Shown piece after piece: positions 1 through 64,000 of a DNA stretch of 64,000 nt. The position numbers and the translations under genes were made by a program. Each line of letters begins with the position of its first letter. The first letter of the stretch is position 1. The stretch is from a virus: positions 1 to 64,000 of IMG/VR virus record IMGVR_UViG_3300036942_000180. The stretch is one strand, 5' to 3'. Below the pieces are notes generated by a model. It ran no database searches and was not told where the DNA came from. It saw only the letters and a list, made by a program, of their open reading frames with translations.

Positions 1-87
1 CCTTCGCTCGGACTTCCGACTCTGAGCTTACGCTCTCACCTTCGTTCGAGCCTCCAGCTCTAAGACCATACGAGCGAGGTAAGAGCC

Positions 88-106
88 GATCGCCTAATCG
101 GCGATC
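88..106. promoter_or_regulatory. GC-rich hairpin immediately after the putative DGR variable region (candidate IMH/cruciform)
   Basis: GATCGCC-TAATC-GGCGATC perfect 7-bp stem overlapping the stop codon, inside a GC-rich tract (1-240) in an AT-rich genome. Confidence 0.55.
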
Positions 107-966
107 TCCAAGACTGGCCTCCACCCATAATACTCGTCCGTCCTGTACGAGAGATCACGAGTCAAGTACGACGCTCCATAATAGCCACGAAGCACTCTGA
201 CAGTATACGTAAAATCTGTATGGTCAGAAACTTCTTGGCACCATGTTCTTGAACCTAAGTTAAAAGTATAATGAGTCCCTAAATCTCTATTTGTAAATCC
301 TATATTATAATTATCCAAATCATCTGGAACATATTGAGAGTAATTCCACCCTCCAGTTTTGGCAAACTCATGAATAGGTAACATTAATAAATTCCACTCA
401 TTAGCTGGACCTATACTATCTCTGTCATCATCCATAAAACTATTAGTGGGATCATTAGAAGCTCCTTTGAATAACCTTACATTAAAAGTCACGTTTTGTA
501 TTGTAACTTGAGCATCTTGAGCTACTCTTGCAACTGTACCATTAGTTCCATTATAGCTAGTATCATTATCTAACATAAATTGCTCACCAGAACTAATTGT
601 AGAACCAGTTCCATATACTGCTCCTTTTTGATATAAATGATCCCACGATATTGAATTTCTAATTGTTTTCATTGGAGTGTATAAAGTTTTTCCGTTCCAT
701 GAAAATTTCAACCAATCTACATCTGAAAATTGACTGTTTCCTTCAGTTATTCCTAATCTGCTAGCTAATTCATCACCTGTTATAAAATCTCTTGATTTTA
801 CTATACCGTAAAACCCAGCATCAGTAGTTCCTCGAGTTAATTTATCGGGATCTAATATATCTCTATAATTTAACTCACTAAATTTTTCATCAGCATATAC
901 TTTTGCATTATTTTCAGCTTCAGTGTCTCCTATATTTATAGTATTAAAGATTTCTGGCTTTCCCAT
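94..966 (-). CDS. Probable DGR target protein (C-type-lectin-like C-terminus, putative virion adhesin)
   Basis: C-terminus RVLRG..S.......GWRPVLE resembles CLec-fold DGR targets; the last ~35 codons switch to GC-rich, A-poor scaffold codons with NNY codons between them. Confidence 0.7.
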   Translation of the reverse strand: MGKPEIFNTINIGDTEAENNAKVYADEKFSELNYRDILDPDKLTRGTTDAGFYGIVKSRDFITGDELASRLGITEGNSQFSDVDWLKFSWNGKTLYTPMKTIRNSISWDHLYQKGAVYGTGSTISSGEQFMLDNDTSYNGTNGTVARVAQDAQVTIQNVTFNVRLFKGASNDPTNSFMDDDRDSIGPANEWNLLMLPIHEFAKTGGWNYSQYVPDDLDNYNIGFTNRDLGTHYTFNLGSRTWCQEVSDHTDFTYTVRVLRGYYGASYLTRDLSYRTDEYYGWRPVLEIAD

Positions 967-993
967 TTTATCATCCTTCCTATATTAAAGTAA

Positions 994-1017
994 AACGGGT
1001 AGAATAATCTACCCGTT
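994..1017 (-). terminator. Intrinsic terminator-like hairpin after portal gene
   Basis: AACGGGTAGA-ATAA-TCTACCCGTT inverted repeat. Confidence 0.6.
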
Positions 1018-1030
1018 CTAATATTTATCT

Positions 1031-3328
1031 TTACCAATTACTTCCTCCACTGTCTTCTTCGTCACCTTCATTGTTTATTAATTCTTCTTTTTCAATTTCT
1101 TTGTTGATATCCTTTACAATATCATTATAGCGTTCCCAATCCAGCTTAGGAAAGAACTCCTTCAATAGCTCAAAGTTGATCTTCTGTTGTAATTGCGGAT
1201 CAATGTCTCTATCATCACCTATGACTCCATTCTTGATGAACTCCACCACGTCATTAACATTCCTAATCTGATCGGAAAGATTATTAAGAGTAAGAGTAGT
1301 GGGAGAAGAAAATTTCACTTCAAGCAAACTAACTATATTCTTTATATTAGTCTCGTTCTCATCATTGTTATATATCTCGTCATTACCGTACTCATTGAAA
1401 AATAGTATCCTGTACAACTTAGTGAACCCTTTCCCGAAAATAGACTGGAAGTTAACTATGGATCTGATGAACTTACCATTCTTCATGGATAAACTTCTCG
1501 CAAAATCAGACCTCTGCTCGTTGAGGAACTCAGCAGGGATTCCTATCCCATTTATACAATTGTTAAGTAAATATTCAAGGAAATCATTCTCCATTCTCCT
1601 CTGCGGACCAGCACTTTCAGTTTCTATATCAAAAGGTGTGTCGCCGTTTACCCTAGGAATATAATAATCCTCGAATCTACCAGGGTACTTCATAGCAACG
1701 TCAGTATTCTTTAAGTCTTGCATACTCAACTCTCTCTGCTTGATGTCCCTGATAAGACTATTGACTGCTCCTTCCACGTCTTTATCCATCCCTACGTCTA
1801 CGTAAAATTTTCTACGTTCCTTACGGATCAGGTTCTCCATCATGGTAGTAGAAAGGGTAGCAATGTACAACTTAGCACTAAACAGTATCTTCTTATATAT
1901 ACTTTCCCCTATATCAAAATGAACAACTTCGTTAGGAGCTAGATAGGTAACCTTAACTTTCTTGTTAGTGATGTAATCTTTCTTCACCAACTCGTACACG
2001 ATCTCTCTCAAATCTTTATTGTTTTCCAGATACTTTTTGTCTATCTTCTTACCTATATTCTTAGCGAATATCTTAGATAAGAACTTGAGTTTCTTGTCAG
2101 AAGAGTCAGCGCTGTCCTTGAGCTGACCTATGTCTAACTTGTTAGTGAACAGGTCTTTCATCTCATCTTCTTTTCTCTGGTCGGCATCATCTAGTGCTTT
2201 ACCCTCTTCTATATAATAGTAACCGAAGTTAGATCCGTTAACCATGATGTCGATTACCCTCTCTGGATCTAATTTCTTGATGATGGATTTATTGATGTCA
2301 TAATCCACTTCTTTCTCATCATCTTCATCTTCTTTTTTATTAGTGTCATAGTTAGCGAAATCCATATCTTTACCAAGTTCAGGTTCAAATTCTTTCTTAG
2401 TTTCTAATAATTCTTCATATAATCCTTCCGGGCTATCATTGATTTCTATATTATTATTGAGAACAGTGGTAATTTCCTCTTTGTATTCTTCTAACAACTT
2501 CTCATTGTTTTCTTCCTCATCGCTATTAATAGAAATCAACCCATTTAATTGTTCCTTTTCCCTTTCAGTCAAAGCTACATTGTTCTCAGTTAATAAATAT
2601 TTGCTTTGATTTAACTCTTTCTTAGCTTGTTGCCTGCTACGGAATAGCTTATCATTTCCGTCTTCGTTGAGCATCTTGTTCATTTCTTTATCTACGTTTA
2701 AAACTCCCAGATAATATTCACCATACTTAAGAGTGTCCCCAACTATCTCTTCCACTCTATCCTTTATATCGTAACTCTCAGTAAGATTATTTACTTTATT
2801 AGAAACATTCTTGTCCGCTCCGCTATCTAACTTCTCTTTCTTGTAGAATATATTGAATATCTTCTTAGTGAAGTCGTCAGGTGAAATTATATTATCTTTG
2901 AACGTATCCAGTGCTTGACCAAGTTCGGGAATATTATTATAAATCATATTGAAATCCCTATATAGTTCCGCTTTAGATTCTTTAGAGCTTATTAATTCCT
3001 TTACTATTGCATTGTCTGGATTAATTAATTTATCTACATCAACTAAGTTTTCTTCATCTTTACCATTTTTTAATTTATCTTTTTGACTTTTATTCTCTTT
3101 TTCCATATTAATTCTACTAAAATATTCTATGATATTATTTCCAGTAACGTCATTCTTTATATTATTATTAATCTTGGAAATGATATTATTAATGTATTCT
3201 TCATCTTTTTCATTTTGTTCTTCAAACTCATTATCGCTACCAAAAATAATTCCAGTCGTTTTATCTCTAATTTTTCTAATAATGTCTAAACCACTATTAG
3301 AACTCTTATCTGCCATAACTTTCATCAT
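1031..3328 (-). CDS. Portal (head vertex) protein, T4 gp20-like
   Basis: Motifs PELGQALD..DNIISPD, YGEYYL, ERRKFYVDVG, EDYYIPR, GIPAEFL match gp20-type portals. Confidence 0.8.
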   Translation of the reverse strand: MMKVMADKSSNSGLDIIRKIRDKTTGIIFGSDNEFEEQNEKDEEYINNIISKINNNIKNDVTGNNIIEYFSRINMEKENKSQKDKLKNGKDEENLVDVDKLINPDNAIVKELISSKESKAELYRDFNMIYNNIPELGQALDTFKDNIISPDDFTKKIFNIFYKKEKLDSGADKNVSNKVNNLTESYDIKDRVEEIVGDTLKYGEYYLGVLNVDKEMNKMLNEDGNDKLFRSRQQAKKELNQSKYLLTENNVALTEREKEQLNGLISINSDEEENNEKLLEEYKEEITTVLNNNIEINDSPEGLYEELLETKKEFEPELGKDMDFANYDTNKKEDEDDEKEVDYDINKSIIKKLDPERVIDIMVNGSNFGYYYIEEGKALDDADQRKEDEMKDLFTNKLDIGQLKDSADSSDKKLKFLSKIFAKNIGKKIDKKYLENNKDLREIVYELVKKDYITNKKVKVTYLAPNEVVHFDIGESIYKKILFSAKLYIATLSTTMMENLIRKERRKFYVDVGMDKDVEGAVNSLIRDIKQRELSMQDLKNTDVAMKYPGRFEDYYIPRVNGDTPFDIETESAGPQRRMENDFLEYLLNNCINGIGIPAEFLNEQRSDFARSLSMKNGKFIRSIVNFQSIFGKGFTKLYRILFFNEYGNDEIYNNDENETNIKNIVSLLEVKFSSPTTLTLNNLSDQIRNVNDVVEFIKNGVIGDDRDIDPQLQQKINFELLKEFFPKLDWERYNDIVKDINKEIEKEELINNEGDEEDSGGSNW

Positions 3329-3348
3329 CCTTTCCTATAATAAAATAA

Positions 3349-3380
3349 CAAAAAAAAATAGGGATTATCTTAAATCCCTA
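3349..3380 (-). terminator. Intrinsic terminator after sigma gene
   Basis: TAGGGATT-N6-AATCCCTA followed by a T-run on the minus strand. Confidence 0.7.
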
Positions 3381-4228
3381 TATCTATCTGAATGAGTAAT
3401 ATATTTTCTTAGTTTCAGTAAACATTTACTTTCTATTTGTCTGATTCTTTCTCTACTTAAGTCTAACATATTCCCTATCTCTTCTAAAGTTCTTTTATTG
3501 CCATCTATAAAACCAAATCTATGTTTAATAATAAATTGTTCTTTACTTCTTAAATATCGATCAAGAAGATCAGATATTAATTCTTTTTCAACAATTTCTT
3601 TAATAAATTTTTCATCAGTCATTTCTTCTTTTTTATCAGAAATAAATGTTATTAATTCATCATTTTTAGCAGCAGGACTTGAATGAATAGATGAATTTTT
3701 TATTATATTATTATTAATTCTAGATAAATCTTCAAGTTCTTCTATAGAAAAATCAGTAAATTCTGATATTTCTTCTTTAGTTGGTTCTCTATCATATTTT
3801 TTAGTTAAAAAACTATAAGCTTTATTTATTTTTTCTAATTTTTCTCTTTGATGTATTGGAATTCTAATAGAACTACAGGTGTCCTGAATATATCTATTAA
3901 TTCTTTGTTCAATCCAGAAGTATGAATATGTTGAAAATTTATTATTCATTTCTGGCTTAAATTTATCAATTGCTACCATCAGACCAGTACTACCTTCTTG
4001 TATAAGATCTGCCATTTCAGCACCATCAAAACCTTTATAATTATTAGCTATATTAATAACTAATCTCATATTATATTTAATTAATTCTTCTTTAGCGGTT
4101 TCATCATTTTTATTATGATACCTATCAAAGAGTTCTTTTTCTTCTTCTTTAGTCAGTAATCTATCATGAGCATACGACTGAATAACTTCTTGAGACTCGT
4201 CATATTGATTTGGAGTATAACTATACAT
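3365..4228 (-). CDS. RpoD/RpoS-like sigma70-family factor
   Basis: Region 2 (NMRLVINIA, DLIQEG..GL..AIDKF, FSTYSYFWI), region 3 (IRIPIH, REPT) and region 4 HTH (TLEEIG...LSRERIRQIE). Confidence 0.92.
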   Translation of the reverse strand: MYSYTPNQYDESQEVIQSYAHDRLLTKEEEKELFDRYHNKNDETAKEELIKYNMRLVINIANNYKGFDGAEMADLIQEGSTGLMVAIDKFKPEMNNKFSTYSYFWIEQRINRYIQDTCSSIRIPIHQREKLEKINKAYSFLTKKYDREPTKEEISEFTDFSIEELEDLSRINNNIIKNSSIHSSPAAKNDELITFISDKKEEMTDEKFIKEIVEKELISDLLDRYLRSKEQFIIKHRFGFIDGNKRTLEEIGNMLDLSRERIRQIESKCLLKLRKYITHSDRYRDLR

Positions 4229-4255
4229 TTATATAATTTCCCCTTTATATTTATA

Positions 4256-5038
4256 TTATTTATTAATAAATGTAAAATACTGATTTAATTCATAATACTT
4301 ATTTCTTAAATAAAATTTGATATTGTACTTATCTTTTCCATTCTTATCTTCATACAATTCGATTGAAGCATTTTTAGTCTTCTTTTTGAATTTAACTAGA
4401 AAATTATAACCTATCTTGAAGAACACGTAGTTATCATCTATGGGTTCGCTAACAGATAACTCTTCACTATCCAGATTTAAATAAAGATCTGAGATAGCTC
4501 TTTTATCTTTCATTTTCTTATAAGTTTCATATGGAAAATCAAATTTACATATGAAAGTATCATCATTCATTCTCTCTTCTAGAGAGTTGTTAAATTCTTT
4601 TATCTTACTCAATATATTATACGAATTGAATTGCTCTTGAAACTTGAAGTTTATATCCTCTTCTTCATTAGAAGAATTTATATACAATTTGCTATTATCT
4701 ATCTTAATAGTATCCACGTTTTTCTTGATCTTTTTCTTCTTAAAATTGTCATAGTACTCGTCACCTATCATCTTGAGCGTTGGTTTGTGATCCTTCAAGT
4801 AATCTATAACTTTCACGAACTCTTGTTGTTTGGTGGATCTACTACTTACATTATGAATATCCATAGTAAGTTTAACAATACTAGTAGAATTATCATTCAA
4901 CAAGTAAGCATTATTGCCACATATAAAATATTTTCCACTATCAATGTTTGGAAAATTTCTAGGTTTCATAACTTGATTAATTTCGTAAAGGTAATCATTG
5001 AAATATTTAGCCTTTTCTCCTGTAAGTTCTATCAACAT
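4256..5038 (-). CDS. Hypothetical protein
   Basis: 260-aa ORF with SD and upstream AACA-N6-TA motif. Confidence 0.7.
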   Translation of the reverse strand: MLIELTGEKAKYFNDYLYEINQVMKPRNFPNIDSGKYFICGNNAYLLNDNSTSIVKLTMDIHNVSSRSTKQQEFVKVIDYLKDHKPTLKMIGDEYYDNFKKKKIKKNVDTIKIDNSKLYINSSNEEEDINFKFQEQFNSYNILSKIKEFNNSLEERMNDDTFICKFDFPYETYKKMKDKRAISDLYLNLDSEELSVSEPIDDNYVFFKIGYNFLVKFKKKTKNASIELYEDKNGKDKYNIKFYLRNKYYELNQYFTFINK

Positions 5039-5059
5039 AAATCACTCCTTCATATTATT

Positions 5060-5071
5060 TATTATTATGTT
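5060..5071 (-). promoter_or_regulatory. Late-type (non-virion RNAP) promoter AACA-N6-TA
   Basis: AACA-TAATAA-TA just upstream of SD; same motif at 13080-13091, 14688-14699, 48746-48757, 50396-50407, 55157-55168, 59370-59381. Confidence 0.6.
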
Positions 5072-5105
5072 ACATTAATATTTTTGAGAAAAAGCTAAAT
5101 ATGAG

Positions 5106-6125
5106 TTAAGAGTTCTTTACTTTAGCTTCCATTATTTTCTTCTTCAATTCTAATTTTTCCTCATCATCGAAATAGTCGTTTTCCATGAGATTCAGAATAA
5201 TATTTCTATTTATTTTTATTTTAATATCTTGTCTATCTTCTGCCCATGTTTTTTCATTCATTAAATTGCTTAAATTACTTATTAGATTATTTTTAATTCT
5301 TCCTTTTGTTCTAGCGTGGAACTTTTTATTAATTAATGTTTTTGATATATATTTTGAATAGAAATTAATCTTATCTTTATTAGAAAATAAATGATCAATA
5401 AACATAGAATTAGAATCATCAAAAGCACCAATAAAATCTTTTATAAAATTAGAATTATCAGTCATAAATTTATAGAATAAATTTATTAAAAAACTATCGC
5501 CAAATTTTATTTCATTTTTATTTAATTTATCTTCATATTTCATTAAAGCAGTAGAAATTAAATAGAAAGATGTTTTATTTATTTTTCTATCTTTAATTTC
5601 ATATCCATCTACTTCTCTATCATTATAACTTGATAATACTTCAGTATTAATTATACTATTATAAATTATTTCATTAACTTTATCAATATCAATAGTTTTA
5701 TCTCTATTATTGTTAGCTACTGTTAGTAACATATTTAAGTTTTTATTTATAGATACAAATGAAAGTTCATCTACTTCTTCCCATTCTGAAAAATAATCTT
5801 GAACGTATTTCTTTATGTCTTCTATATTATTAAAATTAAAAGTATCATCATTTAACATTTTAGGATCTTTAGTATTTAATAAATTAGTAAGTTTAAACTG
5901 TTTAATATCATCTACTATATTAAAAAATTTATTTACATCATTATAATATTCTTCTAAAAATTCAATTAATAAATTAACCTTAATATCTATTAGTTCGTGT
6001 CTTTCAAGAGTAACTTGTGATACTGTTCTTAATGGTCTTAATTCATTTGAAAACTTGGGAATATATTTCCCTCTGTCTTTCCTTTCCTTATTAGCTTCGT
6101 CGAATTCTTTTGACATTTTCATCAA
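5106..6125 (-). CDS. Hypothetical protein, paralog of 6126..6977, with C-terminal KKxxMExK tag
   Basis: Shares IIYxSIIN, INKTSF, LFYKF, YISKT blocks with its neighbour; ends KKKIMEAKVKNS. Confidence 0.75.
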   Translation of the reverse strand: MMKMSKEFDEANKERKDRGKYIPKFSNELRPLRTVSQVTLERHELIDIKVNLLIEFLEEYYNDVNKFFNIVDDIKQFKLTNLLNTKDPKMLNDDTFNFNNIEDIKKYVQDYFSEWEEVDELSFVSINKNLNMLLTVANNNRDKTIDIDKVNEIIYNSIINTEVLSSYNDREVDGYEIKDRKINKTSFYLISTALMKYEDKLNKNEIKFGDSFLINLFYKFMTDNSNFIKDFIGAFDDSNSMFIDHLFSNKDKINFYSKYISKTLINKKFHARTKGRIKNNLISNLSNLMNEKTWAEDRQDIKIKINRNIILNLMENDYFDDEEKLELKKKIMEAKVKNS

Positions 6126-6977
6126 TTATTCCTCCTTTAGTTTATTTTCCATTATTATTTTTTTAATACTACTTATTTCTTTATTACTATAAAAACTACC
6201 ATCATTTATTAAATTAGATACAATCTCTTTAAATATATATCGATAACTATTTATTTCATCAGATTCTAATAACTTTTTTAAATTATTTTTGATTCTTCTT
6301 ACTGTATTTCCATGAAAATCTTTCATTAAAATAGTTTTACTTATATATTTTATATAAAAATTCTCTAGTATATTTTTATCATCTAATCTAGAAATAAAAC
6401 CAATCTTATCATTTAAATTTTCTAATAAAGAAGAATCATCCATTATAAACTTATAGAATAAATCTAATAAAAATTCTTCTTTAAATTCGATGTTATCTTC
6501 ATCTAATCTATTTTCATATTGAGCTAATGCAAAAGAATTAATATGAAAAGAAGTTTTATTTATTTCTCTTATATAGTCTAAAAATGAAGAATTAATTATA
6601 CTTTTATATATTATTTGATTTATCTCATTAATATCTAGAGGGGTCTTATTGACATTCATAGCCATCCGAATTAATTCATTTAATAGATCAGCATCAGATA
6701 TGAATTCCTTAACTTCTTTTTCTTTATCCTGGTCTCTTAGATTATTAGTTACATATAATTCAAACTCTGGAATACTATTAATAATTATTCCTTGTTTGTT
6801 TATTTTATCGTAAAAATTCTTTCTATCAGTAGAAGAAATTTCTTCTAAATAATTAACTAATAACTTAGATCTTACACTAACTATTTCATTGATTTCAAAT
6901 CTCCACTGTTGGATCGTGTCAAGTTTAATTAAATTTTTAGAAAAATAATATAAATATTCACTTTTATCTTTTCCCAT
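6126..6977 (-). CDS. Hypothetical protein, paralog of 5106..6125, with C-terminal tag
   Basis: Ends IKKIIMENKLKEE. Confidence 0.75.
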   Translation of the reverse strand: MGKDKSEYLYYFSKNLIKLDTIQQWRFEINEIVSVRSKLLVNYLEEISSTDRKNFYDKINKQGIIINSIPEFELYVTNNLRDQDKEKEVKEFISDADLLNELIRMAMNVNKTPLDINEINQIIYKSIINSSFLDYIREINKTSFHINSFALAQYENRLDEDNIEFKEEFLLDLFYKFIMDDSSLLENLNDKIGFISRLDDKNILENFYIKYISKTILMKDFHGNTVRRIKNNLKKLLESDEINSYRYIFKEIVSNLINDGSFYSNKEISSIKKIIMENKLKEE

Positions 6978-6980
6978 TAA

Positions 6981-7112
6981 TTATTCCTCCCTTATAAAAT
7001 ATCCGACTATCATTAAAAGTAATATTATAATAATCCAAATCCACCAGTATTCGATGAACAACCTAAATTCAGCATACGATTGCATTTTTATCAATTCAAT
7101 GAATCTTTCCAT
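6981..7112 (-). CDS. Small membrane peptide (43 aa, not in ORF track)
   Basis: GGAGAGG SD; MERFIELIKMQSYAEFRLFIEYWWIWIIIILLLMIVGYFIREE. Confidence 0.6.
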   Translation of the reverse strand: MERFIELIKMQSYAEFRLFIEYWWIWIIIILLLMIVGYFIREE

Positions 7113-7125
7113 TTAATACCTCTCC

Positions 7126-7653
7126 TTATAAAGTGTATATTTCATTTCTGACAGTTTCTATTTCTTCAAGGGTTAGAGTCATCTCTTCTTTTTCTCCCTC
7201 ATCGTTTGTCTTATATAAAGTGACTGTCTCATTGTAGTTTTTCTTTCCTTTGAGGTTCCTATTCACTATTATGATCTCTTCCTCTCTGATTTCTTTAAGT
7301 TTATCGATACTTTTAGGGTGGAATAGAGGAAGAGGTCTTTTATCAGTATCTTTCCCATATAGATTGGAATTATATCTGGCAATCCTCATGAAATCCTTAG
7401 AAGTATTAGTATTATCTTGATCATTCATTATTATATTGTGATTCAATTCATTCTTAAATTCACACATTATTTTATATGACTTGTACATGTCTGAAGATAT
7501 CCTATCCCAATCTAATTCATCCATAAAATGGTAGCAGAGCTTAATTATTTCTTCATCGTTGAAATCATTATTGAATATAGCATTTTCTAAATCAGCATCT
7601 CCTCTTGCTAGTTTAACTTCCATTAAGAGTTTTTTCATCTTTTTACTGCTCAT
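7126..7653 (-). CDS. Trp-repeat family member with divergent C-terminus; N-terminal tag
   Basis: First ~50 aa near-identical to 7670..8314 and 8335..8928. Confidence 0.75.
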   Translation of the reverse strand: MSSKKMKKLLMEVKLARGDADLENAIFNNDFNDEEIIKLCYHFMDELDWDRISSDMYKSYKIMCEFKNELNHNIIMNDQDNTNTSKDFMRIARYNSNLYGKDTDKRPLPLFHPKSIDKLKEIREEEIIIVNRNLKGKKNYNETVTLYKTNDEGEKEEMTLTLEEIETVRNEIYTL

Positions 7654-7669
7654 TAATTACCTCCCTTAA

Positions 7670-8314
7670 TTAAATTGTATCTTCAAAATCTAATTTATCT
7701 TTAAATTCCTTTATGAATTCTTCAGATAAATTTTGATTATAATATATCTCCAACCAATCCAGTTTGTCTTTAAATTCTCTCATGAATTCTTCTGATAGGT
7801 TTTGACTACGGGATATACCAGTCCAGTCTAATTTATCTTTGAATTCTCTTATGAACTTTTCCGATAATTTTTGATTGTATGATATCTCTCCCCAATCTAC
7901 TTTATCTTTAAATTCCTTTATAAACCTTTCTGATAAATTTTTGTAAACAGATATCTCCCTCCAATCTACTTTATCTTTAAACTCTCTTATGAAACTTTCT
8001 GATATTTTTTGATTATATGATAATCTATACCAATCTAATTTATCTTTGAATTTTCTCATAAATTTTTCCGATAACTTTTGCTTATGAGATAGCGTTTTCC
8101 AATCTAGTTTATCTTTAAATTCTTTCATAAAATCTTCTGACAATTTTTTATAATATGCTATCTTATGCCAATCTAATTCATTCATAAAATGATGACACAG
8201 CTCAATTATTTCTTCATCACTAAAATCATTATTAAAGATAGCATTTTCTAAATCAGTATCTCCTCTTGCTAGTTTAACTTCCATTAAGAGTTTTTTCATT
8301 TTTTTACTACTCAT
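7670..8314 (-). CDS. Tryptophan-repeat (22-aa LSExFIREFKDKLDW) solenoid protein; N-terminal tag
   Basis: About 7 tandem 22-aa repeats. Confidence 0.85.
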   Translation of the reverse strand: MSSKKMKKLLMEVKLARGDTDLENAIFNNDFSDEEIIELCHHFMNELDWHKIAYYKKLSEDFMKEFKDKLDWKTLSHKQKLSEKFMRKFKDKLDWYRLSYNQKISESFIREFKDKVDWREISVYKNLSERFIKEFKDKVDWGEISYNQKLSEKFIREFKDKLDWTGISRSQNLSEEFMREFKDKLDWLEIYYNQNLSEEFIKEFKDKLDFEDTI

Positions 8315-8334
8315 TAGTTAATTACCTCCTTTAA

Positions 8335-8928
8335 TTAAATCATATTTTTTAAACCGAATTTATCTCTAAATTCTTTAATAAAATTCCTTGATAGATCTTG
8401 TTCATAATATATTTCCTTCCAATCTACTTTATCTTTAAATTCCCTTATGAACTCCTCCGATAATTCTTGACTGTATGATATTCCTGTCCAATCTACTTTA
8501 TCCTCAAACTCCCTTATGAAATTTTCTGAGAGTTTTTGATTATATGATATTCCCTCCCAATTTAACTCATCTTTAAATTCTCTTATGAAATCTTCTGATA
8601 ATTTTTGATTGTACGAAATTTCATCCCAATTTAACTCATCTTTAAATTCTCTTATGAAATCTTCTGATAATTTTTGATTGTACGAAATTTCATCCCAATT
8701 TAACCAATTTAATTTATCTTTAAATTCTCTTATGAAATCTTCTGATAATTTTTGATTGTACGAAATTTCATCCCAATTTAACCAATCTAATTCATCCATA
8801 AAATGGTAGCAAAGCTTGATTATTTCTTCATCACTAAAATCGTTATTAAAGATAGCATTTTCTAAATCAGTATCTCCTCTTGCTAGTTTAACTTCCATTA
8901 TGAGTTTCTTTATTTCTTTACTCTTCAT
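8335..8928 (-). CDS. Tryptophan-repeat solenoid protein; N-terminal tag
   Basis: About 6 repeats, several identical at DNA level. Confidence 0.85.
   Translation of the reverse strand: MKSKEIKKLIMEVKLARGDTDLENAIFNNDFSDEEIIKLCYHFMDELDWLNWDEISYNQKLSEDFIREFKDKLNWLNWDEISYNQKLSEDFIREFKDELNWDEISYNQKLSEDFIREFKDELNWEGISYNQKLSENFIREFEDKVDWTGISYSQELSEEFIREFKDKVDWKEIYYEQDLSRNFIKEFRDKFGLKNMI
8555..8790. repeat. Near-exact 66/75-nt coding tandem repeats
   Basis: Unit TCTTTAAATTCTCTTATGAAATCTTCTGATAATTTTTGATTGTACGAAATTTCATCCCAATTTAAC occurs three times. Confidence 0.85.
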
Positions 8929-9232
8929 AATTACTCCTTTCTTTATACTTACAATCCTCCCAACATCTTTCTATTTGGTCCTTATTACATCCATCCGATT
9001 TAACATTAATATTTAATTCCCTATAGTATTTAGAACAATATTCTTTTCTAATATAAGCCCAACTTCTCCTTGGTTTATCACCCTGTCCATAGTATGGGGC
9101 TGTCTGTATACTACACCGTCTATATAATTTACCATCCTTAACAGTATATTTTAATTTTGGTTTTTCTTTTAATAATATAATATTTTTTATTTCTTTCTTT
9201 GGTTTAAATAGATTTAATAATTTATCTAGCAT
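8918..9232 (-). CDS. Hypothetical Cys-rich protein
   Basis: SD present; 5 Cys in C-terminal half. Confidence 0.6.
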   Translation of the reverse strand: MLDKLLNLFKPKKEIKNIILLKEKPKLKYTVKDGKLYRRCSIQTAPYYGQGDKPRRSWAYIRKEYCSKYYRELNINVKSDGCNKDQIERCWEDCKYKERSNYEE

Positions 9233-9256
9233 TTCTTTTACCTCCTTTATAGAATA

Positions 9257-10159
9257 TTAATAAATTAAACTACCTTCATCATCCCACTTAGTATATAATT
9301 TGCAATTAGGACGAAGTATAAAGTACTTAATATCATTCTTAACTTCTTCATTCATACAATCATCATCAACTACAGTACCTATACCATTGACTGAATATTT
9401 CACTAACCCGAAGTCTAGCTTTTCTAAAGCTCTTCCATTTTCTTTAATGTAATCATTAATTCTTTCAACGGTCTCATCTTTAGCTTTATTCTTTTCAATC
9501 CAATTATGAATCTTAGCACCATCTTCCTTTTCCATATAATTGTCATCATTGTAAAGAACTCTGAATGTTACTTGGTCGGCTCTGAATTTTTCTTTGACTA
9601 TTCTAAATATTTTTTCAACAGATATGTCGTCAAAATCAGAAGTAAGGTTGATAGAAATTCTTAAGTTAAATCTTCTAACTTTAATCTCTTCTACTAGCTT
9701 TTCAAAAGATAAAAATTTCATAGAATCATTATATTGCATATTCAATTTATTACGGTGTTCATCAAATGATGATATTGATAGAGAAATAGTTTTAATCCCC
9801 ACGTGATTTCTAAGGAAATATAAATAATCTCCGTCAAGCATTACACCAGTAGTTTGAAGCTCAATTTTACTAAATGGCTTTGATAGTGACTTATTGATGC
9901 TTCCAAAATTCATTAGGAAACTCTTATTTTGTTGCGGTTCACCATTACCTGTTAATATTATAGTGTCGCACCCTCTGTCTTGAGCAAATTGTAATCTTTG
10001 TTTATAGTCTCGTTCATATAGATTATAATAGATATTGTTATTATTCAACATATCCTCATACTTGTCATTATCATCTACAAGTCTACTCACGCAGAATTTG
10101 CATTGATTGATGCATTTTCTGGTTGGTACTACTACTGATAAACTTTGTACTTTACCCAT
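9257..10159 (-). CDS. Radical SAM protein
   Basis: CxxxCxxC (CINQCKFC), TGNGEP motif. Confidence 0.88.
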   Translation of the reverse strand: MGKVQSLSVVVPTRKCINQCKFCVSRLVDDNDKYEDMLNNNNIYYNLYERDYKQRLQFAQDRGCDTIILTGNGEPQQNKSFLMNFGSINKSLSKPFSKIELQTTGVMLDGDYLYFLRNHVGIKTISLSISSFDEHRNKLNMQYNDSMKFLSFEKLVEEIKVRRFNLRISINLTSDFDDISVEKIFRIVKEKFRADQVTFRVLYNDDNYMEKEDGAKIHNWIEKNKAKDETVERINDYIKENGRALEKLDFGLVKYSVNGIGTVVDDDCMNEEVKNDIKYFILRPNCKLYTKWDDEGSLIY

Positions 10160-10175
10160 TTTTAATTCCTCCTAA

Positions 10176-10514
10176 TTATATTTTACTGATAGCTGTTTTT
10201 ATCTCATCTTCGAATTCATCTTCAAACTCATTTAAAAAATCAAGCGATAATGCTTGATACTGTACGATATATTTTAAAACTAATTTATCTTTAAATCTTC
10301 TGATGAACCTCTCTGAAAGATACCCATTAATTGATAATTCATTCCAATCTAATTCATCCTCAAAATAGTCACACAAGAAAATCTTCTCTTCTTCATTAAA
10401 CCTTTTCCCTTTGGACGTTTCATAGAAAATTTCGAATTGTAATTTCCGTTCATCGTAATCATTCATCTTTACCTCTAATATAAATTTCTTCAATTTATTA
10501 TTCACTATAACCAC
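10176..10514 (-). CDS. Short Trp-repeat protein; N-terminal tag
   Basis: LKKFILEVKM at N-terminus; ELDW...LSERFIRRFKDKL repeat. Confidence 0.7.
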   Translation of the reverse strand: MVIVNNKLKKFILEVKMNDYDERKLQFEIFYETSKGKRFNEEEKIFLCDYFEDELDWNELSINGYLSERFIRRFKDKLVLKYIVQYQALSLDFLNEFEDEFEDEIKTAISKI

Positions 10515-10516
10515 TC

Positions 10517-11107
10517 CTATTCTTTATAAAGTTCTACACAATCTTCTATCGGAATAACGTCTGGCATGTATTTATTCCCTATCAAAAATGGAGAATTTGT
10601 GACAATGAATAACTTTTCAATCTTTCCAGTATCGAACATGCAACCTATCAGGTTTCTAAGGGTAGATATGTGAAGACTCCTTTCTGGGCAATCTATGATT
10701 ACTATTTTATCTTCCCTTTCATCCATTATATTTCCAAAGAAATTTAGAAGTTGCTCGATTCCAGAGCTGATCATCATTCCTTGGTCGATATAGTTAAATT
10801 TCAAATAATTACTGATATCGATATCCATCTTTTTTAGAAAATTATTATTCATTCTTTCTTCCATCAGTAATTTCTTGATCGATTCTTTGGAAGCTGTGAA
10901 TCTCCTGTCGTGAGGGAAATATAGTACATTATTTCCTCTACCTTCAAAATAATCTTTAACCATTTCTAATACTTTTGTCTTTCCTGTCCCATTTTCTCCA
11001 GTTAATATAATCAACTCACTGTCTAATGGAAAATGAACTGGATGCTCATCGAATAGTTCTCCTAGATATTTCATTATTATCCTCCTTTTAAAATATAATG
11101 AAACCAT
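10517..11107 (-). CDS. ABC/AAA_21-like ATPase
   Basis: Walker A GENGTGKT, SSG signature, IIDCPERSLH, VTNSP; internal KKLLMEERM. Confidence 0.75.
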   Translation of the reverse strand: MVSLYFKRRIIMKYLGELFDEHPVHFPLDSELIILTGENGTGKTKVLEMVKDYFEGRGNNVLYFPHDRRFTASKESIKKLLMEERMNNNFLKKMDIDISNYLKFNYIDQGMMISSGIEQLLNFFGNIMDEREDKIVIIDCPERSLHISTLRNLIGCMFDTGKIEKLFIVTNSPFLIGNKYMPDVIPIEDCVELYKE

Positions 11108-11137
11108 AGATAAATTAATATCTATAGTTTCATTATT

Positions 11138-11145
11138 ATAATATA
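11138..11145 (-). promoter_or_regulatory. Early-type (virion RNAP) promoter TATATTAT
   Basis: Same motif at intergenic operon starts 13113, 13964, 19941, 24240, 28478, 37163, 43247, 51355, 52294. Confidence 0.6.
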
Positions 11146-11160
11146 TATTTAATATTTAAC

Positions 11161-13050
11161 TTAACCTTCTATTTCATTTACTACTTCTTTTATGGTAGGT
11201 AAATTAAACCATTTATTCCCTATTCCAGTCCAATCTTTTGATATTAGATTGTCTACAAATTTATAGCCGACATCCTCTAGTTCTCCATCTTCATTTTCTT
11301 GATTTAATATTATCTTTCCGTATTGAGTAACTTCTGATATATTAAATGCTAGAATTATAGATGGATAAAGTGAAGATAAATCAAAGTCATTAACATACTT
11401 ATATATAAATTTAGAAGGACTACCATTTAATTCTATTCCCATAGGTTTATTCAGGTTGGGATTTGCCACAAAAGCTCCACGAAAGTGAAAGTTTTCTTTA
11501 TTATTTGAACCATAAGTTTTATTATGATTATTTGACATTATAAAACCCTGTTGTTTGTAAAAATCTCTACCTAGATTCTTAAGACAAATAGTTTTCTTAA
11601 GAGCATGAGTAATCCTTGTCTTAGTCATCATAGATATCTCATAAAGTGTATCAAAGTCTTTGTTCTTCTTCTCTAATAAATACAATAAGAATGTATCAAC
11701 CATTGAATATTTCATAAACTTCCTAAAATCTTTATAAGGAAAGTTCTTCATATTAACATTATCAGGTAGCTCTACTTTCTTGAATCCTATCTCATTTTCT
11801 GCTGTATAATCTAAAGAATAACTTTCTTTCTTGGTGAAACTTCTTAGATTAGCATATAGATTCATTTGGTCAATGAAGTTAGTATAGCTAGTAATATCTG
11901 CATATGAACTATTTCTAGTAGGTGATTGATTCCAGTGATCTGTTTTATAATATACCTTTTTGTATTCAAAATCATTAGGGCAAATAATTTCCTTTTCATC
12001 ATAATCTTTCTGTCTAATTCTGTTTATACATGTCCTGATATCAAAGGTTTGGTTCCACATTTATTCATATAAAATTATTAATTTTATATCATTAGCTTAT
12101 AGTTATTATCTATAAGATTAGACTATATCTTCAGATTGTAATCTGTTTCCTTTTTCCACTATATTTACAGTGTACTGTTAGTCGTTGAATGTTCTTATTG
12201 ATTTACAATAAGATTCACTGCTAATTATCTAATATCAATTAGACTTCCTAGCAATTAAAGAAATTTAAAGGGACCTGAAACCAGATTAAGCCCCTGCAAA
12301 ATCTGGTTTATCTGTATTAACCAATTTAAAGAAAGATGATATTAATTGAATCTCTTTATCATAGAACCTTATGTCTATTTCGATATCTTCACCGAACTCT
12401 TCCTTATAAAACTCTTTCTCTTCTTTCATAATTTCATCGATATTAGCTTCAGCTTCATCTATCAATGGATTCTCATCATTCCTGAGAAACAAACCAAATA
12501 GGGTTCTATGTTGCTCTGAGAAGTAAGACACTGCGTTCACTGGAGAAGGAGCATCTTCCTCGTCAGGAAACCCTTTAATATTACTACTATCCACCTCAAT
12601 ATCCCAATATCCTTTAGTTAAATATTCTTTACTCTTATCCCTAGGGTGATTCCTTAGAAACTTGTCTATATAATGATCCGCTATATTAACGTCTGACTGG
12701 TGGAATTGAGGGTAGAGATGTAACTTATTTAGCTGGTAATATTTTTCATTATCTAAGCAACTCTGGTAGTGTCTCTTACCTTCTTCTCCTGCTAACTTGG
12801 ACATATCTTTGAACAGATCTTTGTACTTAGATTTCTTCTTCTTACATTTTTCCTCTCTTATCTGAGATACTTGTTGCCCTTCTCTGAATTCTTTCTTGGT
12901 TACATAGTATTCTATGGTAGGACTATCGATAACTTCTTGGTGTTTCTCTCCACTATCGATATCTTTATAAACCATTACAATTTTGTCATTATCTCCCTTA
13001 CGTGGTCTAATATAATTAACATTGATAAATTGTAAATCTTTTTCGGACAA
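11161..13050 (-). CDS. Family B DNA polymerase, N-terminal half (exonuclease + motif A), spliced: 13050-12289 + 12057-11161 (552 aa)
   Basis: ExoI WDIEV; ExoII restored across the junction (DFAGA|WNQTFDI); ExoIII YSMVD; motif A DLSSLYPSII; no motif B/C, so the polymerase is split. Confidence 0.9.
12058..12288 (-). ncRNA. Group I intron (ORF-less, 231 nt) in polB
   Basis: Exon GGGGCU pairs with IGS GGUCCC via U-G; P (UUAAUUGC), R (UUCAACGACUA), S (AAGAUAUAGUC); terminal G; in-frame rejoin. Confidence 0.92.
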
Positions 13051-13289
13051 TTCACATCACACTCCCTTGGCATTTTAGTTAGTAATTTGTTGTAAACTCT
13101 TTATTCAAAAAAATAATATATGATTGAATTCGATATTAAGAAACCATTAGGAAAAATTAATTCCTAATGGTCTTATATAATCATTACTGTTTATCTAAAT
13201 ACTCTTTTAAATCATTATAATTTTCATCATTCTTAGAAGGATTCAAAAGCCATTCTTTGAATTTATCCATCTCTTCTATAATTATTTTC

Positions 13290-13317
13290 ATTATATTATT
13301 GTTAACAATAATATAAT
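13290..13317. promoter_or_regulatory. Perfect 28-bp palindrome forming a bidirectional AACA-N6-TA promoter
   Basis: ATTATATTATTGTTAACAATAATATAAT reads AACA-ATAATA-TA on both strands, at the strand switch. Confidence 0.65.
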
Positions 13318-13332
13318 AAGAGGTGATAAATA

Positions 13333-13758
13333 ATGTCTGATATTAATAAAAATAACCCTGATTTTGATCATGAATTGGAACTTATAGACGAAGAAATGGA
13401 AGAAATGCAGAAACTTTATGATGAATTAAAAGGGCATTTTGATAAATTAAAGGGAAATTATAAACACGGAACTTTAGCTTTTGTACACCAGCAAACTGCT
13501 AACTTGATTTCCCTTAGAAAAAATAAGATCGACCTCATAAAGGAAAGAGCTAGCATTAAGAAGAACATTCAAGACATCGATATTAAGCGTGAGAAGATAG
13601 ATAAGGATGTAAATGGAAAAGAGAATTTTTCCAAAGAATTATTTGATATGATTAGGGGAATTGGAAAAAAAGAAAGGAATCTAGAACCAGACATAGATCC
13701 AGAGGAAGATAGAAAATCTGAAGAAAAATTGGATAAAAGGATAGAAGAACTAGAATAG
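13333..13758 (+). CDS. Coiled-coil hypothetical protein (only clear plus-strand gene)
   Basis: GAGGTG SD, late-type promoter, convergent terminator at 13765-13822. Confidence 0.8.
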   Translation: MSDINKNNPDFDHELELIDEEMEEMQKLYDELKGHFDKLKGNYKHGTLAFVHQQTANLISLRKNKIDLIKERASIKKNIQDIDIKREKIDKDVNGKENFSKELFDMIRGIGKKERNLEPDIDPEEDRKSEEKLDKRIEELE

Positions 13759-14069
13759 TACAAAAAAAGTAATAATGAATATATTATGTAATTATAATAT
13801 TTTTATATTCATTATTACTTTTCTTATAAATTAATTCTTTTTAGTTGTTTCTAGATAATCTTTAATCTTCTTTTTAGATTTTTCTGTTAAGCAATCTAAA
13901 GACACTTTTTTACACATAACTAACACCTCCATTATTATAATATTTTTCTTTCTATTCATTATAATAATATAGATTTAAATAATCGTTATTTACGGTTTTT
14001 TAATAAAAAATAGACACTAAGGGTATAAAGCTCCTTAGTGTTATATTAATTATCTATATTAAATATAAT

Positions 14070-14474
14070 TTAATATGCGTTATCTAAGTATTCAGGGAAT
14101 ACTTCATCTAAAAATCCGGACTCTTCTTCGGTGCATTCTCTCGTTCCAATGATACTTATTATTGTGTTCTCATTATCATCTTTTACCGTATCATTTATTT
14201 TAGTTGTTTTCCAAATAAAGTCATTATTTTCAGTTTTAGACACAAAAACCAAATTATCTCCTTTTTTATCCAATAACGGAGATAGATCGATAGTATCTTC
14301 GTTAGCATCATAAATGGCTAACCTCTCACTATCTGAATTGTAAATTGAATATATCCTGTATCCAATAGCTTTCTTAGCCTTGCTCTCGTCTAGCTTATAC
14401 TTTGTAACTTCAGTGTTTTCGTTTAAAGCTGGTTCGTGAAACTCTACTAAAAAAATATTATCTTTTTTTAACAT
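14070..14474 (-). CDS. Hypothetical protein
   Basis: 134-aa ORF, GGGGG SD. Confidence 0.65.
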   Translation of the reverse strand: MLKKDNIFLVEFHEPALNENTEVTKYKLDESKAKKAIGYRIYSIYNSDSERLAIYDANEDTIDLSPLLDKKGDNLVFVSKTENNDFIWKTTKINDTVKDDNENTIISIIGTRECTEEESGFLDEVFPEYLDNAY

Positions 14475-14495
14475 TAAAATTCCCCCTAAGAATAA

Positions 14496-14657
14496 TTATT
14501 CTTTATCTTCCACTACAATTAATTTATTTTCAATGTCCATATCTACCACATCATAACTCTGTCTTAAATTACTAGCAAAGTTAGTTAACATTCTTTTATT
14601 CTCTATATAAACGGACTCTTTTCTATCTTGATCTTTAAAATGTATAATAAATTCCAT
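14496..14657 (-). CDS. Small hypothetical protein (53 aa, not in track)
   Basis: AAAGGA SD, late-type promoter at 14688-14699. Confidence 0.55.
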   Translation of the reverse strand: MEFIIHFKDQDRKESVYIENKRMLTNFASNLRQSYDVVDMDIENKLIVVEDKE

Positions 14658-14727
14658 AATTATCTTTATCCTTTCTTTTATATTTATTATATTTTTGTTA
14701 TGAATAAAGATAAAAAAAAAGAAGGAA

Positions 14728-15450
14728 TTATATTCCCTCTTTTTTAGAGTTTAGTCTCTTCTCCATTATATATCTTTTGAGTTTCATAGGATGATTTTCT
14801 TCCAAGATTGTAATGCTTGTATATAGCAATCTGTATAACTCCTTCAAATCTTCTTGACTGGTGAGCTCTTTTTTATTATTGTAATCCTTATCCATGATTA
14901 TTATATATTGATCGTTTAGATTGCTATCAGTCGTTAAATATTCATTTTCATTAATCTTTATAACCTCAAATTCATTGTTGAGGAAATGAAATAGAATGTC
15001 TACTATATCACCGAAAGCTTTCTTTAATTTTTTTCTCTTACTATCTATCACTCCAAGGATATTGATATCTGGAATACATTTTGTTATTTCTTTGAATTCA
15101 AGTTCATATCTCTCGTCATCGTCTTTGAAGAAATTAGTAAAAGGATTCAATTGACTTAAAACTTGATTCAGTATATTGATGTTGTATTCATCGTTATTAC
15201 TAACTTTAAATACAAATTCATCTATATCATCTTCCACATTCTTAATTATAAACCTATCATTCCTAAATATTAAATCATATTTAATACTTCTACCCAAAGA
15301 ATTTTTATTCATGGCATTATTAGCTATTGATTTCCAATTAATTCTATTTGGGTATATTTCGTGTAGCTCTACCAAACCTATTATGAATGATTCGTATTGC
15401 TCTTTAAATTCTTTAAATGATTTCTTTAATTTTCTTTTGGGTGTGAGCAT
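14728..15450 (-). CDS. Hypothetical protein with C-terminal tag
   Basis: LKRYIMEKRL near C-terminus. Confidence 0.7.
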   Translation of the reverse strand: MLTPKRKLKKSFKEFKEQYESFIIGLVELHEIYPNRINWKSIANNAMNKNSLGRSIKYDLIFRNDRFIIKNVEDDIDEFVFKVSNNDEYNINILNQVLSQLNPFTNFFKDDDERYELEFKEITKCIPDINILGVIDSKRKKLKKAFGDIVDILFHFLNNEFEVIKINENEYLTTDSNLNDQYIIIMDKDYNNKKELTSQEDLKELYRLLYTSITILEENHPMKLKRYIMEKRLNSKKEGI

Positions 15451-15810
15451 TTAATCACCTTCTTCTAATTTCATTTCCATTAATATTTTCTTTAATCCCT
15501 TCATATCAGTATCTTCAATGCATTTAATGGTATCTATCATAGTACTTTCAAATTTTTCTGGATCTAACGAATGTAGATAACTGTTATATTCATGAATTTC
15601 TCCTTTATCTACTACTAATAGATTTTTACCTTCTAATTTAATATGAGTATATTCCTCATATGAATAAGAACCGATATTTAATATACTTTTTTCTTTTAAT
15701 AATAAATATTTTCTTATTATTTCCATTGCATCATTCATATATTTATCATAATCATTAACAACATGTATTAATTTATTAGATAATTTAGCCGTACACACAA
15801 GTTTCACCAT
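15451..15810 (-). CDS. Hypothetical protein with C-terminal tag
   Basis: LKKILMEMKLEEGD. Confidence 0.7.
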   Translation of the reverse strand: MVKLVCTAKLSNKLIHVVNDYDKYMNDAMEIIRKYLLLKEKSILNIGSYSYEEYTHIKLEGKNLLVVDKGEIHEYNSYLHSLDPEKFESTMIDTIKCIEDTDMKGLKKILMEMKLEEGD

Positions 15811-16324
15811 CCTCTAATATTTCTTTTATATGTTGCTCAATAACAAGAGAGCAAGTGAAATCTAATTGATGGTATTCAATTCCATATTCTTCCATTAGTT
15901 CTTTCTTTTCTTTTACTATAGGCTCTACTTTGCTATAAGAAATATTATATCTTTTATCAAAATAATCAACTATAATTTGCCTTCCATCAAACTCAATATA
16001 GAAGTCAAATGAATAATCTTCTATACCATCTATTTCTATATTATATTCATATTCAATATCATTATCATCTAATAATTCTTTTATTCTTGGGATAATATTA
16101 TCTTCATGATAACTATTACAATCTAAATCAGTGCATTTTTGGAGGTTGGAGATGAATTCCTTTGGTGTAGTTTTAAATTGATGAGCTTCTTTATTAGGAT
16201 TCATTGGATCGTGAGTAAAAATTAATTCGCTTTCAAAACCATTCCAATCTTTATCGTCAAAATCATACTCTTTCCCATGCTTAAGCCACATCTTTTTCCT
16301 AAATTTATCTTTATCCATTATCAA
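15785..16324 (-). CDS. Degenerate Vsr/PD-(D/E)xK nuclease-like protein
   Basis: IKELLDDNDIEYEY...FDFYI resembles the C-terminal domains of the homing endonucleases here but lacks EYDG/QH. Confidence 0.45.
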   Translation of the reverse strand: MIMDKDKFRKKMWLKHGKEYDFDDKDWNGFESELIFTHDPMNPNKEAHQFKTTPKEFISNLQKCTDLDCNSYHEDNIIPRIKELLDDNDIEYEYNIEIDGIEDYSFDFYIEFDGRQIIVDYFDKRYNISYSKVEPIVKEKKELMEEYGIEYHQLDFTCSLVIEQHIKEILEDGETCVYG

Positions 16325-16658
16325 TTACCTCCTCTTTGAATTCATCAAAATCTAATTCAAACCTCTTAAATTTATTTATGAATCTATTCATCTCTCTTTC
16401 GTAGAAATATTCCAATGATTTTTTCAACTCATCAATCTCCGATCCCGATAGGAGTTCTTTTTCTCTAAAGAATAATTCATTATTTACATATACAAATATA
16501 TTCATTTTTCCTACATATTCATTATTACTATTAGGAGATATAAATAGATAACTCTTAAATTTAAAATTATCATTCTCATATTCATCTACATACTCAAACT
16601 TCTTTCTTTCATCTTTATTCCATTCTTTTTCTTTCCATTTAATTTTTTCCATAATCAT
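16311..16658 (-). CDS. Hypothetical protein (start likely at MIMEK)
   Basis: GGAGG SD precedes 16658, not 16709. Confidence 0.6.
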   Translation of the reverse strand: MIMEKIKWKEKEWNKDERKKFEYVDEYENDNFKFKSYLFISPNSNNEYVGKMNIFVYVNNELFFREKELLSGSEIDELKKSLEYFYEREMNRFINKFKRFELDFDEFKEEVIDNG

Positions 16659-16792
16659 TCCTCCAATTTTTGCCAACCAGTTTTTGACTCTATTTGTTGC
16701 CATACCCATTCATCAAACCAATTATCTATTAATTTTTCTTCTTCTTCACACCCCACATACCCAATTCCTGTTTTAAATCTAAATTTAGCCAT
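16655..16792 (-). CDS. Small hypothetical protein (45 aa, not in track)
   Basis: GGAGG SD; MAKFRFKTGIGYVGCEEEE..WFDEWVWQQI. Confidence 0.6.
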   Translation of the reverse strand: MAKFRFKTGIGYVGCEEEEKLIDNWFDEWVWQQIESKTGWQKLEE

Positions 16793-16795
16793 GAT

Positions 16796-17218
16796 TTATT
16801 CCTCCCATATATTATAATTTTTCCTAAATGATAATACTATTTTAGACCACTCATTTTCATCATCTATACCTTCAGGATTCAAATCAACTTCTAATAAGAA
16901 TCTTTTAAATTTAACTCTAAGGTCACTATCTTTAATATTCATATTTAGATTAATGATAAAAAGATCACTTTTATAAAAATAATACATTATTTTTTCAAGA
17001 ACTATTACTCTATAAAGTTCCTCATTAATTTTTATGAATAATTTTTCTTTTTCAAATTTCATACTATCTATTACATCATGTTCTTTAATATCTTCCTCTT
17101 CTAATAAATAACTGTTATTCATGATAGCTCTAGAGTTCTTAAGTATATATAAAAAATCTCCACTTATAAAATTATGCTTCTTTCCATCTATTAAATTTAA
17201 TTTCTCCATAATATACAA
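16796..17218 (-). CDS. Hypothetical protein with weak tag variant
   Basis: FKRFLLEVDL. Confidence 0.6.
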   Translation of the reverse strand: MYIMEKLNLIDGKKHNFISGDFLYILKNSRAIMNNSYLLEEEDIKEHDVIDSMKFEKEKLFIKINEELYRVIVLEKIMYYFYKSDLFIINLNMNIKDSDLRVKFKRFLLEVDLNPEGIDDENEWSKIVLSFRKNYNIWEE

Positions 17219-17457
17219 CTCCTGACTTATTTAAATTATGGATTTGTTTGTTAATTTATTTTTTATAAAAATTACTCTATTTATTTCTTTAATTTTAACT
17301 AACAAATATATAATAACCAACTTTTTCATATATTAATTCCTCCAAATTAATAATATGAAGCCTCAACTTTCAACAGAGTGATATTTTTTCATTCTTGAAA
17401 CCTCCTAAATATAAATAAGATAGCAATAAGGATTATCATATCCTTATTGCTATTACG

Positions 17458-17988
17458 CTATTCTATTTTTAATTCCATCAAGAATTTCTTACCTCTTTTA
17501 CCCTTATAATCAAACACTATTGAAAAATTATTTAATTCTAATATCAAATTATTTTTTCCGTTCACATTATCTGTATACATTTTGTGATAAGTTTTTTCTT
17601 TTATTAGTTCTTTTAAAAAATCTAATTCAGAGTCAGTTAAATTATCAATAAAGTAAAGAGCATAATTAGTTCCTACTTCATCTGGTTCTTTCACTAACTC
17701 GAAATATTGATAGAAGAATTGCTCTTCATCAGGTATATAAATATTTTTAGGATCAGATTCATGACCATAGTAATTTAAGTTAACTTCTTTCATTAAAACA
17801 AATACTTTCCAATAATCATTTATAGTATTATAACTATCTCCTCTTATTTCATAACCAGAAAGAAACTCTATATAATGCTCTTTTAAAAAAGTGCTCGGTT
17901 TATATTCTTCTTCAGTAAATATTCCATACAAATCATTAGGGATATTATAAATTAAGCTTCCTTTTTTAATATATCCTAAGTTTTTCAT
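17458..17988 (-). CDS. Hypothetical protein with C-terminal tag
   Basis: Ends GKKFLMELKIE. Confidence 0.7.
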   Translation of the reverse strand: MKNLGYIKKGSLIYNIPNDLYGIFTEEEYKPSTFLKEHYIEFLSGYEIRGDSYNTINDYWKVFVLMKEVNLNYYGHESDPKNIYIPDEEQFFYQYFELVKEPDEVGTNYALYFIDNLTDSELDFLKELIKEKTYHKMYTDNVNGKNNLILELNNFSIVFDYKGKRGKKFLMELKIE

Positions 17989-18005
17989 AACTAACAGCTA
18001 CCTTC

Positions 18006-18170
18006 CTAGAACTCAGTTACAGCCTTACAATTCTTACATTATAGTTTTAATTTCTCTTTTTCACTATCGGCTTTAACCTTAAATTTCTCTTTAATAATTT
18101 TATTATTCTTTCTTGGACTATTTGTTAATTTAATCTTTCTCCCACAACCTACGCATTCCATTTTTACCAT
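18006..18170 (-). pseudogene. Zn-ribbon mini-gene with in-frame TAA before the second CxxC
   Basis: MVKMECVGC...KLKL*CKNCKAVTEF*; TAA at 18039-18041. Confidence 0.5.
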
Positions 18171-18172
18171 TG

Positions 18173-18568
18173 TTATCCCTCCAATTTAATTTCCATTAAT
18201 ATTTTCTTTAATTTATTTTTATATTCATTACCGTCTTTTAGTAAATCAAAAGAAATTATATGATTATGCCAGTACAAGCAATTTTCCAATGTTTTGATTT
18301 TGTACTCCTCGTATATAGGGCTTAGATTGAGTTTTCTATTTTTCACTTCTATCTCTACGGATGGTTGTTTTCTAATATATAAGTATTTATTACCATCTTT
18401 CACTATATTATTTTCATATAATTCCCTTAAATCTTTAGTCTCGTACAACCTTACGTATCTGAATTGCGAATTATTTTCAGGATGATACATAACTTCTTCT
18501 ATCACGAAGGCAGTACTCCAGTCTATCCCATTCGATCTAGCTTCTTTTATTCTATTTATTTCCAGCAT
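18173..18568 (-). CDS. Hypothetical protein with C-terminal tag
   Basis: Ends LKKILMEIKLEG. Confidence 0.7.
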   Translation of the reverse strand: MLEINRIKEARSNGIDWSTAFVIEEVMYHPENNSQFRYVRLYETKDLRELYENNIVKDGNKYLYIRKQPSVEIEVKNRKLNLSPIYEEYKIKTLENCLYWHNHIISFDLLKDGNEYKNKLKKILMEIKLEG

Positions 18569-18570
18569 AA

Positions 18571-18702
18571 TTATTCCTCTTCGTTGTATTTTAGTTTTCT
18601 CAATTTCCCTTTACTACATAAGTGACAATCAAAATCATTCTTTTTAGCAACTACTTCAGCTATCTTTACTCCGCAATTATTACACATAAAATATTCAGTC
18701 AT
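18571..18702 (-). CDS. Small Zn-finger protein (43 aa, not in track)
   Basis: CNNC...CHLC. Confidence 0.6.
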   Translation of the reverse strand: MTEYFMCNNCGVKIAEVVAKKNDFDCHLCSKGKLRKLKYNEEE

Positions 18703-18706
18703 TCAA

Positions 18707-18973
18707 TCATCCTTCCTTATTTAATATATTTTTAATCTTTTTTAATACATTAAATTTGTTTGTATCATTTTTCACATTAAAAGACTTGACATCTATATTG
18801 TTCTCTCTCATATAAATCTTTAGATTATCGTCGCTGTCTAATTTAATGGTAAAATGTTTATTACTGTTAATTAAATCGAATTCTATATAATCTTCTTCCC
18901 TTTTGATGTTTTTAGTTAATCCCAAATAGGATAATCCTTCAGCTATGAATATTAACAGTTTTTTATAATTCAA
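18707..18973 (-). CDS. Hypothetical protein
   Basis: SD plus operon packing. Confidence 0.55.
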   Translation of the reverse strand: MNYKKLLIFIAEGLSYLGLTKNIKREEDYIEFDLINSNKHFTIKLDSDDNLKIYMRENNIDVKSFNVKNDTNKFNVLKKIKNILNKEG

Positions 18974-18976
18974 TGA

Positions 18977-19252
18977 TCATTCCTCCTCATTCAATTTATA
19001 TTCCAAGATTTCTTTTTTTATTATATTTTTAAACTCATTTAATACTTCTTTCAATTCTTCTTTTGTATATATGTCTTTTTCTTTTTCTCTTTTATAATAA
19101 TCATCTGTCAGCATTTTATCAATACTAAGTTGGATGCTACTCAATTCAATAATGGAAATTGAAAATGTTAGATAATCATAAATTAAGTCAATATCAATAA
19201 AGATATTATTATATGATCTAAAATGGTGTTTATTGATAGTAATTTCCTTCAC
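18977..19252 (-). CDS. Hypothetical protein with C-terminal tag
   Basis: IKKEILEYKLNEEE. Confidence 0.6.
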   Translation of the reverse strand: MKEITINKHHFRSYNNIFIDIDLIYDYLTFSISIIELSSIQLSIDKMLTDDYYKREKEKDIYTKEELKEVLNEFKNIIKKEILEYKLNEEE

Positions 19253-19392
19253 ATTATTATTCTTTTCTAAATCTTCTTTAAATTCTTTTATTATTAAATC
19301 TTCGGAATATATAATTTTAATTTCACCACCTTATAAAAAAATAATAGAATAAGTATATAAATCACTACTTATTCTATTATTTATATCATATT

Positions 19393-19890
19393 TTATTTAA
19401 TAACTCCTTTGTCTACTAACTCATTGATGCTTTCGATTTCATCTTCGTAGTCAGAAATTGAATTTTCGATCTCATCGATAAGTTCTGTGAAGAGATCATC
19501 ATCTTTTAAGTCAGAGAGGTTAAGTTCTTTAATTTCTTTTTGTGCTTTAAGTAACTCGAATTGACTCTCTAACTTATCTCTTTTATAATCGAATTCATCT
19601 AACTGCTTGTCGATATCAATTTTCTTTTTTATCAAAGGTTCCATAGCTAGCTCTAACTTCTTGATCAGATTCTTATAGCTTTCTCTCATGTTCTCATCTT
19701 CCAAGTTCTCTAACTTTCTCTCAAACTTTTTCTTCTTGGAATTTATCTCAATTATTTTATCGATCAATTTTTCTTTGCTGTTCTTCAAATCTTGCTCTGC
19801 CATTTTAAGCTTACTATCAATACTCAATTTCTTCTTCATAATGTCGTTTCCCTTAGCTTGAAAATAAGTTTTAATTTTCTTAATAATCAT
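19393..19890 (-). CDS. Coiled-coil protein, possibly PspA/IM30-like
   Basis: Continuous heptads; N-terminal IIKKIKTYF amphipathic helix. Confidence 0.45.
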   Translation of the reverse strand: MIIKKIKTYFQAKGNDIMKKKLSIDSKLKMAEQDLKNSKEKLIDKIIEINSKKKKFERKLENLEDENMRESYKNLIKKLELAMEPLIKKKIDIDKQLDEFDYKRDKLESQFELLKAQKEIKELNLSDLKDDDLFTELIDEIENSISDYEDEIESINELVDKGVIK

Positions 19891-19963
19891 TATCTAATTC
19901 CTCCTAATTATTTTTTATAATTTTTATTTGACTCATTATAATAATATATCTTTGATAGTTATA

Positions 19964-20323
19964 TTAAATATTTTGATATTCTTCTATAAACTTTTTATAT
20001 TCATCTTCATCTAATTTAAGATTATTAATATCTTCTTTTTCTTTTGATAAAGCGTAATCATGAGCATCTTCCGAAATATAATAATTTTGAAATAGTAAAT
20101 TCTCCCTAATTTCATGTTTAAGTATAACTATAAATATTTTTTCATTATAGTTTAATATAAATTGAGGAATTTCTATGACTGCTTTTGTTATTTTATGACT
20201 AGATTCTCTAGTATAATTTTTTGGTTCTCCTTTTTTATCATTTATTATTTTAATTGTAGGTTTTAATTCAAATTCCATATCTAATTCTTTTTCTATTTCA
20301 TTTAAATATTTATTATATTTCAT
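19964..20323 (-). CDS. Possible zincin-like protein
   Basis: HEIRE...AH motif. Confidence 0.4.
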   Translation of the reverse strand: MKYNKYLNEIEKELDMEFELKPTIKIINDKKGEPKNYTRESSHKITKAVIEIPQFILNYNEKIFIVILKHEIRENLLFQNYYISEDAHDYALSKEKEDINNLKLDEDEYKKFIEEYQNI

Positions 20324-20643
20324 TAATTATTCATCTCCTTTTCTTTTTGAATGAATGGATTCATATTATATATTACTGTTAGCTGGTAATTAAAACATAA
20401 AATATTAAATTCAAAATTAATGTAGCAATCAGTGAATTTAAAATTAACTCCAAACATCAAAGCTCTGATGATGTTAAAGTAAGATTGAATCCTATACATT
20501 CTAGTCTCTCCATTGTAAAATATCTCATAAGACTTATGATAAAAGCTATAGTGATAGCCAGGTGTTTCAATAAATAATTTTTCTACTAAAAAAGACAATA
20601 ACAAAAATATAAGTAATACTATACCAATATTCATAATGATCAC
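20323..20643 (-). CDS. Membrane-anchored hypothetical protein
   Basis: N-terminal hydrophobic helix. Confidence 0.6.
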   Translation of the reverse strand: MIIMNIGIVLLIFLLLSFLVEKLFIETPGYHYSFYHKSYEIFYNGETRMYRIQSYFNIIRALMFGVNFKFTDCYINFEFNILCFNYQLTVIYNMNPFIQKEKEMNN

Positions 20644-20849
20644 TCCTTTTAATTTTTCTCCCTTATCCCCTGCATAGGATAAGGGAGTTTTATATCAATT
20701 ATTTCAGTATTCTAGTCAGTAAACTTTCTTTACTGATTTCCTTCTTTATCTTTTCGAATTCTTCTTCAGTAATCTTAACTTGATCTATCTCACCAAAACA
20801 TCTCTGGGTGATGGTAACATACCCATCCATATTAGTTACTGCTAGGTCT

Positions 20850-21137
20850 TTATTTATTTTCCCCATTATCAGAACCACTCCTCTTTTCTTCATGAGCTTT
20901 AACCCATTGTTTAACTTCTTCTTCACTACCCCAACAATCCATAGGTATTTCATTATAAACATATCTAACAATATCTTCTAATGCATTTAAATTTTCTAAA
21001 TCTGCTCTTGAAAAAGCTTCTACTAATTTATTTTCAAGAACAGCAGTAAGAAAGTCACCAGGAATCATTCCATCTGTTACATATCTATTAATTGATCTAA
21101 TAGTTCTATCTGGAACACTCTTATAAGATTCTTTCAT
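20850..21137 (-). CDS. Conserved-looking phage hypothetical protein
   Basis: PGDFLTAVLEN..A..RAD..N...P..CWGS pattern; strong SD. Confidence 0.65.
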   Translation of the reverse strand: MKESYKSVPDRTIRSINRYVTDGMIPGDFLTAVLENKLVEAFSRADLENLNALEDIVRYVYNEIPMDCWGSEEEVKQWVKAHEEKRSGSDNGENK

Positions 21138-21200
21138 AATTAATCCTCCTATTATAATGCTTTAGAGGGGTCATAGATAATCCCTCTAAATATATTTTAT

Positions 21201-23234
21201 TTACAGATTTAATAATTCAATTAATTCATCTTCATCAATAATTGGTTTTTCAAGATTTCTAGCCTTTTTAGCTTTAGATGAACTAGAGTTTTTATTATTA
21301 GTAATTAAATAATCTACATTACTACTCATTCCAGAGACTACAGAATGTCCTTTCTGTTCTAATTCCTCCTTCAATGCTTTCCTATTAGACCAATTATTTA
21401 ATCCACCTGTAATACAGAACTTATAAGTTTCATTAGCAACATCAAGAGATTCTTTGAATGATTTAATATCTAAATGATAGTCTTTCAATGATATCAATAA
21501 ATCTCTATTAGTTTCTAAACCATGGATTAATTTATTCGCCATAATATCAGAGAATCCATGTATTTCTACTATTTTATCTTCTAACTTATTTTTGTCAAAT
21601 AAGTCCAGAATTTCCTCTAGTGTAAAGTGCTTTAGTAGCTCTTTGCTGTGAGTTTTACCCCAGTGAGAAATGTTCATTCCAGCTAATACTTCGTAATCCC
21701 AAGGTTCAGATCTTCTCTCTAGCCAGTCCTTGAGGTTCTCTGCTGTCTTCTCCCCTAGACCTTCGATATCTTTTATCTTGTCGTAATCCATAGTATAGAG
21801 ATCCTCTATTCCTTCTAATAGGTCGGCTTTGTATATTTTTTCTAATGTATTTTGTTTGAAGCCTTTAATATCTAAGTATCTAAGGTAGTTGACTATCTTT
21901 CCCACTTTTCCGTTCATGCAATCTGGATTATCGCAAAACACAAAAGTCTCATTATCATTCACATACAACTCTTCACCACAAACTGGACAGCATTGGATAA
22001 ATTCAAATGGTTCAACTTCTGGTTGGACTGAGTCATCCATCTTCTGTATATATGTGAGTACCTCGTTTCTGAGTTGTATTATCACCCTTGTGCCCTTACC
22101 AATGGGTTGCATATTTTGAAACCGTTTGTAATTAGAAATTGACTGATATTGATAGGTAGCTCCATTAAATTCTACAGGTTCGAAAGCTAGGGTGGGATTT
22201 ATACGATTGGTGACACCTTGCATATCAAAACGTATGCCAGTTATAGTTGATTCTTTTTCCAAATACGGAAATTTAAGAGCAATAGAATAATTAGGAATAT
22301 CATCATTCTTCCACCCTAATGAATGTCTATATGAATCTTCTAATATTTCTATAACTAGACCGTCAATCATATAATCCATTTCTGTCCTTTTTCTGCTATA
22401 ATCATTATACATCTCTTCTAATATTTCTAACATTTCATCTTTAGATTTGGAATTAATTCCTTCTATGATAGTAGCTGAATTAGAAAAGTTATTATCTGGA
22501 TAGATTTCTTCTATTAAATCTAACTCCTCTTCTCTAGTCAAATCTCTTTCTTTACTCTCTATACCAAGCGGGACTAAGGTGAAGTATTCATAGAAGTCAG
22601 CTGCATTATCGTCTCCTAACTTCCCTGCAACCAAACTTCTAGGATTAGCGTAATTTTTATCAGGGTTTTCTTCATTAATCTTATCGAAGTCTTCATAATC
22701 AATTATTACCTCATATCTAATACCAATATGTTCATTAGTATTAATAGTATGATCTTTAAATACATGAGTAAGATCCATTCCTTTTTGATCTCTTCCACGT
22801 GTGAGTGCTTGAACCACTTCTCCTCCATAAAACTCAATAGTAATAGAATTACCATCAAATTTCTCACTGACAACTATCGAAGGGTAAGCCGAACTTAATT
22901 TCTTATTAATCTTATCATACCACTCTTCGAATTCTTCTAAGGTATTCTTCTTTTCTAGAGTTCCTACAAGATTGAACTTGTGTTCTGACTCCACTATACC
23001 TTTATCTTTAGGTGGTTCTGCTCCCACAGGAAGTTTCTCATCCATGATTCCTTCCCATTTTTCTCTTAATTCATCATAAAGAGTATCTGTTATTATCTTA
23101 GTATTAGTATTATAGTATGCTTTATTAGCTTGGATTAAAAATTCTTTCATTTCATCATAAACTTCTTCATCCATTTCACCATTCTCATATTGTTCATTAA
23201 ACCCATCAATTAATTCTTTACTTGGATCTCTCAT
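21201..23234 (-). CDS. ligA: NAD-dependent DNA ligase
   Basis: YY..D..YD domain Ia, adenylation motif EKFDG, TRG, NPRS, DGLV, C4 Zn finger, HhH (IEGLGEK), BRCT (ITG..SSSKAKKA). Confidence 0.95.
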   Translation of the reverse strand: MRDPSKELIDGFNEQYENGEMDEEVYDEMKEFLIQANKAYYNTNTKIITDTLYDELREKWEGIMDEKLPVGAEPPKDKGIVESEHKFNLVGTLEKKNTLEEFEEWYDKINKKLSSAYPSIVVSEKFDGNSITIEFYGGEVVQALTRGRDQKGMDLTHVFKDHTINTNEHIGIRYEVIIDYEDFDKINEENPDKNYANPRSLVAGKLGDDNAADFYEYFTLVPLGIESKERDLTREEELDLIEEIYPDNNFSNSATIIEGINSKSKDEMLEILEEMYNDYSRKRTEMDYMIDGLVIEILEDSYRHSLGWKNDDIPNYSIALKFPYLEKESTITGIRFDMQGVTNRINPTLAFEPVEFNGATYQYQSISNYKRFQNMQPIGKGTRVIIQLRNEVLTYIQKMDDSVQPEVEPFEFIQCCPVCGEELYVNDNETFVFCDNPDCMNGKVGKIVNYLRYLDIKGFKQNTLEKIYKADLLEGIEDLYTMDYDKIKDIEGLGEKTAENLKDWLERRSEPWDYEVLAGMNISHWGKTHSKELLKHFTLEEILDLFDKNKLEDKIVEIHGFSDIMANKLIHGLETNRDLLISLKDYHLDIKSFKESLDVANETYKFCITGGLNNWSNRKALKEELEQKGHSVVSGMSSNVDYLITNNKNSSSSKAKKARNLEKPIIDEDELIELLNL

Positions 23235-23248
23235 TAATAATTCCTCCT

Positions 23249-23581
23249 TTATTTTTCTCTTAATTTACTTTCCATCTCAAATTTCTTAAGATCATTCTCA
23301 CTTAAATCTAGCTTTTTTATTATTTTTAAATATACTTCATATACAGCTAATAATGGTAGGTTTTTATATCTTTTATTAGCAAAATATAATCCACCTCTTG
23401 TATATAGGATTAATGTTTTTACATAATAACTATCTTCTATTAATATAGAATTTTCTAAAGAATAAATATATTTTTGATTAGTTTCTTGTTCCCCATGTTT
23501 TACTATAATACTTGATATAATATGTTTTATTTTTTCTCTGTCCTTATTATAATCCGTTAAATTAGAATATACTTTTTCCAT
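23249..23581 (-). CDS. Hypothetical protein with C-terminal tag
   Basis: LKKFEMESKLREK. Confidence 0.7.
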   Translation of the reverse strand: MEKVYSNLTDYNKDREKIKHIISSIIVKHGEQETNQKYIYSLENSILIEDSYYVKTLILYTRGGLYFANKRYKNLPLLAVYEVYLKIIKKLDLSENDLKKFEMESKLREK

Positions 23582-23620
23582 TTTTTCAATTGAATGACTT
23601 TTAATAATAATTCCTCCTTT

Positions 23621-23818
23621 TTAATGAACTTCCATATTCATTTCTTTAAATTTGAAATATAAATTTACCCACTCGTCAAAGTCTTTCTTATGGACAGTCA
23701 CTAAGTCAGATATTCCTTTAGAATAATAGTATATTACCTCTCCAGTAGGCATATCATATTTATCTTCAAACTCATCCATCTTATCTAAAACTTCATCAAA
23801 ATCTTCTAGTGTTGGCAT
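23621..23818 (-). CDS. Small antitoxin-like protein (FExKY..EW family)
   Basis: FEDKYDMPT...Y.KG...DFDEW; paralog at 23969. Confidence 0.5.
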   Translation of the reverse strand: MPTLEDFDEVLDKMDEFEDKYDMPTGEVIYYYSKGISDLVTVHKKDFDEWVNLYFKFKEMNMEVH

Positions 23819-23968
23819 GATTCCATCTCCTTACTTAGAGGTTAACAAAAACATATCCGATGAACCCGATTAATATCGGTCCATATCCTACATATTGAGC
23901 TATAATATTTAGGAATAAAACTATTATCGCAAAAGCAATTATTTTATTGATATCCATTTTATCTACCC

Positions 23969-24157
23969 CTAACTAAGATTTAATCTGTTCATATTGTAAG
24001 CGATATAATCGTGGATCCATTCCATAATTATTTGCTTAGGGATATTAAAATCATCTAAATCCTTTTTCCCATAGGCATTGAAAACTTGAGAACTTGTATA
24101 ACCATACTGAATTTCAAAACTCTCCAATTTCTCTTTAAGATTAATAGTTTTTGGCAT
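23969..24157 (-). CDS. Small antitoxin-like protein, paralog of 23621
   Basis: LESFEIQYGYTSSQV...MEW. Confidence 0.5.
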   Translation of the reverse strand: MPKTINLKEKLESFEIQYGYTSSQVFNAYGKKDLDDFNIPKQIIMEWIHDYIAYNMNRLNLS

Positions 24158-24250
24158 ATTATTCCTCCTAATTTATTTTAGGTTCATAGAAATTTTATAT
24201 AGAAAGAAAGCTATTAACTTCCTTCCTATATTCACTTTAATAATATATAC

Positions 24251-24508
24251 TTAATAATTCTCTAAAAGCGTATCCATAAGTATACCAGCTTCGTCATCTG
24301 AAAGGGTTATTCCTTTACCAGGTCTCTCAGGCTCTTTTTCATCTCTGTTATCCCAATCTTCATGTTTCCAAGATCTAATATCAAAAGCAGGATCAGAACT
24401 AGTTCCCCACTTTACTAGTGATATCATTTTACCCCATCCTTTACCACTCTTAGGTTTTGATAGAACCGCTAAAACTTCAATTATTTCATAATTATATTTT
24501 TTTCCCAT
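24251..24508 (-). CDS. YdbC/PC4-like ssDNA-binding protein
   Basis: YEIIEVLAVLS..GW.K..LVKW....DIRSW...GKGITLS. Confidence 0.85.
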   Translation of the reverse strand: MGKKYNYEIIEVLAVLSKPKSGKGWGKMISLVKWGTSSDPAFDIRSWKHEDWDNRDEKEPERPGKGITLSDDEAGILMDTLLENY

Positions 24509-24528
24509 TAGTTATTCCTCTCCTTTTA

Positions 24529-25932
24529 TTAAATTAATAAATAATTATTTTTTTCATTAAAATATTGATTTTCAGATGATACTTTTAGTTTATTAATATT
24601 ATTATCAATTAAAAGTTTTTTCAGTATTATATTTATTTTTTCTCTAGACCAATAAGGTATTCTAATTAATTTTACATTTTTTATTTTTGATTTTCTGTTT
24701 TTAATACTATCTCTTTTTCTTCTTATTTTGAATTTTTCAATTCCGCCAAAATATTCAATTGGTTTAAAATGTTGAATACCATCATATTCTATAAAGATAT
24801 TTTTATTATAAAGATAAAAATCAAATATTAATTTATTTTTATATTTATATTCTTTAGAACTATAATAACTTTCAAATTTAATATTATGATTTGATAAAAA
24901 ATCACTAATAATTCCTTCACCTTTTGAAGCGTTACATTGTGGGCATCTGTACCCTGATAAAAAATTATTAGGAGATACTTTATACTTATTATAATTACAT
25001 TCTAAAGAATTGTGTTTAATTAGAATTTTACTACCAGAATTTTTATATTCTCCTAATACTTGATATTCATCTCCAACTAATTCATAAACTTCTTTTTTAA
25101 ACTCTTCTGTAGTTTTTCTTATATTACCGTAACAATCAGGACATCGTTGATTAGATGTTAAAAAATTATTTGGTCTGGCTTTCCATTCATGTCCACATTT
25201 ATTATGCTTCATTAATATTTTCTTACCATTTTTTCCTGATCCATTATTTTCATATTTTCCAAGTACAGTATATTCATCTCCAACTAATTCATGAACTTCT
25301 TTTTTAAACTCTTCTGTAGTTTTTCTTATATTACCGTAACAGATAGGACACCTATTACCTGATAAAAAATCATTTGCTCTTATTTTTATATTTTCTCCAC
25401 ATTTATTATGTTTCATTAATATTTTCTTACCATTTTTTCCTGATCCATTATTTATATACTCTCCTAATACTTGATATTCATCTCCAACTAATTCATAAAC
25501 TTCTTTTTTAAACTCTTCTGTAGTTTTCTTTTTATGTCCGTGGGAACAATAAGGACATTTTGTTCCACTTAAAAAATTATGGGGAGTTCTAGGAAATATT
25601 TTACCACATTTATTATGTTTAAATTTTATTTTTTCATCATTACCATTATATTTTTCTAATATTTTATATTCATTAGCATAAGATAGTTTTTTAATTTGTT
25701 TTAAAAAAGTTTTATGTGTCTTTTTATTTTCATAATTAATATTATACTGCTCTATTCTTCTTGTTATAGTAGTTTCCCCACAATTAAAATATTCAGAACA
25801 TTCTTTTTTATTCATTGAAAACCTTTCAATTAATTCTTTAAGTTTTTTACCATTATCTTTATCAATATCTTTATAACTTCTTTTTTTATTAAATTCTTTT
25901 TTGTTAATTTCATAATTATAATCTTTTCCCAT
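24529..25932 (-). mobile_element. Free-standing homing endonuclease (HTH + repeated Zn ribbons + Vsr-like nuclease)
   Basis: Four KHxxC...CPxC modules; SKGE, FDFY, IEYDGIQH, LIRIPYW. Confidence 0.8.
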
Positions 25933-25934
25933 TA

Positions 25935-26432
25935 TTAATCATCTCCTTTAAATATAAATTTATTATAATACTTTTTCTTAGCACTAAATGTATCAAAACT
26001 ATCAAACTCATTATCTCTTATATCTCCAATTTCTTCCCTGTACTTTTCCTTTTCTTCATTGTTAAGTATACCTAACTCTTCCAACATTAATAATTTGAAC
26101 TTTTCGTATTCATGATCTTTTTCAGTTTTAAAATAACTCCCATTGTTCTCTTTATTATCTGAAGCTACCTCATATATAGTTATTAAATGAACTAAAAATC
26201 CTAATCCTAAAGTAATGCTTAAAGTAAATATTTCACTTATTGCTATTTTTTCATAAAATATAATACTTGGAAGAGTTATTATGCTTAAAACTATTATTAG
26301 CCACCTACTCATTCCTATTTCTCTTTTAAATATATTAACTTTAAAAATCTTAAATAACACTATCGGAATTACTATAAAAGAAATATTAAGTATAGTACCT
26401 ATGAATTTAAGAATTTTCATCACTTCCTTCAA
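25935..26432 (-). CDS. Membrane protein (LEELG family)
   Basis: Three hydrophobic segments; LEELGI shared with neighbour. Confidence 0.65.
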   Translation of the reverse strand: MKEVMKILKFIGTILNISFIVIPIVLFKIFKVNIFKREIGMSRWLIIVLSIITLPSIIFYEKIAISEIFTLSITLGLGFLVHLITIYEVASDNKENNGSYFKTEKDHEYEKFKLLMLEELGILNNEEKEKYREEIGDIRDNEFDSFDTFSAKKKYYNKFIFKGDD

Positions 26433-26907
26433 ATTCTTCTTTTAAAGCATTTATAATAAATGGCTTAGTATAACATCCATAATGATGTACTATTTCTTTT
26501 CGTTGAATTAATTCATTTAATTCTTCTAGCTCATTACTATTTATTAAACCTAATTCTTCTAAAGATGCTAAATTATATGCTTTCTTTCTAATACTCTTTC
26601 TATTACTATTTTTATTAAACAATATTTCCATAGTAGTATTTTTTAGTTCTTCTAATCCATCAAATAAATCTAAATCTATTAAATTCCAAATAATGACGCT
26701 GAATATGGTACTATAAATTGTGATTAGACTACTAGTTAATAATGAACCACTTATTTCTGAAACATATACAACTCCAATAAAGAGTATTGTTCCAAATATT
26801 AATGAGGTTCTAAATACTATTGAATTGAAATTAATTCTTACGTTCCCCAGAAGGGCTATACACCATACAACTGTCATTATAGCTATTATAAGAGGTATTT
26901 CTATCAT
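26407..26907 (-). CDS. Membrane protein (LEELG family)
   Basis: Three hydrophobic segments; LEELGL. Confidence 0.65.
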   Translation of the reverse strand: MIEIPLIIAIMTVVWCIALLGNVRINFNSIVFRTSLIFGTILFIGVVYVSEISGSLLTSSLITIYSTIFSVIIWNLIDLDLFDGLEELKNTTMEILFNKNSNRKSIRKKAYNLASLEELGLINSNELEELNELIQRKEIVHHYGCYTKPFIINALKEEFEGSDENS

Positions 26908-27848
26908 TATAACACTCCTTTCTTTAACTTTCTTTCCATTCTTATTTTTTGAACTTTAGGTTTGTGTTTGGTACTTAATAAAAAATTTTCTAATTCCTTT
27001 ACTGTATTGGGTATGTGTTTTTCTTTTATAGCGTTATATCCAAATCCACCACTTAAATTTTCAGTATTATAAATAGCAAAAGGTTTTTTAATATTCTTCC
27101 ATTTCATTATTCCACCTTTATTCTCTTTATCTTCTATTAATAATCTAATAAAGTAATCTCCTTTAAAAGAATGAGGAAGTTTAGTCGACAATTCAAAACT
27201 TTCTAATTCAGTGAGTATAAAAACTTCCTTATCACTTAAAATATCATAATTTCTAATAGGTAAATATAAAACAGAATATTTTTCTCCTTCTAATACTTGA
27301 TTTTTTTCTGCTTGGGTTTCTTCCATTAAATCAGCTACATAAAAATCTTCATTAGTCTTTAGTTTATTTATTAACCCATCAACTTCTTTTTCTTCATAAA
27401 TAAACTTTGTATTATATTCGTTTCTAACAACTGGTCTAACTATCTTATAATCATTATAAGACCAGGGAGATTTTAATTGTCCTTCTTCATCGAACTTTAT
27501 CTTTCCATCTATTTTCTTACCGTTCCAAAATAGTATATTACTTTCTATGATGAATTCACGATCATTTACTATATTTATTTCTAATCTATTAGTTTCTATG
27601 TTACCAGCGTATACATGGGCATCTTCTTTTAGAAACGGTCCATTCTTAGCTCTTTCACTCCCTAAATGTAAGATATTCAGATATGTTAAATAATTCTTAT
27701 AGACTATATCAGTGAAATTATCATAATTTATTTCTGTTTTAAACCAATTCATCTCGGGTATTATGAATCTATTAGCTTTTTCTAATTCTAAATTAGTCAA
27801 TCTTTGAACTTCTTTGTCGTATGGTTCATAGGCTTGATTTAATTTCAA
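26907..27848 (-). CDS. Hypothetical protein with C-terminal tag
   Basis: VQKIRMERKLKK. Confidence 0.7.
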   Translation of the reverse strand: MKLNQAYEPYDKEVQRLTNLELEKANRFIIPEMNWFKTEINYDNFTDIVYKNYLTYLNILHLGSERAKNGPFLKEDAHVYAGNIETNRLEINIVNDREFIIESNILFWNGKKIDGKIKFDEEGQLKSPWSYNDYKIVRPVVRNEYNTKFIYEEKEVDGLINKLKTNEDFYVADLMEETQAEKNQVLEGEKYSVLYLPIRNYDILSDKEVFILTELESFELSTKLPHSFKGDYFIRLLIEDKENKGGIMKWKNIKKPFAIYNTENLSGGFGYNAIKEKHIPNTVKELENFLLSTKHKPKVQKIRMERKLKKGVL

Positions 27849-28454
27849 CTAATCTTCACCTTCTTTCTTTTGCATTTTTAATAAGAATGATAGGATCACT
27901 TTAAAATCGTCAAAGTCACCTTCCGATATTGTGTATCCTTTGTCTAAAAATTTTTGGTATCTTTTTATTATATTTTCTACGTTTGATATTATGATCATTC
28001 CAGTATTAGGAATTAATTCTTTTCTTATTATAGCTTTTACTACATCGTAGTTAGGTGAAATCTTAATATCATCTTTCTTGAAATCATAGTAAATCATATT
28101 GATAGTGAAATCAAAACTTTCTATTATATGTTTTTTATCAGAAAGCGGTAAATAAATCACGTCTATGTCATAGTCCTGATATGTGTACTTTACAACCTCC
28201 ATATTTTCATTATTCTCAGAAAGAAACTTTTTTCCTGCTTTAAAATCAAAATTTTCTAAAAAATTAGTTAAATTTTTGAAATTAGTTCTATTATATAAAA
28301 ATATATCGATATCTTTAGGATCTTCATCTAAAACTAAGTCTCTTATGAAACCTCCTGCAATTATACAATCATATTTTTTAAATAAATTAATAACTTCATC
28401 GCTGAATATGTCTTTTATTTCCTCCCTAATATTATTAAATTTCAATAATTTCAC
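27849..28454 (-). CDS. Nucleotidyltransferase (CCA-adding/poly(A) polymerase head-like)
   Basis: AGGFIRD...KDIDIF, DFTIN. Confidence 0.85.
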   Translation of the reverse strand: MKLLKFNNIREEIKDIFSDEVINLFKKYDCIIAGGFIRDLVLDEDPKDIDIFLYNRTNFKNLTNFLENFDFKAGKKFLSENNENMEVVKYTYQDYDIDVIYLPLSDKKHIIESFDFTINMIYYDFKKDDIKISPNYDVVKAIIRKELIPNTGMIIISNVENIIKRYQKFLDKGYTISEGDFDDFKVILSFLLKMQKKEGED

Positions 28455-28545
28455 CTGCCTTTCTTTTATTCATTAATATAATATATATTTATAATCAAAG
28501 AAAAAAAAAACAACCTTATTATAAACTAATAAGGTTGCATTAGTA

Positions 28546-28761
28546 CTACTCTAATTCTTCCTCATCAATAATAGCAGTATACTCGAAATATCCAGTTTCA
28601 TCATTGACAGGTATAGCTCTATCATTATCATCACATCTAGGGCATATTCCTTTATCTGCTTTTAATAATTCTAATGCCTCTTCCTGATCTATTAAGAACT
28701 TAGTTCCACATTCAGGATGTTCCATTATAACCATATCTAATTCTTCTTCATTATTTTTCAT
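28546..28761 (-). CDS. Small Zn-ribbon protein
   Basis: HPEC...CPRC. Confidence 0.6.
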   Translation of the reverse strand: MKNNEEELDMVIMEHPECGTKFLIDQEEALELLKADKGICPRCDDNDRAIPVNDETGYFEYTAIIDEEELE

Positions 28762-28779
28762 ATTAATTTTACACCTCCT

Positions 28780-29220
28780 TTAAAATATATAAGTAACTGA
28801 TATATAAATGGTATATATGAACAGAATCAAGTTATCAAAGAAAGTATGGAAACTTATTCTTTTACTCATTATTTTCTTATATTCAGTGAATATATCTGAT
28901 ATTTCTTTCATTTCCTTCATCTTTTTAGATCTATCACTCTTTCTGAAATAGTAACTAAAAAATAGTAAGATCACAAACAATGAAGGATATTTTAATACAT
29001 CTTCTTTGAATAGAATTACAGTAGATATTGCTATAACAAAGAAGTGTTCTACTAATGAAAGAATAGAAGATATAGCAACAAGTTTAAATCTTTTTGTTTC
29101 CTTTTCATCTTCATCTTTGATTTCTTTAAATTTCTTATTGAAATATAATTTAGCGATACTCTGATTCATCATCCCCATCAACCCACTAAAACCTAAAAAT
29201 GCTATTGCGAAGTATCTCAT
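28780..29220 (-). CDS. Membrane protein
   Basis: About four hydrophobic segments. Confidence 0.65.
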   Translation of the reverse strand: MRYFAIAFLGFSGLMGMMNQSIAKLYFNKKFKEIKDEDEKETKRFKLVAISSILSLVEHFFVIAISTVILFKEDVLKYPSLFVILLFFSYYFRKSDRSKKMKEMKEISDIFTEYKKIMSKRISFHTFFDNLILFIYTIYISVTYIF

Positions 29221-29223
29221 TAT

Positions 29224-29655
29224 TTATTTTCCTCCTAGTTTGAATTCTAACTGTTTCTTCTTCATCAATCTTATGATCGATTGGTAGTCCCTGTTCCACT
29301 TATTTACAATGTAATCTCTAGTTGCTATATAGAGGTAGTGTCTTCTTATTTTCATTTCACCTTTCTCCATTGCCATGTTTAACCCGAAATCCCTCTCGAA
29401 AAAGAAAGTGATGTAATCATCCTTAAAGTTCAGCCATTCTCTTTCTTCATAGCATTTGGGGTCTCTGATCATCTTCTTGAATTCTAAATTCTCTTCATTC
29501 TCTATCAATCTTAATAAGTAAGTATCGTCTATTAGAATCCCATGGTCTTCTGTTAGTAATTCATATCCTTCCTCTAATTCTTCTTCATTATCTTTTATCT
29601 TAGGAATGAGATAAGAAAGAGCCTTCTTAACTTGATCTTTATGATTATCCATCAA
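29224..29655 (-). CDS. Hypothetical protein with C-terminal tag
   Basis: MKKKQLEFKLGGK. Confidence 0.7.
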   Translation of the reverse strand: MMDNHKDQVKKALSYLIPKIKDNEEELEEGYELLTEDHGILIDDTYLLRLIENEENLEFKKMIRDPKCYEEREWLNFKDDYITFFFERDFGLNMAMEKGEMKIRRHYLYIATRDYIVNKWNRDYQSIIRLMKKKQLEFKLGGK

Positions 29656-29656
29656 A

Positions 29657-30250
29657 TCAATCCTTTCCTAACCTTTCTTCCATTCTAATTTTCTTTCTTT
29701 GGTTTTTTCTATCTTTAAAGAACTCTTGGGTTTCTTCAGAGAATTCAGATATATCAAAATTATTATTTCTTTTAAATCTTAATATATCGTATCTTTTATT
29801 AGATGATACAAAATTATTATAACTAATTTTAGGATTAGTCCTTATTATAAACTTATCTAAAAATGATTTTTCTTTAAAGTGATAACATTTCTTAGTACAT
29901 ATTTTAACTTTTTTATGACATAAAAATTGATAGGATTCATCATCAGGAAATTTATTATGAATAGGATGATATCTATAACAAGTATTATATCGACAATTAG
30001 TTACACTTTTATCTAATAAGTAATCATAGATTTCTTCACTTATATCATTATAATCTATTTTAGAGGTTTTATAATCCCAATGAAGATGTTCAAGATTTTT
30101 ATTTCTTATTTGGTTAGTAGTTCCTCCAATTCTCATTTTACCATTTTGTAATTCTTCTTCTATTGTTTGAGAGAATTCAATAATAAATACAATACCTATA
30201 ACTAAAGGACGTAATAACAGATAAAATATAACTCTTAACCATTCAGGCAT
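29657..30250 (-). CDS. Membrane-anchored Cys-cluster protein with C-terminal tag
   Basis: YDYL..C..N.C...C..K..CT.KC shared with 30828; RKKIRMEERL. Confidence 0.7.
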   Translation of the reverse strand: MPEWLRVIFYLLLRPLVIGIVFIIEFSQTIEEELQNGKMRIGGTTNQIRNKNLEHLHWDYKTSKIDYNDISEEIYDYLLDKSVTNCRYNTCYRYHPIHNKFPDDESYQFLCHKKVKICTKKCYHFKEKSFLDKFIIRTNPKISYNNFVSSNKRYDILRFKRNNNFDISEFSEETQEFFKDRKNQRKKIRMEERLGKD

Positions 30251-30798
30251 TATATTTCACCTATCTTTTTATATTTGAAGTCTTTTGGTTGGTTCATAGA
30301 AATTTCCATTACCATTCTTTTTAATCTATTGCTTTGATATTCATCTTTATATCGGACGATCGGTATCACAGTCAATGGGAATTCAGTTAACCTAAGTATC
30401 AAATCATGGCTAAATACATCAGATATTTTATCTGTATCTTCCAATGAAAAATATTCTCCAGAGCCTTCTCCCATTCTCAAGCCAGAATTCAAGTACTTAA
30501 ACATCAACAGAAATTCGTTCTTGTAATTGATTAAAACTAAAAATTCTTCTTTGAATATGTCACTGACTATCGATCTTATGGTTTTTGGATCAGAATGTTG
30601 TTTATTATAATATTCTAGTTCTTTTTCAATGATGTTTAGGTAAGAATTCAATCTTGAACTGTTATTCTCCTCGAGGATTATGATCTTACCACTATAGTTC
30701 CTTAGTGATTTTTCTTTATCAATGTAATTATTAATTAATTCTTCTATATCTTCGCTAGGAAATTTCACTTTGTTAATATAATCTTCATTTTTTTCCAA
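30250..30798 (-). CDS. Hypothetical protein with near-C-terminal tag
   Basis: LKRMVMEISM. Confidence 0.65.
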   Translation of the reverse strand: MEKNEDYINKVKFPSEDIEELINNYIDKEKSLRNYSGKIIILEENNSSRLNSYLNIIEKELEYYNKQHSDPKTIRSIVSDIFKEEFLVLINYKNEFLLMFKYLNSGLRMGEGSGEYFSLEDTDKISDVFSHDLILRLTEFPLTVIPIVRYKDEYQSNRLKRMVMEISMNQPKDFKYKKIGEI

Positions 30799-30827
30799 TA
30801 GATTCTTGCTGATCGTTATGATTTAAA

Positions 30828-31454
30828 TCACCTTCTCTTTAGCTTATTCTCCATTTTTATTCTTTTTAATATATTTTTTATCTCTTTATTTTTTATATTC
30901 TTAATATTGAATTCATATTTTACATCAATTACTGTAGTGCGGAAAAAATCGTTATCAATATTTATATCATTTGAATAATTTAATATGTTTCTTTGAATTA
31001 GATTTTTCCTTTTATATTTATCACATTTACCAGTGCAAACAACTTCTTTTTCTTTACAATAAAATTTTACAGGAATAATAACTTCATCATACGTAAATGG
31101 ATAAATACACATTCTATTTAAACAGACTCCGTTGTGAACGCAGTCAATTTTACTATTTTCTTGTAGATAATCATATAATTTATTAGAATCTTTTTTCCTG
31201 ATATTAAAATTTCTATCATTTCTTAATATAGTATCATCTACTTTATTTTGAAAATTGTGTTTGAGATATAAATAAATTATTATTAATGAAGTTAGGCTAG
31301 TAATAGAATGAACTAGTACATCAATCATAAAAATATTAGTGTTTGTTTTAATACTAATATCTGAAATAATAAAAATTAGACTAGTTAATCCCAATAAACT
31401 AATTGCACCAATTGAAAGTTTAAATGATGAAAATGTATGTTTTTTAATTATCAT
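30828..31454 (-). CDS. Membrane-anchored Cys-cluster protein with C-terminal tag
   Basis: Paralog of 29657; LKRIKMENKLKRR. Confidence 0.7.
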   Translation of the reverse strand: MIIKKHTFSSFKLSIGAISLLGLTSLIFIISDISIKTNTNIFMIDVLVHSITSLTSLIIIYLYLKHNFQNKVDDTILRNDRNFNIRKKDSNKLYDYLQENSKIDCVHNGVCLNRMCIYPFTYDEVIIPVKFYCKEKEVVCTGKCDKYKRKNLIQRNILNYSNDINIDNDFFRTTVIDVKYEFNIKNIKNKEIKNILKRIKMENKLKRR

Positions 31455-31487
31455 TATAATTACTCTCCTTAATAGAAGTAGAGGTTA

Positions 31488-31925
31488 TTAAACCTCTACT
31501 TCATCCAAAAAATCTTTATCGTTAAGTTTATTTCTTATCGATGATGAGTTCTCTTCATTAATAACCTCTCCTTCTTTAATATAATAAATCTTTTCATCTT
31601 TAAAATCATCTTTATTTCTTATTTCATGATCATTGATAGCAGTAATAATATTTATCATAATAATACTATCCTCTTCTATTAAATTTATCCTACAGATGAT
31701 AGCTTTTCTTTTAGCTACATCTACAATAGAAAAATTTTGTCCTGATTTTAATTTTAAAAGATTTCCATTTACTGTGTTTAATAGATCAATTATTAACTCC
31801 CAATCAAAACCTCTAAAAAATGTAGAAGCTATAGAATGTGAATTTAAGTTTAATATTACTTCTCTTCTTATTCCATTATCATTAAGATGAATCACTTTTC
31901 TTCTTTTAAGAATTTTTCCTACCAT
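31488..31925 (-). CDS. Hypothetical protein
   Basis: Operon-packed ORF. Confidence 0.6.
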   Translation of the reverse strand: MVGKILKRRKVIHLNDNGIRREVILNLNSHSIASTFFRGFDWELIIDLLNTVNGNLLKLKSGQNFSIVDVAKRKAIICRINLIEEDSIIMINIITAINDHEIRNKDDFKDEKIYYIKEGEVINEENSSSIRNKLNDKDFLDEVEV

Positions 31926-32129
31926 TTAGATCACTTCTTCCAAGTCTTGAGTCTTGATCGGTTGATTACACTTAGGACATATATAAGTATAATCCTCTTT
32001 ATCTATAGTTTCTTTAATTGGTTTAAATTTTAATCTTATCCCATTTTTCTTCATGTGAATAAGAGTTTTTGTATTAAATAAATTGCCACCACTAATTCCA
32101 TCGCATTCAGTACATTTAATTTTCTTCAT
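31926..32129 (-). CDS. Small Zn-ribbon protein
   Basis: CTEC...CPKC. Confidence 0.65.
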   Translation of the reverse strand: MKKIKCTECDGISGGNLFNTKTLIHMKKNGIRLKFKPIKETIDKEDYTYICPKCNQPIKTQDLEEVI

Positions 32130-32151
32130 TATTATTCCTCCTCATTTTTAT

Positions 32152-32589
32152 TTAAAATACTTCTGGTTCTCTCCCTAGTTTGTATGCCAATAAATCACTT
32201 TCTACAGTATCTCTATTGAATTCAAATGTGGCTTTCTCAACTCCTTGAAGATCATACATTCTTCTAAATCTTGTAACTACAAGAATTTTATTTATATTTT
32301 TAAATATCTTAAATCCCTCAATTACTTCATTCTTAAGATCACTACTATCAAATATTTTATTTAACTCTATTTCATCTACTGTGGAATAATGGAAATAATG
32401 TTCTATTATTAAAATATTTGAATGACTTCCTATATGATTTATTCTTGCTGAAAATATAACATTTTCATTAGGGGCAGTTAACGTTAATTTTTCTAAACTT
32501 CCAATAAATTCATATTCTCTTTTAGCAACTGAAGTTGAATTATAAGAAATGTCTGCTAGTTTGTTGAATTTATCCTTCATCTCGACCAT
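32152..32589 (-). CDS. Hypothetical protein (FxFN family with 33068, 33478)
   Basis: LIIE...FEFNR near C-terminus. Confidence 0.6.
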   Translation of the reverse strand: MVEMKDKFNKLADISYNSTSVAKREYEFIGSLEKLTLTAPNENVIFSARINHIGSHSNILIIEHYFHYSTVDEIELNKIFDSSDLKNEVIEGFKIFKNINKILVVTRFRRMYDLQGVEKATFEFNRDTVESDLLAYKLGREPEVF

Positions 32590-32599
32590 CCTTTATTAA

Positions 32600-33067
32600 T
32601 TAGTTAGTATCGATATTTTCACTTAAAAACACCTCTTTAACTCCAATCTCATAAATCCTATCAAGCATTGCTTGGATTCTATCATAACCACCCTTATGGA
32701 CAGCATTGCAGATAAATACTTCTATTGCCATATCTTCTTTGGTGAACTTGTACCTGTAATGTCCATCGCTGAATTTGATGGTATCAACATCAAAGGTATC
32801 AAAGATTAAATCGAAGTAGTCCATGTACTCTATAAAATCCTTTATCTCATCTTCATTTATCCAGTCTTTAATTTCAACTTCTCCATCTTCTTCATCAACT
32901 ACTATTGAAAATTTAAGCGTGCTATCAATATCAGTATTATAGGTTGAGATGGAATATAAGTCATTGACCGACAGCATCCTACAATCAGTAGCTTCACTCC
33001 CTTCGATCTTATAGATTTCTTTCATTACTTTGATCAATTTATCTTGATTCTCTTTAGAAATACTCAT
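32600..33067 (-). CDS. Hypothetical protein
   Basis: Operon-packed ORF. Confidence 0.6.
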   Translation of the reverse strand: MSISKENQDKLIKVMKEIYKIEGSEATDCRMLSVNDLYSISTYNTDIDSTLKFSIVVDEEDGEVEIKDWINEDEIKDFIEYMDYFDLIFDTFDVDTIKFSDGHYRYKFTKEDMAIEVFICNAVHKGGYDRIQAMLDRIYEIGVKEVFLSENIDTN

Positions 33068-33478
33068 CTATTTCCCTCCTAGTTTGAACTCCATATTTAG
33101 TTTTTTAAGCTTCTTCTTATAGTTATCCTTGTTGAATTTGAAGAAAGTTTCCTTATAATCATTTATTCTATACGACATGAAATTGATATCTAATTTCTCG
33201 AAACAACTGTTGATTAAATTATTAAAAGCCTCTATTGATACTATTTTATCGTAATTCAATTTTGAAGGACTGCTAAGATAATATTCAAACTGTTCTTCAA
33301 TTATTAGTTTATTATCTTTTCCTCTCCCTTTTAACATCATACTCTTATCATTATATAATCTAAATTTTACCCATTTTCCTCTTTTAGTATCGACTATTAA
33401 CTTTTTATTTCCGTATCCTGGAAATCTTTCCTCGCTATACTTACTAATAATATAATTTAACTCTTTATCATCATTCAT
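33068..33478 (-). CDS. Hypothetical protein with C-terminal tag
   Basis: FKFNKDNYKKKLKKLNMEFKL. Confidence 0.7.
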   Translation of the reverse strand: MNDDKELNYIISKYSEERFPGYGNKKLIVDTKRGKWVKFRLYNDKSMMLKGRGKDNKLIIEEQFEYYLSSPSKLNYDKIVSIEAFNNLINSCFEKLDINFMSYRINDYKETFFKFNKDNYKKKLKKLNMEFKLGGK

Positions 33479-33933
33479 TAGTATTCTCCTTTCATTTTAA
33501 TCTCCATGACTAATTTCTTTATTTTATTTTTATAATCACTTCTATTAAATTTAAATTGAGATGTTCCTTTTTCATTATAAAGTTCATATATTATATATTC
33601 TAAATCAGTAAAATTAAAGAAACCGTATATTAATTCTTTAAAAGCTTCTGGATCAATTATTAATTCGTAATGGAGATCTAAGTTTTTAGGTGTGTATTTT
33701 TCTGAAAATTCAGTTATAATTAGTTCATTTACTTTCATTTTATAAGTAGCATATATTAAATCACTATAACCGACCATTATTCTTAATTTACACCAAGATC
33801 CACTACTTATATCAGTAACGACTGTGGGATTTGAATAATCTCTTAATGTCTTATTTTTATATTTATTAAAAAGATATTTCATTTGATTTCGGATAACTTT
33901 ATCTTTCTTAGTTAATTCATCACTCAACTTCAA
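33478..33933 (-). CDS. Hypothetical protein, paralog of 33068, with C-terminal tag
   Basis: FKFNRSDYKNKIKKLVMEIKM. Confidence 0.7.
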   Translation of the reverse strand: MKLSDELTKKDKVIRNQMKYLFNKYKNKTLRDYSNPTVVTDISSGSWCKLRIMVGYSDLIYATYKMKVNELIITEFSEKYTPKNLDLHYELIIDPEAFKELIYGFFNFTDLEYIIYELYNEKGTSQFKFNRSDYKNKIKKLVMEIKMKGEY

Positions 33934-33992
33934 ACCTCCTTAGAATAAAAAGAATTAATATCTAATTAAAGATATTAATTCCTTTATTAGAT

Positions 33993-34490
33993 TTATCTAT
34001 AAGTCGGAATATAGATATTTCTAACTTTACTATTGGTCTCATACCAATATTCTTCGTCAAACTTATCCCCGTTGTAGATCATCTGACCTAGAGAATCTTT
34101 ACAATGCATTCCAACTTTTATATCTTTATCATAAGAGTTAGTGTCAGAAATCAGTTCTAGCCAAATTTTATCAACACTATTAAAATATTTATTTAATTTA
34201 GAGGGAATTTCTAATAGTATTTCAAACTCCTCTTCACTAAAGTTATTCTTAATGAATTCAAGAGCTTCATCTTCCACACTGTAATAAACATCATACAATC
34301 TAGTCACGTCAGAATGAAAACTTATCTCTAGGTCTTCTTCCTTGAATTCTTCCTCATGCATCCAATTAAAATTAACTAGATACATTTTTTCTTCTTTATC
34401 GTTGATTATTGCTTGGCGTATTCTACCTTCACCTATTTTAGTGATTACATTATCCCCTATTGAAAATTTAAAAGTGACTGTATTTTCCAT
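33993..34490 (-). CDS. Hypothetical two-domain protein (SH3-like N-terminus)
   Basis: KFSIGDNV..GEGRI. Confidence 0.55.
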   Translation of the reverse strand: MENTVTFKFSIGDNVITKIGEGRIRQAIINDKEEKMYLVNFNWMHEEEFKEEDLEISFHSDVTRLYDVYYSVEDEALEFIKNNFSEEEFEILLEIPSKLNKYFNSVDKIWLELISDTNSYDKDIKVGMHCKDSLGQMIYNGDKFDEEYWYETNSKVRNIYIPTYR

Positions 34491-34491
34491 A

Positions 34492-35142
34492 TTAATTATT
34501 CCTCCTATTTTTTAAAGTTAATGTTGCTGTATTTTCTTGAGTGGTTTTTACTACGGATTCTGTTATTTTGTGTATATTAAAATCAGTTTTGTAAGAGGTA
34601 TCTCCAATAAACTTGCTTTTATTATCTATTAGTAATTTTAATATATAATCAATACTAACTCCTGTATCTATTTTGTATTCATTATCATAATCATATTGAA
34701 TACCGTATTCAGGTTTTAAATCTTTTATTTTAATCTTTTTCTTATTAAAACCCTCACCTCTTAATTGATTTATAGCATTTATTATATAATATTCTTTCTT
34801 TTCAGACATTTTAAATATATAGTCATCTAAACTAGTTGCTTGTGAGGGTTTAAACCCTCTCGGAATACTCACAGATTCAGAAACAGCAACTAACTCTATT
34901 TCTTCTGGACTTATCATTACACTACTTACAAAACTACCAGTTTGATAGAAATAAAATAAATTATTATCTTCTTCTAATTCATTATTTATTAATATTACTT
35001 GATGACCGTCAGGGTAAACATCATTAGGTCCATGACCAGTTCCCCCACCTGATTTTTGGGTAAATAATACTTGATAATTATATTTACCCTCAAGTATTCT
35101 TTCAGAATTAATTATATCTCCAACTTCTAATAAATTTTTCAT
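34492..35142 (-). CDS. Hypothetical protein
   Basis: GGGTGHGPNDVYPDGHQV conserved-looking loop. Confidence 0.6.
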   Translation of the reverse strand: MKNLLEVGDIINSERILEGKYNYQVLFTQKSGGGTGHGPNDVYPDGHQVILINNELEEDNNLFYFYQTGSFVSSVMISPEEIELVAVSESVSIPRGFKPSQATSLDDYIFKMSEKKEYYIINAINQLRGEGFNKKKIKIKDLKPEYGIQYDYDNEYKIDTGVSIDYILKLLIDNKSKFIGDTSYKTDFNIHKITESVVKTTQENTATLTLKNRRNN

Positions 35143-35144
35143 AT

Positions 35145-36062
35145 TTATCCCTCCATTTTATTAGTTAGTAGTTCTCTCAGGTACACAAACCTTCCCATAA
35201 CCTCAAAAGGATAAGCGTGATAAACAGAATCGTAATAATAACTACCACGATTGTATGCCCCTGCTGTCCTTGTGTAGTTCTTATCATATTGTTCCAGATT
35301 ATTTTTAATGAAAAATCCAACTACGTCAAAAGTAAGTTCTTTCATATCTAAGTTTTGATCGAATAATTTATATTTATACTGGGATACGAAATTACTGTAC
35401 CTTTCTGATTGATGTAACCAAGCTTTATTGGCATTAGGCTCGTTAGGAATATTGTAACCCATCTTATTTAAAGTTTCTCTGAAGACCATAATCTGCATAG
35501 AAAAAGCAGTCCAGCTTTCCCCATTATCATAAGTGTCATTACTTATCCAATGAGTTTCTTTATCTGCAAATGAAGCAAAGTAAAGAGGATGAATATTATA
35601 TTTCTCGCCATATTTAATTAGCCAATCAGCATAATTATTAATCTTATCTATATGATTGGTTGCAGATGGGTAAGCTTGTTTCCTTATAAATTTAATTCTA
35701 TTTACTATTATATTTTTAGTAGTTTTAACTAATTCTCTATCATCAAAATCAAAGTTGAATATATCATAAGTTATTAGATCTTGATGAAGATTATTTATAT
35801 TTTTATTTAAGTTATTGATCTCCTGTTCTTTGGAGTTTATTACTTCGTTCAATTCAGAAATTTCTTGAGATTTCAAGTTATTGATTTCTTCTACCTTTTT
35901 ATTCTGAGACCTGACTCCCAAGTTAAAGCCAAAAGCAAAAATCATCCCTATAATAAAAAAGGATAGAAGAGTTATCTTAACCCTTCTATACTGCAATGCT
36001 GTCTTTACGGAGTATGAAATTTCTATCATTATTCTTTTTATTATATCTTTAATAATAATCAC
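35145..36062 (-). CDS. Membrane-anchored coiled-coil protein with lytic transglycosylase-like domain
   Basis: TM, coiled coil, KYNIHP...KET (catalytic Glu position), MQI, AYNRG. Confidence 0.55.
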   Translation of the reverse strand: MIIIKDIIKRIMIEISYSVKTALQYRRVKITLLSFFIIGMIFAFGFNLGVRSQNKKVEEINNLKSQEISELNEVINSKEQEINNLNKNINNLHQDLITYDIFNFDFDDRELVKTTKNIIVNRIKFIRKQAYPSATNHIDKINNYADWLIKYGEKYNIHPLYFASFADKETHWISNDTYDNGESWTAFSMQIMVFRETLNKMGYNIPNEPNANKAWLHQSERYSNFVSQYKYKLFDQNLDMKELTFDVVGFFIKNNLEQYDKNYTRTAGAYNRGSYYYDSVYHAYPFEVMGRFVYLRELLTNKMEG

Positions 36063-36227
36063 CTCTTTATCTATTTTTTCTTTAATTTATTTATAGTATT
36101 TTGTAACCTATTGATCTTTTCATTTTTAGCGTCGACAGTATTTGATGATAGAATACCACCGATGATGACTCCTACTGAACCACCTAATACTGCTCCGATT
36201 AATGCTTGTACCATTTTAATTCCTCCT

Positions 36228-36623
36228 CTATTTATGTTTTAATTTGAACTCCATGTCGAATTTCTTAGTATCATTCGAATTAAATCTCAGCTTATTATGA
36301 TATTTTGTTCTCCTATCGATTAATACATCATAATTAATGAAATGTTCCTCAATGTAGTCAACAATGTCTTTTATCATATAGTTGTAAATAGAAGGATATG
36401 AGCTATAGACCACTATATCTTCTGAAAATTGATCCTTGATCACCATATACTTGTATTCGATGTTGATCCTCATCAATATTAGATGATTTTTAGATTTTAA
36501 CTTGACTCTGAAGATGTAGTTATCTTCGTTATTGATGGAGAGGATGTCGTAGCTCATGACTGTCAGGCGTCTTAGAATATCTATTATTTTTTCTTCTATT
36601 GATTTTCTAGTCATTATTATCAC
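36228..36623 (-). CDS. Hypothetical protein with C-terminal tag
   Basis: TKKFDMEFKLKHK. Confidence 0.7.
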   Translation of the reverse strand: MIIMTRKSIEEKIIDILRRLTVMSYDILSINNEDNYIFRVKLKSKNHLILMRINIEYKYMVIKDQFSEDIVVYSSYPSIYNYMIKDIVDYIEEHFINYDVLIDRRTKYHNKLRFNSNDTKKFDMEFKLKHK

Positions 36624-36653
36624 CTCACTTATAGACGATATTGTGAAATTATA

Positions 36654-36929
36654 TTACTCATTATCATCTATAAAATCTTTAATGAATTCCAAATCATCTT
36701 GATTGATCTCATCTTGTATCCAATCAATATCTAGAACATCGTCATAGAAGTTTTTAACTGATTCATATATAAAGAAGTTCCAAGTTGGATAGTTTTCTAG
36801 ATATTCTTCATACACCAATACTTTAAATGTTTTATCTTTTTGATTAGGGACAGGAACTGCTCTAAAAGTGTTGCCCTCAATATCTTGGATGTCTAAAAGT
36901 GCCGTCTTGCTATCATAATATTCTTGCAT
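36654..36929 (-). CDS. Hypothetical protein
   Basis: Strong SD. Confidence 0.6.
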   Translation of the reverse strand: MQEYYDSKTALLDIQDIEGNTFRAVPVPNQKDKTFKVLVYEEYLENYPTWNFFIYESVKNFYDDVLDIDWIQDEINQDDLEFIKDFIDDNE

Positions 36930-37177
36930 TATTAATTCCTCCTTATATTTTATTAATTTTTAAATATTGATGAATGTAATAAGTCAACTGTGATACCAAT
37001 TAAAAATCCAATTAAAAAATTTTGAATCCCAATTATAGATACTAAAATTCCTCCAACTACCAATCCAATAATAAATGACATTATTAATTCCTCCTTATTT
37101 TTATTGATTGTAAAGGAATTAGGAAATTAATCCTAATTCCTTTAATATTGATATTCATTTTAATAATATATACTTAA

Positions 37178-40100
37178 TTAATCTTTCAATACAGAATTTT
37201 GTTCGTCCTCATCGTTGGTTAGTTCAAGACCCATACTCTTAAGATACGAATCAAATATTCTTCTAGTAATATCAGTAGTATCAGAAGTCTCTATTTTTTC
37301 CATATTGAATATATTCTCATTTAATAATTCATCAACCATTTTTTGTCTACTCTCTTTATTACTAGAATAGAGAGACAAGAACCTTTTTATCTCTTTTGGA
37401 TTCTTTGTTAAGAGGAGATTTGATATCTCCATTTCCGTTTATATTCATATAAGTTTATTAATCTCATATCTGATTTCAGCTATATATTTCTATATAGACT
37501 AGACTATATCTTTACCTAGTTAGGCATTTCCCGTTTCTATTGCATTCACAATATACTATTAGTCTTTGAACATTCTTATTATTAAATATAATAAGATTTG
37601 CTGCTTATTATCCTTTAATTAGGATTTTTAAGCAATTAGAGAAATTTTAATTGAGCTATTTTATTAACCCAATCTTAGAGGATTCTTACGATATAAATTC
37701 TCATTTTCTTTGAATGCTTTACTCTTGGCAGGGATGTTTTTTATATTATTGTAAGCGACTGATCTAGCAGAGAACTTACTACTAGCAGTGTGCTTGAGCA
37801 ACACAAAATACAAGTCCCCCATCACCATTTTATTTTCTATTCCTTTGAACTTGAATGGTTCGATGTCATACTTATGCATCACTTCAGATAGTTGATCGAA
37901 CTCAATATTATCGTAAAAAGGTGGTTGATGAAAGTATATCCCATCTTCGTAGATATCCTCCCAGAACTCATCCTTATCTTCTGAATTTAGATTGATATAA
38001 TATTCTTCTAGAGCTTTAGCTTGAGTTTCATTGATATCATTCATGAAGTTGAAAAATAGTTCTTCTCGTTCTTTGTGATTATCTAAATTTTCTAGTTTCT
38101 TTGACATCTGAATAGACATCATGCCGAAAGTGACAGTATATAATTGGGTTGGATTTACGTTTATATTCATATAGATTCGCTAATATCTATACAGTTCTCT
38201 CATGAACTTCTATATGTTTCCATATAGACTAGACTATATCTTCACTCCTTTCGAAGTGTCTCCTGTTTCGATTTAAAGGGTTTTCACCTACTCCAATAAC
38301 TTGAGCCCTACTCCTGTTGTGAATTAACACTAAAGGATAGTCGTTGAATATAGTTTTCTAAAATAATTTCTATATTTTTAAAATCAGTGTGTGGAATTCT
38401 TAATAAATTTATATTATTTTCTTTACAATATTTATTTTTCTTTTTATCATGAATTTGGACTCTATTTATCCTATCTTCAGTAAATATAGTATTTTCTTTT
38501 TGTCTCATATGATATTTCCCATCATATTCAATTAATAAATTTAATTTACTAACAAATATATCAAATCTTAATTTCTTATTTGAAAATTCGGATTTTAAAT
38601 CATTAAAAGTTTTTTCAGTTTCAAAATTTAAATTTCCATCTTTTAAAAATTCTTTTATCTTTATTATTCCTTTTGAATCTCCTAATAAATTATGAATTGG
38701 ATTTTCAGTACAGGTTGGACATCTTTGTCCATTAGTAATAAAATTATTAGGTCTTATATCCATTACTGTACCACATTCTAAATGTTTAATTTTAATATTA
38801 GTTCTAGATATTCCTTTAAAATTTTCTGGAATATAAATTACTTCATATTCATTATCTATTTTCTTTATTATTTCTTTTAATTCTTTTTTAGTATATGCGT
38901 GTTTATTGCAATTATTACACCTATATCCATTATAAAGAAAATCAGATGGTCGCATATAAAAGTTTGAATTACAATCTTTATGCCAAAATCTTTTTAGTTC
39001 TTGTAATTCTCCATGTTTATATTCATCTTTAAATTTATAGTTAGTTCCTTCTAATTCTTTTACTTTTTTTACTATTGATTTTTTATCTAATTTTGTTCCA
39101 GCACAAAATCCACATTTATTTCTTCTTGGATCTTTATAGTATTTATAAACAGTTTCTAAATTTCTATTACACTTTAAATGTTTAATTATTATTTGTGATC
39201 TTGGACCATCATGTTTTATTATTTTTACTAATTTAAATTCATTATCTTTTTCAATTTCATATTTAATTCTTCTTTTAGTCAATTGAGACGATTTTATTCC
39301 ATGTTTTCTTTTTAATTTTGATACTTCCCATTTAGAACATGAAAACATATCTGCTACTTTTTGAATTGTATTTTCCCATAATAATAGTTCAAATTTATCT
39401 TTATCAATTTCATTTAACTTTTTCATATTAATAATCCTTTCTTAAAAACTATACTGCTGATTGCCCATTGTAATATCTATAAGTATTTTTAAGCATATCA
39501 CGCTTACCAGCTAGGTTACGTTGTAGCTCTTATAGCTTTAGGGGTTTCCAGCAATTAAGGAGATGCAAATAAATGATTATTCATTTATAGGGCTAATTTA
39601 ATAACCGATTGATAACCCCAAGAGGGTTCAATAATACTTCAGCTTTCTCTCCACTTTCAGTTGTAGGCATTTCTTCATCGGGAATGATTTTACTGATTAT
39701 ACCTTTATTTCCTGACCTTCCACTGATCTTACTCCCTACACGGCATTCCTTCTCTTGCAGTATTCTGAACTTCACAATAATGTTACTGAATTCCTTACCA
39801 TTATTCCTCCACACAATTTCGTCATCTGTGATTTCCTTAGCTCTTTTATACTGGTAAGCTAGGTCATCTGAATAGTTTTCTTTGGAGTTTTCTTCAACTA
39901 TTTCAGATAATACTTCATATACTTTTTCATAGTAAGCTTCATCTTTCTTTATATACTTAACTAACTGTTCATTGAATTTGTGTTTCTCCAATTTCTCAGT
40001 ATCAGCATTACTATACACGCTGATATCAATGACTTCCCCATCACTGTAGAACACAGTGTCGTTACTGTAATTGATGTTGTTAAGTTCTTTGGTTTTAAGG

Positions 40101-41274
40101 TCAGTCAGTATCGAATCGTAATCAATTCTCCTTCGGGCACATAGAAATTTACTGAATTTCTCTCCAATATCAGGGAAAGATTTATATTCATCATTATCCC
40201 CGAATAGATTGATCAATATATCGTTAGTATTAATATTGATACTAATTTCATCTATCCTATAAGAAGTTAATTTTTCCTTACCACTTTCTGATATAACTAT
40301 TGCCATTTACCTTTTACATAACTCGTTAAATTACATATGCTATATATTTCTATATAGATGAGACTATATCATTATTCAATTAAGAATAATCCCTTTTTCC
40401 ACTTACTCTAAGTGTACTATTAGTCGTTGAATGTTCTTATTACTTTCATAATAAGATTCACTGCTTATCATCCTTTTAATCAGGATTTTTAAGCAATTAA
40501 AGGATTTTAACGAGGACTACAATAATTTATAATCCTCAAAAGTTAAGTTCTTGTAGGGTATAAATAGGGCTTTGAGGTTCGTTCCATACATAAAATTAAG
40601 ATCATCGTCATAAGTGGTACTCCTATAGACTAGATCATCTTTCTCGATACTGTCTCCTTTGCCTTTATCTTTAATCTTGTTGTCTATCTTATAACCATAC
40701 TTTTCAGTAGTCCTCTCTGCGTTCTTCACTTCTTCGATGTGGTAGTACTCTGAATTCTTATCTTTTAATACGTAGAGTATATTCTTTTCATTCTTCTCTA
40801 TTCTTTCTATTATCTCCCAATCTCTGTCCGCTTTCTTGTACGCAGAAGAATACTTACCCACTTGATTCTCGAAGTTGGTGAATACTCTCGGAAACTCGGG
40901 TTCCTTTAGAACTATTGCTTGCCTAATGTGATTGGTGAACATGTTGATCCTGTTTGACATTTATATTATTATAAGATTATTAATCCTATACTCATAGTTA
41001 CTTATGAGATTAGACTATATCTTTGTGCATACACACACTCTCTTTTTCCACTATATTTATAGTGTACTATTAGTCGTTGAACATTCTTATTATTAAATAT
41101 AATAAGATTTGCTGCTTATTATCCTTCTAATTAGGATTTTTAAGCAATTAAAAGAGTTTTAAGCGAACCAATTTAATCCGCTTTATCAACATTAGGTGTT
41201 AATAGTTCCTCTGATAAGAATTCGTGTGAACCATCAAACTTTTCAATATCAATATCTCTAATTCCTAGACTCAT
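37178..41274 (-). CDS. RNA polymerase beta subunit, C-terminal part (probably non-virion RNAP), 5 exons: 41274-41176, 40957-40532, 40303-39604, 38157-37667, 37435-37178 (657 aa)
   Basis: Junctions restore beta motifs D|SNRINMFTNHIRQA, TFED|AIVISE, NPLGVINRL|NPTQ, RLG|EME; GSKISGRSGNKGII present. Confidence 0.92.
37436..37666 (-). ncRNA. Group I intron (ORF-less, 231 nt)
   Basis: AUUGGGU/GCUCAAU P1; S element AAGAUAUAGUC; terminal G. Confidence 0.9.
38158..39603 (-). mobile_element. Group I intron (1446 nt) with homing endonuclease
   Basis: P (AAUUGCUGGAA), Q (AAUCAGCAG), R, S present; frame restored as T|TA; P1 pairing shorter than in the other introns. Confidence 0.88.
38308..39426 (-). 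CDS. Intron-encoded Zn-ribbon/Vsr-like homing endonuclease
   Basis: KHLxC..CxxC repeats, RFDIF, IEYDG.H, LLRIP; 3' end overlaps intron R element. Confidence 0.85.
   Translation of the reverse strand: MKKLNEIDKDKFELLLWENTIQKVADMFSCSKWEVSKLKRKHGIKSSQLTKRRIKYEIEKDNEFKLVKIIKHDGPRSQIIIKHLKCNRNLETVYKYYKDPRRNKCGFCAGTKLDKKSIVKKVKELEGTNYKFKDEYKHGELQELKRFWHKDCNSNFYMRPSDFLYNGYRCNNCNKHAYTKKELKEIIKKIDNEYEVIYIPENFKGISRTNIKIKHLECGTVMDIRPNNFITNGQRCPTCTENPIHNLLGDSKGIIKIKEFLKDGNLNFETEKTFNDLKSEFSNKKLRFDIFVSKLNLLIEYDGKYHMRQKENTIFTEDRINRVQIHDKKKNKYCKENNINLLRIPHTDFKNIEIILENYIQRLSFSVNSQQE
40304..40531 (-). ncRNA. Group I intron (ORF-less, 228 nt)
   Basis: GAGGAU/GUCCUC P1; R and S elements. Confidence 0.9.
40958..41175 (-). 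ncRNA. Group I intron (ORF-less, 218 nt)
   Basis: AAGCGGAU/GUUCGCUU P1; R and S elements. Confidence 0.9.
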
Positions 41275-42071
41275 TAAACCACTCCTTGATTGGTATTTAT
41301 ATTATTTAATTCATCTATATCTCTGTTATGAATATCTTCACCAATAGTAGCCATTTGGTCGGCTAATGCTATGATCTTCACTATGTCGTATTTCTTCCTA
41401 GCTTTATTTAGCAATCCTTCTACTCCGTCTTTCTTCCAAGCTCCCATATGCCACCTAATAGCTAGTATGACATATTCTGGAAGATTAAAGACGTATTTTT
41501 GAAGAAACAATACAGATTTCTCTCCATGACCAAACAATAAAGGATCTTCCTTATATTTCCATACATCTACGTTAATAGCTGGTGGTGGACCTTCAGGGTT
41601 CTCGGACAACCACGATATCAGATCGCTGAACCTATTTTTAGTCTTAAATGTCTTCAGTTTTAATACTTTATTGGTGATCCCTCTATCTACTAGATCATCT
41701 CTATGTCTATCGAATAAACTCTTTAGGAACTTCTTCTGCTTTCTAGTAGGTTCTTCCCTATCTTTTATCTTTTCATATCTATCAATCTTGCATAGGTCAT
41801 GAAACAGTCCTGCAAGCTTCACGTAATCGAGTTCGTAATCATCTAATACTCCATAGGTCTTTAGCAACATTATCAAATTCTTTTCAGTTTTAACAGAATG
41901 ATCTGCCAAACCTCCAGTGTAATTAGAGTGAAATTTGATACTGGCAGGCAATTGAAAGAAATCATTTTCAAAAAGAAACTCTATGAAATCATCCTTTTCT
42001 TCATTATTTATAACTTCGGTCTCGTCAATAAAATCTAATATATATTGTCTATTGTCTTCTACATAACTCAA
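41274..42071 (-). CDS. HD-domain phosphohydrolase
   Basis: PAS..H...GGLADHS, HDLCK, GHGEKS, IRWHMG, AD. Confidence 0.88.
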   Translation of the reverse strand: MSYVEDNRQYILDFIDETEVINNEEKDDFIEFLFENDFFQLPASIKFHSNYTGGLADHSVKTEKNLIMLLKTYGVLDDYELDYVKLAGLFHDLCKIDRYEKIKDREEPTRKQKKFLKSLFDRHRDDLVDRGITNKVLKLKTFKTKNRFSDLISWLSENPEGPPPAINVDVWKYKEDPLLFGHGEKSVLFLQKYVFNLPEYVILAIRWHMGAWKKDGVEGLLNKARKKYDIVKIIALADQMATIGEDIHNRDIDELNNINTNQGVV

Positions 42072-42090
42072 CTTGTCTTATTCCCCCTCA

Positions 42091-42444
42091 TTATTTGTGC
42101 CACGGTTTAAAATTCTTTATTGAATCTATTAAATCTTTATTCCATTCACCTTTAAAAGTAATAGCTCTGTCATCTACTTGAACTACAGCGGGTACTTTGT
42201 TCTCGACCACTTCATCTACTTCAATGTTGTATTTTTGAAGGTAATCTTTTATTGCATCCATTCCACCTTTCTGATGACACCTAGAGGAATGAACTACAAC
42301 TTTGAATTCTTTTCTCAATTCCTGTATCGCTTCATTGACTCCTTCTACTGGTTCGTCTGGAATGTTAGTTGCTCCACACCAACCACTTTCATAACTATTA
42401 ATAACTCCATCAAAATCTAATATTGCTGTCATCTTATTTGACAT
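42091..42444 (-). CDS. HAD-superfamily phosphatase
   Basis: DFDGVI, HSSR, K, VDDR. Confidence 0.85.
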   Translation of the reverse strand: MSNKMTAILDFDGVINSYESGWCGATNIPDEPVEGVNEAIQELRKEFKVVVHSSRCHQKGGMDAIKDYLQKYNIEVDEVVENKVPAVVQVDDRAITFKGEWNKDLIDSIKNFKPWHK

Positions 42445-42448
42445 AAAA

Positions 42449-42862
42449 TCACTCCTTAAAAATTATTTCTTTTATCATGTCTTCTCCAATAACATTATAA
42501 ATTCCATTATCTAAATTTTTAACTATATATTCATGATGACCATTAAAACCTTTAATTACATTTTTATGACCAAAAACATCTTTTACAATATCATCCAAAT
42601 CTAATTCAGTCTTAGATACTTTATAATTCTCATTATGAACAGCTAATTCATCAATAGGAACTATCTTATAATAATTATTACTACCACCTTGATATTTTAT
42701 AAGAAAGTTATTATCTTCATGAATATAATAAAGAACTTCACAGGGATCTGATATTTTCTGAAACCCTGAATATGTGTTTCCTAAATCATATTCTCTTACA
42801 TAAAGAACATCATCTGAATTTAAAATTCTATTAACTTTTAATTCAATTTCTTCTTTTCTCAT
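42449..42862 (-). CDS. Hypothetical protein
   Basis: Operon-packed ORF. Confidence 0.6.
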   Translation of the reverse strand: MRKEEIELKVNRILNSDDVLYVREYDLGNTYSGFQKISDPCEVLYYIHEDNNFLIKYQGGSNNYYKIVPIDELAVHNENYKVSKTELDLDDIVKDVFGHKNVIKGFNGHHEYIVKNLDNGIYNVIGEDMIKEIIFKE

Positions 42863-42865
42863 ATA

Positions 42866-43213
42866 TTATTCATCCTCCATAATTATATTTACAATACAAT
42901 CGATCGTGCATTCAAAAGCTTCTGACAGTTCGAATATAGAAACTTCATCATCATTATAATATTTCTTTATTTCATTCTCATCATCTTTATCAATATCATT
43001 AATAGTCTTATTACCAGGGTTATAAACACTCCTCAACTTAGATTTACTCCCATTATTCCTGTTGGGTCTGAGATTATACTTCTCCAATATTTTTTCAACG
43101 TGGCTTGGTCCAGATAGACCATGTTGATTGGAAATGGAGTTAAGAGTCAAATCAGAATCATAATATTTTCTAATAATATTTCTGTCTCTTTCTAGATTTT
43201 TATTATCTTTCAT
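42866..43213 (-). CDS. Double HTH-like protein
   Basis: Two Y...TLxxI/SIxEL HTH-like segments. Confidence 0.5.
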   Translation of the reverse strand: MKDNKNLERDRNIIRKYYDSDLTLNSISNQHGLSGPSHVEKILEKYNLRPNRNNGSKSKLRSVYNPGNKTINDIDKDDENEIKKYYNDDEVSIFELSEAFECTIDCIVNIIMEDE

Positions 43214-43387
43214 ATACTATTCCTCCTTTTATTTTTATTCAAAATAATAATATATATTTGACTCTATTTTTATAATTTGTAGAAGACCTGTCAAACCCTC
43301 TTTTTTATTTATTTAATTTAAATGAGCAGAGAATGGGATTTTAATGACTCTATCCACTTCTCTGCTCTATATTAAGGAGATGATACC

Positions 43388-46300
43388 TTATTCTTCGTCT
43401 TCTTCGATTTCAACTTCCACTTCGACGAATTCTCCTGTGTCTTCATCTTCTTTGTAGTACACTGTCTCTTCTCCACTGTTATCTATCCATAAATCGTTTT
43501 CTTCATCGTACTCCAAGTTCTTCTGCTGACTCAATACCTTCGGTTCAGGGATCAAGTTTTCTAATTCTTCCTTAGCTAACTTGTTGAATTGCTCTCTGAA
43601 TTCTTTATCTTCGTCATATTTTTCCTTTATTTCGTTCATCCTAAAGCTACTTTCATAGCCATCTAAACTTTTCCAAGCACTGCCCGAAATTCTCTTAGCA
43701 TCATCAAGTAATAGATAGTTAGATAGAATATTATCATAACCATTAACTTGATCAAAAACACTATTGAAAGTGACTCCTGCGGCAGTTGACCTAGATTTAA
43801 TAAATTTACCTTCGATTTCAAATCCTTTGACGTAGAACTTCTTATCTGGTTTTAATTTTGATCCTGCTTCAAGTTTGATTAAATAGTTGCTTAGATATAA
43901 TGGAGCTTTTCCACCTGGGACATTTTCCGTTTATATTCATATAGATTCGCTACTATCCATACAGTTCTCTTATGAACTTCTACATATTTCTATATAGACT
44001 AGACTATATCTTTTTCAAGACTTTTTCGAATACCAATAGCTTGTATTCTACTCCCTTTCGGGATAGTCGTTGAACTTTATATATTATATTATTCCAAATA
44101 ATTTTAATATTTTCTTTAACTTTCCATATCTATAATATTTGTATTTTATTCTAAATATTTTATAATTATTTTTAATAGCTTTTTTAGATTTTTTATAATC
44201 AATTTCTTTTCTTCTTTTTAAATCTTTATCAGTCATGCTCCATTTTTTCTTATCATGTTGTTCTCCATCAAATTCAATTAATATATTTTTATTTTTTATT
44301 AAAAAGTCGTAAGGTTTATTTGATAGAAAATTATCATTTGGAATTACAAACTGATGCTTGTACTTTATATTATATTCATCTAAAATTTCTATTATTTTCT
44401 TTTCACCTTTAGATATAGTAATAGAGCAATGTGGACATCTATTTTTATTATCTACAAAATCATTATAAGTAGTTGTAAATTTATTATTACATTTCAAATG
44501 TTTAAGAATAATTTTAGTCTTATTGTTTTTATATTCTCCCTTTTTAACTTTAATAAACTCATAATTATTATTACTTTCTTTTCTTATAATAGATTTTATA
44601 TTATTTTTAATCCACATCTTTTTACCCATTGTATTATTTTCATTACACACTGGACATAATTCTTGATTTGATTCATTAATTGTTTGAGGTAAACATTCAA
44701 AGTTAGTACCACAATCTTTATGAATTAAATTAATTGATTTTTTACTACTATCATAATTAGATGAAATTATATAATTATCAGGTATATTTCTTTTTAATTT
44801 ATTAAATGCTTTTTTTGATCTTTCTTTTAATCTACATTCTGGACATCTATTTCCATTACTAAGAAAATTATTAGGTTTTATTTTCCATATATGTCCACAT
44901 ATCATATGTTTACATCTAATTTCTGTAGAACTTCCATCATACTCATCTAAAAAAAAATATTCATCTTTAACTTTATCATAAACATCTTGTTGAAACTCTT
45001 TATTAGTCTTTTTTCTTGGCATTCTAATCGCTTCCTTTAATAAAAAGGAATAATATAATATATTTTAGCTGCTGATTGCCCATTGTAACATCTATAAGAT
45101 TTTTAAGCATATCACGTTTACTAGTTAAGTTACGTTGTAGCTCTTATAGCTTTAGGGGTTTCCAGCAATTAAATCTTTTTATACAGAACTAAAGTTAATC
45201 CTGTTTCAAATAGTTAATTTCAGCCTTAGTTTTATTAAATCCAATTTCAATTTTCTTTGTGATGTGATTGACAACTAATAGGATTATATTAGCATCATTC
45301 AAAAATGAAGGGATTCTTTTAAAGATTGAAGTGTTTACTTTTGCCACGGCTGAAGCACTCATACCCCCTGATAGCTCTTCCTCCTCCTCTATATTTTGAG
45401 GACTCATTACAGCAAGACTGTCCAGTATAACAACTGTAGGTGGAAGAACTGTAATTGGTTGTCCTTCATCATCCACTTTCCCAGTATCTAACTCTAATTT
45501 TTCTCTATTCTTTATCTTGAGCTTACTTAAGGACTTGATGCCTTTGTAGAAAGTTTCGGCGTAAATATCACTCTTCAATAAAATATATTTATCTTTAATC
45601 TTCTTAGAAGGCCACTCTGATAATGATTGAATTCTATTCTTAGTTGTAGCTCTCTATAGTGATAGGTAAGCCTTTGATATTATCTCCAGCTTTTCCCCCA
45701 CTTCACACTGTACGTGAGACTTTCACCTCATACAGCGTTCTAACATGTTTTAATATTCCTTATTTAACTCCACAATATTTCCTACTTAATTTTTCTCTTT
45801 GTGCTTTCAATCTTAGTTTATTCAATCTGTTGAACTTTCTTCTACCCAACCCAATTTTCTTGACTATTTTAGTAACTGTAGGTTTATTACCATGTATTAA
45901 ACGATGCTCAAGTTTAGATACAATAATAAGGTTATGATATTCATCAGTGCCATCAAATTCTTTAGGTAGTTTGTGATGAATTTCAAAATTACCAGATTGA
46001 ATATTTTCATTAGTAATCTTTGTCTTACCTTTTTGCTGTATATATAATCCAGGTAGATAACTGTATATGAGGTTATTAAATTTAATATTTTTCTTCATAA
46101 CCTTAAGTATCCAACTACTACACCTCTTAGTATATACATTATTTCTAAACCCAAGTTTCTTTAAGTCTTTCTCATCATACACATTAATATTAGGTTTCCT
46201 CTGTATAAGTCTCTTTTGATTTACTCTGTATATAGGTATCATAGGATTTTCAGGTCTAATATAGAAGTATTTCACCTTATCCTTACCTTTCAAAGCAGAA

Positions 46301-48703
46301 ACCAGCTGTCTTTCCACTTTGTAGTCTCTACCATATTTGACCTTATCCTTAAGTCCTTTAATTCTACTCCACAACTCATCATGTAGTTTGTATAACTGAC
46401 TACATACATCATTAGCTGCTGAATAATAATTATGAATACCGTTCACATATACATTGTATTTATAAATTTCTTTATCATTTTGGAATTTAGCTATCCTGTC
46501 AATATGATATTTTACTTTCTCCCTGATATTCTCAAGAGCTTTATCACTTATCTTAATCCTAGTCATATAATTTCTATGAAGAGGATTATTGCTTTCCTGT
46601 TTATAAGGAAGTAGTTTAATATCAAATCCTAGAAATTTAGAGTTGTTGGAAGTGAGATTAACTATCTTACTCTTTCTTTCAGATATCTCCAGCTTTAGGT
46701 CTTTTTCAAAAAAATTTTTCACTCCATGATAAAACCTTTTAGCTTCCCAATAACTTTTACAAAGTATCTTAAAGTCATCAGCATATCTTACTAGGTATCC
46801 TTCCTTCATATCAGAACCCTTCTTTCTTAACATCTTCTTCATGTTTCTGATATTAGTGGATTTATTCTTGGAATTATAGTTGTTTAGAACGTCACTATAT
46901 TCCCACTGATTATTAATCCATTTATCCAATCTATCTAAATAAACATTGGCTAATAATGGGGATAATACACCACATTGAGGAACACCTTTAGTCATTTTCT
47001 TACCATCAATCGTGCCCTTGAGAATAGCCTTGATAATCATCAAAACCTTCTCATCTCTAATTCCAAAATTCCAAAGTTGATTCATTAAGACTCTATGATT
47101 AACATTATCAAAGAAACCCTTAATATCTACATCAACTGTGAATTTACATTCCTGATGCATAGTTTTTTGAACTACTCTAGCAAGTGCTTGATGACATCCT
47201 CTAGTTGGTCTAAAGCCATAACTTTCTTCTTCAAATCTGGCTTCACAAATAGGCTCAAGGATTTGAACAATCATCTGTTGAATAATCCTATCCTCTATAC
47301 AAGCTATACCTAAAGGTCTCTTCTTACCGCTCGCTTTTGGAATGTAAACTCTACGCGTGTCATTAGGTTCATAATAATCTAACCTATTTTTAATGTGTTG
47401 ATAATACTCATCTAAATCTTTCTTTAATATTTCCTTCATGGTAATACCATCAGTACCAGGAGTATTCTTCCCAGTATTGTTTTTAAGTTTATGAATAGCT
47501 CTCAGAAAATTTTTCTTGGATATTATAAGATTGAACAGATTTTTAAAGTTAATATCTTTAGCACTTCGGCTATACAACCATTTATCTTGCTTATTTAAAC
47601 CAAAGTAATAACTGTTTGTATAATCTGTTACTAGTTGCTTATTGGATGACATTTGAGTTTCTCCTCCCTTCTAGAGGGATATTGCGTCCACTCTTATTTA
47701 CTCATAAACGATTCTGTCATCATTGTTCTTTATTTTACTCTTTTAGTTTTAAGAGTTTGGAATATTAAACATGTACGAAGGACTATAACTCCACAGTTCA
47801 TTATCACTGCTTCAAAGTCTAGTGTCCTTGCTTTCACAACATTAAACTGATTTCCATCTATGATTGTGGAACATAGACTTTATACAGACCAGTTAGAGGA
47901 TTAATTCCCTTATATAACTGTATGTTGTTTCCCTTGTTCCGATAGACTTATCTATTTAATACCCTTAGATGCCTTCTATGACTATGTGATATATGATGTG
48001 ACCATAACACACCAAGGATGTTCATGACCTCGATTTTACTTATCCTCATATCACGACACACTGTGTCCACCTGCATATTATACAGACTCTATATAGCCTT
48101 CCATTCAAAGGTTCGTCAGACATTTTAAATTATATCATACTCATCATAGGTACTAAGAATCCAGCCCTATACACTCATGACCACCTCTGGTTCATTTTTC
48201 GCATGGTATAAATGTATAATACCAGTAACGGAGTGATTCAGACTACTTTAACGGGCTTCACAGAATATAGTAACTAATCTATATATTCCATGCCGTAGCT
48301 TCAGACCTGTCATTTCGATACTATAAGTGTATCTCATTCTAACAGTCAGCCTATCAGTTATACCTTATAAAAGATACAGCATTTTTCTAACATCATATAA
48401 TGTTATTGTATGCTAACAAGTCACACCAAAATCATAATGGACAATTTGCCCATTTTCATAAGGCTCAACAATATTAGTTGCCATCTGTATTGCTAAAGTA
48501 GTCTTACCTGTACCAGATTTTCCAATTATAGTAGTAATCTTACCTCCATCAATACCAGCAATAATCTCTCCTGTCTCGGGGTCTTTCCTTCCATTGGTGT
48601 AATCCAGAACGTCAATCCCTGTTCTATACGTGGGAAGATATGCATCCTCTGATCCAAGGTTTTCTTTTTTAATAGTACTTCTAAATTGATCTGTTAAATT
48701 CAC
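43388..48703 (-). CDS. RecA/UvsX-like recombinase, 3 exons: 48703-48427, 45655-45198, 43927-43388 (424 aa)
   Basis: Walker A GKSGTGKT, YDF|ERAT, Walker B VILDSLA, LVVNH, QD|ENVPGGKA. Confidence 0.9.
43928..45197 (-). mobile_element. Group I intron (1270 nt) with homing endonuclease in recA
   Basis: ACAGGAU/GUUCUGU P1; P, Q, R, S; terminal G. Confidence 0.9.
44084..45022 (-). CDS. Intron-encoded Zn-ribbon/Vsr-like homing endonuclease
   Basis: KHxxC..CPxC repeats, SKGE, YDFL, IEFDGEQH. Confidence 0.85.
   Translation of the reverse strand: MPRKKTNKEFQQDVYDKVKDEYFFLDEYDGSSTEIRCKHMICGHIWKIKPNNFLSNGNRCPECRLKERSKKAFNKLKRNIPDNYIISSNYDSSKKSINLIHKDCGTNFECLPQTINESNQELCPVCNENNTMGKKMWIKNNIKSIIRKESNNNYEFIKVKKGEYKNNKTKIILKHLKCNNKFTTTYNDFVDNKNRCPHCSITISKGEKKIIEILDEYNIKYKHQFVIPNDNFLSNKPYDFLIKNKNILIEFDGEQHDKKKWSMTDKDLKRRKEIDYKKSKKAIKNNYKIFRIKYKYYRYGKLKKILKLFGII
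45656..48426 (-). mobile_element. Group II intron (2771 nt, probably bacterial class B) in recA
   Basis: 5' GUGUG; domain V GAACGCUGUAUG..GAAA..CACGUACAGUGU; domain VI ending ..CACUAU; G|AG rejoins as Glu. Confidence 0.92.
45760..47652 (-). CDS. ltrA: Group II intron reverse transcriptase/maturase with HNH endonuclease domain
   Basis: TPGTDG, RPLGI, SYGFRP, DIKGFFD, GVPQCG..SP, YADD, FLGF, C-terminal HH...NL...H..IH. Confidence 0.95.
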   Translation of the reverse strand: MSSNKQLVTDYTNSYYFGLNKQDKWLYSRSAKDINFKNLFNLIISKKNFLRAIHKLKNNTGKNTPGTDGITMKEILKKDLDEYYQHIKNRLDYYEPNDTRRVYIPKASGKKRPLGIACIEDRIIQQMIVQILEPICEARFEEESYGFRPTRGCHQALARVVQKTMHQECKFTVDVDIKGFFDNVNHRVLMNQLWNFGIRDEKVLMIIKAILKGTIDGKKMTKGVPQCGVLSPLLANVYLDRLDKWINNQWEYSDVLNNYNSKNKSTNIRNMKKMLRKKGSDMKEGYLVRYADDFKILCKSYWEAKRFYHGVKNFFEKDLKLEISERKSKIVNLTSNNSKFLGFDIKLLPYKQESNNPLHRNYMTRIKISDKALENIREKVKYHIDRIAKFQNDKEIYKYNVYVNGIHNYYSAANDVCSQLYKLHDELWSRIKGLKDKVKYGRDYKVERQLVSALKGKDKVKYFYIRPENPMIPIYRVNQKRLIQRKPNINVYDEKDLKKLGFRNNVYTKRCSSWILKVMKKNIKFNNLIYSYLPGLYIQQKGKTKITNENIQSGNFEIHHKLPKEFDGTDEYHNLIIVSKLEHRLIHGNKPTVTKIVKKIGLGRRKFNRLNKLRLKAQREKLSRKYCGVK

Positions 48704-48825
48704 TTCAAATCATCTCCTTATTTATGATGTCTTAATAAAATACTGTATGAAATTGTTTCACTCGATTTTTACAAAAAAAAATCCCTAACCAATTTTTGAG
48801 GTTAAGGATTAATTTATTAATTGAA

Positions 48826-49773
48826 TTATTCAACTTTATAGTGCCAAGTATCAATGAATGTTTGAGTGAGGTCTTGATAATCAAAAATGTTCTGCCAATT
48901 AACGCTAGTTTCATACTCTTCGATAAATGTTTCAGAAAGGACTTGATACCTAGAAATAAGATCCCAATTAACTTCAGTATCATGAGTTCTAATGAAGTCC
49001 TCTGAAAGAGTTTGATATTGCGAAACAAGATTCCAATCTAGTTTATCAATATTATTCTCCATCTCTGCTTCTGTCAGTGATACGTACTTACACTGATAAT
49101 TCCAGAAGGTATCATTCTGGTAAAATTCTACTTTATCCAAGTTGAGCTTGTAATCATATTCATCCACAAAATCCATATCTAATGATTGGTATCTGGAAAT
49201 CAGTTCCCAATTTAGATTACTTTCATAATCCCTCATGAACTGGTTGGATAGGTTTTGCTTGGATGAAACAGCATCCCAGTCTAAATTGCTAGAATTCTCC
49301 CTCATGAAATCTTCAGTCAAAAATTGATATATGCACACAGAGAACCAATCTAAGTTTTGAAGATTGTTCCTTAGAAATTCCATTGAAAATACTTTATTTT
49401 TAATAGCTTTCTCCATCTTTAATTTTCCCTGCTCAATCTGTTCTTGAAGGATGTCTTCGGGAACGTCTTGCCCTTCAACCAACCTTTCTGCGTTGAATTT
49501 TTCCAAGTTATCCCTGATGTATTGTTCTGATATCTCCTGTGTCTTAGCTACTAAGTTAGCACCTACTTCATCTATGCTTTCTTCAACTAAAATAGGTGGT
49601 ATATTAGTCTTATTTATGAACACCCTCTTCAGATCCATTTCATCCTTATTTTCTCTAAAGAGAGCTATTTTCTCTTCTTCAGTAAGTACCTGACTATCAA
49701 ATATGAAGTCTTCCAACTTCTCCATCCCACTCAATATGAAATGTATCTTGAGCATCTTAGTCAACTCTGACAT
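48826..49773 (-). CDS. Tryptophan-repeat protein (acidic, lacks the KKxxME tag)
   Basis: LDW..VS.YQ.LSE.FIR 22-aa repeats. Confidence 0.8.
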   Translation of the reverse strand: MSELTKMLKIHFILSGMEKLEDFIFDSQVLTEEEKIALFRENKDEMDLKRVFINKTNIPPILVEESIDEVGANLVAKTQEISEQYIRDNLEKFNAERLVEGQDVPEDILQEQIEQGKLKMEKAIKNKVFSMEFLRNNLQNLDWFSVCIYQFLTEDFMRENSSNLDWDAVSSKQNLSNQFMRDYESNLNWELISRYQSLDMDFVDEYDYKLNLDKVEFYQNDTFWNYQCKYVSLTEAEMENNIDKLDWNLVSQYQTLSEDFIRTHDTEVNWDLISRYQVLSETFIEEYETSVNWQNIFDYQDLTQTFIDTWHYKVE

Positions 49774-49796
49774 TAAAATTTCCCCCTCAATATATT

Positions 49797-50369
49797 TTAT
49801 TTCATAGTTAATAATATTTCTTTATGTTTCTTTTCTGCATTTACTAAATTTCTAAATATATAAGATACGCTTGGGTCATTTGTATTCATATGAATATGAG
49901 TATACAATTTAATAGCTTCATTTTCCTTATCAATAGAATGGTCGATAAATTCATCCATCTCGAACGGACCAGTAAATTCTATCTCCTCTTCTAGCTCTTC
50001 GAATTCATCTTCACTCATCTCTATTAAGTCCGCTATCAATTCACCATGTTCTTCTTCATGATGACTAACTCTTCTTAAAATAGCAATATTTCTAAGTTCA
50101 TTTCTTTCCTTACATTCTTCCAGCATCGCTTCATATCTAACAGTATCTTCTATTTCCATTCTAATAGCTTTTTCTAATTTTTCTTTCATATCGTCTGTAA
50201 TAGAAATTGAAGTAACTTTCTCCCATAAATCAGGATCCTTCATCTCAGTACCTTTGCTTCCACAGTAAGGACAAGTATCAGGTCTTTCTTCACCTAGATA
50301 AACATGATTACATACTTGACATCTATAAATATTCTATTTACTATTCTTCACTTCTTCGTCTAGGAACAT
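49797..50369 (-). CDS. Rubredoxin + ferritin-like (reverse-rubrerythrin-type) protein with in-frame TAG at codon 12
   Basis: SD at ~50378, MFLDEEVKNSK*NIYRCQVC...CPYC in frame with the ExxH-containing ferritin ORF (49797..50243). Confidence 0.65.
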
Positions 50370-50483
50370 ATAAAATCTCCTTTCTTTTTATTAATTATTA
50401 CTTTGTTACAACACATTAAAAATAAAAAAAAAATAGACTGAGATTTTATTTAAAATATCTCAGTCTATATTATTAAATTTTAA

Positions 50484-50894
50484 TTATACTTCTAATAACT
50501 GATATCCTTCTTTCTTATGTAAATCATCTATAGCAGTTATCAGATGAAATTTGCTTTCTTCAAACCTCATTATTATAGTGATGTTAAAATCACTACTATA
50601 TAAGTGAAATTTCTCATTTAATTTTATCTCGCAATCAAGTTCTTCATCGATGAAATGCTTAATCATAACCTTTACTTTCTTTAGAGATATCACTCGATTG
50701 TACATTCTATAATCGAAATGGAAAGAATTATAGAAGTTATAGAATCCGATTTTGATATTTTCTCTAAATCTCCGACTATATTCTTCTTGAGGTCTAAGTC
50801 TTCTCTTTCTTAGACCTCTCATTCCCTTAATCTTTACTAAATATCCATTACTATTATTTAACTTTTCTACCTTTTCAAGAATTCTTTCTTCCAT
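50484..50894 (-). CDS. Hypothetical protein
   Basis: SD; SFHFDYRMYNR...LITAI weakly resembles 31488. Confidence 0.6.
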   Translation of the reverse strand: MEERILEKVEKLNNSNGYLVKIKGMRGLRKRRLRPQEEYSRRFRENIKIGFYNFYNSFHFDYRMYNRVISLKKVKVMIKHFIDEELDCEIKLNEKFHLYSSDFNITIIMRFEESKFHLITAIDDLHKKEGYQLLEV

Positions 50895-50915
50895 TTTAAT
50901 ATCCTCCTTTTTAAG

Positions 50916-51215
50916 TTATTTAACTCTTACTTCTTGCAACTCAGTAGGGATATAAAGAGTTTGCCCTACTGTTAATGATTTACTTTGTAAATCATTATAT
51001 TTTACAATATAACTTATAAGAGTATGACCATCATATGAATCTCTATTTTTAATAATAGAGATGAAATCCCATAAACTATCTCCTCTTTCTACAGTAACTT
51101 CAGTTTCATATACATGAGTCAGTTCATAAGTTTCATCCATATATATTTGACTGATTAAAAACCCAGCAGTAATTCCTAAAACTAATATTAAAATAATTAA
51201 ATAACCTTTTTTCAT
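50916..51215 (-). CDS. Membrane-anchored LysM protein (YneA-like architecture)
   Basis: TM helix then VERGDSLW...N.L...L.VGQTLYIP. Confidence 0.8.
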   Translation of the reverse strand: MKKGYLIILILVLGITAGFLISQIYMDETYELTHVYETEVTVERGDSLWDFISIIKNRDSYDGHTLISYIVKYNDLQSKSLTVGQTLYIPTELQEVRVK

Positions 51216-51445
51216 AATAAATACCTCCTAGTATTTTTAATAATAATTAAAGTCTAGTCAAATTATCATCCTCTGAAGGTTCTCTTTCTTCAGAAGGATC
51301 TACCACAATCTCATAATCATTCATTAAATCACCTCCTTGTTTCTATTCATTATAATAATATAGGTTTAAGTATTTGACACTTACGGTTTTAATAAAAAAA
51401 AAATAACCCATAGATAAATTAATATCTATGGGTATTATTATTAAA

Positions 51446-52033
51446 TTATAATTGACTTGTAGCTTCATCTTCATATCCTTGTTCTATTTTTTGTTGTTCT
51501 TCTTTGTATTCTTTTGGATAATATTCAATCATTACATCGGGAGTAATACTTGATCCAACCATTCCAAAATAAACTTTAATATCTTCGTTATCCCACATGT
51601 ACATTACTCCTACATGACCCATTTGTAAGGCTTCTTTAAACATTCCTGGTTGATCTTTATAAGTTTCATTATTCCATACTATGCCATAACTTCCATCACT
51701 AGGATCCCCATATAAAGAATTTAATCGATCTGGCATATTTTTGTATATTTCAATATAATCCATTCCAGACAAATTTCTTTCCATAAGAATATATCTAGCT
51801 AGTGAAAGTTTATTATCATAGAAAAAGTAACCAACAGCATAACTATTACCAGCGATATTAATTCCAGTATAAAATAATAAATTACTCTCTTCTTCATATA
51901 AACTAGCTGATTCATTTTCCTTTACTTCTTCTTTAGTCATACCCCAGTTTACATTTCTGAAATCTTGACCTAAAGCAGTAAAACTAATTCCTATTACCAA
52001 GATAAATACTAATAAAACTGTTAATTTTTTCAT
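51446..52033 (-). CDS. Secreted hypothetical protein
   Basis: Sec signal MKKLTVLL..ALG|QDFRNVNWGMT. Confidence 0.75.
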   Translation of the reverse strand: MKKLTVLLVFILVIGISFTALGQDFRNVNWGMTKEEVKENESASLYEEESNLLFYTGINIAGNSYAVGYFFYDNKLSLARYILMERNLSGMDYIEIYKNMPDRLNSLYGDPSDGSYGIVWNNETYKDQPGMFKEALQMGHVGVMYMWDNEDIKVYFGMVGSSITPDVMIEYYPKEYKEEQQKIEQGYEDEATSQL

Positions 52034-52511
52034 TAATGATCCTCCTAATTAATTTTTAATTATAAAAATTCTATACCATTTTGATGTAAAATAACTTCTT
52101 TATTAGAAACATCTAAATGATTTTCTTCATCTAAAAATATATCTAACCACTCATCAGTTTCTAAATTCTTAACTGCAACGCCCCAAGGAAATTCAATCAC
52201 TCCAAACTTATCTTTTTCTTTTTCTTCTTTATAATCTTCTAAACTAACTATTTTATTATTAATAAAATATCACTCCTTTCTCTATTCATTATAATAATAT
52301 AGATTTATAATTAAAGTAAAAACAGATAAGGAAATTAATCCTTATCTGTTATTGTAGTTATTCGTCCTCATCTAATTTATCTTCTTCCTTCACTTCAATT
52401 TCAGCTTGTTGCTTAATGCCAAACGCACCGAGTCCATTATCTTCAATGATAACTTGCTCTTTTTCTTCTTTCTTTTTCTTATCTTTTTCAGTCATATCTT
52501 ATCATCCTTTC

Positions 52512-52964
52512 TTAATCATTAATAGGATTATTAATAAAATTGTTATATCTTAAAAAATCTTTAGTAGCGTCTGAAATTTGATTCAATTTTTTTATCTCTT
52601 TTATAGTAAACCATCTAATTTCATCATGCTTATGAGGTTCCTTATTAATTAAATTACCTTTATAATTTATTATATTATATAAGAAACTTCTTACTTTTAT
52701 TACTTTGTTCATTCGTTTGTACTTCCTTGTTTCAAGAGATACCAAATCGTAATTCAATAAACTAATATTAAGTTCTTCAAACGCTTCTTTTCTCAATGTT
52801 TCTTCTTTAGTTTCACCATACTCTACTTTACCTACTGGAATAGTCCAAGTATCAAGTTTATTGTGCTTCATCAATAGATATTTATCTTCTTCATTTCTTA
52901 TTATCATGGCTATTCCATCGTGATCTCTCAAATCTGTCTTATTGAATTCAATACCTTCAACCAA
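52512..52964 (-). CDS. NUDIX hydrolase
   Basis: GKVEYGETKEETLRKEAFEELN Nudix box. Confidence 0.88.
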   Translation of the reverse strand: MVEGIEFNKTDLRDHDGIAMIIRNEEDKYLLMKHNKLDTWTIPVGKVEYGETKEETLRKEAFEELNISLLNYDLVSLETRKYKRMNKVIKVRSFLYNIINYKGNLINKEPHKHDEIRWFTIKEIKKLNQISDATKDFLRYNNFINNPIND

Positions 52965-52984
52965 TCACAGCACTCCTTTAATCT

Positions 52985-53659
52985 CTATTCATTCAGATGT
53001 ATTATGTGATCGTGTCCACAATTAGGACAAGATTCTCCATCATTTTCCCATTTTCTTTTCTTGCCACATAATTGACATTTTCCATATATTTTAGTTGATT
53101 CATTTAAACTTTTATTTATCAATTGAATGTCTAATAAATCTTTATCTCTTCCAAATATCTCTTTCCATTTTTTAATAGATTCTAGTGTTTCTACTTGAAG
53201 CCCTTCTACTGTTTCAGTTTCGTAATCATACACTTCAGGAGCCCAAGAATCAATATTAAAACATTCTATATCATTATTTATTTCTATTCTTTTCCCATTA
53301 AATTTAGCAGATTCTATTTTATACTTTTTAGACAATTCATTAAAAAAATAATCATTCTCTACCACTAAATCAATATCATTAGTATAATCTTTGACTCCAT
53401 GTAATACTAATGCAGATCCAGAACCTACAAAAAATTTATCTCTTGGAATGTCAATTTCGTTATTAATCATTTTAATAATATTTTCTTTATTTATTCCTGC
53501 ATTATTAGTAGATTCATTCAATAATTCTAATTCTTTTTTATTAATATCCATCTCTTCAGCCAGTAAGTTCATATCATCAACTGAAGATATCTTTAATTCT
53601 TTTATTATTTCCTTTACTTTTTCTTTATTATTCATAAGCAACAACCTTTCAAAAATCAA
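52985..53659 (-). CDS. Nucleotidyltransferase-fold protein with C-terminal Zn ribbon
   Basis: GSGSALVLHG..DIDL, GRDKD, CQLC/CPNC. Confidence 0.7.
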   Translation of the reverse strand: MIFERLLLMNNKEKVKEIIKELKISSVDDMNLLAEEMDINKKELELLNESTNNAGINKENIIKMINNEIDIPRDKFFVGSGSALVLHGVKDYTNDIDLVVENDYFFNELSKKYKIESAKFNGKRIEINNDIECFNIDSWAPEVYDYETETVEGLQVETLESIKKWKEIFGRDKDLLDIQLINKSLNESTKIYGKCQLCGKKRKWENDGESCPNCGHDHIIHLNE

Positions 53660-53662
53660 TAT

Positions 53663-56257
53663 TTAATTCTTATTAGTTCTTTCATGACCTATTTCTCTTT
53701 TTTCTTTGTTTTTAAGAGTTCTAGGTAAAGCTAATCCACCTTGAAGGAGATCAGTATTGATTCCTGCAGCAGTCATATAAGCATCTATAACGTTCAATGT
53801 TTGCTTATCTTCAATATCGCTTTCTAATTCTCCTAGATTGGCGTAGCCTTCAAGAGATATTTTTTGCTCCATTTGCATTTTTTGCTTAGAGTCATCAGAT
53901 CGTGGTCCAAGGGCTTCTTTAAGGAACTTATCTGCACCCATAGCCACTAGACTTTCCATCTCTGGCTTGGTGATCGTTTATATTCATATAGATTCGCTAA
54001 TATCTATACAGTTCTCTTATGAACTTCTATATGTTTCCATATAGACTAGACTATATCTTCACTTCTTTCGAAGTGTCTCCTGTTTCGAGTATCAATAACT
54101 TATACTCTACTCCCTTTCGAGATAGTCGTTGAACATCTTATATTTAATTCAATATTTTTTCTTCTAGTATTTTTTCTATATTTTCTTTTTCCCAATAAGG
54201 AATTCTAATTAATTTTATATTATTTTCATTACAAAAAATATTTTTTATTTCATCATTTTCTTTTTGTTTTTTAAATCTTTCTATTCCACCAAAATAATCT
54301 ATAGGTTGATAATGTTGTATTCCATCATATTCTAATAAAATAAAATCATCATCTGTTTCTATTTTAAAATCAAAAGGAAGATAGTTAATATTTTTACATT
54401 TTTCAATAACAAATTCATTTTCAAATTCTATATTTTTATCTTTCAACCAATTATGAATTATTTTTTCTCCTTTAGAAGCCTTACATTTAGGACATCTAGT
54501 TCCTTCTAAAAAATGTAATGGTCGAACTGAATATTCATATCCACATTCTTCTATATCGTGTTTCATTATTACATTAGTATTATTATTAATATATTTACTT
54601 AATAATATATAATCATTTCCTTCTAATTCATATATTTCCTGTTTAAATTCTTCAGTAGTTTTTCTTTCATTTCCAAAACACTTTGGACAACGTTGTCCAT
54701 TATCTAAAAAATTATGTGGATTCATTTTAAATTCATGTCCACAACTTTCTATATTATGTTTAATTAATATTTTATCTTTATTATCTTTACCATATTCAGT
54801 TAATGGAATATATCTATTACCAACTAATTTTTTCATTTCCCATTTAAATTGTTTATTTGATTTACCTTGTTTAAATTTTATATTATATTTTTTAATTTTA
54901 TTATAAATAGTTTTATAACTACAATTAAAATATTTACTGCATTCTTTTCTATTTAAAAATTTATCTTCTATTAATTCTTTTAGCTTTTTCCCATTATTCT
55001 TATCAATATCTTTGTAACTTCTTTCTTCATTCAATTCTTCTTCTGTTATTAAATCTAACATATTTTACCTCCGATAGTAATTTATTTCCGATTTATATAA
55101 TAAATAGGAAACGAGACTCGGATAATCTCGCTTTCGGGTATATTGCCCTATCCTATTAAATATTTGTTTTATATTAAATTAATTAATAAAATGATGCTGA
55201 TTGCCCATTGTAATATCTATAAGGATTTTTAAGCATATCACGCTTACTGATTAAGTTACGTTGTAGCTCTTATAGCTTTAGGGTGTTCCAGCAATTAAGG
55301 AGATTCTAACATGTATTTTAAATTAATACATGTCACGCTATTAAATAACGTGCAGCACGACTATCGCCAGTCACTTGATGAAACTTTTCATTGCGTTGCA
55401 TATTATCTTGGGTATAAGTATTCTTTTTCATTAATTTTCATATAGAATCGTTAATTCTATATCTGATTCAGCTATACGTTTCCATATAGATAAGACTATA
55501 TCTTCACTAATTAAAGTGCTTCCTATTTCTACTATAAACTATAGTATACTATTAGTCGTTGGATGTTCTTATTATTAAAATATAATAAGATTCACTGCTA
55601 ATTACCATTTAAGGTTTCAAGCAATTAAGGAAATTTTACTTGAGCAAAATAGTTCACTCAATACCTGTTGTAATCTTTTCAAATGTAAATCGTGTTTTTT
55701 ATATAGAATCATTAATTCTATACCATATAGCTATACGTTTCCATATAGACAAGATTATATCTTTACTAATCAATATAGCATTCTCTGTTTCTATTGGATT
55801 TCCAATATACTAATAATCGTTGGATGTTCTTATTATTAAAATATAATAAGATTCACTGCTTATTATCTAATCAAAGACTTTCAAGCAATTAAGAGAATTT
55901 TAATTGGGCTATTTACGTGATTAACCCAACTGGAACTTTAGTTCTACTTCTAATCTCATTCCCGTCTTTATCAGGGTAATAGATATATTCTTCTAGCTCT
56001 ATATCAAGTATGTCTGCCGCTTTCTTAACGCCTTCCATATCAAGTTCTTTTTCAAATGGCTCCGTCTCAAGATAGAAATTCTCACTATCATCTTCCAGAA
56101 AATCACTCAACCATTCGTCAAACTCCTTATTAGTGCTCATCTCTTCAAACTTATCCTTATATTTATCCTTATTATCACCTGAAGGGTCTAGTGTTTTCAT
56201 AACATCATATACTAGGTTTTCTATTCTTTCTCTCTTATCAGTCGAAATTCCTGCCAT
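53663..56257 (-). CDS. Second RNA polymerase beta C-terminal fragment (probably virion RNAP), 4 exons: 56257-55924, 55690-55656, 55428-55348, 53974-53663 (253 aa)
   Basis: Spliced VPVG|YLHLKRLQQVLS|KKN..QVTGDSRAAR|ITKPEMESLVAMGA parallels beta VGYMYMLKL..R..Q..GG.RFGEME..L.AYGA. Confidence 0.85.
53975..55347 (-). mobile_element. Group I intron (1373 nt) with homing endonuclease
   Basis: CACGU/GCGUG P1; P, Q, R, S. Confidence 0.9.
54144..55061 (-). CDS. Intron-encoded Zn-ribbon/Vsr-like homing endonuclease
   Basis: SKGE, LPFDF, LEYDGIQH, LIRIPYW; N-terminus nearly identical to 24529..25932. Confidence 0.88.
   Translation of the reverse strand: MLDLITEEELNEERSYKDIDKNNGKKLKELIEDKFLNRKECSKYFNCSYKTIYNKIKKYNIKFKQGKSNKQFKWEMKKLVGNRYIPLTEYGKDNKDKILIKHNIESCGHEFKMNPHNFLDNGQRCPKCFGNERKTTEEFKQEIYELEGNDYILLSKYINNNTNVIMKHDIEECGYEYSVRPLHFLEGTRCPKCKASKGEKIIHNWLKDKNIEFENEFVIEKCKNINYLPFDFKIETDDDFILLEYDGIQHYQPIDYFGGIERFKKQKENDEIKNIFCNENNIKLIRIPYWEKENIEKILEEKILN
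55429..55655 (-). ncRNA. Group I intron (ORF-less, 227 nt)
   Basis: UUGAGU/GCUCAA P1; R and S elements. Confidence 0.88.
55691..55923 (-). ncRNA. Group I intron (ORF-less, 233 nt)
   Basis: GUUGGGU/GCCCAAU P1; compensatory P7 variant (CGAUUA/UAAUC). Confidence 0.88.
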
Positions 56258-56273
56258 AATTTAGCCTCCTATC

Positions 56274-56714
56274 TTAATCTATAATTTCTTCCAATATTCC
56301 TTCGATAGTTTCCCTCTCAATGACATCTATTTCATCTATCAAGTTGTACAGCTTGAATTTATCTTCCTCTAAGTCGTAACAAATGTAATCATTATCACTG
56401 AGATCTCCTATCACTACGTAGTTCATAGAAACAAAATCATAATCTAGAAACTCATTGACATTCAACATATTTTCATAACCAAGTATCATCACATCTTTAT
56501 CTTTATATTGAAAAAGAAATGGATCCTTAGACTTTATCAACTCGGTTACTTCGTCTGGAAACCTGTTGTTGTACTTTTTCTCCAGCTTATTTATAGCTTT
56601 ATTAGTTTTCGTATCGTGTTTCTTTTTCCTTATAGCATCCAACATAGAATTATTTTTAGAAGAAAACAGCCCTTCGCTAAGAAAGACTGTTTTATTATAA
56701 TTATTTAATTTCAT
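56274..56714 (-). CDS. SMI1/KNR4 (SUKH)-like protein
   Basis: INKLEKKYNNRFP..L..., IGDLSDNDYICYD. Confidence 0.7.
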   Translation of the reverse strand: MKLNNYNKTVFLSEGLFSSKNNSMLDAIRKKKHDTKTNKAINKLEKKYNNRFPDEVTELIKSKDPFLFQYKDKDVMILGYENMLNVNEFLDYDFVSMNYVVIGDLSDNDYICYDLEEDKFKLYNLIDEIDVIERETIEGILEEIID

Positions 56715-57319
56715 TAATCATCACTCTTTTCTAACTTCTTTTCACCTTTATCTTTAATTTTCTTAGCATCTTTAACAAATTTATCATATTTTTTAGCTTT
56801 ATTTTTATAAGTCTCAGATTTTTCTCCATCAGCTTTTTTAGCCTTATCTTCCATTTTATCTCTTTTCTTTTCATAAGTAGAAACATCTTTTCCAATAGCT
56901 TTAACCATTACTTTAAGATCTGTTCCTTCCATTTTATCTACTTCTTTTTCTATTCCTTTCAAATAATCTTTTGCTCCATTATCTAAAATTTTTCCTTTAA
57001 GCGTCATGGCTTCCCCTAGTAAAGCTAAACTTCTAAACATTTCATCAAAATCATCATCTGTTTCCTCATCAATTATTTCTACATCCTCATTAGTTGATTT
57101 TTCTCCACTAACTGCGTCTTCTATCTGTTTGATGAGACCTTCTAACTGACCTTTGATGAGATTGAGATCATCTTCAGTTTCTTCATTCTCATCATCTGCT
57201 TTGGCATCCTTGATATCTTTAAGAAAAGGTTTAGCAACCTTTAAAAATTCTTCTTTGTGCTTCTTAACAGCTTTCATAGCTTCACTTTCTTCATTCAGTA
57301 TGCTTTCATCTAAAAACAT
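56714..57319 (-). CDS. Charged protein, probable internal head protein
   Basis: MFLDESILNE leader; Lys/Glu-rich helices. Confidence 0.55.
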   Translation of the reverse strand: MFLDESILNEESEAMKAVKKHKEEFLKVAKPFLKDIKDAKADDENEETEDDLNLIKGQLEGLIKQIEDAVSGEKSTNEDVEIIDEETDDDFDEMFRSLALLGEAMTLKGKILDNGAKDYLKGIEKEVDKMEGTDLKVMVKAIGKDVSTYEKKRDKMEDKAKKADGEKSETYKNKAKKYDKFVKDAKKIKDKGEKKLEKSDD

Positions 57320-57338
57320 AATTATTCACTTCTCCTTT

Positions 57339-57533
57339 TTAATTTAATATTATTAATAATCTAACTATTAGACTAAATACAATCATTATCAAAAAATAAT
57401 ATAAAGCTTTTGATTGAAATAATTTATCAGTAGCTTTTCTATTGTTAAATATATAAAAATCAATAGCAAAAGAAAACACTAAAAATACAGTCAATATTAC
57501 CAATGAAAGAAATACATTAGAAAGGAATATCAT
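57339..57533 (-). CDS. Small two-TM membrane protein
   Basis: Two hydrophobic helices. Confidence 0.6.
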   Translation of the reverse strand: MIFLSNVFLSLVILTVFLVFSFAIDFYIFNNRKATDKLFQSKALYYFLIMIVFSLIVRLLIILN

Positions 57534-57793
57534 TTTAAATCATTCTTTTCAATGTATTCTCCAAGTTCTGAATCGTCACTGATGTTAATGTCGTACTCAT
57601 CTGCTTTCTTAATGATATTCTTTGCTAATATTTCTTTATCTTTACCTTTAGCGTGATAGAAGAATTGAATTGCTTTTCTAACATGTTCTTCATCATGTAA
57701 AGGGAATTTTCTCTTCTCAGGTATTCCGAAATCGTCATCATCCAATTTTTCTCTTTCTTCTTTAGATAATTCTTCTTCATTTAAAAATAGCAT
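57530..57793 (-). CDS. Small conserved phage protein (L..D.DF..P..RK.PLHD..HVR.A family)
   Basis: Recognisable motif; MLFLNE leader. Confidence 0.7.
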   Translation of the reverse strand: MLFLNEEELSKEEREKLDDDDFGIPEKRKFPLHDEEHVRKAIQFFYHAKGKDKEILAKNIIKKADEYDINISDDSELGEYIEKNDLK

Positions 57794-58122
57794 TAATAAT
57801 CACCTTTGTTTATCTTTCTATTTTTCCATCTTAATTTACCATCAAATTCATTGATTGAATATTGATCTTCTTCGAATTCACTTTCACACCAAGTTTTAAA
57901 GTCTTCTTTATAACCATCAAATAGAGGGAATAATTCTTCATCCTCTAAATATAAAATCGTATAACCGTCACCTTCTTCTCCATCGTAACACTTAGTGCTT
58001 TCACTTAAATTTAAAAATACTCCTTCAATTATATACTGCATTGAAGATATTTGCCCACATACTTCGTTGCTAGCATGACCAGTAGTTTCATAACCATTTT
58101 CATAAAAATTTATTGTTATCAT
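57793..58122 (-). CDS. Prp-like ribosomal-processing cysteine protease
   Basis: GHA....VCxxIS catalytic His/Cys motif, 109 aa. Confidence 0.7.
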   Translation of the reverse strand: MITINFYENGYETTGHASNEVCGQISSMQYIIEGVFLNLSESTKCYDGEEGDGYTILYLEDEELFPLFDGYKEDFKTWCESEFEEDQYSINEFDGKLRWKNRKINKGDY

Positions 58123-58128
58123 CTATTA

Positions 58129-59298
58129 TCACTTTCCTGTGAAGGTCTGCTGGATTTCGAAGATAAAATACATGTAAGTCCCTCTGCGGAAGTTCGATAA
58201 AGTTGCAGCTCTGGAACTCTTAACGTATCTATCTGAATAGTTACTCAACCAATGATCTAATATTTCTTTAATTCTAATAACACTATCGTTCTTAGTATTG
58301 CTCTTGGAAAGTATCTTTTGACCTTGTAGGATGAACTTCTTTGACCCAACAGTGTCAGACTTATTACCTTCGTCCACCAAGTAAACCTGAAGTGTATTAG
58401 TTATTAATTCTTTTATTAATTCATTTTCATTTTCTATTATCTTTACTATAGCTTCATGAAGACCTTTTTCTGAAATACCAGATATATTAGCAGATATCTT
58501 AACTACCTCTCTGTTTACCCCATCGTTGATAATAGTCATTGTAGCGTTGTTGGATAGCTTAGATATCAATAGAGAATTATTTTCTATTTCTCTATAATCT
58601 TCTTCTTTAAAAGATTCATATTCTTGATTGATATAACGCCCCTCATCTGCTACGATATAATACTTGTTCGCTATATTTTTAATCACACTATTCAAGCGGT
58701 CGCGCCAATACATAAGGTAATCCTTAGCAGACTCATCATCAGCATCAACTAATAATTCAGTGTAGGTTGTCTGAAATACCTCCATCTTCTTATTGAGCAT
58801 CTTGAACAAGTTACCTTCACTTTTAATATCATATTTATTACTCATCTCACTAACCGTATACCTCATGATATTATCATTAGGCTCGTAAGGAAAAAATTTA
58901 TAATGTAATGATGAATAAAAATAAAGTGTAAGATACATTAAACATTTATAAGCTTCATCTTGTTTATTATTTACATAAAAATATCTAATAATTCCAAACA
59001 TGACCCATGGAAAAGTATTAGGAAGTAATTGCCATCTACCATCTACAAATTTATTTTTCTTAATATAATTTTCCATAGTCCTTTTATCTAAACCAGTTAA
59101 CTCGAAAGGTTTTTTAACTTGATACTCATTCTCCTTATTATTACCGAAGAAAAGTCTTTGAGTTATTAAATCAGTATATAATTTATCTGAATTAGAATCT
59201 ATATATTCAGCTACTAGATCCAACATTTCTTTTTGATTTCTCTTTGTAAAGTTTTCTTCTATAATTGGATATATCTCTTCCAAATAGTATTTGCTCAA
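58129..59298 (-). CDS. Hypothetical core phage protein
   Basis: 389 aa, first gene after late-type promoter 59370-59381. Confidence 0.75.
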   Translation of the reverse strand: MSKYYLEEIYPIIEENFTKRNQKEMLDLVAEYIDSNSDKLYTDLITQRLFFGNNKENEYQVKKPFELTGLDKRTMENYIKKNKFVDGRWQLLPNTFPWVMFGIIRYFYVNNKQDEAYKCLMYLTLYFYSSLHYKFFPYEPNDNIMRYTVSEMSNKYDIKSEGNLFKMLNKKMEVFQTTYTELLVDADDESAKDYLMYWRDRLNSVIKNIANKYYIVADEGRYINQEYESFKEEDYREIENNSLLISKLSNNATMTIINDGVNREVVKISANISGISEKGLHEAIVKIIENENELIKELITNTLQVYLVDEGNKSDTVGSKKFILQGQKILSKSNTKNDSVIRIKEILDHWLSNYSDRYVKSSRAATLSNFRRGTYMYFIFEIQQTFTGK

Positions 59299-59408
59299 CT
59301 CATTAACATCTCCTTTCTTTTATAAAAAAAAAATAGACGGGAAGATAATCCCGTCATATTTTAATGATTTATTTTATTGTTACAATTTATTTAATTAAAT
59401 AAACTATT

Positions 59409-59585
59409 TTAGTTAGTGATGGTTTTGGTGAAGTTATCACCTTTAAAATGTCCATTGAAAGAAGATATTTTTAATTTGGCTTCTTCATCACAAAGATCGC
59501 ATTCTGCAGAATGTCTATCTTCGATCTTTTTCATTTTTTCAAATTCATTACCACAATTATTACACTTATATTTATATATTGGCAT
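59409..59585 (-). CDS. FmdB-type Zn-ribbon protein (58 aa, not in track)
   Basis: MPIYKYKCNNCG..F...CDLC...FKG. Confidence 0.8.
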   Translation of the reverse strand: MPIYKYKCNNCGNEFEKMKKIEDRHSAECDLCDEEAKLKISSFNGHFKGDNFTKTITN

Positions 59586-59600
59586 TTTGATTGATTCTCC

Positions 59601-60140
59601 TTACTTATATATTTTACCTTCTCTAGTTCTAATTATTCTAATTACTTTTTGAAGAAATTGAACCATATATTTAGATAATATTACTGGCTTTCCATTAGGT
59701 TTTGTCATCCCTACTGTATTGCCTTTTCCTAAAATGTCATATTCGAACACTTGTTCTTGATATAAGAATTTTAGTATTCCTTCGACTACAGTAGAGTCTT
59801 CCTTGACCCATCCTTCTACTGCGAATATGTCGACTCCATTATGATGTTCATTGCGGAAATTGATTCTAATCTTATCATCTATTTTATATATCTCTTTCTC
59901 ATAATCCATATGAATAAGGTTCTCACCGTACTTAACCTTCCAATCCAAGTACTCTTCCAAATAAGTGATTCTCTTAGGACCAACTTGATATATGTCTTCT
60001 ATATCTTTTAGATCTTTCTTGGATATATTTTTATACCCAGCTTCTTTTAACCTTTCGGTAAGAGTTTCACCCCACTTAAGAGCATATTTAATATCTTCTA
60101 CTTTGACTCCTCTTTTTTTCAAAATATTCCTCCTTTTCAT
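59601..60140 (-). CDS. Hypothetical protein
   Basis: Possible HhH (IYQVGPKR). Confidence 0.6.
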   Translation of the reverse strand: MKRRNILKKRGVKVEDIKYALKWGETLTERLKEAGYKNISKKDLKDIEDIYQVGPKRITYLEEYLDWKVKYGENLIHMDYEKEIYKIDDKIRINFRNEHHNGVDIFAVEGWVKEDSTVVEGILKFLYQEQVFEYDILGKGNTVGMTKPNGKPVILSKYMVQFLQKVIRIIRTREGKIYK

Positions 60141-60417
60141 GCACTTCTAAAATTAGAATATCCTCTTCTCCATTTAATTCTGAGATAATTTTAAAATTAT
60201 TATTCTCGTTTAATAAAATTAACTTTTCTCCTTCTAACATATTTCTTCTCTCTTTTATCATCTTTTTTAGTTTTTCTAAACTTTTTTCTAATACATCTAA
60301 ATCTATTCCTTTTTTATAGAAAACATCTTCTATGATGCAACTATAATTGATAATTTCATAACCAGTATCTTCACTTAAAAAATTAGCTATATCTTCATAG
60401 TTATCTAACTTAACCAT
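60088..60417 (-). CDS. Hypothetical protein
   Basis: Strong SD. Confidence 0.55.
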   Translation of the reverse strand: MVKLDNYEDIANFLSEDTGYEIINYSCIIEDVFYKKGIDLDVLEKSLEKLKKMIKERRNMLEGEKLILLNENNNFKIISELNGEEDILILEVHEKEEYFEKKRSQSRRY

Positions 60418-60610
60418 CTTTATTCCTCCCCATCAATTATTTCTTTAATATTGTGATAGATGTTATCAGTAGAATCCTTAATACCTTCAAAATAAGAGTA
60501 ATCATCACTTTCATAACTCACATCATCTAATTTACTGTTCTCCTTTTTCTTTTCTAAAAATTCCAATATTTTCTCTAATTTTTCTTTATCATTCATTTAT
60601 TAAACCTCCT

Positions 60611-61270
60611 TTATTTATTTTCCATCTTATTTTCCATGAGTAATTTTTTATACTTAACTCCCACTCTTTCGTTTTCTGATTTATCAAATGTTTCTAAGAA
60701 ACCAAATATATCCAAGTATTCTCCATTTATATATCTTCTTATATGAGTTCCATCAGAATAATTAAGATTTACTTCTTCTTCAGTTTCTATCATATCGCAA
60801 TAAGGATTGTCACCATAAAGTTTATCTAAATCATGAAAATAAACTTCCCTATCTATATAATCATTAGTATTTCTTATTAACCTATTGATTGACAAACCAT
60901 GGGAGTTATATATAGCCTTTTCTAGTGAATCCCTAATGCTATCAAAAAGATCCTTCTTTTCCTCGCTCCATAGTGACTCTAAAGTTGTATAAAAACTTAC
61001 ACTAAATTCTTTTCTATATATAGTATTGATAAATTTATCATGTTCTAAAAATTTTTGAAGAGTGTATGATAAATAATCTTGGTTATCAATTAACTTATTT
61101 CTTTCTTTTTCATTCAATTTGTCTAAATAAACCATCCATTGCTCCATAAAATATTTAAAACCTTGATTCTCTTGATGCATATCAAATTCAAATATAGAAT
61201 CAATATATATTTTATAATACTTTAGAAAATTATCATCCTGATTTTCTAAATTGATTTCCATTTCTTTCAT
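60611..61270 (-). CDS. Hypothetical protein, paralog of 61455, with tag
   Basis: YKKLLMENKMENK. Confidence 0.75.
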   Translation of the reverse strand: MKEMEINLENQDDNFLKYYKIYIDSIFEFDMHQENQGFKYFMEQWMVYLDKLNEKERNKLIDNQDYLSYTLQKFLEHDKFINTIYRKEFSVSFYTTLESLWSEEKKDLFDSIRDSLEKAIYNSHGLSINRLIRNTNDYIDREVYFHDLDKLYGDNPYCDMIETEEEVNLNYSDGTHIRRYINGEYLDIFGFLETFDKSENERVGVKYKKLLMENKMENK

Positions 61271-61273
61271 AAA

Positions 61274-61453
61274 TTATTCATCTCCCTCTTCTTTTTCTAT
61301 TTCTACATTAATTATGGGTTCCGAATCTGAAACTGGGATTAGAAATAGCAACGCTAATAAGGACTTAACATCTTTTGTCAGATACAAAGCTACTAAAACA
61401 CATATGATTATTCCTATCGATATTATTATCTTGCTGGTTGAATTGTCATCCAT
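61274..61453 (-). CDS. Small membrane protein (59 aa, not in track)
   Basis: AAGGAG SD; two hydrophobic stretches. Confidence 0.55.
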   Translation of the reverse strand: MDDNSTSKIIISIGIIICVLVALYLTKDVKSLLALLFLIPVSDSEPIINVEIEKEEGDE

Positions 61454-61454
61454 G

Positions 61455-62129
61455 TTAATTCTCCTTTATTTTGTTTTCCATATTTTCTTTCTTGTAAGCA
61501 ATACCCACTCTTACCTCGTCAGATTCTTCAAACGCTTTAACTATTCCAAAGACATCGTAGTAGCTCCCATCCACCAATATCTTTTTGTAACTTTCATCCC
61601 TCCAACCCAAATTGACTATCTCCTCTTCATAATCACCTTCGTAGAAAGGATTTTTAACTATATATTGATAGTCGTAATAAGTTTCTTTTCCATTAAAATA
61701 TACTTGAGTGTTCCTAGCTATTCTTTTAGTAGCTGATAAGTGCATATTATAAAGCGACTTCTCCATATTATTTCTAATGACTTTTAATAGTTCCATCCTA
61801 TTATTTATTAATGATTCCATTTCTTCAGGGTAACTTTCATTATACCAACCTAAGCCATATCTTATCATTGATATAAACTCCCTATTCTCCATGATCTTCG
61901 ACATAGCCCAACTTAAGTAATCTGGATTATTTAATAATTTTTTTACTTGCTCATCAGTAATTCTATTTAAATATGCAATCATATGAGTAAGAAAATAGTC
62001 TGTTGCTTTATTATGTCTATTTCTATTGTCAATACACATTGCATCTATATATGCTTTAAATGATTTTAAGAAAGCATCATTAGAATTTAATTTAAACTCC
62101 ATTTCTTTTCTTTTTCTTTTACTAGGCAT
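61455..62129 (-). CDS. Hypothetical protein with tag at both termini
   Basis: RKRKEMEFKL at N-terminus; YKKENMENKI at C-terminus. Confidence 0.75.
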   Translation of the reverse strand: MPSKRKRKEMEFKLNSNDAFLKSFKAYIDAMCIDNRNRHNKATDYFLTHMIAYLNRITDEQVKKLLNNPDYLSWAMSKIMENREFISMIRYGLGWYNESYPEEMESLINNRMELLKVIRNNMEKSLYNMHLSATKRIARNTQVYFNGKETYYDYQYIVKNPFYEGDYEEEIVNLGWRDESYKKILVDGSYYDVFGIVKAFEESDEVRVGIAYKKENMENKIKEN

Positions 62130-62202
62130 TATAAATTCCTCCTTAATATTCTAAAAAATTAAAAGAGATACTAGGAATTAACCCAGTATCTCAATAATTT
62201 GC

Positions 62203-62445
62203 TTAAGCTAAGAGTTCACAACTCGATTCATTCCAATCTGTAGTTTCTCCCTTTTTAGTTCCATTCAATCTTTCTACTCTAAATCGAAGAGTTTCTCCAT
62301 CATTTCCATAATAGAATCCATCCACTCTTCCAACGTCGCCTTTTTCTGGATTGGGTAAGTTGTCGTTAATAACGACTGCACCATCTAAATAATTATGATT
62401 AGGTTCACCATTGATTAACCTTTGTAAATTTCTACCTCTTGGCAT
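62203..62445 (-). CDS. Small SH3/KOW-like protein
   Basis: KGDVGRV...W...LL. Confidence 0.55.
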   Translation of the reverse strand: MPRGRNLQRLINGEPNHNYLDGAVVINDNLPNPEKGDVGRVDGFYYGNDGETLRFRVERLNGTKKGETTDWNESSCELLA

Positions 62446-62514
62446 TTAAAACCACTCCTATTATTTATTTTTAATGGGGACATAGAAATTAATCTACATC
62501 CCTATTAAATTCCA

Positions 62515-63990
62515 CTACATATTCTCACTCATTTTAAGTTCCTTTACAACTCCATGAGGTTTTTCAACTGATAGGTTTTCTTTATTCTCAGTTAATACCC
62601 AAATGATGTGATAGTTCTTATTTCTTAGATATTCATCGGGTATGCTACTCTCACCCCAACCATCTGTAAAATAAACTAATACATCACACTTAGGTTCTTT
62701 CTCCTCTTTAAGGTGCTTGAATACTGGAGTAAAAGCTGTTCCTCCTCTACCTGAAATACTCTTAACGTCAGATGATCTTTCAATAGGATAAATTCTGTTA
62801 ATTTGCATGTCACACTCAATTACATATAACTTATCATTAACAGAATTAAGTATATCCATGATTTCATTGAAAGCCCATTCAACTTCAGTTTGACTCATTG
62901 AACCTGAAGTATCTATTGCTGCACATACTCTTACAGCTCTCTTCTTCATTCTACCAGGTAAATCATAACGATTACGCTGTCTTCTGTTTCTCCTGAGCAT
63001 GGTCTTCCTGTAAGGAATTTTAAGAGACCCAAGCATTCTTTTTAATTCCTTTTGCCAACTGATTACTGGTTTTTTGTTCAACTTATGGATAGCTTCTTCC
63101 ATACCACCAGGTAGTTTACCTCGTGATTTGTTTTGAGCCTGTTGTGTGATCTTTTTAGCTACGTCTTTAGCTAATGACTCATCGCCCTCTGCTTTAGATT
63201 CATCCCAAGCATCATGGTTAGCGATTCCTTGTTTCCTCTTCTCTTCTTCAGACATCTCATCACCTTTACCACCACCAGATTCACCTTGACCTTCTTGCTC
63301 TTCTCCTTCTTCTTCACCCATGCCAAATGATCCACTGCCACCAGCTACAGACTCAGGAGATTTATTTCCACCACCAGATCCAGAACCATCATGATTCTGA
63401 CCTCTGAGTTTATCCATCATTTCTTTAAGATCTTTATTGTTCTTCTCTTCTTCAGCTAGTTTTTTAATGTAATACTCAGAACTCTCTCTAGCGTCAAGAT
63501 CCAAACCTTTCTTTCTGAATTCTTCAAGGTTCATTGCTTCTTTTGGTAGGTTATCAATATATTGATTGATGGCTAAATCCATTCCAACGTTAACTGTAGT
63601 ATGATCATATTGTTTATGAAGCTTTTTACCACGAACTGGATGGATATTAACTATATGATATAATTCGTGTTTGATAATAGCTTCTATCTCAGATAAATTA
63701 AAATTGAATAGAAATAATGGATTAATCATAATATTATAATGACTACCTACTAAATTACAAGCAGCAGGTGCAGGTAATTGATAGGTAATCTTTCTTTTAA
63801 TCTGCATTAGTAGATGAGCTAGAAAACTGTCATCTACTAATAGTTTAAATACAGTAAGTTCAAAGAACTCTTTAATTTGTCCTTTTAATTCTCTTTCATT
63901 TAATTCATTTATATCTTCAACTTCTTCCAACTTACTTTGTATTTCTTCATGAAGTTGTTTGATGTTCTTATTCGACATATTACTCATCAC
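62515..63990 (-). CDS. DUF2201-type metallopeptidase + VWA protein (usual partner of MoxR AAA ATPases)
   Basis: HELYH, DLAINQ, Gly/Glu linker, DTSGSM, GRGGT.F, YFTDG. Confidence 0.88.
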   Translation of the reverse strand: MMSNMSNKNIKQLHEEIQSKLEEVEDINELNERELKGQIKEFFELTVFKLLVDDSFLAHLLMQIKRKITYQLPAPAACNLVGSHYNIMINPLFLFNFNLSEIEAIIKHELYHIVNIHPVRGKKLHKQYDHTTVNVGMDLAINQYIDNLPKEAMNLEEFRKKGLDLDARESSEYYIKKLAEEEKNNKDLKEMMDKLRGQNHDGSGSGGGNKSPESVAGGSGSFGMGEEEGEEQEGQGESGGGKGDEMSEEEKRKQGIANHDAWDESKAEGDESLAKDVAKKITQQAQNKSRGKLPGGMEEAIHKLNKKPVISWQKELKRMLGSLKIPYRKTMLRRNRRQRNRYDLPGRMKKRAVRVCAAIDTSGSMSQTEVEWAFNEIMDILNSVNDKLYVIECDMQINRIYPIERSSDVKSISGRGGTAFTPVFKHLKEEKEPKCDVLVYFTDGWGESSIPDEYLRNKNYHIIWVLTENKENLSVEKPHGVVKELKMSENM

Positions 63991-64000
63991 CTTCCTCTTT

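Follow-up and report, generated by a model that had tools for sequence, protein, structure and literature searches.

Why should roughly 25% of the proteins of one phage, most of them unrelated early proteins without known function, carry the same predicted helix of 10-13 residues near one protein end? The question arises from a 64,000-nucleotide stretch of viral DNA (the window), which forms part of a 97.8-kb record representing ~38% of the genome of an uncultured AR9-like jumbo phage; the 162 proteins of this record constitute the data. A previous sequence-only reading of the window had reported a peptide tag on many accessory proteins, and this observation is confirmed: 25 of the 25 listed copies are present on the minus strand in the frame of a long ORF. 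The pattern [KRQ][KR]xx[ML]Ex[KRS][LMIV] has 25 matches in the window and 39 in the 162 proteins, compared with 0.40 matches across 2000 residue shuffles (maximum 5), and overall the record holds 39-41 copies where 0.4 are expected. The motif is thus about 100-fold above shuffles and clusters at protein termini, with 32 matches within 15 aa of the C-terminus versus 0.04 in the shuffles and 0.06 in a control that shuffled the last 30 aa alone. It always lies in the coding strand and coding frame of a long ORF, and the same search of the plus strand and of both non-coding frames returned no match. The scores of C-terminal copies are bimodal, with 33 at 15 bits or above and none between 6 and 15 bits. 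When each position was freed in turn, position 6 was Glu in 30 of 30 copies and position 5 was Met in 26 and Leu in 4.

Altogether 33 copies end 1-15 residues ahead of the stop codon, five begin at around residue 7 and a few are internal. The copies described as C-terminal are indeed close to the C-terminus, but they are more precisely subterminal, since 1-15 residues, mostly 3-5, follow L9. All coordinates given here are window positions on the minus strand unless stated otherwise. The stop lies three residues on in g5106 (339 aa; KKKIMEAKV, 5118..5144) and its paralogue g6126 (283 aa; KKIIMENKL, 6138..6164), in g23249 (KKFEMESKL, 23261..23287), g29224 (KKKQLEFKL, 29236..29262), g29657, which contains a TM-like segment (KKIRMEERL, 29669..29695), g30828 (KRIKMENKL, 30840..30866), g33068 (KKLNMEFKL, 33080..33106), g36228 (KKFDMEFKL, 36240..36266) and g60611 (KKLLMENKM, 60623..60649). 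It lies four residues on in g15451 (KKILMEMKL, 15466..15492), g18977 (KKEILEYKL, 18992..19018) and the g33068 paralogue g33478 (KKLVMEIKM, 33493..33519). The remaining distances are one residue in g17458 (KKFLMELKI, 17464..17490), two in g18173 (KKILMEIKL, 18182..18208), five in g26907 (QKIRMERKL, 26925..26951), seven in g14728 (KRYIMEKRL, 14752..14778) and 14 in g30250 (KRMVMEISM, 30295..30321).

The N-terminal copies begin around residues 6-9, and they are translated because clear Shine-Dalgarno sequences and start codons precede them. They comprise KKLLMEVKL at residues 7-15 of g7126, a member of the W-repeat family (7609..7635), the identical peptide in g7670 (8270..8296), KKLIMEVKL in g8335 (8884..8910) and KKFILEVKM in g10176 (10464..10490), which has a GTG start after AGGAG. 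g61455 is tagged at both ends, with KRKEMEFKL at residues 6-14 (62088..62114) and KKENMENKI at its C-terminus (61467..61493), and g60611 carries in addition a degenerate N-terminal copy, KEMEINL, at residues 2-8 (61246..61267) that is kept across its family. The internal copy reported in the mini P-loop ATPase g10517 is found at residues 78-86 of 196 (KKLLMEERM, 10850..10876), where it separates the Walker-A portion from the C-terminal ATPase portion, and the copy in g16796 (KRFLLEVDL, 16880..16906) is internal and, at 12.9 bits, as weak as had been noted. Conserved replication and structural genes are without the tag. The same freedom had been claimed for the operon at 52.5-59.3 kb, which does contain one doubtful internal match of 16 bits in g53663 (QKMQMEQKI, 53858..53884).

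Selection on the motif is at the protein level. As the earlier observation of differing codons implied, synonymous codon use at K2, K8 and E6 matches genome frequencies, and L9 is encoded by six codons, TTA, CTA, TTG, ATG, ATA and GTA, that is NTR with all four first bases. Synonymous sites are free, and DNA identity between copies equals that of a codon-resampled control, with a mean longest common run of 7.69 versus 7.60 nt. A strain variant in the g30828 tag (30849 C>T) is likewise synonymous, changing GAG to GAA at E6. It follows that the motif does not act as a ribosome-binding site or as a signal for coupling or recombination. The contrary explanation, in which the peptide is an accidental in-frame reading of a nucleic-acid element, either for ribosome binding or translational coupling of the following gene or for joining shuffled cassettes by microhomology, draws on the next gene's Shine-Dalgarno sequence, which often falls within the codons after the tag (in g23249 it is past the stop), on the next start, which follows within 20 nt of 70% of C-tagged genes compared with 41% of others, and on a mild AAG excess at K1 (p=0.006, uncorrected). 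Three non-paralogous pairs also have 21-24 nt in common at the tag, which shows that tags do exchange some DNA. Against it, the nucleotide pattern AARAARN6ATGGARN3AARNTN matches 21 times, in frame 0 in all 21, and never in other frames, in intergenic DNA or on the opposite strand. Moreover, N-termini are tagged too, and tags stand at operon ends before terminators or long gaps (g17458, with a hairpin and a 239-nt gap downstream; g14728, with a run of T downstream and the next gene start 70 nt off; g5106, g65819, g66647 and g68386). A DNA signal is thus largely refuted and deserves hardly any weight.

The carriers themselves are 66-409 aa long and, in line with the description of them as mostly unrelated, 26 of 40 are singletons in the genome once the tag is cut out, the remainder forming six small families. 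A PHROG scan of 20 carriers left all 18 that are C-terminally tagged without a PHROG family, and a word-index search of 5.8 billion proteins with g26907 (313 aa) returned the self-match alone. Homologues without the tag had been named as a test, and these exist: g7670 belongs to a W-repeat family with 1892 homologues, the best 120 of which include none with a tag, and g48826, its paralogue in the same genome, is untagged as well. These comparisons support the view that in at least one widespread family the tag is an addition. It could still be argued that there is no common partner, and that the carriers are much-diverged products of the expansion of one or a few paralogue families, with the helix as their best-conserved structural feature or as a cap for self-association or stabilisation. 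Carriers do stand in tandem arrays, and some are clearly paralogous pairs; some W-repeat homologues start with a vaguely similar K-x-E-hydrophobic helix; and because all carriers are fast-evolving orphans, homology may be hidden and some may share a deep common ancestry. This account is nevertheless very unlikely given the spread of lengths and the N-terminal, C-terminal or internal position of the tag, which is moreover either on or off with no intermediate forms. A P-loop ATPase family accounts for one carrier and the W-repeat family, with its tagless relatives, for others, and the conserved residues occupy one exposed helix face rather than a buried pattern.

The structural reading comes from prediction. 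Both tags modelled with AlphaFold2 (n=2) fall inside terminal helices, residues 3-16 for the N-terminal tag of g7670 (pLDDT 71-76, compared with 97-98 in the body) and residues 201-217 for the C-terminal tag of g60611. The conserved K1, K2, M5, E6, K8 and L9 have the spacings i, i+1, i+4, i+5, i+7 and i+8, and the tag is accordingly predicted to be helical with its conserved residues along one face, which agrees with the short amphipathic helix suggested before. Asn is common at position -2, which fits a helix N-cap, and the 11 residues ahead of the tag have a polar fraction of 0.66 versus 0.58 in controls (3.6 sd).

The carriers are located in AR9-type early operons, downstream of 15 early promoters of the form ATATATTAT-N6-G, the consensus being that of AR9 (PMC5312081). 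Orthologues at 36-57% identity in L037 (a related phage contig), P0003 and P0125 are still tagged, and the tag was not found in AR9, LPJP1, BpSp, phiR1-37 or S6. As far as these genomes tell, the tag is confined to one lineage of AR9-like jumbo phages, in which it is kept while the protein bodies diverge.

Taken together, the tag is probably a docking helix that is portable and recognised by one common reader. Its portability is evident from the comparison of carriers, and the existence of the reader is what we infer from it; the earlier interpretation, with its single common hub, is to that extent partly supported. The tag would be an autonomous short α-helix, composed of an N-cap, a hydrophobic residue, K-K-hydrophobic-x-M-E-x-K-L and then K or N, which a polar linker would join to either end of unrelated, fast-evolving early accessory proteins. 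The conserved face would dock on the reader, so that a single handling step, be it recruitment, processing or turnover, would apply to about one in four phage proteins. Because the same orientation works near either end, a docking peptide fits better than a classical terminal degron, as had been argued.

Encapsulation peptides of bacterial microcompartments (PduP, PduD, EutC) are short amphipathic α-helices that are attached through a poorly conserved linker to either terminus of unrelated cargo and bind one common docking structure. The phage tag resembles them in its predicted short helix and linker at either terminus of unrelated proteins, but it is shorter, Lys/Glu-rich and has an invariant Met-Glu pair, and no BMC shell gene was found in the 98 kb examined. 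Import into the chimallivirus nucleus (Imp1/PicA) is similar in that there, too, a particular set of phage proteins is sorted by the jumbo phage itself; here the label is a linear peptide, which the replication proteins, the expected import cargo, do not carry. The literature searched contains no description of this tag, which upholds the claim that it has no described equivalent as far as the motif is concerned; the principle is known from the T4 capsid targeting sequence (CTS), microcompartment peptides and vWA-MoxR peptide systems.

In T4 the CTS is the sole common feature of the diverse, fast-evolving accessory or counter-defence proteins IPI-III and Alt, directs them to one destination and can be transferred to foreign proteins (PMC3012670). 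Glu is a key residue in the CTS as in the phage tag. The tag may by analogy label diverse counter-defence proteins for loading into the prohead, possibly with a prohead-protease cut after Glu, and for injection with the DNA at the next infection. In keeping with this, the N-terminal copies end in L-M-E at residue 11-12 and so resemble the 10-residue T4 peptide ending in Glu, W-repeat carriers match, at the level of the repeat, the DarA_C domain of a head-internal protein of P1, and AR9-like phages package proteins including a virion RNA polymerase (PMC5312081). However, the CTS is N-terminal, ~10 residues long, removed by the prohead protease and used by a handful of late-made head proteins, whereas the tag is C-terminal in 33 of ~40 copies, is found in early operons behind early promoters and not in the late structural block, and marks a quarter of all genes, far exceeding any known set of head-internal proteins. 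As the third residue before the putative cut is also hydrophobic in just about half of the copies, a capsid label appears unlikely.

Rather improbable, too, is timed turnover, in which the tag would be an adaptor- or unfoldase-binding element that hands early proteins, when no longer needed, to an AAA+ protease of the host or the phage. The carriers are early accessory proteins, the tag is close to the chain end where unfoldases engage, and a phage AAA+ ATPase gene adjoins a metallopeptidase gene; ClpX, furthermore, is reported to recognise N-terminal as well as C-terminal motifs. On the other hand, the tag is a predicted structured and charged helix that stops 1-15 residues short of the end and has internal copies, neither ClpP nor a ClpX zinc-binding domain was found in the 98 kb examined, and MoxR ATPases are remodellers and are not known to be processive unfoldases.

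For the docking helix, the leading candidate reader, put forward tentatively, is the phage's own early MoxR AAA+/zincin-vWA module. The candidate reader or processor at 62515..63990 is a zincin-like metallopeptidase fused to a vWA domain, with intact HExxH (HELYH at 108) and DxSxS (MIDAS DTSGS at 360) motifs; beside tagged orthologues this protein is 84% identical between the related phages. Between its gene and the MoxR gene (genome 64198-65085), and overlapping each, sits the 72-aa mini-gene g63980 (genome 63980-64198), whose 3' end occupies 63980..64000 in the window and whose tag, KKHLMEEKL, is at genome 64004-64030, just past the window end. A tagged mini-gene in this arrangement is present in both tag-bearing genomes and absent from the position in tagless AR9 and BpSp, a link based on two tag-bearing genomes versus two intact tagless operons. 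The invariant Glu of the tag would be bound at the MIDAS site of the vWA domain, and the zincin domain could clip the tagged end. The invariance of E6 (30/30) counts for this reader; against it, the pair is conserved in tagless AR9, PBS1, BpSp and LPJP1 and is therefore not specific to tag-bearing phages. A precedent for the architecture is provided by peptide-processing units coupled to vWA-MoxR systems, in which a zincin metallopeptidase is paired with a precursor that is small and variable apart from a conserved peptide, for example FxSxx-COOH, at its end (Kaur et al. 2020; PMC7159879). Common to both are MoxR AAA+, vWA and zincin-like peptidase components, together with a small, fast-diverging protein with a conserved C-terminal peptide. 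The published units serve in bacterial conflict and have a single precursor apiece, with FxSxx, RxD or acidic motifs, whereas in the phage the peptidase and vWA domain are fused, the pair occurs in tagless relatives too, and ~40 other proteins genome-wide also carry the peptide.

The observation of a shared tag is confirmed. All 25 copies named by the sequence-only reading (25/25) are present in the sequence and lie in the frame of a long ORF, and a six-frame scan with the motif [KRQ][KR]xx[ML]Ex[KRS][LMIV] returned 25 matches in the window and 16 further matches in the rest of the record, in every case on the coding strand and never on the opposite strand of the record. Across 162 ORFs, 39 motif matches compare with 0.40 in residue shuffles, and 32 of them are located no more than 15 residues from the C-terminus as against 0.04 in shuffled proteins, or 0.06 when shuffling is confined to the last 30 residues; the enrichment at termini over a shuffled background that the reading had predicted is thereby borne out. 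Scoring with a position matrix places the tag in 40 of 162 proteins (25%) and the C-terminal scores are of an on/off type, with 33 copies at or above 15 bits and none between 6 and 15 bits. When the tag positions were freed one by one, position 6 was Glu in 30 out of 30 copies and position 5 held either Met (26 copies) or Leu (4 copies). The copies described as C-terminal do lie near the C-terminus, but all 33 are subterminal, being followed by 1-15 (usually 3-5) residues, and the 5-7 N-terminal copies are likewise present but start at about residue 7 rather than at the very end of the protein; internal copies also exist. The N-terminal copies follow clear Shine-Dalgarno sequences and starts and are therefore translated.

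In its extended form the consensus comprises N or K at position -2, a hydrophobic residue at position 0, the core K-K-hydrophobic-x-M-E-x-K-L and then K, N, E or G. The conserved spacing (i, i+1, i+4, i+5, i+7, i+8) corresponds to a single face of an α-helix, with Met and Leu at its centre and Lys and Glu on the flanks. AlphaFold2 predicts a helix at residues 3-16 for the N-terminal tag of the tryptophan-repeat protein g7670 (pLDDT 71-76, compared with 97-98 for the repeat body), and the C-terminal tag of g60611, a protein from a family tagged at both ends, falls within the last predicted helix (201-217). The 11 residues that precede C-terminal tags have a polarity of 0.66 compared with 0.58 in controls, which fits an expected linker. 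No PDB structure matched the g60611 model in Foldseek, and the ESM Atlas returned only generic single-helix matches to the tag region.

The first hypothesis, that the tag arises from translation of the following gene's Shine-Dalgarno region, is ruled out because the tag is frame-locked and codon-free; the GGAGG Shine-Dalgarno sequence itself is found in the few codons 3' of the tag or behind the stop, so that the tag cannot be a translated ribosome-binding site. All 21 occurrences of the nucleotide pattern AARAARN6ATGGARN3AARNTN are in frame 0; the remaining frames, the intergenic DNA and the opposite strand of the record contain none. Synonymous codons for K2, K8 and E6 follow genome usage and the last hydrophobic position is coded by TTA, CTA, TTG, ATG, ATA and GTA, meaning that the middle T alone is fixed. 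The longest common DNA run between tag copies is 7.69 nt, compared with 7.60 nt in a control that kept the tag peptides and resampled their codons, and thus the protein-level conservation proposed from the sequence holds. True paralogues aside, three tag pairs have 21-24 nt in common, which points to occasional DNA exchange between tags. A closely following gene is lacking for 30% of the C-tagged genes, some of which are followed by terminator-like hairpins. A ribosome-binding or coupling element would act at the DNA level, independently of frame and always beside a downstream start, and the tag was found to have none of these properties. The frame lock, free codons, control-level DNA identity and the 30% of genes without a close successor together argue for selection in the protein, and the tag is not an RNA, coupling or recombination element.

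The carriers are mostly unrelated to one another, as had been claimed: once the tag is excised, 26 of 40 are singletons and the others fall into six small families (phmmer with reversed-sequence decoys). No PHROG family was found for 18 of the 20 carriers scanned, most carriers are without a Pfam match, and a word-index search of 5.8 billion proteins with the carrier g26907 retrieved only itself. TM-like segments are present in only 2 carriers as against 25 of 122 other proteins. Three carriers, g7126, g7670 and g8335, belong to a family of 23-residue tryptophan repeats with 1892 homologues; the tag is absent from the best 120 of these, the alignments beginning on its C-terminal side, and from g48826, a paralogue in the same genome. 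On L037, a 3.7-kb contig of a related phage obtained in a metagenome scan, three carrier orthologues retain the tag although they are only 36-57% identical, compared with 84% for the adjoining zincin-vWA protein, which indicates that the tag was kept while the protein bodies diverged rapidly. In the shortened P-loop ATPase g10517 the tag lies between the two halves of the protein. The family of g60611 and g61455 bears copies at both ends, and these are conserved in the homologues P0001-P0003 and in the distant P0125, the C-terminal end of which reads ...YKRKLMEEKLKN; a profile search with this family against 1.84 billion representatives found three clusters, all three tagged.

Several features of these loci may be recorded alongside. 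The tryptophan-repeat genes (window 7126-8928 and 48826-49773) encode the repeat W..IS..QKLSE.FIREFKDKV, are predicted by AlphaFold2 to form a regular helical-repeat solenoid (pLDDT 93), match the DarA_C domain of P1 at the level of the repeat and have counterparts at 30-37 places each in phages G, LPJP1 and BpSp. The 196-residue g10517 (window 10517-11107) retains only two segments of AAA_15/AAA_21 (OLD/ABC-like) ATPases, the Walker-A part at the N-terminus and the C-terminal part, its tag occupying the site of the usual long insert. A 300 aa radical SAM protein (window 9257-10159) is situated between tagged genes; nothing was found that connects it with the tag. At genome positions 81409-85484 eight or nine ORFs, each 110-210 aa long and almost all tagged, are arranged in tandem and served by one early promoter, and two adjacent pairs with 21-24 nt in common at the tag point to local duplication or conversion.

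The record comprises 97,794 bases, the first 64 kb of which form the window, and its completeness of 38% (CheckV) implies a phage of about 250 kb. The GC content is about 27% and all genes are on the minus strand. The portal protein, g1031, is 34% identical to those of the Bacillus phages AR9 and PBS1, with more remote matches in BpSp, Listeria phage LPJP1, Yersinia phiR1-37 and Staphylococcus S6. No close relative was found among 50,697 phage records or when IMG/VR was scanned with the portal, a zincin-vWA alignment and the g60611 family; the only matches of a 20-kb stretch to known phages in megablast were short and intron-like. The phage DNA is present in oil-field and shale-gas metagenomes, where contigs reveal related strains with 1555 differences from the record.

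The sequence ATATATTAT-N6-G, which can be extended to TTAAGTATATATTATTATAATGAAT, recurs at fifteen intergenic sites on the coding strand; they are located on the minus strand at window positions 11145, 13120, 13971, 19948, 24247, 28485, 37170, 43254, 51362 and 52301 and at genome positions 65706, 71087, 80210, 85567 and 93306. In AR9 the injected virion RNA polymerase reads early promoters with the consensus AAATATATATTAT-(6N)-G (PMC5312081); the fifteen sites match it, and this promoter type is therefore conserved in a distant uncultured relative. The tagged genes are situated in operons with such early promoters. No tag is carried by the portal block, the ligase, the polymerase pieces, RecA or the RNA polymerase genes, in agreement with the absence of the tag from ligase, polymerases, RecA and portal noted earlier. 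The tag is specific to one phage lineage: its nucleotide pattern, found 21 times here, occurs once in BpSp and not at all in LPJP1, AR9, phiR1-37 or S6, and a de novo search for enriched terminal triplets recovers the tag at 16x here and yields no motif of similar strength in the whole of LPJP1 or AR9 (maximum 3.5-5.6x). A C-terminal '...N-I' tag peculiar to LPJP1 was considered and rejected, as its triplets reach at most 5x compared with 16x and Ile as last residue is enriched only 1.6x.

One common reader of the tag probably exists. The sequence-only reading had envisaged a portable docking helix that binds a common hub, and the structural and evolutionary parts of this proposal are well supported, whereas the hub itself is something that we infer. 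In the operon at 62.5-65.1 kb, g62515 encodes a fusion of a zincin-like metallopeptidase and a vWA domain (DUF2201_N and DUF2201) with intact HExxH (HELYH) and DxSxS (DTSGS, MIDAS) motifs, and g64198 encodes a MoxR-type AAA+ protein (AAA_3/AAA_5), the 5' part of which appears to be separated by an intron. Between them, and overlapping both, lies g63980, a mini-gene of 72 residues with the tag at its end. The gene order is repeated in L037, where the tagged mini-gene is 45% identical; in AR9 and BpSp the AAA+ and zincin-vWA genes are directly adjacent without the mini-gene, an early promoter lying upstream in AR9, and in LPJP1 the region is fragmented. Bacterial vWA-MoxR systems have been described in which a zincin peptidase is coupled with a small precursor that diverges fast and releases a conserved C-terminal peptide, the vWA domains having been proposed to capture the substrate peptide (Kaur et al., PMC7159879), and the MoxR/peptidase-vWA pair has been noted in jumbo phages with a suggested role in assembly (Iyer et al., PMC7824862). 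The phage operon resembles the bacterial unit in uniting zincin, vWA, MoxR and a small tagged protein in one neighbourhood, but its K-K-x-x-M-E-x-K-L tag differs from the FxSxx, RxD, acidic or FtsH-associated peptides of that unit.

Taken together with these two studies, the operon layout makes the MoxR/zincin-vWA module the leading candidate for the reader, albeit a doubtful one, given that the pair is conserved in tagless relatives and that the association is based on two genomes. Complex prediction for g62515 and the tagged mini-protein gave a score of 0.00 in a run without controls, which is no evidence either way, and Pfam scans of untagged neighbours found radical SAM, PolB fragments and a nucleotidyltransferase but no obvious peptide-binding hub. 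It is rather unlikely that, on about a quarter of the proteins, an early MoxR AAA+/zincin-vWA machine recognises the tag via the invariant Glu and remodels, clips or releases these proteins, with the mini-protein as cognate substrate or regulator; such proteome-wide handling would amount to a single phage switch over all host-takeover and counter-defence proteins.

Among known systems, the capsid targeting sequence of T4 is the closest phage precedent, being the sole feature common to diverse internal counter-defence proteins (PMC3012670). The T4 sequence occupies about the first 10 residues, is cleaved and serves a few late proteins, unlike the present tag, which is mostly subterminal at the C-terminus (33 copies, with 5-7 N-terminal) on carriers in early operons; its Glu is invariant, but L, I or V occupies the position matching the T4-type L/I-x-E cleavage context in only about half of the copies. 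A role for the tag in capsid loading is improbable. Degrons of the ssrA/ClpX type are unstructured and lie at the very end of the chain, unlike the tag with its 1-15 following residues, its N-terminal and internal copies and its predicted helix, and the 98 kb, about 38% of the genome, encode neither ClpP nor the zinc-binding domain of ClpX. That the tag directs timed turnover is improbable, slightly more so than capsid loading. Import into the phage nucleus uses no terminal signal (PMC13282480) and the proteins expected to be imported are untagged here.

In form the tag is closest to the encapsulation peptides of microcompartments, which are short amphipathic helices behind a linker at the N- or C-terminus. 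The same arrangement is found here in the helices predicted by AlphaFold2 (3-16 and 201-217), the polar linker and the conserved residues on one face; no match to the BMC shell protein PF00936 was obtained in the 97.8-kb record (about 38% of the genome). No description of such a tag was found in the literature searched. The finding is a variant of a shared targeting or docking peptide and is notable for its scale, about 25% of genes, and its testability. If one reader handles a quarter of the phage proteins, the tag would mark a functional class among complete orphan genes and provide an experimental handle: one peptide could serve for pull-downs, the tag could be transplanted and a single reader gene could be deleted. 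The cell biology of jumbo phages, in which known protein import uses no terminal signal, would also gain a linear signal for sorting or handling, and orthogonal tag-reader pairs could become available for phage engineering.

Introns of groups I and II are also numerous in the genome, as are HNH homing endonucleases. A complete group II intron, a type of element that is uncommon in lytic phages, is present in the recA region (window 45656-48362, minus strand), comprising domains D1-D4 (48151-48362) and D5-D6 (45656-45740), both identified with Rfam on the minus strand, and an ORF for a 630 aa RT/maturase (45760-47652, minus strand). Five compact group I introns on the minus strand reach the Rfam gathering score (window 37480-37676, 40340-40555, 40991-41228, 55472-55665 and 55731-55933), and intron-like sequence is found upstream of the genes g11161, g39593, g40517, g53663 and g64198. 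Five paralogous HNH homing endonucleases (phrog_559) are located at window positions 24529-25932, 38308-39426, 44084-45022 and 54144-55061 and at genome positions 91366-92769. The copy at 24529-25932 is absent from related strains in two runs, the contigs joining 24418 to 25907 with 64 other letters between, and this copy is therefore mobile in the population. The gene for a class II (B12-dependent) ribonucleotide reductase (genome 76179-79763; L004:14179-17763) contains an intein with a LAGLIDADG endonuclease domain and is followed by an anaerobic NrdD gene (genome 72496-74415).
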